DNA of 64,000 nt from Botryllus schlosseri (GCA_051294905.1 CM119384.1:11780001-11844000); one strand, 5' to 3'. Counted from the first letter of the stretch, positions 1-64,000 are shown. Program-made: numbers and translations. Notes: generated by a model from the letters alone, not told the origin.

Positions 1-94
1 ATTTTGTTAGCATTTAATGACGTGAATTAGGCCTGCATGATTTGCGACCAAAATTACACATTTTGACCACAAACCAGTAACATATGATCTTTGT

Positions 95-230
95 TCAGTT
101 CATTTCAGTTTATAATTGTATCATATCAAAACACCAAAAATTGTGATAGTATGAAAAGGAAGGAAGGCCTTGAAACGACTTGGAATGGTCTTTCAATCAA
201 CTACCCACCTTGACATAGCTAGAATATCTA
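95..230 (-). mobile_element. LINE (L2/CR1-like) or LINE-dependent SINE 3' end, copy 1
   Basis: Homologous to 2405-2550 and 59220-59345 (caaaacaYcacaaa..gatacaatgaaaagataggaaggtgtcgaaac). On - it ends in a tataaac-tgaaatgaaactgaac tail. Confidence 0.6.
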
Positions 231-686
231 AATACGAGACATGCAAACCTTGAAGAAACAGCCGTATACATGCTTGACGTCTGTCGTATCGCTGGTGAAA
301 TACTGTTCTACAGTCGTGATACAGCATTGTAATATCTTGTAATTTGTTGTGAACGTATGGTAATTGGACAACGATGACCCGCATGTGATGTAAATATGTG
401 CGTTGAATTCTGGAGAGAAGGAGTTTAATTTTGTCATAAGCTTGCTTTTGCACAGCTTGTGTTCAGCACAGTAGTAGCGTACAACATATAAAATTGACTG
501 GGCTGCATGGAAAAGTTATTTGCTTTGCCAAAACAAGCAATTATGTGTTGTGTCGTTATCTTACGACATATGTTTGAACTGTAGTTGTGCATTTATACAA
601 ATAGTTTTAAGAGGAAATGATGATTTGTGAAAGTAATTACCAATGATAACTAGATACGGATATTGACTTACATTTTTTTTGTTCAG

Positions 687-3600
687 GGTCTTCTGCTTCC
701 AGTACAGTTATAACAATTACTGGAACCAACCTCGGAATTGTTGGCTCAACAACTTCGACAGTAACAATTGGAGATAGTGACTGCAGTGTCACAAGCAACA
801 CGGCTACAAGCATTACTTGCATAGTATGTTACATCTACTTCCATCTTACGTACTCATTGCAATGTACTTGATATTAGCTTCAAGCTGGGTCCCTCGGAAC
901 ATATGACTTGGTGCTGAATGTTGGTGGAAAAGGCTTCGCAAGAAAAACGTCTGAGTCTACATCTCTTCTGTTTACGATTTCCGGCTCCGTGTCTTCAATA
1001 AATCCAAATTCTGGTTTTAAATCAGGTAAGGAAGAAGAAAAATACGACAATACATTTGACATTCTAGGAATATAGTATAACAAAATTAATATGATAGTTT
1101 AGTTTTGCGTCAGGAGTCCAATTACTCAAAATAGTTCCAGTGCTGATTGAAATTTAATGTTTTTTAAATTCTTTATTGTACCTTCAAACTGAACTTGATC
1201 CTTCCACCATTATAATGGTCCGAGGGCTAATGTTTGTCAAAATATTCACCCTTAATTTGGTTAGCCAGTAAGTAAGTTTGCACATGCCTCTTCTGTACAG
1301 GTGGAACACTCGTAACTATCGGTGGGTACGGATTTTCCTCAAACACAGTCTTCACATTCGATTCATCTCCATGTGAAATCCTTGATGTGGTGGCGACTGA
1401 GGTCAAATGCCGTACACCAAGCTACGGATCATCAACTTCAGTAACCGGTAAATTTTCTGCTTGCCTACTTGTTCGTTTTTCATATAACATACATTTTTAT
1501 AAAAAATGTTTAATCTCTAGTCAGTGCTATGGACGGTGCTATCAACCTCGGCAGCACATCTTTCACCTACACTAATGCTGATGCGGAGGTGGTGTCAATC
1601 AATCCCACAACGTCTACCTTGAACGGTGAGATATTTTTAGCCTACGCAGCAATACATATTTCCATATGTTTGCAGCTGAATATTCTACTCCATATTTTAG
1701 CTCCATAACCCCTGTAGTGCTTGTCATTTTGAAATTACAAGACAAGGGAAACTCAAATATCTGATGCTACTAGTAACATTGACTTCTCCAAAGAATATGT
1801 GACATCAAACCTCGATTTATTTCTCTTGTGTTTGATACGGTGTTTCGATACAAGCCCAAGAAATTTACCCATTGACAATCATTGCAACTCTGTCTCAGAA
1901 TATAGTTTGCTTGCCAAACTTTCAATGTCCATTGACAATTCAATGGATTTTAACAATTCTTTTGCAATGCTCCGATTATATGATGCACCAAACATGATGA
2001 ATAGGCCTACTTATTCGCTGTCCTAGTTTACTTGATCTTTTTTTTTACCAATTTTGCTACCAAATAAAATCACACTTTGAGGAATATCAATTTGCATTTA
2101 GCTCTTGCATACCACCCTCTACGTTGTCAAATTATGTTCAAAACATTATTATATATAGAGACTGATTTCGTCAAGCCATAGCCCAATCAATTATTAATTA
2201 ATTATCAAGACTTTTATCAATATTTAATTTTTTTAATGGTACTAAAGTTTGCATCGCTCCAAGTTAATGCCATGAGTAATATTTCAGAAACAACTTGTAA
2301 TCATCATGGGTGTATAACCCTGCCACAGCAAACATGCTGTAATATTCAAATTACATAGCTCTATTTTTGATTCAATTCACTGCTGCAGTAATATACTATC
2401 TTTAGATAAATCAATCAATCAGGTTTATTAATATTTTCATCGTTTCAAAACATCACAAAACTGCGATACAATGAAAAGATAGGAAGGTGTCGAAACAATT
2501 TGGAGTACGGTAGCCTTTAAGATCAGACACCCACCTTAGCCTAGGCAAAGTAAAGATAAACAGCATGACAGCATGCTGGGAATGTCGATATACGCAATGC
2601 GCATAGTTAGTTTAAGGGCTATATTGCTGCATATCTCAACATACCTACACTGTCATCTCACACTGGGATTTTGTGCCATTAGGTGGAAGCAACGCTACGA
2701 TTACTGGTGTGAACATTGGTCAAAGTAATGCAGTTGTGATGGTTGGAGAAAAGGTGTGTGATATACTTGAGAGCTCGGACAACCAAATAACGTGCAAGCT
2801 TCCACCTGCTCCAGTTGGGGTGTATGATGTAAAAATCATGTATGAAGATAAAGGATATGCTGATGGGTGAGTACATGGAGGGACTAGTGATGCGATGAAT
2901 AGTACGTTATTCTTTGAAAAATTCTTGTTTGGTTTTCAACTTGGTCCGTCAACATATGAACAAAATATTTTAAATATTGGGAGCATTGTGGGAAGGGTAT
3001 TGCTGAAATCATAGCCTTCATAACTATAACTGAAGGTTTGAAGTTTGCCTCTGATACATATTCGGGATTACATAGTATTATATCACCACCCATTTAAGTA
3101 AATTTTGCATTAAAGCATATATTCAATTCAGACCTGCTACTATCGCATACAATTTGGAAGTGAACAATGTTTCACCTCTAACCGGATCCAGGAATGGCGG
3201 CAATACAATTACTATCACTGGCACGGGATTCTCTGAGGACAACACGATGGTACATAGACATTCTGTAATTGTACACTGTGCAGTGGGCAGCATAGATTGG
3301 AAACTTTTTCAGGTTAAAATTGGAGACACGCAATGCAAGATTCAATCGATTACAAGTACTATGATTGAATGTGTCTCGGGACCGTCGGCAAAAGTCCATC
3401 TTGTCACCAATAACGGACGTCATGCTAGTAAGTTTCCACGCTTGAATATTTGTAGTACATTCAAATCTGAAAATGTAACGTTTCTTACCATTACTTGCTT
3501 GGCCATTTTACCAACCATCATTTCTTTTAGCCTTGTGAACGTGAATTTATCCTGTACCTTCATTAGGTATTTTCACAGGTAATGTGAAAAGCAGTTAACC

Positions 3601-6600
3601 AATGTAATTTCCTTCGATAACTATTTTGGTATGTTTTATCCGATGTTTTGTAACATGTTGTGTAGCGATAATACCCACCATAAATTATTCAGATGGTTAT
3701 GTAACGATAATTATATATCTATTACGTCTGGTGCTTTGAAGAACCAGTCTTTCAATAGACCATGTCTAATATCTGAATACAGCCAAATATTTTTTATTTA
3801 TCAGTTGCGTCATTCATAATTATCATAATTCTACCATTCCATTATTGAATAGAAGATATTTGTTATTTTTGCATAGCTTTGTCATGAATAATTGATTTTA
3901 AAAAATTCTTCTCAGCTCAAGGCACCGGTTACGCGTGGGATTCACTTGTCCTCCACGTAGAATCTGGTGATACGGTGACGTGGAAATGGGAATTTCAAGG
4001 TGCAGAAGGAGGCTGGGAGTGGGGTGCCCGAGTGTTCACTACGGCGACAGCGAGTAGTGATGTATATGATGAAGTCGGATTTGAGTCCAGTCCAGATAAA
4101 TCGGAAAAAGGTCATTTCTTGCATTTTTTGTTACTAGTCACTATTTCAGGAAATATGCCGTGTTATTTCCTGCTCATAATGCTTATTGTGAACCCAAAAA
4201 TGTGGCCTTCAGATTTCTTGCCATTCTCATATTTTTACCTCAAGTACTTTTGAACTTGGAACACACTGCTTCATATTTTATATGATTTATATTTCTATAA
4301 TTTTCACATCAGTTAAGGCAAAGTCTTCTACTTATTTCCATGTTAACTGTGACTGGCACGTTATTCTTTTCGAAGCTCAAATATTTACTCAACATTCTTT
4401 TTTGAAATGTCATGCCATAATATACCACAGCTTGAAGTGTCTAACTACAAACAAAGCTTAAGCAAAAATACATATATATAATCTTTTTTCTTATTCCATC
4501 ATCACATAATAACATATCACTCATATTATGCACATTTCTGAGGTTGGTTTCTTGATTGATTTCTTGGTTGCCGCATTTGAGAATATCGGTACTCATTGAC
4601 TTCTACATTATCAGCAAATCTCTCTGTCGTTGAACCAAGGTTGTTATGTATTATGCATATTCCATGTCCAATTATGTGATGTAAAATTTCCCTAATTACA
4701 TTATAAATGAAGCTTAGTGAAACCTGCAGTTTCAAACCATTCTATCTTCAGCCGACTGCGAGCTCGAATCACCACAGTTCTTGAAATCGCATATAAAACA
4801 CGGGGTACACAATAATACAACCTCCCGAGTTTCTTCAAATTACGAGCCAATTCACTGCCTCAGAGCAGCAGACCATGATCAATCTGATGAGGGTGTATCG
4901 GAAATGACTCCAAACTGCCGTTTGCACTCTGGTTCTTGTGCAAACCATATTGGTGCATGCGGACCTGTATGTATGAATAATATTTAAATAATTAGGTTAT
5001 TTACCTATATTTACAGGCAGTTACAGCTACACCTTTAACAATGAGGGTACTTACTTCGTCTCAAGCGGTAAAGTCGATCATCCAGATTGGGGCAGTGTGG
5101 AAATGAAACAATCGATTATAGTTGAACCATCGCTATCAAAAGCCAATACTGTCAATGTCACTGTTGGTGGATATGAGGCTGAATATAATGTTGGTAAGCA
5201 TGTGATATATGTATATATGTTCTGTAGCCTTGTTATTTGGATCACCGCACAGTTTGTTTCAACTGCTAGCAAGAATGTTGCTGACTCGCTTCAACCGACA
5301 ACCAGCGTGTGACAACTCCTTTATTGATTGATATATGTACAGGGGGAGCGGGTCGCCGGAAACGAAGTACGTGTACCCCTCTTTCAACGATACCCAGCTG
5401 CACTCCTAGCTCTGTTTCATCCGAATCTGGGAAATTTTCTGTTGTCACGGACGAATGCTATTCACCAAAGATCACTGCCGTCTCTGTCAACGAAGGATAT
5501 ATTGGGACTGAAATGAAAATTACTGGTAAAATTGATGTAAAACGATGTATATTGTGTCAAGGTACTGATAAGAGTCCCCCAATAAAAGACTGTACACAAA
5601 CGTTAATCTTTTTCGATATTTTGAAGTTGAGTGCTCGAACAGCATGTGCAAGATATCCCTTTCTCTCTTCAGGCATATCATGAACTTGCAGAATTTAGAA
5701 TCACTTAGATTTCACAAGTGTTTACGACAGTTTTGTAATGCATGAATTGCAAATACAGCATAATTTATCATGATACAGAGTTATGTCTCATCATTGTAGC
5801 AAAATTATGATAATTCTGGGTTTTCCCATGATGGAAATGATTTTCAAATTGATTTGAAACTGGTACAAATATAGAATACAAATAGGACTTGAAATTCCTT
5901 GTTACTTCATATTTCCCAATACTCCGCTCTCTTCCTAATAAAGGCTTTAATGAATGAGTGGAGAAGTGTCATACTAAAAATTTATGCACAGGGGAGGGAT
6001 TTGCCTCAAGCAATTGTGCCAACAAAGTCGTCATTGGGTCTGGCCACGCTGGCGAATACGGCTGCACTGTAACCTCGTCCACCAGTGCCGAGATAACGTG
6101 CACAATTGCTCCGGAGGAGGGTACTCCAATCTACACAGCACTTTATGTAAGCTGCTATGTACTGACTGGCAATATTTCTAGTTATGCATAGTATTATGAA
6201 TTCAGCCCCATGAAGCTTCTCCTATAGCTTTAAAATTGACATAGGTACAATTTGACAACACTACATTCTGGCAAGCATGCTTGAAATCAATATTTGAATT
6301 ATGTTAGGCTTGACACTCGATGAGTGTTGTGAATTTGATGTCTTGTGATATGATAACATTGACAATCTTTTCCCTTCAATTTTGCTACCAATAATATCCA
6401 TCTATCTCGCTCTTATATAGAAGTTTTCTGCTGATTAATGGATTTAAAGTGAAATTGGCAGCCACGTGGACTTTTGTTGTATTGCAGGTTGACGTCGAGG
6501 TACTGGGAATGGGAAAATCCAGTTCCTTTATTGTGAATGATTCCGACCGGCGTTTTACACTTCTTCCGAGCATTTCATCGATCGGCCCCACCAAGGGATC

Positions 6601-9600
6601 GCTATCGGGTGGTACTTTGCTGACAATATCAGGTCTGTTTTTTGCATCGTGATGGGAAATCTTGGTAGTGCCACAGTGCAAAAAGAATAATGGAATATTC
6701 ACCATCGAATGTGTTATTGATTTCGCAGTGTCTTTTAGTTGCATTGGCTTAACATGTCACCGAAACAAGTAACTAGACCAAACAACCGTTTGAAATGCAT
6801 TGAGTAAATACCGATTCAGAGATATTCGGAAGCAATAAAAATATGAGCCAAAAAGTCAACTGTAACTTACTTCTATTACTTGGCGAATGATCCTGTATAT
6901 CGGATAGAGGTTATTAACGATTATATTCGTGAGCTATATGTTTCTTGTTCATGTAATGTGCAAAATACCGCCTCATCGTGGAAACAATATATTCCAAAAA
7001 CCATGTTTATTGTCAATGATGTTACGATTGTCGATACTTAACTACTGTTTTGGATTTGAAATCTGATAATGCACAGTTATAAGTAGTTTAATGACAACAC
7101 CATCCAAATAAATTATATCAGTTGAGCACCACCTACTCGAGTACTTGGAAATGGTGTAAAGCACTTCTATTCTGTGGTACCATTACTTCAAGTTATTGTC
7201 TAACCCAGTGATTCTCAACCGCGGCTCTCCGAGCCGCATGCGGCTCTCGACTGCTCTCCGTGCGGCTCTCACTAACGATGTGAAATCATTGATGCTTCTA
7301 CGGAAATTCTAATTATTCATGATCATAAATAAATCGCGCCTTCAACACAACAAATGTACGTTTATGTTCACGTTTACTGACGCGAAGGTCATTCCCTGAT
7401 CACAATAGAATCCTACGTAATACAAGTTGTACGGGTTGTGACGTAACATTACCGATAGTAATTTCGGTAGGCTTTAAATCCGAACCTTTACTGCTTTACT
7501 GAAGGCTCTGACCGTCTGACCTAAGCCTAATCAGGTGTCTGTAATGAGACGGGCGAAGTTTATTTCGCTCGAGACGGCGGCTCATATTAGAATACGGGTG
7601 ACAAGAGACTCGGTCAATAAGACAATCAACGTTTGGGGTAACTGCAGGTACTTTATTTTCTTACTCTTTGCTTTGATCTTGATAGCGTTAGAAAATATCG
7701 GAGACTTTGGTTCAATGATAATGTCAGGTTCAGATCAACCTGCAAAGAAATCTCGCACCCTTGTGCAAGAAAATCGGGCCTTTCAAAGTGAATGGGAAGA
7801 GGCGTATTTTCAAATTGAGGAAAACGGCAAAGCGAAATGCCTTCTGTGCCCTATAATAATAAACGGTGTAAAATCTTTCAACGTTAAGAGGCATTATAAA
7901 ACACATGCGGGAAAATACGACGTCTATCAAGGTGAATCAAGGAAACGGAAGTTAGAATGTCTGAAATCAGAGCGTAGCAAACAAGGAAAAATGTTTTTAA
8001 AAAAAAAAGAACCCGAAGAGGTAACAATAACATCATATAAGATCAGTCATCTATTGGCCAGCAATATGAAGCCATATTCTGATGGCGAAATTACGAAGCA
8101 GGCTATTGTTTTGTTTACCGAAGACAATTGTTCTCCTGCCATTCAGCAGAAAGCTAAAAAATTGCAGCTTAGCAATGATACAGTAACGCGTCGTGTCGAT
8201 TGCATATCCCAAGATCTGCATGAGCAACTTATTCACAAGTCGCAAGATTTTTCTTACTACTCGCTTGCTCTTGACAGCACTAACGACATTACCGACATAG
8301 AGCAATTAGCTGTATTCATCCGGGGAGTCATGCCAGATTTCAAGATTTGCGAGGAGTTTCTTACTTTGCGATCTATTCATGGCACAACGAAGGGAACCGA
8401 CATGTTTCGTGAATTTCATGCTACTCTTCAAGAAGCGCATTTAGACCCATCGAAATTATATTCATTGGCGACAGATGGCTGCCCAGCAATGCTCGGCAAA
8501 AATCTAGGTCTTCAAGGACTCGTCAACAAATGGCGTGCTGAACAGAATCTTGACGCTGTGACTTGGCAACACTGCATTATACACCAGGAAAGTCTTGTTG
8601 CTAAATCATTAAAGATGTCCAATGTGACAGATATAGTAATATCGACCGTAAATTGGATTCGAGCAAACGCACTTAACCATCGAAAATTCAAGGCTTTTCT
8701 CACCGATATTGATGCTGACCATGGAGACTTGATCATGTTCACCGCTGTACGATGGCTAAGCCGAGCTGCATGCCTCAAAAGATTTTACGCGCTACTTCCT
8801 GAGATTAAAATATTTGTCGAAGGAAAGAAAGACATCCCTCAGTTGGGAAACGAACACTGGGTTGCTGACTTGGCGTTCATGGTGGATATTACCTCACACC
8901 TGTCGTCACTAAATCGGAACTTACAAGGAAATAACAAGCTCTGTCACGCCTGGTACGGGACAGTGTCTGGTTTCATTGAGAAATTGTGTCTTTGGAGAAA
9001 GCACCTAGAGGAGGGTGTTACGACACATTTTGTAACGCTTTCAAACCACCGACAGAATGGATCATTCAAAACATATGACCAGGTTATTAGTACCTTGATT
9101 GACGGGTTTAAACGTCGAATTGAGGGAATGCATCATTCCGTACCCCTGATGAATATATTTTCAAACCCAATGGCAGTAGATGCCGCCACTGCCCCTGATA
9201 TTTTTCAGATGGAACTGCTGGACTTGCAGTCCGATATAGAATTGCGACTGTTGTTTCAAAGCAATGGACTCCTTGAATTTTGGGGTGCTGTTCCTGAAGA
9301 AAAATACCCCAACCTGATAGCTAACGCATCGAAGAATGCCTGCATGTTCGGTTCAACCTATGTATGTGAAGCCCTTTTCAGCAAATTAGTGAGGATCAAA
9401 AGCAAATATCGCAACCGATTGACTGATCGTCATCTGAAACAGCTCTTGTGCACAGCTTCCTCCACGATGAAACCTCGTTATGACAAACTTGTGAAAAATC
9501 AAATTCAATTTCAAGTTTCGCACTAAGTTGCAAAATAGATAGTGATCACCACAGATTTAGCGTCACGCCTTGTTCATCCAAACTCAATTCACATGCTCTC

Positions 9601-12600
9601 GGAACTCAGAAAGATTGTGGATTAAGTCTCAATAAACATGTTGTGACGCTAAATCTGTGGTGATCACTATCTATTTACTATCTGGAAGAATGTAAATTGT
9701 AAATCATCCGCAATCGGCTTCAACGGTGAAGGGTATACCTCGGTATACCATCGGTGAAGGGACGTGGCTGGGTAACGTCGTTTCGGAAGTTGTCCGTATG
9801 GGGAGTGCCCGCTGTCACAGTGTCGTCTGGGGAAATTGTCGTATTTGTTTTGGCCGTCGCTGTTTGAGCCAATCGCGGTTTTGGCCGTCGCTGTTGTGGC
9901 CGTCGCTGTTGTGGCCAGTCGGTGTTTTGGCCGTCGCTATTAAGGCCGTCGCTATTTTAGCCGTACACCATTTCGTTGATACCATTTTTGATGATATTTT
10001 TCTATTCTCAATAAATTACGTTATTCGTGCCATCATGCGGCTCCCGACAGAGTTGAGGTTCATAAAATGGCTCCCACAGTGAAAAAGCTTGAGAACCACT
10101 GATTTAACCTGATTTGTGATGCCAGAGTATGTACTGGTAACCATATAGGATTGTATAAGAGTTCAGTTATATCAAATATTTCGATACAATTAAAAGATAT
10201 TCGAAGAGCTTTGAGGTACAGAACTTCAATTTACAATTGAATATTATATTCGTATTGAAATGAACCCGAATATTTTCGGCTGACACTTATCAGGGGTAAT
10301 CGTCAGCAACTAGTAGAGAATCGGAAAGAATATTGTTGATTAAAAGGTAGTGTGATAGGAATAGTGTGTTAATCAAACATCCTTACAGAAAATAATAATA
10401 AAAGAACCTGTGAATGAGAGGCTTGCAGACTGAATGAAAAGTTACATAAGATAACATAAAATAGACAAGCAATGAAAATGAAGTGTCATGTCTCATATAC
10501 CATTCAACTCCAGGTAGCGGATTCTCTTCGGATTTCTCAATCCTGGTGGGTTTCCTTGCCTGCAATATTGAAACGGTGGATTACTTTGAAATCAAGTGCC
10601 GCACGTCTCCATCGACAACCGCAGGAACTGTAGAAGTCACCGCTACCGTCAGGTTAGTCGTGCAGGATTGGAGCTATTTGAATTCGGCAAGTCAAATCAT
10701 TCAATATCACTGAGAAAACATGTTTCTAGTGGCGCAAGTGTCATGTGTACCGGTACGTGCAACTACATGTATGACGCAAATTCGACTCCACAAATATCCA
10801 GCGTGTCTCCATCAACTGTTGTTACATCAGAAAACACAGAACTGACGTTGACAGGAACTTCTTTATCGAGTGACACCACTGTTACTATCGGTGAGTTTAA
10901 TCAGATTCGGATGATATTGTGGTTTCTGATCTCGGCACAAGCAAAGGCATGTCAGTTCTATTGTCATAAAATTGTGATTTGGGCCAATAAATCTTGTATT
11001 ATAACCTTTTTTCTCAACGATATTTGCGAAAATATCGTTGAGACTATTTCCTTGCGTTGTTTGATCACATATATGAATCAACATATGCTACACTTGAGGG
11101 AATGGATCGGATTACTATAATAGACTGGCTGTTCCAGTTATTGGCAGAACGAGAATTTACCCAAGACATGGCTATCGATGTAATAGGAGTCAAATAGTTT
11201 ATATTGCAGCATAAATATTCTTTTCTTCCATGATTAAATGTTCTTTCAATATCATAAAATTGGAAAAATTGGTAACTACAAAAATTGTAAGGTTTTCATG
11301 AGTGAATTTGACCAATTCCTATCCTACGCGAATACTGTCATCGGTGTTATATTAGAATGTAATACTGAAGAGTCAATCATTAAATGAGCCTTTCTAAAGG
11401 GAATTCTCTATCTTTCCATGTGTTCGATTTGCATCAATTTGTTTTTTCCGTCTTGTAGGTTCGGAAAGCTGTGCCGTGTCAACCTCATCTGCCACATCCT
11501 TGACTTGCACCATCGCCCAGATTCCAGCGGGCGTCTATTTTCTACAAGTTCAAGTGCCAGGCGTTGGGAATGCGCAAACTGACCCATCCGCTACTTACAT
11601 AGTCAGGTTAATGAAATGTTTAGATTTAGCAACTTGAGTTGCCAGACATGAAGAGTAACGAAACACTGAAGTACGTCATTGGTATTATGGTTTGTGCTAT
11701 TGTGTGCAGCATGTTTAACATGTATATTGATTAATGTTCAGGCGAATTGAATCAATAATATGCGATTGGACACTGGGAACTGACGATGTCTTGGTGATCA
11801 TTGCTCACCACAAGGCTATAATGCACTTGAATTGCTACTACAACAGCCACCCACTTTCAATCCCGCGTTATAATTTATACAATTGCTGATAACATCTTAT
11901 AGGGTCATTGCACTCTAAATATGATGTATTCTCAAATAGATGATAAAATCGTGAAAAATGTTGGTCACAGTTATTTTCTTCAAAAAACCACCGTAAAGAA
12001 GCTGCACCTAAAACAAAATTCCAACTATTCTCATTGTAAGCTAGTTGTTTGCGTGGATAAATTACCAGTGTGACGAGTCTGCGCGTCTCCGCTGCTTAAC
12101 GTGTTGCGAAATTGCTGACACAAATTATTCACTTGCACTTGCTCAACCCAGTTTTTTAATATGCGAAGTCCATATTCTAGTCTAGCCAAATTTTTTTCCC
12201 GTTCGATCTTTAATTTGAGACCACACCATATTTAAAGTGCATTGCCCCTTCAAGAACTGCGACGTTGATTTAAATATGGTAAAAGACACAGATAGTAACT
12301 AAAGGTATTAATTACAGCTCCCTTATCATCACATCAATGTCTCCAGTCAACGGTAGTAAAGAGGGAGGAACAACGATTGAGTTTACTGGGAATGGATTTA
12401 CATGTGACGATATTGAAGTGAAAGTGGGCAGCAAAGATTGCGTGATAAACACGGATGCTCTCACCAACTTCCAGGTATGGTATTGTGCCGCAACTTTGCA
12501 TGATGTGTAGTGTGCAACATGTAAGTAATCTATTTCATGTCATATTTTAAATGATATTTAAAAAGATGGAATGCGTGACGGTCGCTCAGAATGCCAAATA

Positions 12601-15600
12601 TCGTGATGTGATTGTAACATGCGGGAACGGTCAAACTTATACAGCGTTGTCAGACTTCCGTCATCATGCAGATGTCACTCCTGAAATCCACGATATCTCT
12701 CCGACTGAAGGTACCGTGATCATATGTGTGCAAGACGCAGTCAGGTCTAAGACACAAGTAAATGTTCAAATGTCTTATGCCCTTCTAGATTATGTGCTGT
12801 GCATATTTTACTGTTTGTGATTGCTTCACTAGACATTATTAGAGTCAATGCATGCAATGTATTATACAAATTACTGCCATAGATGTAAAAAATTTACTTG
12901 AAGATATATATGAAATTTGGTAAATATTTATGATAATGTCATTAGGTAGATGCTTCAGATTTCTTCTGCATACATTATAGAAAGTATGCTTTGAAAAGTG
13001 TTCCATGGCGGTGGTACTGATCAAACTAACTTAAATTTGCAGGCGCGGCTGGATCATCGGTCACCATAAATGGCGCTCTCTTCGACCCAAGCAACATGAA
13101 AGTGATGATTGGTGATGTCGAGTGCTCAATCACAGCTGGAGCTGATACTCAGGTATTGAGTTAGCATAAACATATTTGAGGGAACCCAATTTATATCAAT
13201 CCTTGCCAAAGTACGACCTTGCAGACTCATGTCTAAAACTGAATATCATGTAAAACCTAGCCTAACTAAGTTGTGTCCTTTAGCAAATGATGAGCATTTC
13301 CACTTAACATTACTTTCACGGGGTTTCTTATGCGTCACTATTACTGACAGCCATCTGATATGATTAGTTAATGCTCCAGAGATCTTGGGTTAGGTTCCCA
13401 TCAGCGAATCCACCTGCTGGTAAGCAAAATCAGTGCACGTCTCAAGCCAGAGTAAATGGGTAGGGTTGTAACGGGACGAGTATCCGGCATATAACTTCAG
13501 TCAAATCTTTTTGTGAACACTTGATCACCCTCTCCCTCTGGCAAACCCACAATTTTGAGAAGTCAAAAGACTCTCTTTCTATCTGTTTTATGCTTCATTT
13601 TCACTGACTAACAGCCATTTCTTTGCATTATAGATGTTGTGGTGAATACTACCCTTGTTTTACCTTCCTAGATTACCTGTGTACTGCAAGAGCATGCTGG
13701 TGGGGAATATCCGGTTACTGCCAACGTCATACCCTTCGGAAATGCTGAAAGCAACGTTTACTTCAACTACTCATACACTGTCTCAAACACAAGTCCTGAC
13801 CAAGGTCGGTGATGCATCAAAGCATATATCTAGTGTATTGGGTCAATGGTTAATGGAAAAAATGTCATTATGCATTTGTGATTTGGATTCAGCCAGATAG
13901 CAGTAATGCTATATTATCATATATGTAATGTATGTTGAACCTCTCCTGTAGTTCAAAAAAAATTGTCGGTATTGGTTCACAGCATTATCCTATTTCATAG
14001 TTATTTACATATAATATTCCTGTGATTGTAATATTTAGAAGTCCATACGATTCATTCCAATTTGCAGGAAGCTTTGCCGGTGGAAACCTTTTAACCTTGA
14101 CTGGAACAGGATTCAGCGGCAATGCCATGGTGTATATCTGTGATAGCCTTTGTGATCATGGGAATAATACGGAAGGAACCAGTTCCAGTTATAGCGAAAT
14201 TATCTGTAAAGTACCAAGTAAGAGGAATATGCTTTGGGAATTAGATTACCAGGTTACCAAGTGATATGATTAAGATTTTACCGCATATAACCTACTATAC
14301 AAGACACACTGGGTTGACTAAACCAGAGCTTGGTATTTCGAAATTTGAACTTTAGTCTGATTCAATCAGAGTGTAGGAAAATAATGTATAGGTATTTCCA
14401 AACAATGCACAATGTTTAAAAATTATATCTGTTTAGTAAAGATGTTACAATTGCAGTGATGCCTGAAGACACTTCCATCGACAAAGTTTGTGATGTCACA
14501 GTTTCCGTAAATGACCAGTCCATCGTCGTCAGCAACAGTTACACTTATGCTTCCGACCGAACCCCAAAAGTCACCGCCATATCTCCCACAAGAGGTGGGA
14601 CACAAGGTGGTACCACCGTCACTATCACAGGAACTTTGTTTGACTCCGACATGAACAATGTAATCCGTTTCTTTATTTGACTTTGTATTGTTCATTGCAT
14701 GAGATTTGATATTCAGGTTAATGTGGAAATTGGCGGGGTGGTATGCGATTTGGTTTCGGTCACTGTCGCTGAAATACGATGCACAACCAATGCGATAGGA
14801 CACAGCCTCAAAGCAGATGTATTGGTCACAATTGCGGGGAAAGGGAAAGCTTTGACTGATGTTCAGTTCTATTATATAGGTAGGTGCATGATTTTTGGAC
14901 CTATCGTCGAATCTAGTATGAAGTTCTTCATGCGTGACTCTATCATCAAACTTTATTTGTTGCATAATAATTCTAACGGTATTCCTGCCAAGGTATGATA
15001 TGATATGAGTACTCATATGCACAGTTTCGACTGTCTTTTATATCTGATTCTTCTCTAGCTATACATGACTGTGAATGATGATATCAGAGCGACGATTGAA
15101 TTTACTTGCATAACTCAATATTTTTGTATTGTTTTTGTTGTAACAAGTATGACTTCAACATAAATAATTTCTATAATGTACTGATATAAAGAATACATCT
15201 CTTTAAAAAATCTGATGTACATATGAAGAATATTGGAATATAGCACATTTTAGTAATTACGGTTCGATACAGTACCTATATTTCCATTTTATACCATTTG
15301 TAGTCGATTAGGATATCAGTGATTAATCGTGGCTTGGAGTATTTGCCACAAAAGTACATTTGAAAATTATTGTACCAGATGTTTGGTCATCTCAATACAC
15401 TTGGGGCGGCAATCCTCCTCCGCAAGAAGGGGAATTCGTCGTGGTTCCAGCATCGCAGACATTGCTCATCGACGAAGACACGCCAGTCTTGAAAATGATC
15501 CTGATTCAAGGAGGGACTGTCATATTTGACGAGAAGGATATCCATCTGCAGACTGAGAATATCCTCATCACTGACGGCGGAGTGCTTCAGGTAATCCTAG

Positions 15601-18600
15601 AAATATCTAACTTGCCAGGGTTGCTTTTTGTGTCAGGCTTCAAGGGCGCTGCTTCCATTTCATTCATTTTTTCAAATTTCGTAATGCTTTTTAAACTGGA
15701 CTAACATCAACACTGCGTTGACCAGCTACCAGTCATTTTCAGAGGCGGTCAAAGTGGTTATTGTGAGTCACTTGTAAAGGTAATGCAAACATTTCCCGAA
15801 ACTACTTTCTTATTAATGAAGTAAATAGTAGTAAGAAGTAAGTAGAGGAGTATAAGTGGACGTAGTCTAAATCATAACCACTTGGATAAGTATTGCAAGT
15901 CGACAAATCCTCTTTGTTACTGGCCACCTCTGGTCATCTGTGAACTTGTTTCAAATTACTTTAATCCCAGATTGGAACCGAAGACGCTCCCTTCGAGCAC
16001 AAGGCAATTATCACGTTGCACGGACATCTCAGATCTCGCGAGCTTCCTATTTACGGTACTAAAACCATCGGTGTACGCAACGGTACTTTGGATCTTCACG
16101 GAAAGTGAGTTTTCATCGCATATTCGATAACAGATATCATTTCTCCCATTTCTATCAAGGCACGTACCAATCACATGGACCCATCTTTCCCAAACTGCAG
16201 CTGCCGGCACTGACACCATACATCTCAAACATGCTGTGACGTGGAGCATTGGTGATGAGATTGTTCTTGCGACAACCGGTATAGTAATCTGTGTTCTTTA
16301 GCCAGTATGAAAGTGATGGTTTTACCGGTTTACTAGGTGAATTTTGTAACCTGGTTGGCATACTATTACCTTGTATTATACTGGGAAAGAGCTTCTTTCA
16401 TGCTGCAATAGTATCAATATGCCAGAATTATCGCCGAACTTTCAAAATATATGGGTTTTGAACATGTGATGCAGTCTTGTTCAATAATTTTTTATGAGTA
16501 TAACTTGAGGACTGTATGCTTATCGTTTTTAACTATTTTATTGGCGCTTTGATAAGGTACGTAAACCATTCTCACACCTAGTTGTTGAAATCATACTGAT
16601 TTTTCACCTAGTGGTTTATGAAGAAGTTCATTATATAAATTTGCTGCATTTCCGCTAGCAAGTTGCATACGTTCTGGTTATCCCATTTAGTGACGATAAA
16701 TAATTATAATTTGAAAAGAGTAGAAATTAAAGGATTGCACACCTGTTGTGGTTATTAGAAATTTGACTGACTTATTGCCAAGTGGTTTGCATTGAAGTTT
16801 GCTACCAATAATCCCTAGGTTTCTACTGGCTTTAATAAACATATCAAACCTGTACACAAAGTTCAAAATCAACCAATACATATCTCTGATACTGTTTTAT
16901 TTCCAGGATTGCGTCACACACAACGTGAAAACGAGAAGCATGTCATCAAAGCAGTATCTAATGATGGTACACAGCTGACTTTGGAAAGTTCTTTGAGCTA
17001 CACTCATATATCCGTCAGCGAGAGAATATCTGGTAGGATCCATTATAATCATGCAACTTCCGCTCTGAGATGGCAATCTGATTCAGGTATGGACCTGGAA
17101 ACGCATGGTGAAGTCGGGCTGTTGACCAGAAATATTGTGATACGAGGATCTACTCATATGGAATGGAGTAAAGACAAGATACCGGCTTGTCCTGAAGGGT
17201 TTGATACCGGCGAGTTCAAGCAACAGACCTGCTTTCAGGTGGGCTTGTTTTTTCCTGGTTGTTTCCTCAATATAAAGAGAAATGGCTTATTTTTACAATT
17301 GGAATATCAAAGGTTATTATCATTGTTACCAATTCAAGACACCAGCACATTGGTATACAATCAAAAGATACTGAGGTTAAGTGCTTAATCTGGAAGTTAC
17401 TGAACAAAAATTTGATATAATATAAGAACTGATTGCATTAGCTTGAGAATATTTCATCCAGTATTTCTGTGCTTAAAGGGGCACTGCACTCTAAAAATGA
17501 TGTGGTCTAGAATTGAAGGGTAAAACGAAAGAAAAATTTTAACCGCAGCCGTTTTCTTCAGAACGCCACCGTAATTTCCACAGATGCATCACGCTCCAGC
17601 AGTCACGCAGAGATCGAACTTTATATAGTTGTCAGCCTATGTTATAAAGGAAATAGAACAGTGCTCTTCAACCTTTTTCGACGTGGTACACCCTTTTAAC
17701 TCGTACACCCCTGTTCATTAGGGGTCTTCAAAAATGAATTTTTTTCTCAAATCGTACTTGGTACTTGACAAAATTGTTAGGTTACCTAACTTAAGCCTAC
17801 ACACCAAATTTGGTTCAATTCCAACCAGTAGCCGCATTGCTTCGGGAGAAGAAAGTTTCTGTTTATTATATAAAGTAAATAACGAAAAATTTGAAATTTT
17901 TCTGTTCACCCATGAAAGTATTAGGTTGTCTATAAAAACGATGTTCTTCAAATTTGGTTCAATTCCAACCAGTAGAAGTGGAGTTATTGCCGTCAAAGAA
18001 TTTGGATTTGAATAAAATTGTATTTGGTCACAGAGTCTATTCGCAGTCAGTTAAGCCGCCCGCCACGCAAATTGGAATTTATTGCGTGTCAGCCCAAAAA
18101 CAGCATGACATTACGAATGATAATCAACCTAAATGTAACAGTATTCGGGCTGGAGAGTAGGTAAAGTTACTGCTGCAGAAGCGGTAATTCAGATCAGTGA
18201 TGATAGCAGGCGCACCAGCCTACTGTGTATCAGGCCTGCCCCACACCACACACAGTCGATAGTAGCACTTGGGCTGCAAGAGATGTCAGTAACCTCAGAT
18301 CGTATGCCGCTATACACAGCTATTGTCGCTAATTTGCATCACTAATAACAAAATACTGAATTGCAAATGCATGGCGAAATATTGGACATAAAATCGGCAT
18401 TTAAAATAAAAGGGTTTCGATTTCAACATGGAAGCTGTTTCGACCCTGGCTGGCTACGTCACTTCATTTATGTGCATTGCGGTATTTATTAACGTCGGGT
18501 AGGAAGTGCCGATTCAAGAAGTCTGAGCTATCGCGGCGGTTTCCTCAAAAATCACTAAAAGACAAATGACTAGCTGAACACATGTTTGTTAACTGCATAC

Positions 18601-21600
18601 TTTCCAACGCCAAATGGAGCCATTGGTCTATTGCCGACGGCTATATGAATAGGAGAAATATTTGCTTATGACATCACAATGAAGCGGTGTACAGTACTTG
18701 AGATAACATCGTACCATATTGCTCATTAACCTGTGCGTCAACCTGTACTGGCCCATAAACCTGCCTTTGTGATAGCTAGCCATCGGCTCATTGTAATTCG
18801 GATCTGGTACACCCCTGTACACCCCATCCGAGTGATACACCCTTTGCAAATTCTGGTACGACAACGCCGGTTGAAGATCACTGAAATAGTATACACTAAG
18901 CCCGATTTTGACATAAATCTCCTGACTGGACATCTTCCGATGAACGCCGTATCTAAACCACCTTGGTGTGTACGACATATTTCCTTCATAACATCGGCTG
19001 ACAACTATATTAAGTTCGATCTCTGCGTGACTGCTGGAGCGTGATGCATCTGTGGAAATTTTAATACATTACAGCTCCATTACGGTGGCGTTCTGAAGAA
19101 AACGGCTGCAGCCAAAAGTTTTCTTTCGTTTTGCCCTTAAATTTGAGACCACATCATTTTTAGAGTGCAGTGCCCCTTAAAGGCTATCTCATAAACCATA
19201 ACATATCAACATAGGGACGATTTGGCGAAGAAGAAGGATCAGATCAATTCGGAGCTCAAATCATGATCCACCATAGAGCTCCGGGACTTGATATTGCGAG
19301 GGCTAGAATCGAGTATGTGGAATTGACGAACATGGGTCAGGCGTTCCGTCTTGGAAGATATCCGATCCACTTTCATCTTTTGGGCGATGTCAACTTTAAC
19401 AACTACGTTCGGGGATGCGCCATTCACAAGAGTTTCAACAGGTGAAATTTCTATTCTATTTTCTTCTGTGTTATCATTAAAACTAAACATCACAATATAT
19501 CACATAATGTGGATACATGATTAGTGTAATGATGACTGAATCGGCTCTATGTTCACAAGTTGGTTATGGAATCAACAATTGCTGCGTAAAGGCATTTAAT
19601 GTTGTTCTTTTGCTTTGCAGAGCAATCACCATCCACAACACTCACCATCTTCTGATTGAACACAACGTCGTTTACGACATTATGGGCGGAGCGGTCTTTA
19701 TCGAAGACGGCATTGAGCACGGAAACAAGATCGAATATAATCTCGTTGTGTTTTGCAAGCAGAGTACATCGTTACAAAATGACGATATTACTCCAGCTGC
19801 CTTTTGGGTCACCAACCCCAACAACACATTGCAGCATAACGCAGCGGCGGGTATGAATTGGTCAGCTTTTACAAGATATTGGTAGCAACTAGCATACATA
19901 ATTATTCGAGTTCTGCACACAGAGCATTTACTTCTATGTAGTGCGAGTTATTTTTCTTTGTGGAGATTTTGGAGTTCTCAGATTTGTTCATCCCGTTTTT
20001 TCCATTGTTCACAAATATTATAACATGTGCATAATCAACAAAGACGAGGATGAAATTAATCTCAATTCATCAAAATTTCTGCATGACACAGTAGATAAAT
20101 ATTGGTCCTTGAACATAATTGCTTGGAAACCTAATTACAAGTTATACACATTTGCTATTCTATCTTAGGGTCCTTATTTCGTGTGTCTCATGTGAACTTC
20201 TTTACAAAATGAACACCAAATTTTAAATATGTCTTTTGCATGGATGTGTCTGATACTGCGCTTGTGTAATCTGAGGTGAAAATATTTTTAATTTATCCTT
20301 AAAATGTTTGTGCAATTCGGAAAAATATTTATTTAGATTCTTTTTCAGCCACTATTTGTATGTGTGCTGATATTTCCCTTCTCCCAATATTATTTTTGAC
20401 ACCGATGGATGAGATATATGGTACTTGTCGATAGAAGACTCTCAATACTAATTTATAGGTGGAACTCATTTCGGATTTTGGTATCGAATCCACGCGACAC
20501 CTGATGGACCGTCCGCAGATCCAAATATTTGTCAACAACTTCATCCTCTTCAGAAGTTCGCTAACAATACTGTTCACAGTCAGGGATGGTTTGGCCTCTG
20601 GGTTTTTCAGGTAAGTGTGGCCGTATTCTTTTTGTAAGTACTATTTCTGACAGACTTCATTGTTAACTTGTCAAAAAATTCTCAATAAGTGTTCAGTTCA
20701 CTTACTAGCATAAGTAGCCAGAAGAGAAATCGAAGTTACTGGACAGAATTGTAATTGATGCTATAAGCGTAAATCCCCATATAAGCAATTTCAAAGTTTG
20801 CCCTAATAATTCCGACTAAATTGCATTCTTATTTTTTAATATCCGAAATGAATATTTGAAAAAGGTAGTTTGGCACGTGCATGACACTCAGCAAGCTGTG
20901 TTTCCCAATCACCGTCAGGAACTTGTAACATTTCAATATCAATATCACTAATATCACTTGAAGACTGAGTATTTTAAGTAATGTATATGGTTCGTTCTTG
21001 ATATACTGAAAGAATATCAATCAATATTTGTTATACTAGAAATATTTTCCGCGTGGCGATGGATCGTGTGGTTCTACGACACCAACAATAGCGCGATTTG
21101 ATTCCATGTCAGTGTGGAACTGCGAAAAAGGCACAGAACTTGTGAATGTTGGTGCAATACAGGTGAAATTTCTTTACATTCCAATATTGAAGTCGAGTTA
21201 TCGATGATGGCAGTGTGTCTCAGCTGGTGTATTCGAATTGATTAACTAGTTCACTGAACTACTGACTTGTGCTCCGAGCACGGCTAATATTTTGTGTTTC
21301 ATTAAACTGTTATTATCAAAACTGATTTTGAATATTTTGTTTCAATATGTTTAATGGTTCATGAGTATGAGGAGTATCAATATTCTTTATCTACAACTAT
21401 ATAATGTCGTTTGTTACAGTAATTTCTTGTGTTTGAAAATCAAAGGATTTGTGTCTCTTTTATGCTGAACATTCAAAATGTGAATACTATTTTATTCTGT
21501 GTTCGTTGAGGGCATGTGCAAGAATATTATGTACAAAAAACTATTCGGGGTATGTGGATTTGGGCCAGTTTTAAATCATAATAATACAGTGTTGGGGTAC

Positions 21601-24600
21601 AGTTGTACACTCTTTTTAATCTCTCTTAATTTCAGTTTTGGAATTTTGTAATGTATCACAACGAAAAAGCTGGCATAGAAACCAAACTTATCGACGACAA
21701 AGAGGTGAAATTCGGTCAAGCCGGTACCTACAACTCCACTATCATAGCTTACACTGCTGGGCTAAATGAAGGTAAGTGTTCCGATGCTTATAGACACAGT
21801 TTGGAATTCGCAAATCCTAACTTGTCCTGTACAAAACAGATTTCACAAGACAAGGGATGATATTGCCATTCACTGAAGGATATGAAGTCATAGACACGGA
21901 GTTTGTTAACTTCGATAGACAGGGAAGTGCCGCGATTGGCGTGACTTCGATTGATGGTACATGCAGTGTTCTTTGTGGTGGGTGGGAAGCGCAATTCTCT
22001 GGAATCACGTTTGAGAACTCTGCAAACAAAGCTGCTTTCAGGTGCTGATTCTGCTTCTATTATATAATAACATGATAGATGATTTATCTTATCCTATATA
22101 GGCATTCAAATATTCAATTTCCGTCATATAATATTACTAGTGTATCAAGCTATAAATTGTTATGGTCAGATAGGTGTCCTCAATTTGCTCTGTAGTTGTA
22201 GATTGTAGTGATGGTATGATATCTTGTATTGCTTTCTGAAATTACATCCCGCACAGTACAAACTGATGACCTGAAGTGTTTAATATAAAGAACCTGACAA
22301 ATTTCACATCAATTCACATTTCAAAATATATGCCTCTGATACAATGCAATAAGATATGTAGCAATTTATTATCACTATCTCCCATCAATCATATCATGAC
22401 TCACAATGATTGTCAAACCAAGAGAATATTGGTACTCAAATTTTGACAAAGTGTCTTGTAACTGATGCTTATTTTCAAGATGGGAACATGAAGTAATCCT
22501 AAGAGATATGGACGGCTCACTATCTGGTACCGCTGGATCACTAATAACTCCGTACAATCCAAGTTTGCCATCATCGTGTACTGAAATAGAGGGTTTTGGC
22601 TCGGGAGAATTTCGAGGTGAAGTTTCTGTGTTAGGACGTTTTGAATGCGTTTTCATACTGTTTAAATTGCAGGAATGAAGTGTGATAACATCAAGAAATT
22701 CCATCGCGTGTCGTGGAACAATCCATTACCGACTTCGCTTCAAGAAAAGAACGTACTACTTTCGATAGGAAATGGCTCGTCTTCTGTACCATTCAGGTAG
22801 GGGGCATCAGATGTCTTATCAACTGAGATGGTCGAAGTATACACCAATTTCAACTCAGTTATGAGCAAAAGCAACAACTTCCAAGACATGTTAAAAATAC
22901 TTCAAGTGAAATTAGGAACGGAATGTCAGATATTTGCTTATTTAGTCGAGGGCCGTACACTGTTGCATCTGATTGAAGGTAGTTACTTCCAAAATTGGAG
23001 GGTGCATTTTGCGACACACTCGAACTGACTGATGACTAGGGCAAGTTTTTATTGCAGTCTAATCCGTGGATAGTTGCACTTATTTTTCACAAAAGTTGCA
23101 TTTAATTTTCACAAAAGTTGAATTTATGTTCCTTGAAATTATTAGGATATGAGATACTCAAATCGTTCCGTATCAAAGACACTGTAGCAAAACTCAATGT
23201 CGGCGACTTCAACAAAATCAATAGCCTGAAAAAATTGACCCAGTGGAAATATAATTTTTGGCCGATTAGCGTGAATGTACGTCAAATCAGAAAAAACCTC
23301 AAGTTTAAACGACGGTGAAATAATCGTGCGATCTATTGACATATAGTGCCAAATATTTCCAGTAAAGAGTTGGTTGCATAAAAAATCGAAGAAAATGAAG
23401 AAAAGTTGCAACATAATATTACTCCAAACAGCTTGAAACACCATACTGCATAACTTCTGAGTATTTAGGAAGCTTCTGGGAGTTGTAAAAAAAAGTTGCA
23501 AAAACTTGCCCCAATTATGACACTACAAACAGGTGCAATTTTCGAAAATATATTCATTTACTGTGAGACAAGGGCTATTTCGCCCAGTTATGACAATTTC
23601 ATTCATGATAATATGCTGTGGTATTTAGTTTCGCCAGAACGTAAGTGATACTGAATGTAGTGTAAAAACATAAATACTGGAGTATGCTTCAGGCAAAATG
23701 AATTACCTAGCAGGCCACTAAAAACCTGCTTGCGGCCAACATGTGGCCCTCGTGCCACGGGTTCGTTGCTCCTGCTGTATAAGAAGAGGTACTTCATTGC
23801 TAACCACCCTAGTTTACCACAACATAATCAACCACGAAAGCAGCGAGATGGATCTCAGTGTATCTAATTGATAAACAGGAAGAAGAGACTGACACATCCG
23901 TTTGGCTGGATGTCGACCATGGCCGATGGAGAAACGTACCAGTGGACTTTCGAGCATGCCGACCAACTTACCAACATCTCTTACGAGGCTGGATACTATA
24001 ACTTTGGGGTTGGTATTTGCTGGCAAATTTTTGACTGAGACTATCACGTGAATGCAGAGTTTTGCCCATTATTATATTCCATCTACTTCTACTATTGTAC
24101 CAATGATCACCACTTTGACATCTTTTGGTCTGTTATTTCAGGTTAAAATCAGATTTAGAGCTGCTAATTTGTTTTTGCAGGAGGACGATTGCGTGATTGT
24201 GTCCCATAATTTGACACAGAAGCCTGACAAGTTTGTCATAGCCGGTGACACCAATGATGATTATGCTCAATCTAACATGGTTACGTGTGAAAATAACTAT
24301 CATGGCGATTATTACTTTGATACTGGCACTTTCAATCTGTATTATGTCGGTATGTCATAAAGCTTTGTGTCATATTGAATTTCGTATTTCATGTGTATTG
24401 TGTATTTCCAGTATCTGGTAGAGATCGAGTATTTGAACAATCTTCGCGCAAGAAACGCGCGATCCATCCTAACGCTGCAACTCCCGGAGCTAAGAATAGA
24501 CCTGTGAACTTTAGGGTTTACAGATGCTTTTATCTGGTGAATATCATTTCATTGTTGATTTTGGGTCAGGATAAGCTGAATTTTCTATATCAAACACTAC

Positions 24601-27600
24601 AGTGTTTAGAAGGGTATTTTGATTTGTACTTATGATAATATATAAAACCTTAAAAAGCACCAAATATACACATTTTATGGTGTCAAACTTGCATGTAAAC
24701 TCTACATACCAAACATGATAATAAGATACATTTGCCAACAGGACTGCATTCCGCCACCAGACCCCAACTCTCAACCCCCGGCCCGCGTTCGGCCCGACAC
24801 GTTTCAGTTGTGGCACACGGCGTCTCACTGGAAAATTAACGAAAATGATGAATATGCCGCATCTGCTGCAGACGATGGAATCATAACAATTCCTCCTGAT
24901 AATAAAGATATCAGAATAGAACAGGGTATTTTAAGATATGAATTTTTGCAAACATGGACATCATTCATCGTTTTCCATGCAGGTACATGGATGGTTGTGA
25001 AGCAAAGTCTACCGAAAATGAATAAATTGTGGATTGAAGGTGTATTGGAAATTGAATGGAATGACCCTTCTCTTACTGTGGCTTTGAGTGCTACTCATAT
25101 CATGATAATGGTATGATAATGGTTAAACCTATGACAAGTGTTTTTCTTAGCTGAATGACAGCACTTAACTTGATTCATGTTGTTCGTATCATTAATATAT
25201 TCAATCGTAGGGTGGTCGTTTGATTGTCGGATGGGAAGATTCTGCATTCCGGGGGCTAGCAAATATTGTCCTCCGAGGAAATCACAATACTCAGGATGTT
25301 GTTCTTAATGGCGGAGTTGTGCTCGGTTCGAAGGCAATAGGTGAGACTCTTTTTATGACTGTTTTAATCACTGTAACTTTGCTGCATTGAGATTACCAGA
25401 TAACTATGAGTGTGATTTCTACTTGAATTATATTTAAAATGATACCAATTATTATTACTTGAATCAGATACCAAGTTTTTCATGTCAAACTTCACTGGTT
25501 AAGAGAGATGTGATTTAGAAGTTGAAGGATAGGTTTGCCATGTGAAGCTTGAGGATTGTTTCCAAACCTAGTGTCTAAAGAGACCTGCGGCTTTCAACCA
25601 TGTAACCTGTATGTGTGAATACTTTTGAATTTGATACACAGACATTGGTTGTAGTTAGATATTACGAAACTATAATATGGAGATGTGTAATTTAGACTCC
25701 TGTTTGTTTTTTTTTGTTTTCTGATCTCTAACTACTGCTAAATTGTATTTGCACTGAATTTCTAATTGTTTCATGATGCTGTGTGTTGATGTTCTTTTGG
25801 TTACAAACTTTTTATTTTTTATATATTTTTATTAGTTATTAACTGTGATAATTGCTTCTGTCCTGGGTGGCTTGGCTGTGAAGACTTTGTCACATCAAGC
25901 CTCCCGTCTACCTTGCATGGTTGGATGAAAATATAAAGACTCTCTCTATCTCTCTCTAATTTCACTGTGTTGTATCTTTTTTGTGTGCAGTTGGTTTGTA
26001 ATGTGGACGAATAAAGATCTTCTCTCTTTTCTCTCTCTCTTAGAACCATGTGTTCAACTATATATTTGCCAGGTGTGATTGGTGGTCTCGACTTACACGG
26101 AAAGAAGAGGAGTCCCCTGACAACTCATCTCGCAAGTCAGTTAACTGCTGGACAAAGCACAATTACCCTGGAAGATACTCCGTTCGACTGGGAAGAGGGT
26201 AATTGAATGTTCTCTACTGATGTATGCATAAATGTGGCCAGAATGTGCAGTAATCTTCTTTAATGAATTAAAGTTGGAGACCTGATAGTGATATCATGAA
26301 AAGTGATGCCACATTTCCCGGAAATGTTCAAAAGTACCATTCAAAATTGCTTTTGGCATCTTACTTGACCGTGTCATGTTGCATAACATATATTCTACGT
26401 ACATTGCAGGTGACGAAATTGTGATTGCTGGCACTGGCGCTGATCCATGGGAGACGGAAACATTTAAAGTTTCGTCTATCGTCGGAAATGTTGTGACATT
26501 GAACGATTCAGCGAGATTTGACCATATAGGTAAATCAGTCGTCAACTGACGTTAGTTTTAGCCTGTTATGACGTCAAATCTTCATAGGAAAGTAATGGTT
26601 CAAACCCTTACCTTGAACCTTTCCAATTTACGATATAGCTTATTTTTTGTTCCTGAATGATGCTAATTCTTCATGGTAATGACAATATTCTCTTTGTATT
26701 ATCACATTTATTCAATCATTATTTTGGATGCAAATTTTGATTTCTGCAGCTGAAAGTTTCTCCCACAATGTCGCGGGTTCAGGGCCGAGTTCTTATGATA
26801 TCCGTGCCGAGGTTAGCATCCTAACTAGAAATGTCAAGATAATCGGCGAAGAATATGAAGATCTAATATCGGAATCGTTTGGTGCCCGCGTACTCGTGGC
26901 TGGCGTTGGAGATGCAAGGTTTGATACTACTATATCCAGTGACATAAGATAGTAAACCAATACCATTATTTCCCCTTGCAGAGGTTATGCCCGAATTTCG
27001 AATGTTGAATTTTTCCACACCGGTCAAGAAGGATGGATCGATAATTATGACCCGAGATATTCGCTTGCGTTTCTCAACTCAGGTTCGTGCCTCCATCGGT
27101 CAAATTCATACCATGCTAAGCCGCTAAAATTTTCTGCTGTGGCAGAGGAAATAACTTAACGTTATGGCTTATTTGCTAATTTTTAGAAATCATTGCACTA
27201 AACTTTTTATGACATTCAAATTTTATGCTAAGTTTCAATAAGAAGTAAATTATTAGTACACTTATAAGAATGGGATGAAGTATATTTTGTCCTTGATGTT
27301 TTTGTGGCATATACACTGCTCATGATATACATATACACGATTTGTGCATATGCCTCTGGACAAGAAAGGTGCAGAAATAGACTTGGAAAGCCTTGAACCA
27401 CCCCTCCATGCCATTCTTTAAACGATGACCGCTAAGCGGGGGAGCCATGGATACCAGTTTTACTAATCAGGTCTGAGTCTGACCTGGCTGGGGATTGAGC
27501 CCACGACCTACCGACTAAGAAGCCGGACGCTCTACCATTACACTATTTTGCATACTCATTACCCATTAACAGGCCTCTATTTAGCTTGTTGCGTTAAATA

Positions 27601-30600
27601 TCATCAATGCAAAGTATTTTGTTGTAATTTTACACAAATATTTATAATATGCGATTTTCTAGCTATTATTTGAGTTTCCTGATATTCATGTAGAATACTT
27701 TTGTCCATTGTGTATAGGGACATCTGATATCATCAAACCGTCGAATGTAAGAGAAAATACTTTTCACAACGGGTTCAACACCGCCATCGGTGTTTTTGGT
27801 GCGAGTGGTTTCTCCGTTAGTGGTAATGTCATCCATCATACCGTCGGCCCGGCGATTCGAATCGAAGGAACGGATATACGGTATTTACGAATTTTGCGCT
27901 CTTCAATTCATCTCCAACTTACATTACTGGCTACATTTGGTATACAGTGTCGAGGATAACCTGGCAATGCTCGTCCGTACTCGATCTGTCTACCTTGACA
28001 GGACGGAAAATGACCTGTTGCTCTGGAAGGCTGCAATCGAGGTTTGTATCAACAGATATCCCTGTCAATGAACATAGAACTTACCACTAGGTGGTAGTTG
28101 ACTACCACTTTGAATTGATAGATCACACTTGGTCATTTTACCCTCCTCCTATCTATTCATTTCATTGTGTCTTGAGCGGATGAAAAGAGTAGAATGAGCT
28201 CATAATCCTTTCGAGGAGATGTGATTGAAATATTCTTTTATGAAATTTGGATTATTAATCTAGTAGGATTGGAAAAAGCTGGATTGAAAATGTTACAATG
28301 GCCCACAACCTGACAGTTTTTGAAGAAGAATTTGTGAATTGGCAAGCTGCATATACACCTTTATATGTTTTTAGGTCAATTTGGCTACACGTCCTGTATT
28401 GCAAGGCAACGTTGTTGTGGGCTCTGAGCGTGCTGGATACCGTATCAAGGGCCATAATTGCGGGTAAGCCATACCGTGATAGCTGTCTTGAAGACTATAT
28501 TCGAACAAGTCATTTTCTCAGCCCAACTGATGAAAATGATGAGGAAAGTGATAATGTAGAATGGGGATGGAACACGGCAAGAGCTGTCTTACATGGAGTC
28601 TGGATGAATAAAGATGGTATGACACTGGTTGAGTTAGGCTGAGAATTCACAGTATTGATTGAAATGTAAATCGGTCATGTAATTGAAATTATTTTAAACA
28701 ATGACCTCAAAAGCTAAAGCTATCCCATTTTTTTAACAAAAGTACTTTCGTCAGTCATCAATTCAATGGCAAAGGTGACCGTATTAAAAATTCATGTAAT
28801 CGAGTCTGGCAATCCCATTTTGAATAGGCAATTATGATTTGTATTTGAGAGATGAATATGTATAGTCAGTCAGTTCTATATACCCCGGATACAGTCCTAT
28901 CCAATATACATTCTGTAATCATCAGAGAAGAGAATTCTGTCCAGAACGGTTTCTGTCATGTTCACAAACTATACTTCACAGGATTCCCTCTCTGTTCTCA
29001 CGTCAGCAAGTTCAGGATCCACAGTGCACATTATGGCGGTATTTATTACCAGAGCATGTCGAGTGCTATTATCTCGGATGTCTTGGTTACTGACAGTAGA
29101 TTTGCGATCACACCGATCGTCTACAGGTACGGACAAAATTCAATTCTGTGGTAGTGAATACCATAACTATAGTGTAGAGTTTGTATACATTGTGAAGTAC
29201 ATGATCTGGATTATCTTTGATCATTCTCATTCCCTCGTCGCTACTAGATCTTAAATATTTGGGCAGCATGTCGGTTTCGAATTTATATTAGATTCGGAAC
29301 ACAATACAACAGCCTGCAAGGATATTATCGAACTTGCCACAAGTACTGATATTATGTTGTAGGATCAAGGTCCAGTTATCTGTATGTTTCATGATTATTT
29401 TACAGCGTGGTATGTTGGGTAGTATAAGCTAATGCATCACTTTACTAATTGAAATGTTATATATCGTAGATGCTTGAAAATAGGTGACGGACAGTTTCAA
29501 GTTTTGAGACCATGGCCAGTATCAGCCGTTTCGATGGTATGGAGCCTGTCCCGTCATGTCAATACTTTGCATGAAATAAAATAAATTAATTTGGAACTGC
29601 AATTTAGTGATTATCACATTATCCCTGACACCACTTTTTCACAAGGCACTAACACAGTTCCGATCGGTAAGAAATGTTTATACATCGTGATTTATGCTTT
29701 CCCTTTCAGCCCATCGGGATTATCGCATGCCTTCATGGACAAGACTGTAACAATCCGAGACTCCACAATTGTAGCTGTAAGCAAACCAGGTTGGTAAAAA
29801 TCTGTAACTCGTGCGGTAGTCTATTTCTCATCATAATACTATTGCAATAGATTACTGTCCCGTTATTGCCTCGGAAACTGACTTCCTGGAAAACGCAGGG
29901 CTAGCCAGGCCTTTACCGAGAGATGGAGCGACCGCGTTAGCCAGAACAGGAATATTGTGGCCGGTGTTTCTATCCAATCAAAATGCAGCTCCTAGCAAAC
30001 CTTTTGTCGGCTCCATGTCCTATCCTGCTATTGGAGGAAGATCTGAAATAAATGGTAGTTGTTAACATTGCAGCTTTACTTCTCAGTGGATAGCTACAAT
30101 ATTTTCTGGAAATAGGTGTTTCATTCGTCAATTTTGGCGACACATCATGCTCGTCACTGAATACCGCGATCATGACTAATCTCAAAGTTGAGGACTTTCT
30201 TCACCCGATGTTCACTAGCGGCCTCGAATTCGTCAATTCGCCTGAGGATACTTCGCTGTACTTGCACAGGCCGTCTATTGGGTGCGTTGGTTCTTGCCTA
30301 GCTGCAAATGGCTTTCTATTCATGAATTGACTAATTCCGTTGACTTGAACCTCAGTGCTATCAATCCGTCTGATTGTGTCGATATGGAATGTGACGGAAT
30401 GAAAAAAGCGTTGATTGTGGATCGGGATGGAACCCTTGTGGGTGGAACTGGCGGATCAGTTATTCCTCAGGTTAGGATATATATGATATATCTACCTAAG
30501 GAAATATGGATGAGTTTTCCAATTATGTATGCTTGTTAATGCCTTGTTGGTACTCCATTAGAAGTAGCAATTTTCCAAGACATGTCAACACTACTTCAAG

Positions 30601-33600
30601 TGGAAATAGGAAATAAAGATCTGTGAAGTACTCACTTAAGTAGGAATAAGTCTAGGACATTGTATATTTTTGCCCTGGATGTTTTTTGCGGCATATACAC
30701 CAACTCATGAGATACATACACACGATCTGTGCATATGCATACCGCGACTGCATGATGTGCATATGCTGCTGGAAAAGGAAGGTGCAGATATAACCTTATA
30801 ATTGGAGCGATTTTTGTTTACCTAAAAAACGGAAGATTTTGACGTAAAAAGTTAAAATTCTGACATTTTTTTACCTTAAAAACTTCATTTTGACAAAATT
30901 TTGACCTCATGTATGCAGATTATGTGTTTTCGCACATAATGTTAGAATTGCCCCACTTATCTTCATTTCTGGTTAGAACTGACTGTCCTTACGAAGTAGC
31001 TTTGCCTGAAAAAACTTTTTGACTTAAAAACTGACAAATTCTTACGTGAAAAAACTTCATTTTAACGAAATCTGGACCTATGAAGAATTCCAGTAGTTAC
31101 ATCACTCATTATGGTAGAAATAATATATATTTGTTGTATTACAATGAAAGATACTTTCCTACATTCTCGGGTAGAAAGCGTCTGTCCTTACTGAGTAACT
31201 TGTTACGAATGGAGAAAAAACATTCAACAGCACTGACAGTGAAAACATCTACGATTCAAACGAAAAGCAGGTTGCAAAAAAAATGACTCTGTAAACAATT
31301 TTGACAAAACGTAACAATTTTGACAAAATCGTGACTTATTTTGACATGTCAAAAAATCGCCTTACTAAGGCTTTCTAAGTCTAGCACCACCCCTCCACGC
31401 TATCATAATAATGCTGAGCACCAAGCCGGGAAACCATGGGTACAAGTGTTACCGATCAGGTCTTTGGTCTGACCTGGCCGGGGATTGAGCCCACAACCTG
31501 CTGATCAAGAGTCATTACGCTATCTATTTTCAAAGAATAGATTGGGTGATTGGCTATTTCGCCTGGCTACAAAATCTGAAAAGTAAGTAGTTTTTCCTAA
31601 AATGTAAGTAGAAGTGAAAGTTATGACAGAACGTTACCATGTTAAGTAGTCAAGTCCCGAAAAAGTACTTGAGTACTCCGGAAAAGTGAAGTACTTTGTT
31701 ACTGACCACGGCTCGGTGAAAACATCACACGCTTGACTAATTTTGTGCAGGCTGAATACGAATGGGATGGCGATGCTCGTAGAGGGCTAGGTGACTACAG
31801 GATTCCAAAGACCTTGCTAACAAGACTTGACGGAAGCAGAATACCAGTAGAGGACATTGCCCCGAATAAAGGAATTTTACGGTAGAAAGCTTTCTGTATT
31901 CTGTATTCGTAGAAAAGGAGTTCAAGCTCATGATTGTGTATAACAGAGCCAACTCCTCCACCACCACCTGCATTCAATACGATGTCTGGCAAGCTCATAA
32001 ATGCACTGGTTATCATCACGGCATATTGATTATCGAAAGCTTAGATGCGGATACGGAAACGCGAAGATTATCCCCAGTCGCTCTGTTAGCAAACGAATAT
32101 ATCGATCTGAATAATGGTACGATTCTTGGTTGGTCTCACTGGTTCAGTGTGACTTACTTTTGGTAATACAGGTCCTCAAGATCACGGTTGGTGTAATGGG
32201 TATACTTGTCAGGAACGGCTATCAACATTTTGGACGATTGTAGCTTTTCCTACAACATACGAGTTGCATTTTTCGGGTGAGATATTGTCGTTAGTTTTAA
32301 AACCTACATTGTCTTGCGAATATTAATTTATTAGGATAAATCTAAATTGACCTGAGGAATGGTTCGATTAAATCTTGAATTGATTGCATGACATGAATTC
32401 GGAATTTCCAAACCTAATTCAAATAGTACGTAATGCTTGGGCCAAATCCGGCATCGGCGTAAAGTTAACACTCCTCTATACAATACAATTAGCGGTTTTA
32501 TCACTTTTATCCGCTCAAGACACTGGATGTATAATGCGATTCACAAGGCAGAACGTATTGTAATGTAATGAACATATAGAAGGATGTAGAAAAGACCAAT
32601 TGCGGTACCGTCTGTCAATCTAAACCCAACCTTTCCTTGCCTGCTGGGATTACTAGTGCTTGACCAACACCGACAGTGTTGAATTATGTCTTTGAATAAA
32701 TGAATCGGATTTTTGATTGTATCTGGCAAAATGCATGATGCCAGTTTCGAGAGTGTATATTCAAAATGACATGGTGTAGTTTACCTGTGCTGAAGTGCAT
32801 CTGTATTGATACCTAATCGCTCATACTCCTTGTGGTATTTTACATCACAGATGTCTGAAATGAAGCTATATCATACATATCTCATATGTTTTCTCATTCA
32901 GGTACAAGTCCAGAAAAGATACGGCTCCGAATTCCGAATGAAGATCCCTCTACGAAAATGGTCCTCAAGTTGTTTATCAAGCGACCACAACGACTTGACG
33001 TTTTCACAGAGGATACTTATACGCCAGCATTGAATTATGAAGATGGTATGGTCATGTGGTCATTGTACATTCAAAAATTATTTCTGTTGAGTGACATGCT
33101 TATCTGGGACAAATAATCTTAATTTCGAATAATGAACATCACAGATGTATATGCAGCTATCTTGGTTGGCGATAGGCAACAGTTATGATTGTCCTTTAAA
33201 TATGTAAAATATTTTTTGGTTTCATCTCCTTTTTCATTCCTGAAAGTTGAAGCATGCCAAATACTTTTTATTTAATAAACATCTTGGAATCACTGTGGGC
33301 CTACTTACGTAATATACTTTAATGCAATCAAAAAGCTTTCTACAATAGTTTGTTTTAACTTCAAGACAGCCAGGAAAATATCCAGTTATTGATGGTATAA
33401 TTGGTGTTTATAAGAATATTGCTAATATTAAGCTCATCCTCTGTTCTCCATTCTATTACTCTGCTCGTTGACTGATAAAATCTTGAAGTGTTTTATCACA
33501 AGGTCATGAAATAGTTTTTGAAACGGGACGAACCAAACACGTGTTTAATTTGATCGCCCAAGATTTCCGATATCCTTGTTCGAGAATAACGCGTAAAACT

Positions 33601-36600
33601 AGCTTGCAATCCAAATTATTCTGACAGGAGTGTACTTGGAACCGAATCCAACAGATCAATATCATCCATCCATCGACAATTCGGCCGGTTCCAACTACTT
33701 CGACAGACAAGCTCAGATCATCCACATCGTCTTACAAGGAGGCAGCGTCGTAGAAATCAGAGAAGCCCCAGTTGTAGTGATCACCTTCAACATGCCGGCC
33801 GTCACTCCCGATGAGTTCTTTGACAACGGGAATCTCATTGGAAATCTGGCTGCCTTCCTGGGAGTAGGGCGGCTCGTACTTTTGCTCCAGGGTCTGCATT
33901 AGATCATATTTTGAATTTTTATTTCGCAGATTCCTGCCAGTAAAATACGCATCGTCGACGTGATCAGAGAAGGCGGTGGTGCTCGTAGAAGGAGGAACAC
34001 AGGCTCTGTAGCAGTGAGTTTAAAATAATATTGAACGTCTGCAGACGGTAGTGACCACAGTGACGATCCGACTTCCCACAAGGCTCCAGATTTATGATGT
34101 TAGATCAGCGGTTCTCGAACTTTTTTTGACACGCCCCCCTTTATGATAGGGGAAAAATTCGCGCGCCCCTTCTCCTCATATCACAAAATGCAATCAGAAT
34201 GCCGGCAATCCCAACGGATAGTTTGATGGCATGGAAGGTTATGAATGTTGATGAGAGAATTCTCAAATATGAAATTCGGACAATACACAGAGTAATACCT
34301 ATGAATCGCAGGTAAATCGTAAAAAGTTTTTCGGTCGACCGCAGCTTCGCCCCCCCCTTCAGATGCTTTCACACACCCCTGTTTGAGAACCGCTGTGTTA
34401 GGTGCTGCTTCAGCTATCGATCAATTTCTGCAAATCTAAATACTATTGCAGGCGTTTATGGAAAATCCGGTAATACACTACACATTGACTTATCAAATAT
34501 GTAGTTTTAAGAACTGCCCGGTACTCAATGCTCATTCTGGACTCTTGGTTTTGATATATGGCGCATAGGTGTCTTTGAATCGTGTATCAACATTGTAATG
34601 AACCCAAATATTTTCGGCTGACACTCTTCAGGGGTAATTGTCAGCAACTAGTAGAGAATTGAGAGGAACATTGCATATCAACAATCGTATCAGATAGGTG
34701 TCTTTGTAGAGCATTTATGTTTCAGTCCCATTTGTTTTAGTTTAAACATTTTCACCGTACTCATCAATCATAGAAACATAACAGAATAGTGTTGATCATT
34801 TGAATGCTGTATTTCTTGACATGAACTGTATTTTAGGCAACTGTGGAAATAGGGGACTCTCCAGAAGAAATAGCCAATGCAACTTCGGTAATTAAGCTTT
34901 TTGTATTTGTGTGTTTTAGGACTTTGACTTGCGTAAGATTAACGGTATGGTCATAGTCATAATATAATAAGCACAGATACATGTTAATCCATTTGATCCA
35001 AGTGATCATTTCCTAGTTTAACTTTGCTCACTGCCTAATCGTTTTGCAGATGTATATTTTAATACATTTTCATGCCAAGTATTACATGTTCTTACAACGT
35101 TTCCAGGCTGGCAACGCAACGTCAGAGAATGAAACTGAGAATTCACTGTCTTACGAGGTACGTTTGTAGCTGTCGCCAGCACAGGGACCAGCTTCTAATT
35201 TAACTAAAGATCAATAGTACCGTAATCTCGGAATATTTTATTTCAGGAACTGCAAAACGTGACAGCCACTATAACGAATGCCCTTCAACAAAATGAGTTG
35301 GGTGACGCGCTCGGCGCGACAGTCAATTCCATGGCAGTGGTGGACGCAAGAGCTGTACCCGCGGTATTGCATGGAATATATAAATTATTTTTTTTGCATG
35401 TTAATACGGGGATATCTATCTGTTCAGAGAAATGCAAACATCACAAACGCTACAGAAACTGATACGGATGAGGTAGATTACTTCGTCCCAGATGCGATTA
35501 CGATCGTGCAGCAGCCAAGCGTCGGAAATCGAGACACTGTGTTCTCTCGAACGTTGAAGGTCATTACATGAGTGTAGTCTGAGCAAGTCAAGTTTCTTCG
35601 AATCCCACTACCTTCTTCCTACAACCCATTTATAGTTCTATTCGTGAACCGTTGACATGTGAACATAAGACATAATAGCATGCGCCAATTGAGCATATGG
35701 TTTAACATCGAGAATTAGAACAATGTCACATATATAACATTGTTATCCCCTTATCCCCTTCTAAATTTTCATTTCTTGTAACATTCCGAGTTCAATTACG
35801 ATACTTATCCCAACCAACCACACCTTAACATCATGTGGAATTAAAACAATACCACATATAGAATTATGTCACCCCCTCATACCATCAAAAATTCGTATTT
35901 TTTGTTAAATGCTAAGTTGAAGCACAATATTTTCCCCCACCTACCACGGCCAAATTTCTAAATCACATTTGTAATTTTTGAATGTAGGGTGTGGTCAGGC
36001 CAGTTGACCATGCCCAGAGTCATATCGAGCACATTAGTCCTGTTTCTAAGTTTCTTTTGTTCATACAGTAATGTGATTTTCTTTTCGATTATACGAATCA
36101 ATATAGTATCTCTTTTTCTCTCTCCAGAAGAATTAATATGCCAAAAATTTTGATTGTGAATTTAAAGAATACTTTCAGAACATCGATGCAGGTCAGCACG
36201 ATTGACTACAATTACAAAAGGCTCACTTATAATTACCACGACATAGGATTTAAGATTATGGCTGAAAATGGAATTTTGTGCCTTACAGGTTGCCGGTGTG
36301 GACGCCAGCGGTAACGAGATTGTTCTTGGGCACAGTTCTGATCCTTGGCAGGGCACAGTTACTATTGTCAGCTCCAGCAATGCAGACGCGTCGATAACAG
36401 AGAATGTTGCTTATTTTAACAATGAAGATGGTCACGCTGAATTTGAAAGTGTGTCACCGTAGCCTCTGGGCAGATTTCGGATAATGTTTTTTCATCCGTG
36501 AATAATATTCACTGAATATCTTTAGATATGACACTCTCGCATGGAGGAGAATACATTCTGAGGATACAAGTAACGTACCCAAGTGCTCAATCTGGACTGA

Positions 36601-39600
36601 CTGTTGAGACAAATACCATTATTGTGAGTACTTTTGTTCGGTATCTACATCGCAGCATGATTGTTTTAGGGATTAGTCCGAGACCCAATCTTAGCATACG
36701 TTTTCCTTCATGTCTCTATAACGCTGAATTGTAGTTTCGGTAGTTACAATCAATAGTTAGCTATTCTTGCTGCGCAAGAGACTGCAGTAGAACTTATTAA
36801 ATAATGTCATCGATATACCATCCATATCCCCCTATGTGAGACAAACAGATGATGAATCCGAGGAATTTGAAAAATTGCGAGCTGAGTTCTTCACTCATTT
36901 TCAAATAGCCTAATAAGAATCGCTTAAATTTTTGCATTATATATTGTCTATTCACAGCATACAATTCTAATGCACTGATCAAAGTGGTCAAATATATCCA
37001 TGACATTTTCACTGCAGGCTACACCACCACGCACCCAAGGGACCACCTATGTAGAATCTGCTAGGATTTATGTTGCTACTTAGCAGTGTTGGTATCAAGT
37101 CACTACCTTCGAGTCACGAGTCATTTCGAGTCACTGTACATTTTGACTCGAGTCAAGTCAAGTCAATCGATTTTGGAAGGTGACTCGAGTCAAGTCACAA
37201 TTCAAGTCAAGTTGCCTTTTCGAAGTATGAGGCATGCTTACGTCATTGCCTTTTGCTAGCTGTCTGAAATACAGATTGAGTGGTTATTGATTCTGGACCT
37301 ATGAAGTAACATAGAGTTAAATATAAACGCAAGAAGGCGCTTTATTGCTCACATATACGTAGAAATGCTTACCTACGTAAGTAATTGCATGACCTCCGAT
37401 TATAGTCACCAGCCAAAATAGAGAATAGAGAAACGAATTGATAAGATGCAATACATTACCCATTTACAAATTGATATGATACAATTCTAGCTTGCGCCGA
37501 TGGTTGAGGACTTTATGTACTATATTGGCGTTCAATTTCAATAAAACAATAGGTTTGGTTAAGTTAAGAACAGAGAACAGAAATAGACATATTGCTATTA
37601 AATTTTTTTACTGTACTAGTTTACGACAACGTAAGCTGTAAGCTCCGATCACTTCGTTTGCGATCAGTTCATTTGTGAGAGAACAATGGAGGCTCAGTAA
37701 AACGCACGATCATTGAATGATTGGTCGCTCTCACAGGTTACACCAGCGGTTCGCGTACAACCGAACATATGCAAGATACAATGATTTTTATCAACATCGA
37801 TTGCTTGATGACTCGAAATTGACTCTTGAATTTTGCTCCGAGTCGCGAGTCAATCCACTTTTTTGATACGCCAAGTCAAGTCAAGTCATTTTAGCAAGAG
37901 AGAGAGAGAGAGAGAGATGATATTCTTTTACGCCTGCACCATCGAGATGCTTTTGACGACGGAGCTGCGATACGGCCGTGAGGTCATCTCGTCTGCGCCC
38001 CCGTTTATTTTCCTCCGTGCTATCCGTGATTGCTGAGCGCCTAGCAGGATAGCTGCGGATACCAATTTTCGAGTCTTTGGTATGACCCGGCCGGGGATCG
38101 AACCCACGACCTACCGATCGAGAAGCCGGACGCATAACCATTACACTATCTCGCAATAGTGACTCGAGTCAAGTCAAGTCATACGAAAAAGGTGACTCGA
38201 GTCTGACTCGAGTCAAGTCGTGACTCCAGTCATCCCAACACTGCTACTTAGACGTATTGTATACGAAATCATCAAATATGGTGGTAATCCTGAGCCGCGT
38301 TCAGCCACGTCTGACTTTACACTAGCAGCTTGTTTTTTTTTATTTTCAAATACTCAACAGATTAACGAAGACAACGTTGGAGTGAGTCCTGTCGATAACA
38401 GCAACATCATTTTGATAGTCTGCAGCGTTGTGGGAGGATTGCTCGTCGTCAGTCTTATTGTGGTGCTGTTGGTCAAGGGGCCATTCTTCAGTGAGCTCGA
38501 CACACATATACATTGCGTAGGCCTACGACGTTATGTGACGTTTAATTTTGGTATCGCATGTTCACAGTCACCACGTACACCTCACCTCGCATTCATGTAG
38601 CTAGATATTACAATCTCGCCAATGGGCATGAATTCGGATATGGGTTTTAAAAAAACGGAATTTAAATATTTTGACACGATTGGGATGAAATTTGGATTTA
38701 CGAATTATTTAAAATTCATTTGGATTTGGACCGAGAAGTGGAATTTCAATTCGTTCTAATTTTTGCGCGAATTTTGAATAAATGACAGTAATTACCGGAT
38801 TTGGACTAGGATTTAACGGTAAATTCCTGAACAAGATGTGGATGTGAAAATGATGAATCCTCTAATCTCTGCTATTTTCTCCTATTGTTTTTCCATCAAG
38901 TTTGCCTCCCACTTTTGCCAAATAATTCCGATTCGGTCTAATGCTAAATATATTCCAATCCAAGCAATCACACCGCTCTCGGGCACACGCCTTGCATCGT
39001 ACGCACGACTCGCACTGTGTTTTAGATTTACCGTATTCACTTTTTCGAATAGCTCATAATTGCACTGCCTGTTTGCACGCATGTTCAGGAGCGAACAAAA
39101 TCTACGAGATAAACTCCAGTAGTAAGTCTTCCGCGCAACACAACACTTACCTTGAGATTGAAAGGAGCGCAAATCCCAGCACTGTGAATGTCAACAATGA
39201 AGCTTACGAAGGTAAAATATGGCCGTCACTTTTCACGACGGCATATTGATATTGGTGGATTGAATATTATCCTCAGTTGTCGTTCTAGCTCCATGATGGG
39301 TGTTTCATTGCATTACAGCGCATGAGTAATCAGTGTTGGCTCTCATTTGTATGTGGAAAATACGCATCTGTTTGGGACGCGTCTAGGTTACTTAGTAATT
39401 GCTGTTCTCTACCCGCTAGAATTCTAATTGTTGAGCACTTGCGCAGCATGTCATCTTAAGCAACTGTTCTGTTGAAGGTATAGCTGCATGTCAATGGTGT
39501 TTTACACAATCGCGAAGTTTCGTTGGTAATAAATCATGCGACTGCAGAATGGCCCAATCAGAAAGATATTTCTACTGTTAGAATTTCGCCATAAAATGTT

Positions 39601-40207
39601 GCCACCGCTGGCGCAGTCGAGCACGACGGACATTGTGATTACATGCGCATGCATTTCACGCTTAAAACAATTGACCGCAACCCCATTTTTTCATCCTGTT
39701 CGCACCTGTGGATGCCATCCCATGAAATGAAGATATAATGGCAAGAGATATAGTCTGATAACGACACTGCGTCCGTATATTTTGTGGAAAATGATCATCA
39801 TGTTGTTGAATCCTTCAGGAAATGCACAGCTGCAATTGTAAATACTCCTAAGCTAGGAATGGCAGAGATCGACACAGCCATCATCAACTGCTCAGAATTG
39901 ATCATCGGGCCTTCATTTCATTGCATAACAATAATGACATTTCGCAAAAACTACTCTGAAATTACGCTTCATTACCACATCAACGACCTGCTACTCAGTA
40001 AATGACCCGCAGCTTCCGTTCCAGCAAACACTGGAGCTGCTGCGATGTCTGCCATGCCGTGATCGCTTGTATTAATACTTTGATCCTTACACTTTCCTCA
40101 CAATCGCAGAAACCCCGCCGAATTCTGTAACGGATCTCAAAGAGAACCTGAAAGCTTACGACAATCGTGGTATGACGCCTCCGGATAAGCCAGATGGTCA
40201 CCTTTAG
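687..40207 (+). CDS. PKHD1L1: Fibrocystin-L-like gene 1 (multi-exon, 5' end outside the window)
   Basis: Spliced exons with GT-AG boundaries and consistent phases, e.g. 687-823, 878-1025, 1301-1447, 1521-1625, 2683-2866, 15379-15590, 38361-38490, 39089-39211, 40110-40207. Translations match fibrocystin-L motifs as I recall them: WSSQYTWGGNPPPQEGEFVVV (G8), CPEGFDTGEFKQQTCFQ/GRFGEEEGSDQFG, GQAFRLGRYPIHFH, DITPAAFWVTNPNN, RKKRLTHPFGW, PSDCVDMECDGMKK, GLGDYRIPK, QDHGWCNGYTCQERLSTFW. The last exon is less certain than the body. Confidence 0.93.
2405..2550 (-). mobile_element. LINE/SINE 3' end, copy 2
   Basis: Same family as 95-230. On - it ends aataaacctgattgattgatt. Confidence 0.62.
7715..9526 (+). 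CDS. hAT transposase (GTF2IRD2/EPM2AIP1-like, SPIN/Buster family), intronless, about 603 aa from ATG 7715
   Basis: N-terminal zinc finger (CLLC...KRHYKTH), catalytic motifs SLALDS, ATDGCPAM, HCIIHQESL (CxxH), VRWLSR and FGSTYVCEALFS. The first ATGs are 7715 and 7721; the ORF track's GTG start at 7535 is probably not used. Confidence 0.92.
   Translation: MIMSGSDQPAKKSRTLVQENRAFQSEWEEAYFQIEENGKAKCLLCPIIINGVKSFNVKRHYKTHAGKYDVYQGESRKRKLECLKSERSKQGKMFLKKKEPEEVTITSYKISHLLASNMKPYSDGEITKQAIVLFTEDNCSPAIQQKAKKLQLSNDTVTRRVDCISQDLHEQLIHKSQDFSYYSLALDSTNDITDIEQLAVFIRGVMPDFKICEEFLTLRSIHGTTKGTDMFREFHATLQEAHLDPSKLYSLATDGCPAMLGKNLGLQGLVNKWRAEQNLDAVTWQHCIIHQESLVAKSLKMSNVTDIVISTVNWIRANALNHRKFKAFLTDIDADHGDLIMFTAVRWLSRAACLKRFYALLPEIKIFVEGKKDIPQLGNEHWVADLAFMVDITSHLSSLNRNLQGNNKLCHAWYGTVSGFIEKLCLWRKHLEEGVTTHFVTLSNHRQNGSFKTYDQVISTLIDGFKRRIEGMHHSVPLMNIFSNPMAVDAATAPDIFQMELLDLQSDIELRLLFQSNGLLEFWGAVPEEKYPNLIANASKNACMFGSTYVCEALFSKLVRIKSKYRNRLTDRHLKQLLCTASSTMKPRYDKLVKNQIQFQVSH
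9533..9676. repeat. Perfect 34-bp inverted repeat just after the transposase stop, with AATAAA in the loop
   Basis: 9533-9566 aaatagatagtgatcaccacagatttagcgtcac is the exact reverse complement of 9643-9676. aataaa lies at 9631-9636. Confidence 0.95.
9847..9966. repeat. Tandem array of about 8 degenerate 15-16-mers (gttttggccgtcgct) inside the hAT 3' region, probably part of a nested non-autonomous element
   Basis: Visible repeats such as ttggccgtcgctg. It is preceded by a direct repeat cggtgaaggg (about 9724 and 9751) around a gtatacc...ggtatac palindrome. Confidence 0.75.
10205..10340 (-). mobile_element. Hammerhead-motif repeat, solo copy A (core CUGAUAA, G8A substitution, probably inactive)
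   Basis: On -: ttaccc-ctgataa-g-tgtcagc-c-gaaa-atat-tc-gggtt. Homologous to the other arms listed. Confidence 0.8.
11901..12249. mobile_element. Degenerate Kolobok-like MITE, same family as 17477-19177
   Basis: Termini agggtcattgcactctaaatatgatgta and ccacaccatatttaaagtgcattgcccct, with TTAA-like flanks ttat/tcaa. Confidence 0.7.
13365..13500 (+). mobile_element. Degenerate SINE-like fragment
   Basis: A tRNA-like box remnant (gggttaggttccc) is followed by taaatgggtagggttgtaacgggacgagtatccggc. This resembles a widespread SINE core as I recall it; not checked against a database. Confidence 0.4.
17477..19177. mobile_element. Kolobok-like TTAA MITE with ~165-bp TIRs, containing nested insertions
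   Basis: ttaa|aggggcactgcactctaaaaatgatgtggtct at the left and agaccacatcatttttagagtgcagtgcccc|ttaa at the right. The arms 17477-17640 and about 19005-19177 are near-perfect reverse complements. Purine-starting termini plus TTAA fit Kolobok better than piggyBac. Confidence 0.78.
17659..18883. mobile_element. Non-autonomous hAT element nested in the Kolobok-like MITE
   Basis: TIRs cagtgctcttcaacc and ggttgaagatcactg; TSD aaatagaa/aaatagta (7/8). Confidence 0.85.
23039..23511. mobile_element. Probable MITE with short TIRs
   Basis: gggcaagttttt ... aaaaacttgccc, with internal repeats of ttttcacaaaagttg. No clear TSD. Confidence 0.5.
24983..26529 (+). other. Second G8 domain exons of gene 1
   Basis: GTWMVVKQSLPKMNKLWIEGVLEIE, GGRLIVGWEDSAFRGLANIVLRGNH, GVIGGLDLHG, WEEGDEIVIAGTG. 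Confidence 0.8.
27290..27545 (-). mobile_element. tRNA-derived SINE
   Basis: On - it begins atagtgtaatggtagagcgtcc (A box) and ggtcgtgggctcaatccc (B box). Its body is homologous to 30672-31520 and 37897-38150. Confidence 0.8.
30672..31520 (-). mobile_element. tRNA-derived SINE split by a ~560-bp insertion (about 30800-31362) rich in ttttgacaaaa repeats
   Basis: 30672-30790 matches 27290-27380 and 31370-31520 matches 27385-27530. The insert has gcgattttt/aaaaatcgc ends. Confidence 0.7.
34106..34395. mobile_element. hAT MITE (cagYggttctcRa family)
   Basis: TIRs cagcggttctcgaac and gtttgagaaccgctg; TSD tgttagat/tgttaggt (7/8). Confidence 0.88.
34578..34693 (-). mobile_element. Hammerhead-motif repeat, solo copy B (intact core CUGAAGA, UUU triplet) with a 13-bp TSD
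   Basis: On -: accc-ctgaaga-g-tgtcagc-c-gaaa-atat-tt-gggt. Flanked by the direct repeat ataggtgtctttg at 34565-34577 and 34694-34706. Confidence 0.8.
37084..38243. mobile_element. Non-autonomous hAT element with gactcgagtc subterminal arrays, containing a SINE
   Basis: TIRs cagtgttgg/ccaacactg; perfect 8-bp TSD ctacttag at 37076-37083 and 38244-38251. Confidence 0.92.
37897..38150 (-). mobile_element. tRNA-derived SINE with a (TC)n tail, nested in the hAT element
   Basis: On -: gatagtgtaatggttatgcgtcc (A box), gtcgtgggttcgatccc (B box), then gggtcataccaaagactcgaaaattggtatcc. This core resembles the MetaSINE-type domain from memory (unverified). The tail is (AG)n at 37897-37917 on +. Confidence 0.85.
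38361..38490 (+). CDS. Transmembrane exon of gene 1
   Basis: cag|ATT AAC...TTC A|gtgag encodes INEDNVGVSPVDNSNIILIVCSVVGGLLVVSLIVVLLVKGPFF; it matches the gene 2 exon at 45321-45444. Confidence 0.85.
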
Positions 40208-40385
40208 TCTGTCGATACATTTGTAATCATTTATGTTATCCTATTGCAGTAGCATAGCACTTACATCACCAAGTTCCTGAGATTATTTCCTTCTATTCTC
40301 ATATCGTACTGCTTTTTAAAATGTTAAAAGTGGGCCTGTATCATACGTGTGAAATAGTCAACAATTAGTTTTGTTACGATTTAAA

Positions 40386-40391
40386 AATAAA
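40386..40391 (+). promoter_or_regulatory. Candidate polyadenylation signal of gene 1
   Basis: AATAAA about 180 nt after the predicted stop at 40207. Position is the only evidence. Confidence 0.4.
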
Positions 40392-40701
40392 CTAGAATTT
40401 TGCACAATGAACATTTCTTTGCAAACGGAAGTCGTGACGCGCAGCCAGCAACGTGGGGTGATTGGCAGCAGTTTACTGTCGTAAGGTGCAGGGGTGACGG
40501 AGGAAATTGTTCGTAGTTAATGGTAACATTAAAGATACTTTGTTATTTTTTCGACCATACCGATTTTATTGCACTTGGTGGCAATGTTTGGGGACGATCA
40601 TGACGGAAATGTGCTAGTTCCAGTCACGTTCGTAGCTTTGTACTATATGTTTCGTATAATTCGATACGGCCAACCAAGGTTTCAACAGTGAAAATTACTG
40701 T

Positions 40702-40951
40702 CGAAACTAGTATTCTCGTTGATAAATTAACTCGCAGTGGCGAGGAGCGTATAATTTCAGTAGTCGAGAAAATCGTCTTTTACTTCTCGACTCGAATCAT
40801 CACAATTAGTAGGCCTACTCGATTCAGATTCGATCACTCGCAATAATTCTAATGATTCGAGTCGAGTAGTAAAATACGATATTTTTCGAGTACTGAAATG
40901 ATACGTTCCTCGCAACTGAAAGTTAATTCATTACCGAGAATTATAGTTTTG
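40702..40951. repeat. Imperfect ~250-bp palindrome (foldback MITE-like) centred on agtaggcctact (40808-40819)
   Basis: cgaggagcgtataatttcagtagtcgagaaaatcgt pairs with acgatatttttcgagtactgaaatgatacgttcctcg. Confidence 0.8.
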
Positions 40952-41124
40952 TTACTATGTCGCGGAACGATCGCTAGTGTCTACACTACACTCTACACCA
41001 CCTTAGAACACTATGCTTCCAAATCCCCAGATGGAGGGTAACTCTGAAGATATCATGATTATTCGTCGTAAATGCATGTCAGGAAACCTGGTATTCTAAC
41101 CAGATGTCTGAAGATAGAATATAC

Positions 41125-41511
41125 TAGAGCCCAACCGATTATCGGCGAGCCGATAATATCGAGACGATATCACATTCTGAAAGAATTATCGGTGTCGGCC
41201 ATTGGAGCTGAAAAATTATCGGCAATTTTCGTGACGTCACAACATTGCGGTAGGAAGTCAGAAAACTATCATCTTTGACCGCTAGACGGAGAATATTGAT
41301 ATATTTCATATAGCTTACACTTTACAGGTGCCCAGATGCAGCGTTTCTAGTTTATTTCATATTCAAGTAATAATGATGGCTGAAAAGATGCTCTGAAGCT
41401 TTGAAAATGTGCTTATATATATCCAAATTCTTTTGAATATCAGCTGAATGCAAGCGGTCAAGGTGTGAGCTATCGGTATCGACCTAAAAATCCAATATCG
41501 GTCGGGCTCTA
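41125..41511. mobile_element. hAT MITE
   Basis: TIRs tagagcccaaccgat and atcggtcgggctcta; TSD gaatatac/aaatgtac (6/8); ccgata subterminal repeats. Confidence 0.8.
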
Positions 41512-43063
41512 AAATGTACCAAAGATTATATTGCTGCTATCTTTGCGCTCGAATGTGCTGCCGCGATAAAGTGCCTTAAAACCCCATTGGAAGTCGGATA
41601 TGTCCGTTGTAGTTGTCCATGGCACTAACATAATAACAGAAAGGGAAGTCAAATTGATGGATTAACTTTGCCAGAAGTGCAAAAGGGCATATATTTGAAG
41701 ATTAAATTTGTAGCAAAGAATACCATTGAACTGTTTTTTTTTCTATATTTGGACCAATGTCGAAAATTGAAGTTAGTGCGGGAAACTACTTTCAATTTGA
41801 ACAAAATGATAATAATTTTATAAATTTATACCAAAATGTTCATTAATTCCTGCTACGGGTCAATTTTTTTTCAAGTCATGACCCTACTGTATATACTGTT
41901 CAGACAGGGCTGCTTTCCAATTTGAATCCAACAACCACTAAACCTGTGGTCATCTGATTAAAACAATAACAGCTCAATGTATTGTACATGATATATTTGT
42001 ATATATGCAAACACAGTGGTGGCAGAAAGAATTAAAATGAAACATCTAAAAAAAAGCTACGACTATTTGGATACTATTACTACAAAGATGAAAAATTGTT
42101 CTCCATTGATTTACTCTGATGATCAGGTAATCTGCTGAAATCTTCATCTTCACTACTGTTCGCTACGAAACTTCTATAGATTTCTCCAGTGAAATTCTGT
42201 AGACCAAATTGAAAAAATCTTCATTAACAATATCCTCATGTAACCAGCAGCACGTAAAATTCAATTTTATAAATGCAGTTGACATATTTCCTCGATGTAA
42301 CAAGCACGAGAATAATATTTTAGAAGGTAAATGATACGAGGAAAGTGTTGGCAAAATTATGTCACACAATGTCTTCCATCTTCAAATATTTCATTTCACC
42401 AAGCATCCGTATTTGTGTTAACTTCGTAATTTGAAAAAGTCGAATTGATTTGTAGACATATTGAGCAATACTGTACGAAAGAGCCATTCAGTACCATTAT
42501 TATCTATTCAATCTATCACTATAAATTCGCACGTTAGACAATCAAAATTAGGCATAAAATCACAGTAATTCATCATAAATATCGTAGACCAACATTCAAA
42601 CTCAAAACATTCATGTATATTTTGTGCATTGCGAATATTTGGTTTCAGCAGTAAATTTGACCTTTTTGCTCCGTGTGAGATGCAAAGCAGCTTAGGTAAA
42701 GCCACAAATCATAGTTTTCAATTTCAAATACCATTGCCTGTTAGAATATGTGCTTACCTTGATATTCAATTAACATCTGTGAAAAAAAGCAAGAATGATT
42801 AAGACAGGTATGGAAGAATATTTATTGAAGGTGCCCTGCATGTTACACGATGTATAAATGTACATATAAGAAATGAAAAAAGCTTCTTTTCTGATGCCAT
42901 TCCTTAACTCGCAAATAATCTTTTACTCATCTTGTCTTAATTTAATGATTGATATCATCACGGTACCAGTATTCTAGCAGTATGCCAGATAGGTAAAAAA
43001 GGCAATATAATATGTTACTGGAGGGTAGGTGCTTGTCACTGCTAGATCAATATTGATTAAAAA

Positions 43064-43069
43064 TTTATT
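43064..43069 (-). promoter_or_regulatory. Candidate polyadenylation signal of gene 2
   Basis: tttatt on +, about 350 nt past the predicted stop at 43417. Position is the only evidence. Confidence 0.3.
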
Positions 43070-43195
43070 GGGACATACATAGGGTAGAAGTCAGGATGCA
43101 AATCGAAATTAACTAAGGCTGAACATAATACAAGTAAGAAAATAGAATACTTTTGGGGGCTTCTACTTGGAAATATTAAGCAGCTTTAAACCCAT

Positions 43196-43254
43196 TTCAG
43201 TTTCTTAATAGATTTGCACATCTTCAGTTTCTTAATAAATTTGCACATCTTCAG
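43196..43254. repeat. 27-bp tandem duplication
   Basis: ttcagtttcttaataRatttgcacatc occurs twice, followed by ttcag. Confidence 0.85.
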
Positions 43255-43416
43255 AAGTGACTTTGCGAGAGCTACTAAGACATTAAAAACTTGATAAACT
43301 AATGAAAATACAGTCACCGTAGTAATAATACCGGATTCACAATTATTTGTTTGGTTGTCGTCAAAAACAAACCTGTGAATCGACAACCCACTGTGCAAGA
43401 TGTCAAGGGTATCTAC

Positions 43417-46400
43417 TCAATTTGTTTCTAATCCAGGGATTTTTAGATCTGGTGTAGGGAGAAGCAAATCCATCTCGGGTTACGTTTTGTCAATAACACA
43501 CAATGAAAAATAATCTAGGTTAAGATAAAAGTAAATAGTGCACCTTCATGGTATGCTTCATTGTGGACATCCATAGTGCTTCTCACAAATTCGGTGTGGC
43601 TCGACGAAGTTCCAATGTCACTCGGAGTTACCTTGTAAGGTTTGCTAGGTACTGAAGCATAACATACAATAGTTGGTATGAGGTTCAGAAATGTTCATTC
43701 TGTCAGAATATTCAATATTAATCGACAGTATTGGTTGGATATGGAGTACACACATTCTCTATTGCAGTGGTTCTCAACCTTTTTGGCTTCGCGGACCCCT
43801 TTTGACCGTCACGGACCCTCGCGGACCCCCTCATGTTTTAGTTCAATTTTAGCTCTATTATGGTGCAACCTTTATCTGTCTTGTACAAATATGAACTGTA
43901 GGTTTGTGGTAAACAGCAAAATTATGATTTTCCTTGAAAATAACCTCATATACCATTTACGTAGAAATTGGTAGACTTTTATTATTTCAAAGCTAATTTT
44001 GCTGCTGTATTTCTTGAAGTACTAGGTCGTGTCTTGAAAATCCACGTCTTCGTTTTGATATGAACCAGGACTGCCGAAAACCATTTCCGCAAAGATAGAT
44101 GGAAGCTAATGCAATATTAACGCATAACGCTTCCGACGTTACTTTTGGTGTGATCGCAACATTTATGGCACCAAACTTAAGAAACATATATTTTATGAAC
44201 ATATCACGTCCAGCATCTAGCGCAGGGACGGCAACATACGGATCGCGAGCCGCAGAGAGTTTCTATTGTCAAAGTGGAATCCTAATCTAAAAGTATGGAC
44301 AAATTTTATGCGCCAAAGAATGGATCCAAGTTTTCCAATCTGAGAAAGACTGTCAGGAAACGACTTGTTATGTTCGGGTTTACGGATATATTTAAGAGCA
44401 AACATTTTCGACCATGAACAATTGAACATTAACAAGACAAGGCTGCATACAAATATAACTGGTGATATGAATTTCAGGGTTGGAGAAAATGCTTTGATAG
44501 CAACGAAACACTCCTTGTTCATAAAAAAACAGCCTTGTCGATAGAGAATCCGCAATAAGAATGTGCCAAATCTGATAGCCGAGCTTTAAGGGCAGGTATA
44601 TCATCATTGTCTGATTTATGACGAGTGTCAGCCGAAAGTACTCGGGTTCATTACAATATGAATATACTATTCAATTGTATATTGAAGTTCTGTACCTTCA
44701 AGAAGCTGTTCAAAAACTGGTTATGTATATCACAGGATAAAATGGATTTCGTGGCAAGGTTTCAGTCCCTGCATTGGAACAAATCAGGGAAATACTTCGG
44801 AAATTTTTATTTCAAACGACTGTTCACTAATTTTATGAGACTGACAACTTCGCACCGAAAAGGTTTCGCAGACATTACGAAGTCATCCTGATTGACGTTA
44901 TCTCCATATTTTTATTTTTTCCACAAACCCCAACAAAACGTCTCTAAACAGCAATATGTTTGTATCAGCAGACTATTGAAAAATTAACAATGAAAATGAT
45001 TTTCCACACTACGATAGTTCATGTCAGACGATTATTATTATGATACGAGTCATGAGGTTTTAGCAGTTGTGGTGCGAAACTGCCTCATGCTTTCTCAAAT
45101 TAAAAAATAAAATAAAAATTAGGTTATCAACCATTTAAAAAATTTAGAGGTCTCGCGGATCCCCTGAAATTGCTTCGCGGACCCCTGGTTGAGAACCGCT
45201 ATCTATTGCATAGGCCCCACCAATGTCACAGCTAACACGCTCAATTGCTTACATGTCTTCGCAGCGTGTGTGGATCATTGGTAATGTAAATCAAAGAGCC
45301 AGAACCAAGAATATTCTTACCAGAGAAGTTAGCCTTGACCACGAAAAATGCAATGAGTCCAATCACAAGCAGTCCTCCAATAATACTGAAGACAATTATG
45401 AAAACATTGTTGTCATTAACCTCAATCACTCCAGCAGCAGAAACCTGAAAAGAATTTGAATGTTTTCAAAATAGGTAGCCCTACATCATTGAGTTATTTA
45501 TCTTGAAAACCGTTGATGATTTTGTTTTTATACTAATTTCCCTTGGAATAGCAACACTTAATGCACACTACGTCATATAAGCTACAGTTCGCTTGAAATG
45601 ATATGTATCAACAAGGATCTATGTTTTGTAACTTTCATCACCATTATTATGGAACATTACACATGCACACGAGAACAACATACTTCCAGGGTCGCAACCA
45701 ATTCACAAGGCTCCGAGTCACAAGTCAATCTCACTTTTATAGTTTTAACTCGAGTCATATCAAGTCATTTTCAATTCACCACCGAGTCCAAGAGATTGTG
45801 TTGACTGCCCATTTTCAGGTTAAAGTCTTGTTAAACCCACTTTTTATAACTCTGTTTGGTGATATCGAATGGTTCGCATTTATAATATACTAATTTTCCT
45901 CACTTTTAGCAGTTTCTGGTCGCATTTTCAAGTACCAGTACCAATTGACGAAATCCCAATAGTGGGGTTACTTTGCTATTCTTCGAAATTACAATGAAAT
46001 GTCGGTCTTGGCCGTCTGAGTCTCGAGTTATATGACTTGGTTCGAGTCATGTGTAATGACTCGTCCAAGTCTAGTCAATACACAGATTGACTCCCGTCGA
46101 ATCGAGTCATTTCCGTATTTTGAGAAAATGACTCGAGTCATTACAGCCCTGCATGCATCACACTTATTGTAGAAGAGGTATCGCAGCTGTGAGTGCAATA
46201 TATTCTCACGGAAATAGAGCTAGTTTCCACAGTCAATCCGCTTTGAGAACTTGGATAGGTGACTTGAATTCTCAGAGTATATTGGCCGGCGTGTGACAAG
46301 GTCATACCTGAAAATAAATTCCACACACTAGTAATCCCACACTGAGAAAACACGTGAATGCAATCCTACTTGAAAATTCAGCATGGTTGTCTTCGTTGTT

Positions 46401-49400
46401 GAAGTACGCTTCTCCACCTGACACGGATGACCGGGCGTCCGAGGAGCTGACAATGGTAACAGTGGCTTGCCATGGATCGGAACTATGTCCGAGAACAATG
46501 TCATTTCCCTCTGCGTCGACACCAACAGCCTGCAATTGTAATTTACATCATTTGACAACTTGATGAATTACTTAAAACATTCGAATTTGCACTGCACATT
46601 AGGGTGGAGTGAAAATGACTTTTTTTTTTAAATCGAAAAAAGGGGGTTTTAAATCCCGACAAATGACCGAAAAACTTCAAGAAAAATTGATTTTAGGGAA
46701 TTGACCCCATTTTCCAGCCAGCAACCCCCAATTTCTGCGCGGGAGGGGGTAAAATTGTACATCTCGACAACTAATGGTTGTAGTGTCATGATATGTAGCT
46801 CAAAAGCTGCAGAAACGTCATATTTATATAAGTCCTAACAAGGAAGTTTTCTCCATGGTGAACACAAAACGAGTTACAGCCAAAAAACACTAAAATTTTG
46901 AAGCGGGTAAATGGCGGGAGTGAGTATGTTACATGTTAGTGTGATTTGCACAAGAACAGCTAAATAAATAAATCTCATTAGTAAAAGCTCACTGGTAAGG
47001 GCTATTACTCCATCTATTTTTGTAACAGGCCCGCGGGCGATTCCTCTTGTCTTTGCGGGCTACCTGGCGCCCGTGGGCACCGCATCGGTGACCCCTGATC
47101 TAGAATATGGCTGTGGAAGGAGACTATTCCAGCCCATTCAAGGGGTACGACGACCACTCATGGTCTCCTTCCACAATCCACAGCCATATTCTAGATCAGG
47201 GGTCCCCATGCGGTGCCCACGGGCCCCAGGTAGCCCGTGTTCTTGTGTAAATCACACTAACATGTAACATACTTACTCCTGCCATTTACCAGCTTCAAAA
47301 TTTTGGCGTTTTTTTGCCTGTAACTCGCTTTGTGTTCACAATACAAAAAGCTTTCTTCTTAGAACTTATATAAGCATGATGTTTCTGCAGCTTTTGAGCT
47401 ATATATCTTGACTCTACGACCAGTGGTTGTCGAGATGTACAAATTTACCCCCTGCCGCGCAGAAATCGGGGGGGGGGGTTGCCGGCTGGAAAAGGGTAGA
47501 AAAATTTTTCTTGAATTTTTCGGTCATTTGTCAGGATTCAAGAACCCCCACCGCACATAATTATTATAGAAATCATATCAGCCTTTTCTATGCAGGTTTG
47601 AAATAGCACAAATATTTATATTTATGATTTTCAGCAGTAGGTCTGTGGACTCGGAGTTGGGAGTTTCATTTAATTTTCTCTGGATGAAGTCGGAGTCAGA
47701 GAAAATTTGTAACACTCTTTGGAGTCGGAGCTGCGGAATCACATACTGCCTGGAGTCCGAGTGTGTGAGAATGCTTTGACTCTGACTCCAAGTACTTAAA
47801 AATCGATGCTACTTAAAAACTGTCATTGTAGTTACAGAGGTTAGCAAGGCTTTCACATAGCCGGATTTTCACAAACATAATTTCTTTCTGCGAGCATAGT
47901 TTTTGATAAATTCAGACAGTTAGGTTGATTTCCTTGGTAAAAAATATTAACCAAAAATGTAATAAGCATATAATTTTCCAAGTAGATTTACAGGAATGCT
48001 GAAGCTAGAGTTCTGTGAAGAAAATATCTGGAGTCGGAACAGGAATCGGAGTCGATGTGCATAAGTTTGCGGAATCGGTATATTAAAAATGTCTGGGGAC
48101 GTAGTTGGAGTCGGAGATAGAATGAACCAACTCCACAGCCCCAGTCAGAATCAACTGTAGCTACCGGACTTGACTACACCAAGCTACCGGAAAAGTACAC
48201 AATAAGATATGCACCTTTAAAACTTGGGAGAATACCATGCCGGCATATCCCGATGTTGGTTGCTGAACTATTCTGATCGAAGCAGGAACACTGTAGGTGA
48301 CAGCATCAGAATCACTTTCCGTGGAGTTGGTGATGTTTGCATTTCGCTGCAAAAATGATTCAGGTAATATCCTGTTGAACATAAACTACTGTTGATTGTT
48401 GTGTCTGTGTACTTCGGCAGGTGTTCTTTGGTCCACAACAGTGAGTCCTAATACATCAGCTCCGAGATTTGTGTTGAAAGTATTTTCTTGTACAGCATTT
48501 GTGATCCGCGCAGTCATGCTATCCAAGTCCTGGGAGACAAATTGCGTCATGAGGATGATGATAATTACTGGTAGTCTGAATTATGGTGGCAGAGGACAAA
48601 TTAATAGTGATTCCATCAAGGCGGGTCGTTGAAAGGTACATTTGACCAAGTCGGTTTGATTCCATGCTTTCTTTGCTTAGTGATAGATGGAGTCAAACGA
48701 AAATATTGATCGTTGATGAAGGACTTATGCTCAAAATTCCTTCAGAAGATATGGAGCATGATGCACTTCTAGGACACCAGGGTTATATAGAATATATAGG
48801 AGTTCTATATATCCCTGCAAGAGCACATCATAATTATACAATTGCAACGACCTGGCGTGACAACAAGGTAAGGTTATTATTGTCCGACGTGAAGTCTTTC
48901 TGCCCCATTCAAACGACTACCAACAACATTGTAATCTTACCAAGCAATAAATTTGATCTTAATTATAAGTTGTACATCATTGCTCTGAAATCATGTCCTT
49001 CATTCTTTCGTGGCGCAACAACACAATTGTAAATATTCAAGTATCTTTTCATACTACATCGTCTAAGTAGGTCTAATCAATCAATGTTTCAATGGTATCA
49101 CGTTTTCCAGACGGATATCAGAAAAGAAAGAGAAAAGTTTTGTACTTACTTCGGATGAGAGCAGAACAGTAGTTCCATTCTGAAAGAGATAGACATAAGT
49201 TTTTGGCTTACTGCATTTTTACATTCATTAAGGAGAGAAACAAGCCGTATATAAAGTTTCATATACAAGATAAATAGCCTACTTAGTGATAATGAATAGT
49301 ACAATATCTGTTTTGGCAGTTCGGAACTTTTTCATTTCTGTCATAATCTGGTTTACTAGTATCAATAGTATCCACTCACTGAATTGGAGTCCGCCACTTC

Positions 49401-52400
49401 TGACGCTGTGTCTCCAATTCCAACTTCCACCTGGAAATTAACACGAAACATAATAAAGACATGTTGTAGCAACATACGAATTATGAAATCAAGATATTTA
49501 TTGACTGTTGCTATATTTTGAATGACTAAATTAGACAAATTCCACAGAGGCATTTTGAAAAAAAAACTGAGGCCATATTCGGAATCAGTGCTCTTCAGCA
49601 CCCCCAAAACCACTCTTTATTTTTTCTGCCTAAAATATGTGCTGACTAATGACAATATATGCTATTATGTGTCGGTTCACGGGTTTTCAGTGGATTGTAT
49701 AACGCCATGCTCATTCAGTTTCTTTGTTATGATAATTACTATTACAGCAAACTTAGCCTAATGATATTTCATTTTTCTTTTCCATGTATGTTAGTTATTG
49801 TGCTATTAACTCTTTGACAAGGGGCACACAAAAAGTGGTCAATTGAATGATAATTGAGGATATTCCTGATATGTATCGTATGCTCATTTCACCAACTGTA
49901 TACCATATCGTGAATACAGGATGAATGGCACTCACTGTTACAGTTTCCGTACTCCTTTTCTTTCGTCGAGCAGTGCCTTCTCTGATTACATTGAGCACAC
50001 GCACTTTATGGCGAGGAATCTATTAGAAAAATAGAGGTAGCAAACGCAGCCTGATTAATGGGGGACCAATGGAAAGAGAGTACATTTAAGAATGCTGCGA
50101 GATTGTCGACGATGTTGTTGTCAAAGAATTCGTCGGGAGTGACCGCGGGCAGGTCGAACGAAATCACGACCATCTGCGATTCACGGACTTCAATGACGCT
50201 GCCGCCCTGTAGAGTGATGTGAAGTGTCTGGGCGTCTCTGTCATAGTAGTTGGAACCGGCAACATCCGATAATGCTGGGTGATATTGATCTGGTGGACTT
50301 GGCTCAAAGTAGAGTTCTATGTTTAGAAAACAAAATGAAGTCATTATATTAGTGACTAGTTGGATGATATGGTTGTATGGTAGTATGCTCACTTGGTACT
50401 GTTACACGAAATCTACCATTCAATTTAATCTAAGCCTCAATACCAGGTTGCATTAACAATCTCTGTGAATTCATGGATTGCAATCGACACTTTTAAGTTT
50501 ATCCTGGCAGTGTTGCTGAAATATTTGGAAATTAGAGAATTGAATAAATAAATCGACATTCCTATGAATTCGGACTTAATTTGTTCCAATTTTCAGTCGT
50601 GAACAGAATTCAAATATTTTCTAGGATCACGAATTAAGATGTATAATTTATATTAGTCTATCAACAATATACAGGTAGTTGATTTTCAAACAAGGAAGTC
50701 ATATATCCTTGACAATATGATTGGTCTTATCGGATTGTAACTGGTATAAAAAGACACACAAGTTGGATAAGGATGCTTATAACAGCGAATGTTCAGTTCT
50801 TATAAATAACAATTTTCCTATCTCATATTCATAAGAATATAAAAATCATATGAATCAAGTATTTCATGATTTTGGGATCTATGACAGGATGTGTGGAAAC
50901 AAAAACAAAATAAGCAGTAACTAAAACATATTACATACCATTGGCGCTGTCATAGTTCAGTGGTGCTTGGAAGTAATTATCCACATACACATCAAGACGT
51001 TGGGGTCGTTTACAGAATAGTTTCAATACCATCTTGGTAGAGGAATCCTCATTGATAATTCGAAATCGCGTCTTCTCGGGACTAGTACCTGGAAAGGGGA
51101 GGATTCCTGTAAGATTATATTGCTTTGAAGAGAGAAGACATAGATGTTTTAACAATATATGTCGTAACAATACATTAATGGCTGTACAAACACAGACAGA
51201 GATTTACAGTATTTTCGCATGTTGGAATTGTTTAAAAGGCTAAGAGTCCATACGAACATGTCTGTATTAATATATTGTTGGAGTCTCTGTCAAGTACTCA
51301 AAGTAGCTAGTTGTGTTTCATATTAACACAAAAAAATTTCAATCCTCATAACTAAGGAGATTTTTTTACCTAAAGCACCCATACCCATAATTTTCGGGAA
51401 TGTATCGATATAGTAAATGTTCATCGATGGCCTTCATGTCGACTGAAGTATGTTCTATGCGACTAGGCTTTAAACAGTGTAAAAATAATATGTTTTCGAT
51501 GGACAAAATGTAAACCAGTACTTGTAAAATGCAATTCATAGGTCTTCGAAAATGCAACGATAGTCCAAAACGTCGATAATCTCTCCTGACAAGTATAACC
51601 GGCGCACCATCCGTGATCTTGAGGTCCTTCATTGTCAAAATTTTGCATTAAAGCCACAGTACACTCAATCCTCTCCCAACCATACCATTGCTAAGATCGA
51701 TGTATTGATCCGCAAGGAGTGCAACCGGCGACAACCTTCGTGTTTCGGTATCCGCGTCCATACTCTCGATAACTAAGATGCCGTGATGGAAACCTGTGCA
51801 TTTGTGAGCTTGCCAGACATCCTGCACCGAACAAGTGCCACCTCTGCCAAGATTCAATAGGGCAATGTTTCGTATCGGAAGATTTTTAGTGGGCGAGCTA
51901 TTTCTACCTGATAATTCCTTTGTACGGAGCGACATTTTCGACAGGAATCCGACTCCCGTTTATGGCAGTTAACAGCGTCTTTGGGATTCGGTAATCACCC
52001 AATCCTCTTCGGGTATCGCCACCCCATTCGTATTCAGCCTACAGCATATATAAGTTAGAGTTACCAATAAACTCAGACGAAGGTAAATTCGAATGGAGGT
52101 CAACCATTGTGACTGTATAGGTAAGAATCCCAGCGCACACGCAATGCTGGTACAATTGGACGCAGAGCAATCTGTGCATGCGTGTGCCCGTATTCGTGTT
52201 TTGGGGGCATCAAAATGCACATATCTTGCACCGTCAAACTCTTAAAGTCTAACTGTAACACAAGCTAATCCTAACCTTAGCCCATTAGCCCTAAAATCAG
52301 CAATTATTATTTTCATCCGCTCACGAGACACAATGCACAATGTGCACAGGGCAGGGGTGGGCACCTTCTCTGGTCGCCGGGCCGGATCTGGGAAAATAAA

Positions 52401-55400
52401 GTGCTTGGCAAATCGATACATTATTCGCGTATTTATCCACCTATACAAGGAATAAATGGTGTTTAATGTAAACTTCAAGTTTAAAGCATAGACATCAAAA
52501 ACAGTATTTAATGAATGTATTAACCTAATGCGATTTAATAGCTGTTTAAGTTAATCAAACATATGTGGACGATCAAAGGTGTCAACAAGTTTTTTGAACT
52601 CCTGCTGCATGTCGGTTGTAGAAACCCTTAGTAAAGACTGCACGAGAACATCAGTTATATCGGAACGCGACCATGTCTCTTAAATGTTAATGGTCCAAAA
52701 TGTTTGCTCGCAAATGTATGTAGACCCAAACTGAATGAGTAGTTTCATGACCATGACCATCTTTCGGTTGCAAACTCTCTGCGGGCTGCTCAAAATCCCG
52801 GATCCAACCCGCGGGCCGTATGTTGCCCGCCCCTGGCATCGGGGATCAGAGTACTCATTGTCGGTACTCAAGTCGGAGTAGAGATGTGAATTTCTACTAA
52901 ATTACAAGTGGATATAGCGATTCTTGGGAACTGATTACACTACTTCGCACAAAGTTTCTGACAAGCACGCAAATCTACTAAGCCTGATACACTAGAAGTT
53001 CTAAGTATGTCAGTACTCAATGTTGTTTTCGTTTCTATGACGTCATAATTGGATGTATGCAATGTAGGTATATGCAAGTTTTTGAAATTCTCTATATGCT
53101 GACGATTGCCCCTGAAGAGTGTCAGCTCGGAAAGCTTCGGGTTTTAATATATTTACGATATGAATATATTATTAAAAGGCATATCAAGTCTGATAACAAC
53201 ACAAACGACTCAGACTCAGTGAATGGTGTGCCAAAAATATGAAAATAAGGTAACCAGCCTGGTACATTTTCATCGCGAATCAACAGCCTGCTCAAACTTA
53301 CTAGTTAATGATGTATCACAATTGAACAAATTTACCTGAGGGATAACGGATCCACCACTACCACCGATTACAGATCCGTCGTTATCCACGAAAAGCGCTT
53401 TTTTCATTCCATCGCATTCCATATCAACACAGTCAGATGGGTTGACTTTACTGAGGTAGGAAAATGAAGAGTAAGACAGTGACCACATTAAATATCCAGT
53501 CGGAAACATCTCTTCACCGCAAAGTTACACTAATGTTATTTTGACTTAAAATGTCTTATGTAACCAAGCAAAATTTGATCGCTTTGCAAGAGTATTGAGT
53601 AAGTGACCTCATACAATTGTGCAGTAGCATTACAATATTAGACAATTTGGTGATATTTCTTTTCATTACTTGAAATTGAATTGAGGATATTGAAGTCAAA
53701 TCAACATGTGTTGAAAGAATAAAAGATGACACTGTAAAGTAGAAGATAACACATTACATTGAACTAAACGTAGCATTGGGAGAAACGCAAACTGACAAGA
53801 AAAACAGAAGATATAATATAAAATCATTATTTTAATCCATCAGTCATGGTCATCTTACTTCGGTTTTGTATTGATTCATTACAAACACCTGCATTGAAGC
53901 CAAGAATTCCTAGCGATAGTATTTTGTACATAGATGAACACAAGCCAGAGCCTCCATTTGAATAATAACATTAACACTCACCCAACAGAGGGCCGGTGGA
54001 AAAACAAACGGGTGTCTTCTGGCGAGTTCAAAAATTCTATATTCTCCCCGTATATCGGATGCAAGAAGTCTTCAATCTGATTATTAGTGACGATGACCGT
54101 GTGGCCCGACGAGCATGACGTGTCGCCAAAATTCACAAAAGCGACTCCTGCAGATGCAAAGGACAGATGTTTGCTGGAACGTTATGCCAGAACAATAAAA
54201 TCGTGACCATTTATGTCTGTGCGCCCTCCGATAGCAGGATATGACTTGGATGACAGGAAGGGTTTGCTTGGCGCTTGGTTTTGTGCGGAGATGAACGCCG
54301 GCCATAACACGCCCGTTCGCACAACCCCACTTGCTCCTGCCCGGCCTGATGCTCTCGCAAATAAGGAATTGGAGACATAGTCAGTCCCCGAGGACAAAGT
54401 AGGACAGTAATCTGGTATATATAGATATTGAATTACTGAGGTGCGTGACCTGTGATGCGACATATTTAGTGTTCCGTACCGGCTCGACTCACTGCCACAA
54501 TGGTAGAACTTTCAATTCGGACAGTCTTGGCTTGGAAGGAATGCGATGTCGCTGCGGGCCTGGAGATATATCATCATTAGACAAAATGCATGATCAAAAC
54601 AACTAGGCAAGCTAATACTTTAACAGTACACTTTAAAACAGAGGGATGAAACTCCTACAATATTTCATAGCATATTTCTTAAAAACAACCACGGCTGATA
54701 TACCTTAAAATTTGTACTTGGATTTCAAGAGCTTCTTGGAGGTACAGAACTTCAATATACAATTAAATAGTATATTCATATTGAAATGAACCCAAATATT
54801 TTCGGCTGACACTCGACAGGGGTAATCGTCAGCAACTATGAGAGAATTGGAAAGAACATTGTATATCAACAATCGTAGGAGTTCGTGTACCACCTGGGAA
54901 TAATGCATTGAACGCTCTCTCATTCAAAATTTCATGCTGGTGACGTCATATTTTGTGATATGTTGATATGCAATGTTTTTTCCAATTCTCTACTAGTTAC
55001 TGACGATTACCTCTGACGAGGGTCAGCCGAAAATATTCGGGATCATTTCAATATGAATATACTATTCAATTTTCAATTGTCAATATCAATTCACTATGAC
55101 ATCGCTATTTAATATTCGTGACATCATTGCCTTATGAATAAACCATGGATTTCAGTGCCACAGTGTGTAGATAAACCTAGCTGTTTTGAGAAAATAATCG
55201 GTAGCAAGCAAATTAGAAATACTTCAGTATATCGAAAACGATGATGTACAAAACCGGCTCTCAAGAATTACACAGGTTTCAGCACTAGTATCCAGCTAGA
55301 TTTAAAGTCCCCACCTTCAGAGGATTAAATCAGATGCGAATTATCTAGCTTGCGTTACAAAGTTAATAAGGAAACTTTTGAATCACCCATTAATAATTGC

Positions 55401-58400
55401 CGCCACTCCAAACCCACTGTCTGTCACCAAGACATTGGATATGATAACGCTCCCCGGGCCTTGATAATATATACCGTCATCAAAAGCAGCATGGATTCGG
55501 AATTTGCTGATACGGGTGCATGGTGAATAACCTGTAAAGTAATATACACAGTAAAACATTTTTTCGATGACTGTTCCATAATTCAATGAGCCCTACGTGA
55601 CGGTGGTACATCTTCTGCGACATAGGTATTTCGTAACGTGAGCAAGAATCGAAATATAATTTGCGTTAGGATGTGTTAAGCTGTACTATCCGCCATAGAT
55701 TTGGTTTTGGACAAAGAATTAGAATTGGAAATATCACTAAATTAGGAATCAAAACTTTCCAAATCGGATTGTGACTTGAATGGACATAGAATCTCATTTG
55801 ATTTTGATGTGATTAATTAGCAAACATAAACTTTAGTAAAAACATTATAGGCATTGAAATTATCAATATATTTGCAAGTGAAACCCCACTCAGTCAACAA
55901 AGTACAATATTTAGATGATTTGCTGAGATGCAATCAAATCCACATTGTAAATACTAAGAAACCGTATATCCGGATATGATTGATTGCAACCTAACATAGG
56001 CAAAATATACAGAGGGAATGGGAGAGAAGGGTACATAGATTACTGTGATGTTCCGACCTTGATCAATAATTTCTGAATCACTGGTATATCAGATAAGCAG
56101 AACTATACATTGTGTAAAAATATCACTACCGTCTTACCGTCATTATTCAACCAGACACCTTGCAGAGTCGCGCGTGCTGTGTTCCAGCCCCATTCAATGT
56201 TATCGCTTGAGTCAGCAGATGGCCTAAGCAACATATTTACTTTATAGTATGTCGCTCTGACATGTGTATCTTGTTCTCACCCGCAGTCAGTGCCACGGAT
56301 ACGATACCCCGCACGTTCAGATCCAACAACAACGTTCTCCTGCATAATCGGCCGGGTCGCCAAAGTAACCTATCAGAGAATTATTGACACATATTGCCTT
56401 TTGTATCTTAAATCAATCTGACTGACTATGACTAACTAACCAACTGCCAAGAAAGAGTTCAACGCAGTAACCAGACATCAAATGATACATGAAGATGAGA
56501 TGAACATATGTGACCTGATTTTACCGATAACATCACAAAATGCAGACTGGCATATAAAATGACACAAAGTTGCAGTAGACAGTAAACCTCAATTGCCGCC
56601 TTCCATCCGGTAAGGTCTTTTTCCACTCTGTCAAGATATACGGTTCTTGTGCGCACTAGCATTGCCAGGTTATCTTCCACTCTGGTTTTTAGAACACAGT
56701 CAATCGACCGTACAAAAACAAGCCAAAAAACTAATTACGTGATATCCGATCCTTCCACACGAATCGCCGGACCCACAGTGTGGTGAATCACATTATGGCT
56801 CACGCTGAAATTGTTAGCACCAAAGACCCCGATGGCTGTGTTGAAACCGTTGTGGAATGTGCTGTTGTGCACATAGGAAGGTTTGAGTGGGTCAGAGTCA
56901 CCTGAAATGCATTATTGTTTACAGTGTTAATAAATCAGAGACATAGAGTGTGATTTGAGACACAAACCTGAATCCAGGAAGGCAAGGGAATATCTCGGAT
57001 CAAAGTTGTCAATCCACCCTTCCTGACCGGTGTGGTAGAACTCAACATCGGAAATTCTGGCGTATCCCCTGTAAACGACTCCGTGTTGTAAAATTCAAGG
57101 TAATCGCCAGGGTTGTAGTGACTCGACTTGTAGTCGAGTTATTGTGCATGACTCGAACCAAGTCCTATGACTAGGTAGGCCAAGACAGACATTTAATTGT
57201 AACTTCGAAGAATAGTAAAGTTACCACATTATTGGTATTTCGTCTATCAGTCCTGATACTTGGAAAATAGTGCCAGAAACTGTTAAGACAAAGGAAAATT
57301 ACTATATTATGAATCCGAGCCATTCTATATCACTCGAACAGAGTTTAAAAAGTGCGTTGAACCTGATTGAACTGAAAATTGAAGAGTGAATTCGGACTTG
57401 GACTCGGACTCGAGTCAAAACACTATGCCTCGGACTCGACTCTCTACTAGCCCACTTGGGCTCGGACTTGACTCTGTGGTGAGTTGAAAATGACTCGACT
57501 TGACTCGAGTCAAAACTATAAAAGTGAGATTGACTTGTGACTCGAAACCTTGTGACTCGGTTACAATCCTGGGAATCACCGAGAACATTGAAATGCACCA
57601 GAAATGCCACAGTGCTCGCATAAATTCTGATCTAAAGACACTGTTATTAGTACGGCCTATATCAGCCATATAATTAATGCTTAAAGAGCGTCTTGGAGGT
57701 ACAGAACTTCAATCTACAATAGAATAGTATATTCATATTGAAATGAACCCTAATATTTTCGGCTGACACTCGTCAGGGGTAATCATCAGCAACTAGTAGA
57801 GAATTGGAAAGAACATTGGAGTCGACTTTTATCAAAATACATCAGCCCAAGCTTTGTCAACAAAAGGAGTTCGTGTACCATCTTGAAATAGTACAATTGA
57901 ACGCTCTCTTGTGTGAGATCTCATTTCATGCTGGTGACGTAATATTTCGAGATACTATTGTTGATATAAAAGGTTCTTTCCAATTCTATACTAGTTGCTG
58001 ACAATAACCCCTGACGAGGGTCAGCCGAAAATATTCGGGTTCATTCCAATATGAATTTACCATTCATTTGTATATTCTGATGTTCTCTTAAACAAAAACA
58101 TTAACGGCACTAAACAGGCGCATGGGCCTATCACTATGTTTATAATAGTTAATATTTTTCGTGTGGTATCATAGTTTCAACGGATTTACCTTCAAAGAAT
58201 ATAATATGGGGAATCAAGTCCCATACTTATAAAATCACAATTTCTAAATAATTCTTATGGACTCAAATGCAAATCATTACACCTAACATAGACTCTACCT
58301 GGCTCCACCGGCTCCCGTTATCAGAACACGGGCTCCAAATGACTGCTGGATCAATTGATTGTAGTCTTCTCCAATGATTTTCACATTTCTCGTCAAAATG

Positions 58401-61400
58401 CTAACCTCGGCTCGGATATCGTACGTGTTCAAACCAGACACACTGTGCGTGAAGCTTTCGGCTGAGGAAAGTGGATAGAGAGTAAGAAGAATTGTGAACA
58501 TTTTTATTGCTCATGGTAATACACTGCCTCTTCAGTAAGGTACAAGTGCTCTGTAAAAACCATTGAAGTTAAGTAATGACAGCTCGGTTTTCATTCATGG
58601 AGCACTAATACCTCAAATATTTGCCTTTAATATTTATATTGTTGCAGAAACCAAATTATTTTACTAATACTTGATATAAATACAATGCATCCTGAATAAA
58701 ATTACACAAATTTTCATCTAGGCTACACACTACAAATCTAAACAACATGATTAATGGATCAGGGTCACGGCTGTATGGATACAAAAATGGTCACAAGCAA
58801 CACAATGTGCAACAGAAGTTCGTAAAAACAATATCATTGTCCTAAAACATAGTATTTACAACTCTTACAGATATGGTCAAATCTTGCCGTATCATTCAAG
58901 GTTACAACATTTCCGCTGACAGACACTATTCTGAATGTTTCCGTCTCCCAAGGATCAGCACTCGTCGTAGCAATCACGATTTCGTCATCTGCAAGGCCAC
59001 AAGAAAATCAATTCAGGCGAGTGAGGTATTGATTGCAACGAAATACTCACCTGTCTCCCAATCGGAGGGTGTATCTTGCAAAGTAATAGTGTTTTCTCCA
59101 GCAGACAGTGTACTTGCAAGATGTGTTTTCAACAATACTCTTGGTTGTCCATGCAAGTCCAGACCACCAATCACACCTTGAAAGTAGTAGAACAATAAAT
59201 AGTGTAGCCAACATATAAGTATCAGTTTTATTACCATTTTCATCATTTCAAAACACCACAACACGGCAATACAATGAAAAGATAGGAAGGTGTCAAAGCG
59301 ACTAGGAGTAGTCTTTGAAATCAGACAACCACCTGGACCTAGGTGATAAAAAAGGAGGAATGCATACTGAATGAAAATTAAAAAAAAAAAATATTATAGA
59401 AGGACAAGAAACAAAACGGGATGGAAGGCGAAATCGATATGTCAGATCATGGTTCAGTAAACTTCAGCTAGAATTATATTATTGGTTGCTACATTAATAT
59501 AATGCAATTTTAGTTTCTATTCACTCACAAGTCACAACATTGTTGCTTAGTAAAAGCCAACATGTCAGCTAGAATTACAGTATTGATGGAATACAACTCA
59601 GTTTCGTAACAGCAACTGCGATGTTGACAAATGTAAGTTATAAGTGATTATAATAATTATGGATCCTCATCCAAAGACAGAATGGAAAATCTCACCGATT
59701 GCTTTCGCTCCGACAACCGGTCCACCATTTATAGCAATATCCGGGGTGTAATGGTCACCACGGAGTACAATGTTGGCAAGTCCTTGAAATGGATTGTCTT
59801 CCCATCCGATGATAAGGCGTCCACCCTAAATATGTTTGATGAATGTGAATCACTTGTCTCCTCATTACAGAAACTGTTGTTACAAAGGCATAATGCGTAT
59901 GTATAATTTTCAGTGATACATCTTCACATCGATGTTGCTTCAAAGTCTCTCGGCTAATACCAAGAATGCTGGCAACAGCACAACCATGCTTGGTATCTAC
60001 CATATCGATCACAACTTTCAGCCCCGTGCTTTAGGTTTCATATGATGATGATTGAGACCATGCTAATTTGGCTAATTCTAACAATCTATTAAGTTTGTTT
60101 ACACGGTAACGAAATCGTAATGCGTGATATTTCCTCAATCAAGGGTCTTGCAAAACATTATAATATCAACATGCTTAGTCTTGAAAAGATTATAAAAACT
60201 TGTTCGACTTCTGGCCTATTTGATCAATTCGTACTTCACATGGCCCTTGTACAATACTCCAAATCTAGTATCTACCCATTCATAATGCAGGTAGTCAATG
60301 CAGGCATACCGGTAAGTAAAATATAGGCTCTCACCATAACCATGATGTGAGTGGCACTCATTGTGAAAGTAAGGTTAGTGGAATTCCACTCCAATTCCAA
60401 AACACCTTCAATCCACAATTGATTCATTCTGGGAAGATCCTGATTTGCAACCACCCAGGCACCTGGGTTTCACATGTCGTGTCATCAAATATACAGAAGT
60501 GAATTAGGCGGGAATTCAGTATAAAAGAACTAATTACACAATCTCTACTAACACAACTGATTCAAATGCGTAAAATGACTCAACTTGAGTCAATTTATGT
60601 ATCGATACGACTTGTACTAGAGTTATTGTATATAGCCTTGAAGCTTTAAGATTATTGATAAGAAATGCTTCCTAGCAAAGGATACCTCAAGATAGAAAAT
60701 GATGAATATGTTGATACATTACAACCAGCCGGCAGCAATGTTGCGCTTTGACTCTGGCTTTGACTCAACATTAGTAACAAGTCTGTGACAATGACAAAAA
60801 AGTAGCAGGAAATGCAATAGAGCAGACGGAGTGCAGAAGTTTGCGGTAAAAAAGAACTGAAACCTAGATATTAGTCCCGACGATAAAATCCAAGGCTAAG
60901 CCGCTGTATGCAAGCTAAAGTGCCCAAAGAATATAATGCAAATATACGTGGTCACACTGCTTTATATACCTTATGACTTGATAGGCTTTATCCTAATGCT
61001 ATCCTTCAAACGTGTAATTTCAAAGTATATCACTTGAGTAAAATAAACCATTATCATACCTGACTCAATCCTAACATTCTTGTTATCGGGTGGAATGGCT
61101 GTTCCATCACCATCACTGGATGCCACGTATTCTCCATCTATCAGTTTCCATGTTGAAGAGTCGTGCCATAACTGCACAACATCTGGTCTACCATCGCTTG
61201 GGGCCTCTAGGCTCGGTTCAGGGGGTGCGGCACAGTCCTGTTGGTGAAATTGCATCAACTTAAATTTCATCATGCGTTGGTGAAATGTTTATAGTGAAAC
61301 ACGTGCAATGTTATTATTTACTGAAAAAAGCCTACAAGACTGTGACATAGACCCTACCCCCACCTGTGACCAGGTAAAACAACGAATAATTCGGCACTGA

Positions 61401-62528
61401 TGCGTATTTTAGATTAGATAGTTGACCAACCAATGTGGACAAGTTTACTAAAAGCAATTAAATTTTCAAATGCCCCTTTTTGTCAAGTTAATTGAAGTGA
61501 AATTCACATTTTCATTATACTTTGAATCAATGAAGTACACAAGCTTCAAGAGGAGCTGTTATAAAGTCAACCATCAGTAAGTATTTGTTAGATGACTCCA
61601 TATTTTTATATCGTTGCATGTGTCCCATGGACTGTCTCAGTTTGAGAACCAATGACGCAAGTTTCTTTCAGGGGCAAGCGAGCATGACTGGTAGATACCA
61701 AAGCCAAAACTCTGTTCCGGCTGGATCGCAAAGTTCAAAGCTTTCATCAAAAAGCTGGACAGTCTTCAAAGTGGGCCTTCAAAAATCGGAATGTTAAAAA
61801 TAATATCGGATCAACCAAATATGCGATGCAGTAAAGGTACATCCACAAATCACAAGTAAGATCATACTAACAATACTGTATCTAATTGAAACCTATTGGA
61901 GACTTGTAATCCGTCCTTCATTGATTTCAGGCGAGGACTGATAGTGACCGCACACTTGTTGTAACCTTACCCGGTTATTGCATCTGTAAACTTGGAAATT
62001 CACAGCTATATTTCTAGCACCAGGCGTTGCTGATTCGCCCGATACTGAACGTCTTTTACGTGACGATGACCCAAGGGCTCGATTCCTCGCTGAGACTGTT
62101 GGAATTGTGAAATTAACATGAGATTTTTATTCAAATAATGCAATATCAATCAACATACCAACATAATACAGATGTGTAGTGTCATTGTCAAAGTAGTAGT
62201 CTCCGTGATAATTCTCTGCACACGACACCATTTCCGTTTGGTTGTATTCGTCGCTATCACCAGCGATAATGAACTTATCAGGCGTTTGCGTGAGGTTGTG
62301 TGACACAATCAGGCAATCATCATCCTATATATACAAGGGATATAAAAGTAGGATGTATTTAATGAATGCTAGCGTTACTAATGTAAATAGCAAGGCACCT
62401 TGAAGTTATAGAATCCGGCTTGGTAGGAAATATTGGTGAGATGCTGAGCGTTTTCAAAGGCCCAGTCATACATTTCCCCGTCAACCATCGTTGTCATCCA
62501 TCCGAAATTATGAGTCAGGCGCTTTTGT
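43417..62528 (-). CDS. PKHD1L1: Fibrocystin-L-like gene 2 (paralogue, 5' part beyond the window end)
   Basis: Minus-strand exons colinear with gene 1 and sharing intron positions where compared: RQKRLTHNFGWMTTMVDGEMYDWAFE (about 62408-62528), GGRLIIGWEDNPFQGLANIVLRGDH, PSDCVDMECDGMKKALFVDNDGS, GLGDYRIPKTLL, QDHGWCAGYTCQERLSTFW, TM exon 45321-45444, tail exon 43544-43651 and probable last exon 43417-43448. No stops or frameshifts were seen in the exons I translated. Confidence 0.9.
43765..45201. mobile_element. Non-autonomous hAT element in the intron after the TM exon of gene 2
   Basis: TIRs cagtggttctcaacc and ggttgagaaccgct(a); both flanks share tctattg; gcggacccc subterminal repeats. The TIR type is the same as that of 7206-10101. 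Confidence 0.85.
44617..44712 (+). mobile_element. Hammerhead-motif repeat, solo copy C (5'-truncated at the core, palindrome AGTACT), nested in a hAT MITE
   Basis: a-tgacga-g-tgtcagc-c-gaaa-gtac-tc-gggttcattacaatatgaatatactattcaattgtatattgaagttctgtacc. Confidence 0.8.
45687..46151. mobile_element. hAT MITE of the gactcgagtc family
   Basis: Ends cagggtcgcaacc and gactcgagtcattacagccctg; TSD catacttc/catgcatc (6/8). It is an inverted homologue of 57108-57571. Confidence 0.8.
46642..47549. repeat. ~900-bp imperfect palindrome in an intron of gene 2
   Basis: Outer arms 46642-46958 and 47238-47549, inner arms 47055-47124 and 47162-47237, a ~37-nt loop and a ~96-nt left-only bulge. Confidence 0.88.
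47635..48141. mobile_element. Degenerate hAT-like MITE with ggagtcggag repeats
   Basis: Ends resemble cagggctgtggagtcgg and ccaactccacagccc; ggagtcggag recurs internally. Confidence 0.65.
52352..52835 (-). mobile_element. Internally deleted hAT element with a transposase C-terminal remnant
   Basis: TIRs caggggtgggca/tgcccgcccctg; TSD gcacaggg/gcatcggg (6/8). 52698-52730 on - encodes FGSTYICEQTF. Confidence 0.85.
53075..53172 (+). mobile_element. Hammerhead-motif repeat, solo copy F (diverged, palindrome AAGCTT, A13G)
   Basis: gctgacgattgccc-ctgaaga-g-tgtcagct-c-gga-aagctt-c-gggtt at about 53098-53143. Confidence 0.72.
54724..55071. mobile_element. Hammerhead-motif repeat, inverted pair D (left arm on -, right arm on +)
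   Basis: The arms are reverse complements around a ~70-bp spacer that is homologous to the spacer of pair E. Left core is CUGUCGA (mutated); right core at 55013-55019 is CUGACGA (intact). Confidence 0.82.
57108..57571. mobile_element. hAT MITE of the gactcgagtc family
   Basis: Ends cagggttgtagtgactcgac and gactcggttacaatcctg; TSD gtaatcgc/ggaatcac (6/8). Confidence 0.8.
57681..58091. mobile_element. Hammerhead-motif repeat, inverted pair E (both cores intact)
   Basis: Left arm on - at 57746-57780: accc-CUGACGA-G-ugucagc-C-GAAA-auau-UA-gggu. Right arm on + at 58006-58041: aaccc-CUGACGA-GG-gucag-CC-GAAA-auau-UC-ggguu. TTAA occurs at both outer ends. Confidence 0.85.
58006..58041 (+). ncRNA. 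Minimal type I hammerhead ribozyme, best-preserved copy, predicted cleavage after C58036
   Basis: All conserved core nucleotides are present. Stem I is aaccc/gggtt (5 bp), stem II is GG/CC, and stem III is the palindrome AATATT, which requires dimerisation. Activity is untested. Confidence 0.78.
59220..59345 (-). mobile_element. LINE/SINE 3' end, copy 3
   Basis: Same family as 95-230 and 2405-2550. On - it ends aataaaactgatac. Confidence 0.6.
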
Positions 62529-63299
62529 CTGAATTTGAGCCAGAATAGCTGTGGTAGTCAAGCATTTACTTATTTCGTTTATTGTATATAGAGTAAGAAC
62601 GAGGATTATTTTATCTAAAAAATTGCTGAAAATGATGATTTCGTATTAATTAAGAGATTATTAAATTGTTGCACATATAGGACAGGGCATGCTGCTCGTT
62701 TTCAGTTTTTTTTGTTTTAGCTTTGGAGTTTTCCGCTCACAGGCCCAAAAAATAATAATTTCAAAAAGCACGACATGTTCGGTCGCTTTAGGGGTGAATC
62801 AGAGGCGCTGAGTCCAAAAACGCCATTACTTTTGCTGGATTGGCTCTAGTTTTGGCGATATTGATTCTTACTATATATGCCAAGAAAAATGTATGCCACT
62901 GAGTAACATAGGTTATCTCTTGCTTGGGAGGTACTTAGATTAATTTATCTCATCTTCCATCCAGCACTAACATAAACATTGTAGTGCACTGATAACGAAA
63001 TATTTAGTTTTGTCCTAATGAAATTTTAGAGCTCAGCGCTTCTGATATACTCGAAGATCGTTTTTACCTAGGGTTACCATACGTCCTCCTTTAGGAGGAT
63101 TTGTCCTTCTTTTTAGAATTTTGGTTATACATAGGGCAAAATTCGACCGAGATGCTATAAACTAGCACTGAACTGACGCTCAGGCGGGACTGGCGGGTAT
63201 TTCGACAGCTGAGCGAAAGTTGCTCTTTTTTTTAGTCAACCACCTGATAAAGTGAAGGAAAAAACAGTGTTTTGGGCGCTGAGCGAGAAAGTTGACCTT

Positions 63300-64000
63300 T
63301 TTTCAAGTCACAATTCAAGACTTTTCGAAGTATGAGTGACGATTCAAAGTCATTACATTTTGCTAGCTGTGTGAAAGACAGATTAATTCATCATTTATCT
63401 TGAATCAAATAACGAATATCCAGTTAAATATACATGCAAAAAGACGATGTATCCCTCACGCACACTTAGAACTAAAATATGTGAGTAACTGTACAGCTAC
63501 ATGCTACACTACAGTCAGTTATTGTCAGCCAAAATGTAGGACCTAATACGAAGCTTTGAGAAGTTGAAACAAATTGATATTGTACAATAGCCTACACTAC
63601 CCATCTACACGTCCGTGAGAATATAAACGCACAAACTATATTTGTTCGATTTAAATCATACAAGAGGGTTGGTAAATGTGAGCACTGCGCAACGTAAGCA
63701 TTGAGCCGTTCAAAAACAGAGACACATTGCTATTTACATTAATCTTCTACTACTACTTTGACCATATAAGCTGTGATCGTTTAGTTTGCGGTCAATTTAT
63801 TTGTGATCTAACAATGGAGGATCAGTGTAACGTAGAATCAGTGAATGACTGGTTGCTCTCACAAGTGACACCGGCGTATCTCGAACAATCCGAACATACA
63901 CCGATACCGTTTACTTGATGACTTGAAATTGACTCATAAATTTTGCTCCGAGTCACGAGTCAATGCACCATTTTGAAGCTCCAAGTCAAGTCAAGTCATT
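63300..64000. mobile_element. Partial copy of the 37084-38243 hAT family, running off the window end
   Basis: 63311-63385 is homologous to 37200-37280 and 63900-64000 to 37780-37890. Confidence 0.75.

What the first reader, a model, noticed from the sequence alone, without database searches (positions are those of the whole stretch)
10205..58091. Dispersed repeat family carrying a minimal dimer-type hammerhead ribozyme with covarying palindromic stem III
Eight arms at six loci (10205, 34578, 44617, 53075, 54724 x2, 57681 x2) share stem I (ccc/ggg), CUGANGA, a 1-2 bp stem II, GAAA, a 6-nt palindrome and UH. The palindrome is AATATT in six arms, AGTACT at 44637-44642 and AAGCTT at 53132-53137. 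Each variant needs two substitutions and each stays self-complementary, which is the covariation expected if stem III forms between two ribozyme copies. Minimal type I hammerheads with palindromic stem III are established for Penelope-like element pLTRs and newt satellite 2. No RT or GIY-YIG ORF is in this window, so this looks like a non-autonomous ribozyme-bearing family at high local density.
Basis: partly seen in the sequence, partly recalled or inferred. Interest (0 to 1): 0.82.

Follow-up and report, generated by a model that had tools for sequence, protein, structure and literature searches.

The report
Penelope retroelement tails carrying hammerhead motif
The repeats are cut-off tail ends of a Penelope-type jumping gene in a sea-squirt-like genome, each holding a worn copy of the small self-cutting hammerhead RNA motif these elements are already known to carry, so the finding is real but mostly ordinary.

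Summary
The repeat family and the motif are real. Only 4 of the 8 arms still meet a full minimal-hammerhead descriptor. The other four have G8A, A6U, a 5' truncation inside the core, or an A13G/indel.

The arms are not a separate non-autonomous family. They are 5'-truncated insertions of an autonomous Penelope-like element (PLE). Arm R58 keeps the last 26 codons of the PLE ORF. Two public contigs carry that ORF (C-terminal GIY-YIG region, relatives with RT) followed by the intact family consensus. The copies show PLE hallmarks: variable 5' ends, two 3'-end classes 31-38 nt apart (the PLE "tail"), and head-to-head pairs.

Across four related PLE families the hammerhead fold covaries: stem I, the C3-G8 pair, the centre of the stem III palindrome, and a 6-bp pseudoknot between a 5' box and loop II. 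The energetically favoured two-hairpin fold shows no covariation.

RNA reads show no pile of ends at the predicted cut. Window copies decay neutrally.

PLE dimer-type hammerheads and loop II pseudoknots are both published. Earlier agents of this scan reached the same reading on other windows of this genome.

The parts
57816..58091 (+). Arm R58, a 5'-truncated PLE copy. It holds the last 26 codons of the PLE ORF (57816-57896, frame broken by a 1-nt insertion) and the 3' UTR. Then: box GCUGAC 57997-58002, stem I CCC 58008-58010, core CUGACGA 58011-58017, G10.1 58018, loop II GUCAGC 58020-58025, C11.1 58026, GAA 58027-58029, palindrome 58030-58035, H17 C58036, GGG 58037-58039. The ATG of the PLE ORF start is at 58051-58053, followed by a diverged tail.
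57681..57818 (-). Arm L57, a 5'-truncated copy head-to-head with R58. Box GCUGAU 57785-57790, hammerhead motif 57748-57779, H17 = A at 57751 (family consensus C). It has the full 3' tail, ending at about 57684.
54878..55069 (+). Arm R55. It holds the last 10 codons and stop of the PLE ORF (54879-54911) and the UTR. Hammerhead motif 55010-55041, with stem I CCU/GGG and box ACUGAC (one mismatch). It has the tail-less 3' end.
54724..54877 (-). Arm L54, head-to-head with R55. Motif 54791-54822 with a dead core CUGUCGA (A6U). It has the full tail.
10205..10335 (-). Solo 5'-truncated copy s10. Motif 10265-10296 with a dead core CUGAUAA (G8A). It has the full tail. A weak 8-bp TSD candidate lies at 10189/10339.
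34578..34693 (-). Solo copy s34. Intact motif 34603-34634 (CUGAAGA, H17 = U). It has the tail-less 3' end and is flanked by a 13-bp target-site duplication at 34565-34577 and 34694-34706.
44619..44716 (+). Solo copy s44, 5'-truncated inside the hammerhead core (no C3, no stem I 5' strand). Palindrome AGUACU 44637-44642. It has the full tail.
53086..53173 (+). Solo copy s53 of a divergent subfamily (77% identical). Palindrome AAGCUU 53132-53137, as in related PLE families. The core reads GGA (A13G or a register shift) and there is one extra base in loop II. It has the tail-less end.

Best explanation
The eight arms come from six insertion events of one Penelope-like retrotransposon (PLE) family in a tunicate-type genome: four solo 5'-truncated copies and two head-to-head pairs. 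All lie in introns of a TIG/G8-domain host gene.

Each arm is the 3' end of the element. It comprises, to varying extent, the end of the RT/GIY-YIG ORF, about 100 nt of UTR and a minimal type I hammerhead. After the hammerhead come the first 5 codons (tail-less) or 19 codons (with tail) of the next ORF unit, because the PLE reverse transcriptase starts copying inside the downstream unit of a tandem transcript.

The hammerhead has these parts: a 3-bp stem I, the standard core, and a 1-bp stem II (G10.1-C11.1). The 6-nt loop of stem II pairs with a box 4-6 nt upstream of stem I, forming a pseudoknot. There is no stem III hairpin, only a 6-nt palindrome that can pair solely with a second copy.

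Inferred, not shown: in active master elements two copies (tandem units or two RNAs in an RNP) pair through the palindrome and cut after H17. That site is 3-17 nt upstream of the ORF's AUG. Cutting would release the 5' end of unit-length or translatable RNA, while the 3' copy must stay uncut to serve as template.

The copies in this window are dead-on-arrival relics decaying neutrally. Half of them no longer have a viable core.
For: PLE identity:
- The 60-aa stop-free stretch 57819-57998 hits the C-terminus of P0121 at 96% identity.
- tblastn places the last 26 residues of P0121 and its relatives at 57816-57896.
- P0121's contig L004 has ORF, UTR and the exact family consensus with an intact motif. 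L005 has the same with the full tail.
- Homologues carry RT motifs plus PF00078, PF26215 and PF01541 GIY-YIG.

PLE hallmarks:
- Variable 5' ends with a shared 3' end.
- Two 3'-end classes, at 57684/57691 and at 57722/57728, which is 31-38 nt apart. These appear as DNA contigs and reads and in window copies. They match the 30-40 bp PLE tail (PMC11167929, PMC8557442).
- Head-to-head pairs. Relatives have them flanked by 11-12 bp TSDs, with the tail on one arm only, as drawn for PLEs in PMC8557442.
- A 13-bp TSD around s34.
- A tandem array with a hammerhead every 2672 nt in L007.
- The ORF starts just 3' of the motif.

Hammerhead fold:
- The descriptor is met 4 times against 0.12 expected.
- On 16 sequences of 4 families, 97.4% of cells pair and 9 of 14 pairs change on both sides. 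No shuffle of 500 reaches this, and slid controls give 0-1 such pairs.
- The two-hairpin MFE fold has no compensatory pair.
- The box/loop duplex is -8.1 kcal/mol, against -4.7 for the core-sequestering hairpin.
Against: - No cleavage is shown. RNA reads from a bulk run and a single-cell run give no pile of molecule ends at the predicted cut, and the bulk run covers both strands equally, which looks like passive read-through. Standard libraries capture 5'-OH and cyclic-phosphate ends poorly, and the same negative was published for the Anolis PLE (PMC11167929).
- Rfam hammerhead models do not score.
- The AAUAUU self-duplex of this family is predicted at only -0.2 kcal/mol. The monomer MFE is two hairpins that bury the core.
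- One related family has CCGAUGA (U4C), so not every lineage keeps a canonical core.
- The covariation rests on about four lineages, and I chose the structure after seeing the sequences.
- Window copies show no significant extra conservation of the motif: 6.7% versus 9.0% divergence, p=0.28.
- I did not recover a full-length master copy from this genome.
Confidence: 0.85

Rival explanations
1. This is a separate non-autonomous, retrozyme- or SINE-like family. Short ribozyme-bearing units, including the 350-410 bp inverted composite, would be transcribed and mobilised in trans by PLE enzymes, possibly through circular RNA.
For: Copy number is very high: 55,044 DNA contigs were laid on 601 nt, with summed depth up to about 3 million against 12-15 on the flanks. 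No long ORF is present in the window. A 2026 preprint derives animal retrozymes from PLE pLTRs (10.64898/2026.07.22.740005).
Against: - The arms run without a break into the PLE ORF end.
- The 5' ends are graded, as in truncated autonomous copies.
- The two pairs have different internal junctions and no flank homology, so the composite was not itself copied.
- There are no tandem direct repeats.
- No backward joint (the sign of a circular RNA) was among the listed joints; only the best supported of about 240 were shown.
Confidence: 0.08
2. The conserved structure is real but is not a working ribozyme. It would serve as a protein-binding, RT-priming or translation-start structure of the PLE RNA, and the hammerhead core would be kept for its fold rather than for cutting.
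For: - Published PLE hammerheads cut poorly in vitro (PMC4209133).
- In Anolis, core mutants do not affect insertion in vitro, and cleavage needs the protein (PMC11167929).
- No read ends pile at the cut.
- One relative has U4C.
- The motif lies 3-17 nt before the AUG.
Against: - C3-G8 is replaced by U3-A8 in one family. That swap preserves a catalytic-core pair, and the equivalent C3G/G8C swap partly rescues cutting (PMC11167929).
- The remaining core nucleotides are invariant across families A, B and D.
- PLE-associated variants were reported to cleave as dimers (Lunse et al., cited in PMC6765202).
Confidence: 0.1
3. This is a foldback or MITE-type DNA transposon whose terminal inverted repeats happen to contain a hammerhead-like string.
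For: Two loci are 350-410 bp units with about 130-bp inverted arms.
Against: - Four loci are single arms with different 5' truncation points.
- TSD lengths vary: 13 bp here, 11-12 bp in relatives.
- The arms continue into a reverse-transcriptase/GIY-YIG ORF.
- The motif covaries as a hammerhead.
Confidence: 0.01

Closest known systems
Minimal hammerheads of metazoan Penelope-like elements (Cervera & de la Pena 2014, PMC4209133; Lunse, Weinberg & Breaker, RNA Biol, cited in PMC6765202)
   Same: It is a type I motif in the PLE terminal repeat, with no stem III hairpin and a palindromic 15.x-16.x stretch that implies a dimer. It keeps G10.1-C11.1 with an extra base after it. It occurs at massive copy number, with families that covary within and between genomes.
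   Different: The 2014 descriptor has a hairpin helix II, often of 6 bp. Here the hairpin is 1 bp, and the 6 bp are made with a box upstream of stem I. From memory, not checked here: the Lunse paper notes contacts between bases preceding stem I and loop II. Tunicates are not named in the text searches I ran.
Poseidon PLE of Anolis carolinensis (PAc), PMC11167929
   Same: The hammerhead overlaps or adjoins the ORF start. Reverse transcription starts inside the ORF's 5' part, giving two 3'-end classes 30-40 nt apart (the tail). Both DNA strands are cut and extended. No RNA-seq ends are seen at the ribozyme cut.
   Different: In PAc the ORF starts in stem II and RT starts 111-118 nt into the ORF. 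Here the AUG is 3-17 nt after the cut, and insertions end 5 or 19 codons into the ORF.
Hammerheads stabilised by a stem I / loop II pseudoknot (Perreault et al. 2011, PMC3088659)
   Same: There is a roughly 6-bp Watson-Crick pseudoknot tying the stem I side to the stem II side. [quoted passage not shown]
   Different: That tested example is a bacterial/metagenomic type II monomer with a normal stem III. Here the motif is type I, retroelement-borne and dimer-type.
Animal non-LTR retrozymes, newt satellite 2, and Schistosoma Sm-alpha (PMC7229834; bioRxiv 10.64898/2026.07.22.740005)
   Same: Type I hammerheads with a weak, palindromic helix III in abundant animal repeats, argued to derive from PLE pLTRs.
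   Different: Those are tandem direct repeats of 170-400 nt that yield circular RNAs, with canonical helices I and II. Here the copies are dispersed, 5'-truncated and often inverted, and they are contiguous with the PLE ORF.
Non-circularly permuted hammerheads (type SGC/CSG), PMC10085705
   Same: The core helices include pseudoknots.
   Different: There the order of the CUGANGA, GAAA and cleavage-site blocks is rearranged. Here the order is the classic type I order.

Membership tests
Hammerhead ribozyme | Conserved core: C3 U4 G5 A6 N7 G8 A9, G12 A13 A14, the A15.1-U16.1 pair, and H17 not G | tested here: met
   Met in the family consensus (L004, L005) and in 4 of 8 window arms. The other four are mutated or truncated.
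Hammerhead ribozyme | Three helices around the core, supported by covariation | tested here: met
   Stem I has 2 of 3 pairs compensatory. Helix II is G10.1-C11.1 plus a 6-bp pseudoknot with 5 of 6 pairs compensatory. Helix III exists only as a 6-nt palindrome, with the centre pair UA<->GC and AGUACU in s44. This rests on about 4 lineages.
Hammerhead ribozyme | Match to the curated Rfam hammerhead models | tested here: not met
   No hit at gathering score on the window, nor at E<=10 on 57650-58120. This is expected for motifs lacking stem II and III hairpins.
Hammerhead ribozyme | Site-specific self-cleavage after H17 | tested here: inconclusive
   No pile of read ends at 58036/58037 or 57751/57750 in two RNA runs. 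Library chemistry and dead copies limit the test. A biochemical assay is not possible with these tools.
Penelope-like element (EN+ PLE) | Single ORF with a reverse transcriptase followed by a C-terminal GIY-YIG endonuclease, contiguous with the repeat | tested here: met
   57816-57896 matches the last 26 aa of P0121. L004 and L005 join that ORF to the repeat. Homologues carry RT motifs, PF00078 and PF01541. P0121 itself scores GIY-YIG only at E=0.031.
Penelope-like element (EN+ PLE) | Insertion anatomy: strong 5' truncation, partial tandems or inverted 5'-truncated partner, optional 30-40 bp tail at one end | tested here: met
   Graded 5' ends. Two 3'-end classes 31-38 nt apart. Head-to-head pairs in the window and in L008-L012, with TSDs around the pair. 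A tandem array in L007.
Animal retrozyme (non-LTR retrozyme) | Tandem direct repeats of a short unit, each with a hammerhead, giving circular RNA | tested here: not met
   No tandem direct copies in the window. No backward joint appears among the joints listed for the RNA runs; only the best supported were shown.
MITE / foldback DNA transposon | Fixed-length TSD, complete terminal inverted repeats in every copy, no reverse-transcription signature | tested here: not met
   Four copies are single arms with different 5' ends. TSDs are 11-13 bp and variable. The arms continue into the PLE ORF.

The most novel reading that the evidence does not exclude
This tunicate PLE lineage may use an unusual build of the dimer-type hammerhead. 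Helix II would be a single G-C pair extended by a 6-bp pseudoknot with a box 4-6 nt upstream of stem I. A single base would cross the groove, as in a classic H-type pseudoknot. One family carries a natural U3-A8 swap of the catalytic C3-G8 pair. The cut site lies 3-17 nt before the ORF's AUG. On this reading the box competes with a core-sequestering hairpin and, together with the need for a partner copy, would act as a switch. The switch would let the 5' copy be cut (mRNA/unit release, perhaps cap-independent translation as in PMC13725137) while the 3' copy stays whole as RT template.
Probability: 0.35. Interest if true: 0.45.

Novelty: new member of a known kind. Interest (0 to 1): 0.3.

Why it matters
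It settles what a very abundant repeat of this genome is: dead tails of a Penelope-like retrotransposon. That is useful for masking and annotation, and for not over-reading similar notes from other windows.

It adds a chordate-invertebrate (tunicate-type) example in which the PLE "tail", internal RT start and both-strand priming described biochemically for an Anolis element can be read directly from insertion anatomy.

The comparative set of four families gives natural compensatory mutants: box/loop II, stem I, U3-A8 and the palindrome centre. A ribozyme laboratory could test these directly. None of this overturns current knowledge.

Tried and rejected
- Rfam, at gathering score on the window and at E<=10 on the best pair: no hammerhead hit.
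- My first gapped pattern was mis-specified and found nothing.
- A metagenome-wide scan for a degenerate form of the motif returned only three chance hits in GC-rich bacterial contigs.
- An exact look-up of the hAT ORF found nothing because of the start codon. The homology search on it served only to place the organism near tunicates.
- Pfam on 14 window ORFs found no RT or GIY-YIG, only hAT, TIG, G8 and one sub-threshold DUF2283 hit.
- P0122 from the representative search is a spurious repeat match.
- L008's downstream region has no recognisable motif.
- TSDs for the two window pairs, s44 and s53 could not be established.
- I considered a segmental-duplication origin for the two pairs and an amplified inverted composite. 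I rejected both because there is no flank homology and the internal junctions differ.
- I rejected the upstream CUGACGA box as the true core. It has no stem I partner and no G10.1-C11.1.
- The Lunse et al. paper is not held, so what I say of its content is from memory.
Full report
**Observation**

A self-BLAST of 57601-58200 finds the family at six loci:
- four single arms (10209-10335, 34576-34691, 44619-44713, 53086-53173);
- two units made of two inverted arms each (54724-55079 and 57681-58091).

The 33-nt motif recurs six times with at most three mismatches, against none in shuffles. The variant palindromes are exactly at 44637-44642 (AGTACT) and 53132-53137 (AAGCTT).

Only four arms pass a complete minimal-hammerhead descriptor, where chance gives 0.12 per window. 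The other four are defective:
- s10 has G8A.
- L54 has A6U.
- s44 is truncated inside the core and lacks C3 and the CCC strand.
- s53 reads GGAAAGCUU (A13G or a one-base shift) with an extra base in loop II.

Rfam's hammerhead models give nothing, even at E<=10 on the best locus.

**What the arms are**

The sense strand of arm R58 is open for 60 codons up to a TGA that lies in the box just before the motif. Searching that peptide against 1.84 billion representatives gave P0121, a 236-aa protein whose C-terminus matches at 96%.

The contig encoding P0121 (L004) shows the ORF, about 100 nt of UTR, and then the family consensus with an intact motif. A second contig (L005, protein 82% identical) shows the same with a longer 3' end.

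Homologues of P0121 carry the RT motifs, PF00078, PF26215 and PF01541. That is a reverse transcriptase followed by a C-terminal GIY-YIG endonuclease, the architecture of EN+ Penelope-like elements. P0121 alone reaches GIY-YIG only at E=0.031.

In the window, tblastn finds one coding remnant: 57816-57896, the last 26 residues. Arm R55 keeps the last 10 codons and the stop. The nearest relatives of the window's hAT transposase are tunicate proteins. This agrees with earlier notes of this scan that the genome is of sea-squirt type.

**Insertion anatomy**

The copies share a 3' end and differ in their 5' ends.

I laid DNA contigs and RNA reads of the same organism on 57600-58200. The family is extremely abundant: 55,044 DNA contigs were laid, and summed word depth reaches about 3 million against 12-15 on the unique flanks. 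The tool warns that this is not a copy number.

Loose ends cluster at two 3' positions, 57684/57691 and 57722/57728, which are 31-38 nt apart.
- Window copies L57, L54, s10 and s44 have the long end.
- s34, R55 and s53 have the short one.

This is the optional 30-40 bp 'tail' described as peculiar to PLEs. It has been explained by two internal RT start sites (PMC11167929, PMC8557442).

The two inverted units have different internal junctions and no flank homology, so they are independent insertions.

In related elements fetched from public assemblies, head-to-head ORF pairs are the rule (L008-L012).
- These pairs are flanked by 11-12 bp target duplications, clear in L009 and L011 and only about 6 bp in L012.
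- In L009, L011 and L012 one arm carries the tail and the other does not.

This matches the published scheme of PLE insertions (PMC8557442) and the finding that a PLE protein cuts and extends both DNA strands (PMC11167929). L007 holds a tandem array with a hammerhead every 2672 nt. Solo copy s34 has a 13-bp TSD.

The PLE ORF starts just 3' of the motif.
- In L007 the ATG is 5 nt after stem I, and the product begins MKPLLLAIFKFCT....
- The window family's tail encodes MNILFNCILKFCTSKKLFK.

Insertions therefore end 5 or 19 codons into the next unit's ORF.

**The RNA fold**

Four families share one layout:
- box (6 nt), then a linker (4-6 nt), then stem I (3 bp);
- the core, then G10.1, one base, loop (6 nt) and C11.1;
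- GAA, the palindrome (6 nt), H, and the other strand of stem I.

The box/loop pairs are:

| Families | Box | Loop |
|---|---|---|
| A | GCUGAC | GUCAGC |
| B, C | UCUGAC | GUCAGA |
| D | UGACGC | GCGUCA |

Stem I is CCC/GGG, CUC/GAG or CCA/UGG. Family B has UUGACAA, which is U3-A8 in place of C3-G8. The palindrome is AAUAUU or AAGCUU.

Counting pairs on the 16-sequence alignment gave these results:
- 97.4% of cells are paired.
- 9 of 14 pairs change on both sides.
- No shuffle of 500 reaches this.
- Slid controls give 21-37% paired and 0-1 compensatory pairs.

The thermodynamically preferred fold of the monomer is two hairpins that bury the core. It shows no compensatory pair and is no better than shuffles.

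In s44, the AGUACU change would also break the rival hairpin.

Caveats:
- There are about four independent lineages.
- I drew the structure after seeing the sequences.
- Family C has U4C.

**Function**

Nothing here shows cleavage.
- Reads of a bulk and a single-cell RNA run give no pile of ends at the predicted cut.
- The bulk run covers both strands equally, as expected for passive intronic read-through of many dead copies.
- The Anolis study reports the same negative (PMC11167929).
- The AAUAUU duplex is predicted at -0.2 kcal/mol, against -4.3 for AAGCUU. The box/loop helix (-8.1) outcompetes the core-sequestering hairpin (-4.7).
- Window copies are no more conserved in the motif than beside it: 6.7% versus 9.0%, p=0.28.

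So selection acts on master elements, not on these relics.

My inference is that in masters two copies pair through the palindrome and cut just upstream of the AUG. This would free the 5' end of the unit RNA. The 3' copy must stay uncut, because insertions contain it whole. Related ribozyme-before-ORF arrangements have been tied to processing and translation start (PMC13725137).

**Comparison and novelty**

All of the following are published:
- minimal, dimer-type hammerheads in PLE repeats (PMC4209133; Lunse et al., cited in PMC6765202);
- the PLE tail and internal RT start (PMC11167929).

The permuted hammerheads of PMC10085705 are a different thing.

Earlier agents of this scan reached the same reading on other windows of this genome. 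Here I tested it independently.

The finding is a new member of a known kind. The one modestly unusual trait is a helix II made almost wholly by the pseudoknot.

Noticed in passing
window 7535-9526 (+): There is an intact 663-aa hAT-type transposase ORF with PF05699 and FAM200/ZBED5-like domains. Its closest relatives are 64-70% identical proteins of Ciona savignyi, Clavelina lepadiformis and unnamed ENA assemblies. It may be a young or domesticated hAT copy.
   Followed up: partly
window 3154-3582, 10596-11120, 24715-25116 (+): These ORF pieces carry IPT/TIG and G8 domains on the + strand. They look like exons of a fibrocystin/PKHD1-like host gene. All hammerhead-bearing copies would then lie in its introns, in both orientations.
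   Followed up: partly
window 57752 (L57 arm), RNA run X24: In 113 reads, similarity to the arm stops at 57752, one base from the predicted cut (H17 = 57751, which differs from the consensus). The sequence beyond is unrelated and non-consensus. This could mark copies whose 3' end is the hammerhead cleavage site. It was not visible in the DNA rows shown and could not be re-examined.
   Followed up: no
L007:10808-10839, 13480-13511, 16152-16183; L009:8374-8405(-), 10718-10749: A related PLE family carries UUGACAA instead of CUGANGA. This is a natural U3-A8 replacement of the catalytic C3-G8 pair, in young, identical tandem copies.
   Followed up: partly
L011:8132-8163(-), 11365-11396(+): Another related family has CCGAUGA (U4C, in the uridine turn) with a compensated stem I CUC/GAG. 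It may be an inactive or non-canonical core.
   Followed up: no
L007:10844-13368: The tandem PLE unit (2672 nt) has its ORF called in two pieces (246 aa and 564 aa) separated by 90 nt. This could be a retained intron, a known PLE oddity, or a frameshift.
   Followed up: no
window tail 57684-57736(-); L005:1165-1221; L006:2428-2495; L007:10844-10900: The last 30 nt or so of the element (…UUCUGUACC…AAGAAGCUCUUUAAA) and the peptide it encodes (ILKFCT) are conserved between PLE families whose C-terminal ORF regions are only about 50% identical. This fits the region being both ORF start and RT/EN recognition site.
   Followed up: partly
window 58026, 58048, 58050, 57955, 57997 (run X22): In the single-cell RNA run a set of linked variants (for example 58026 C>T in 88% of one orientation, against 4% in DNA) points to one or a few highly expressed copies elsewhere in the genome.
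   Followed up: no
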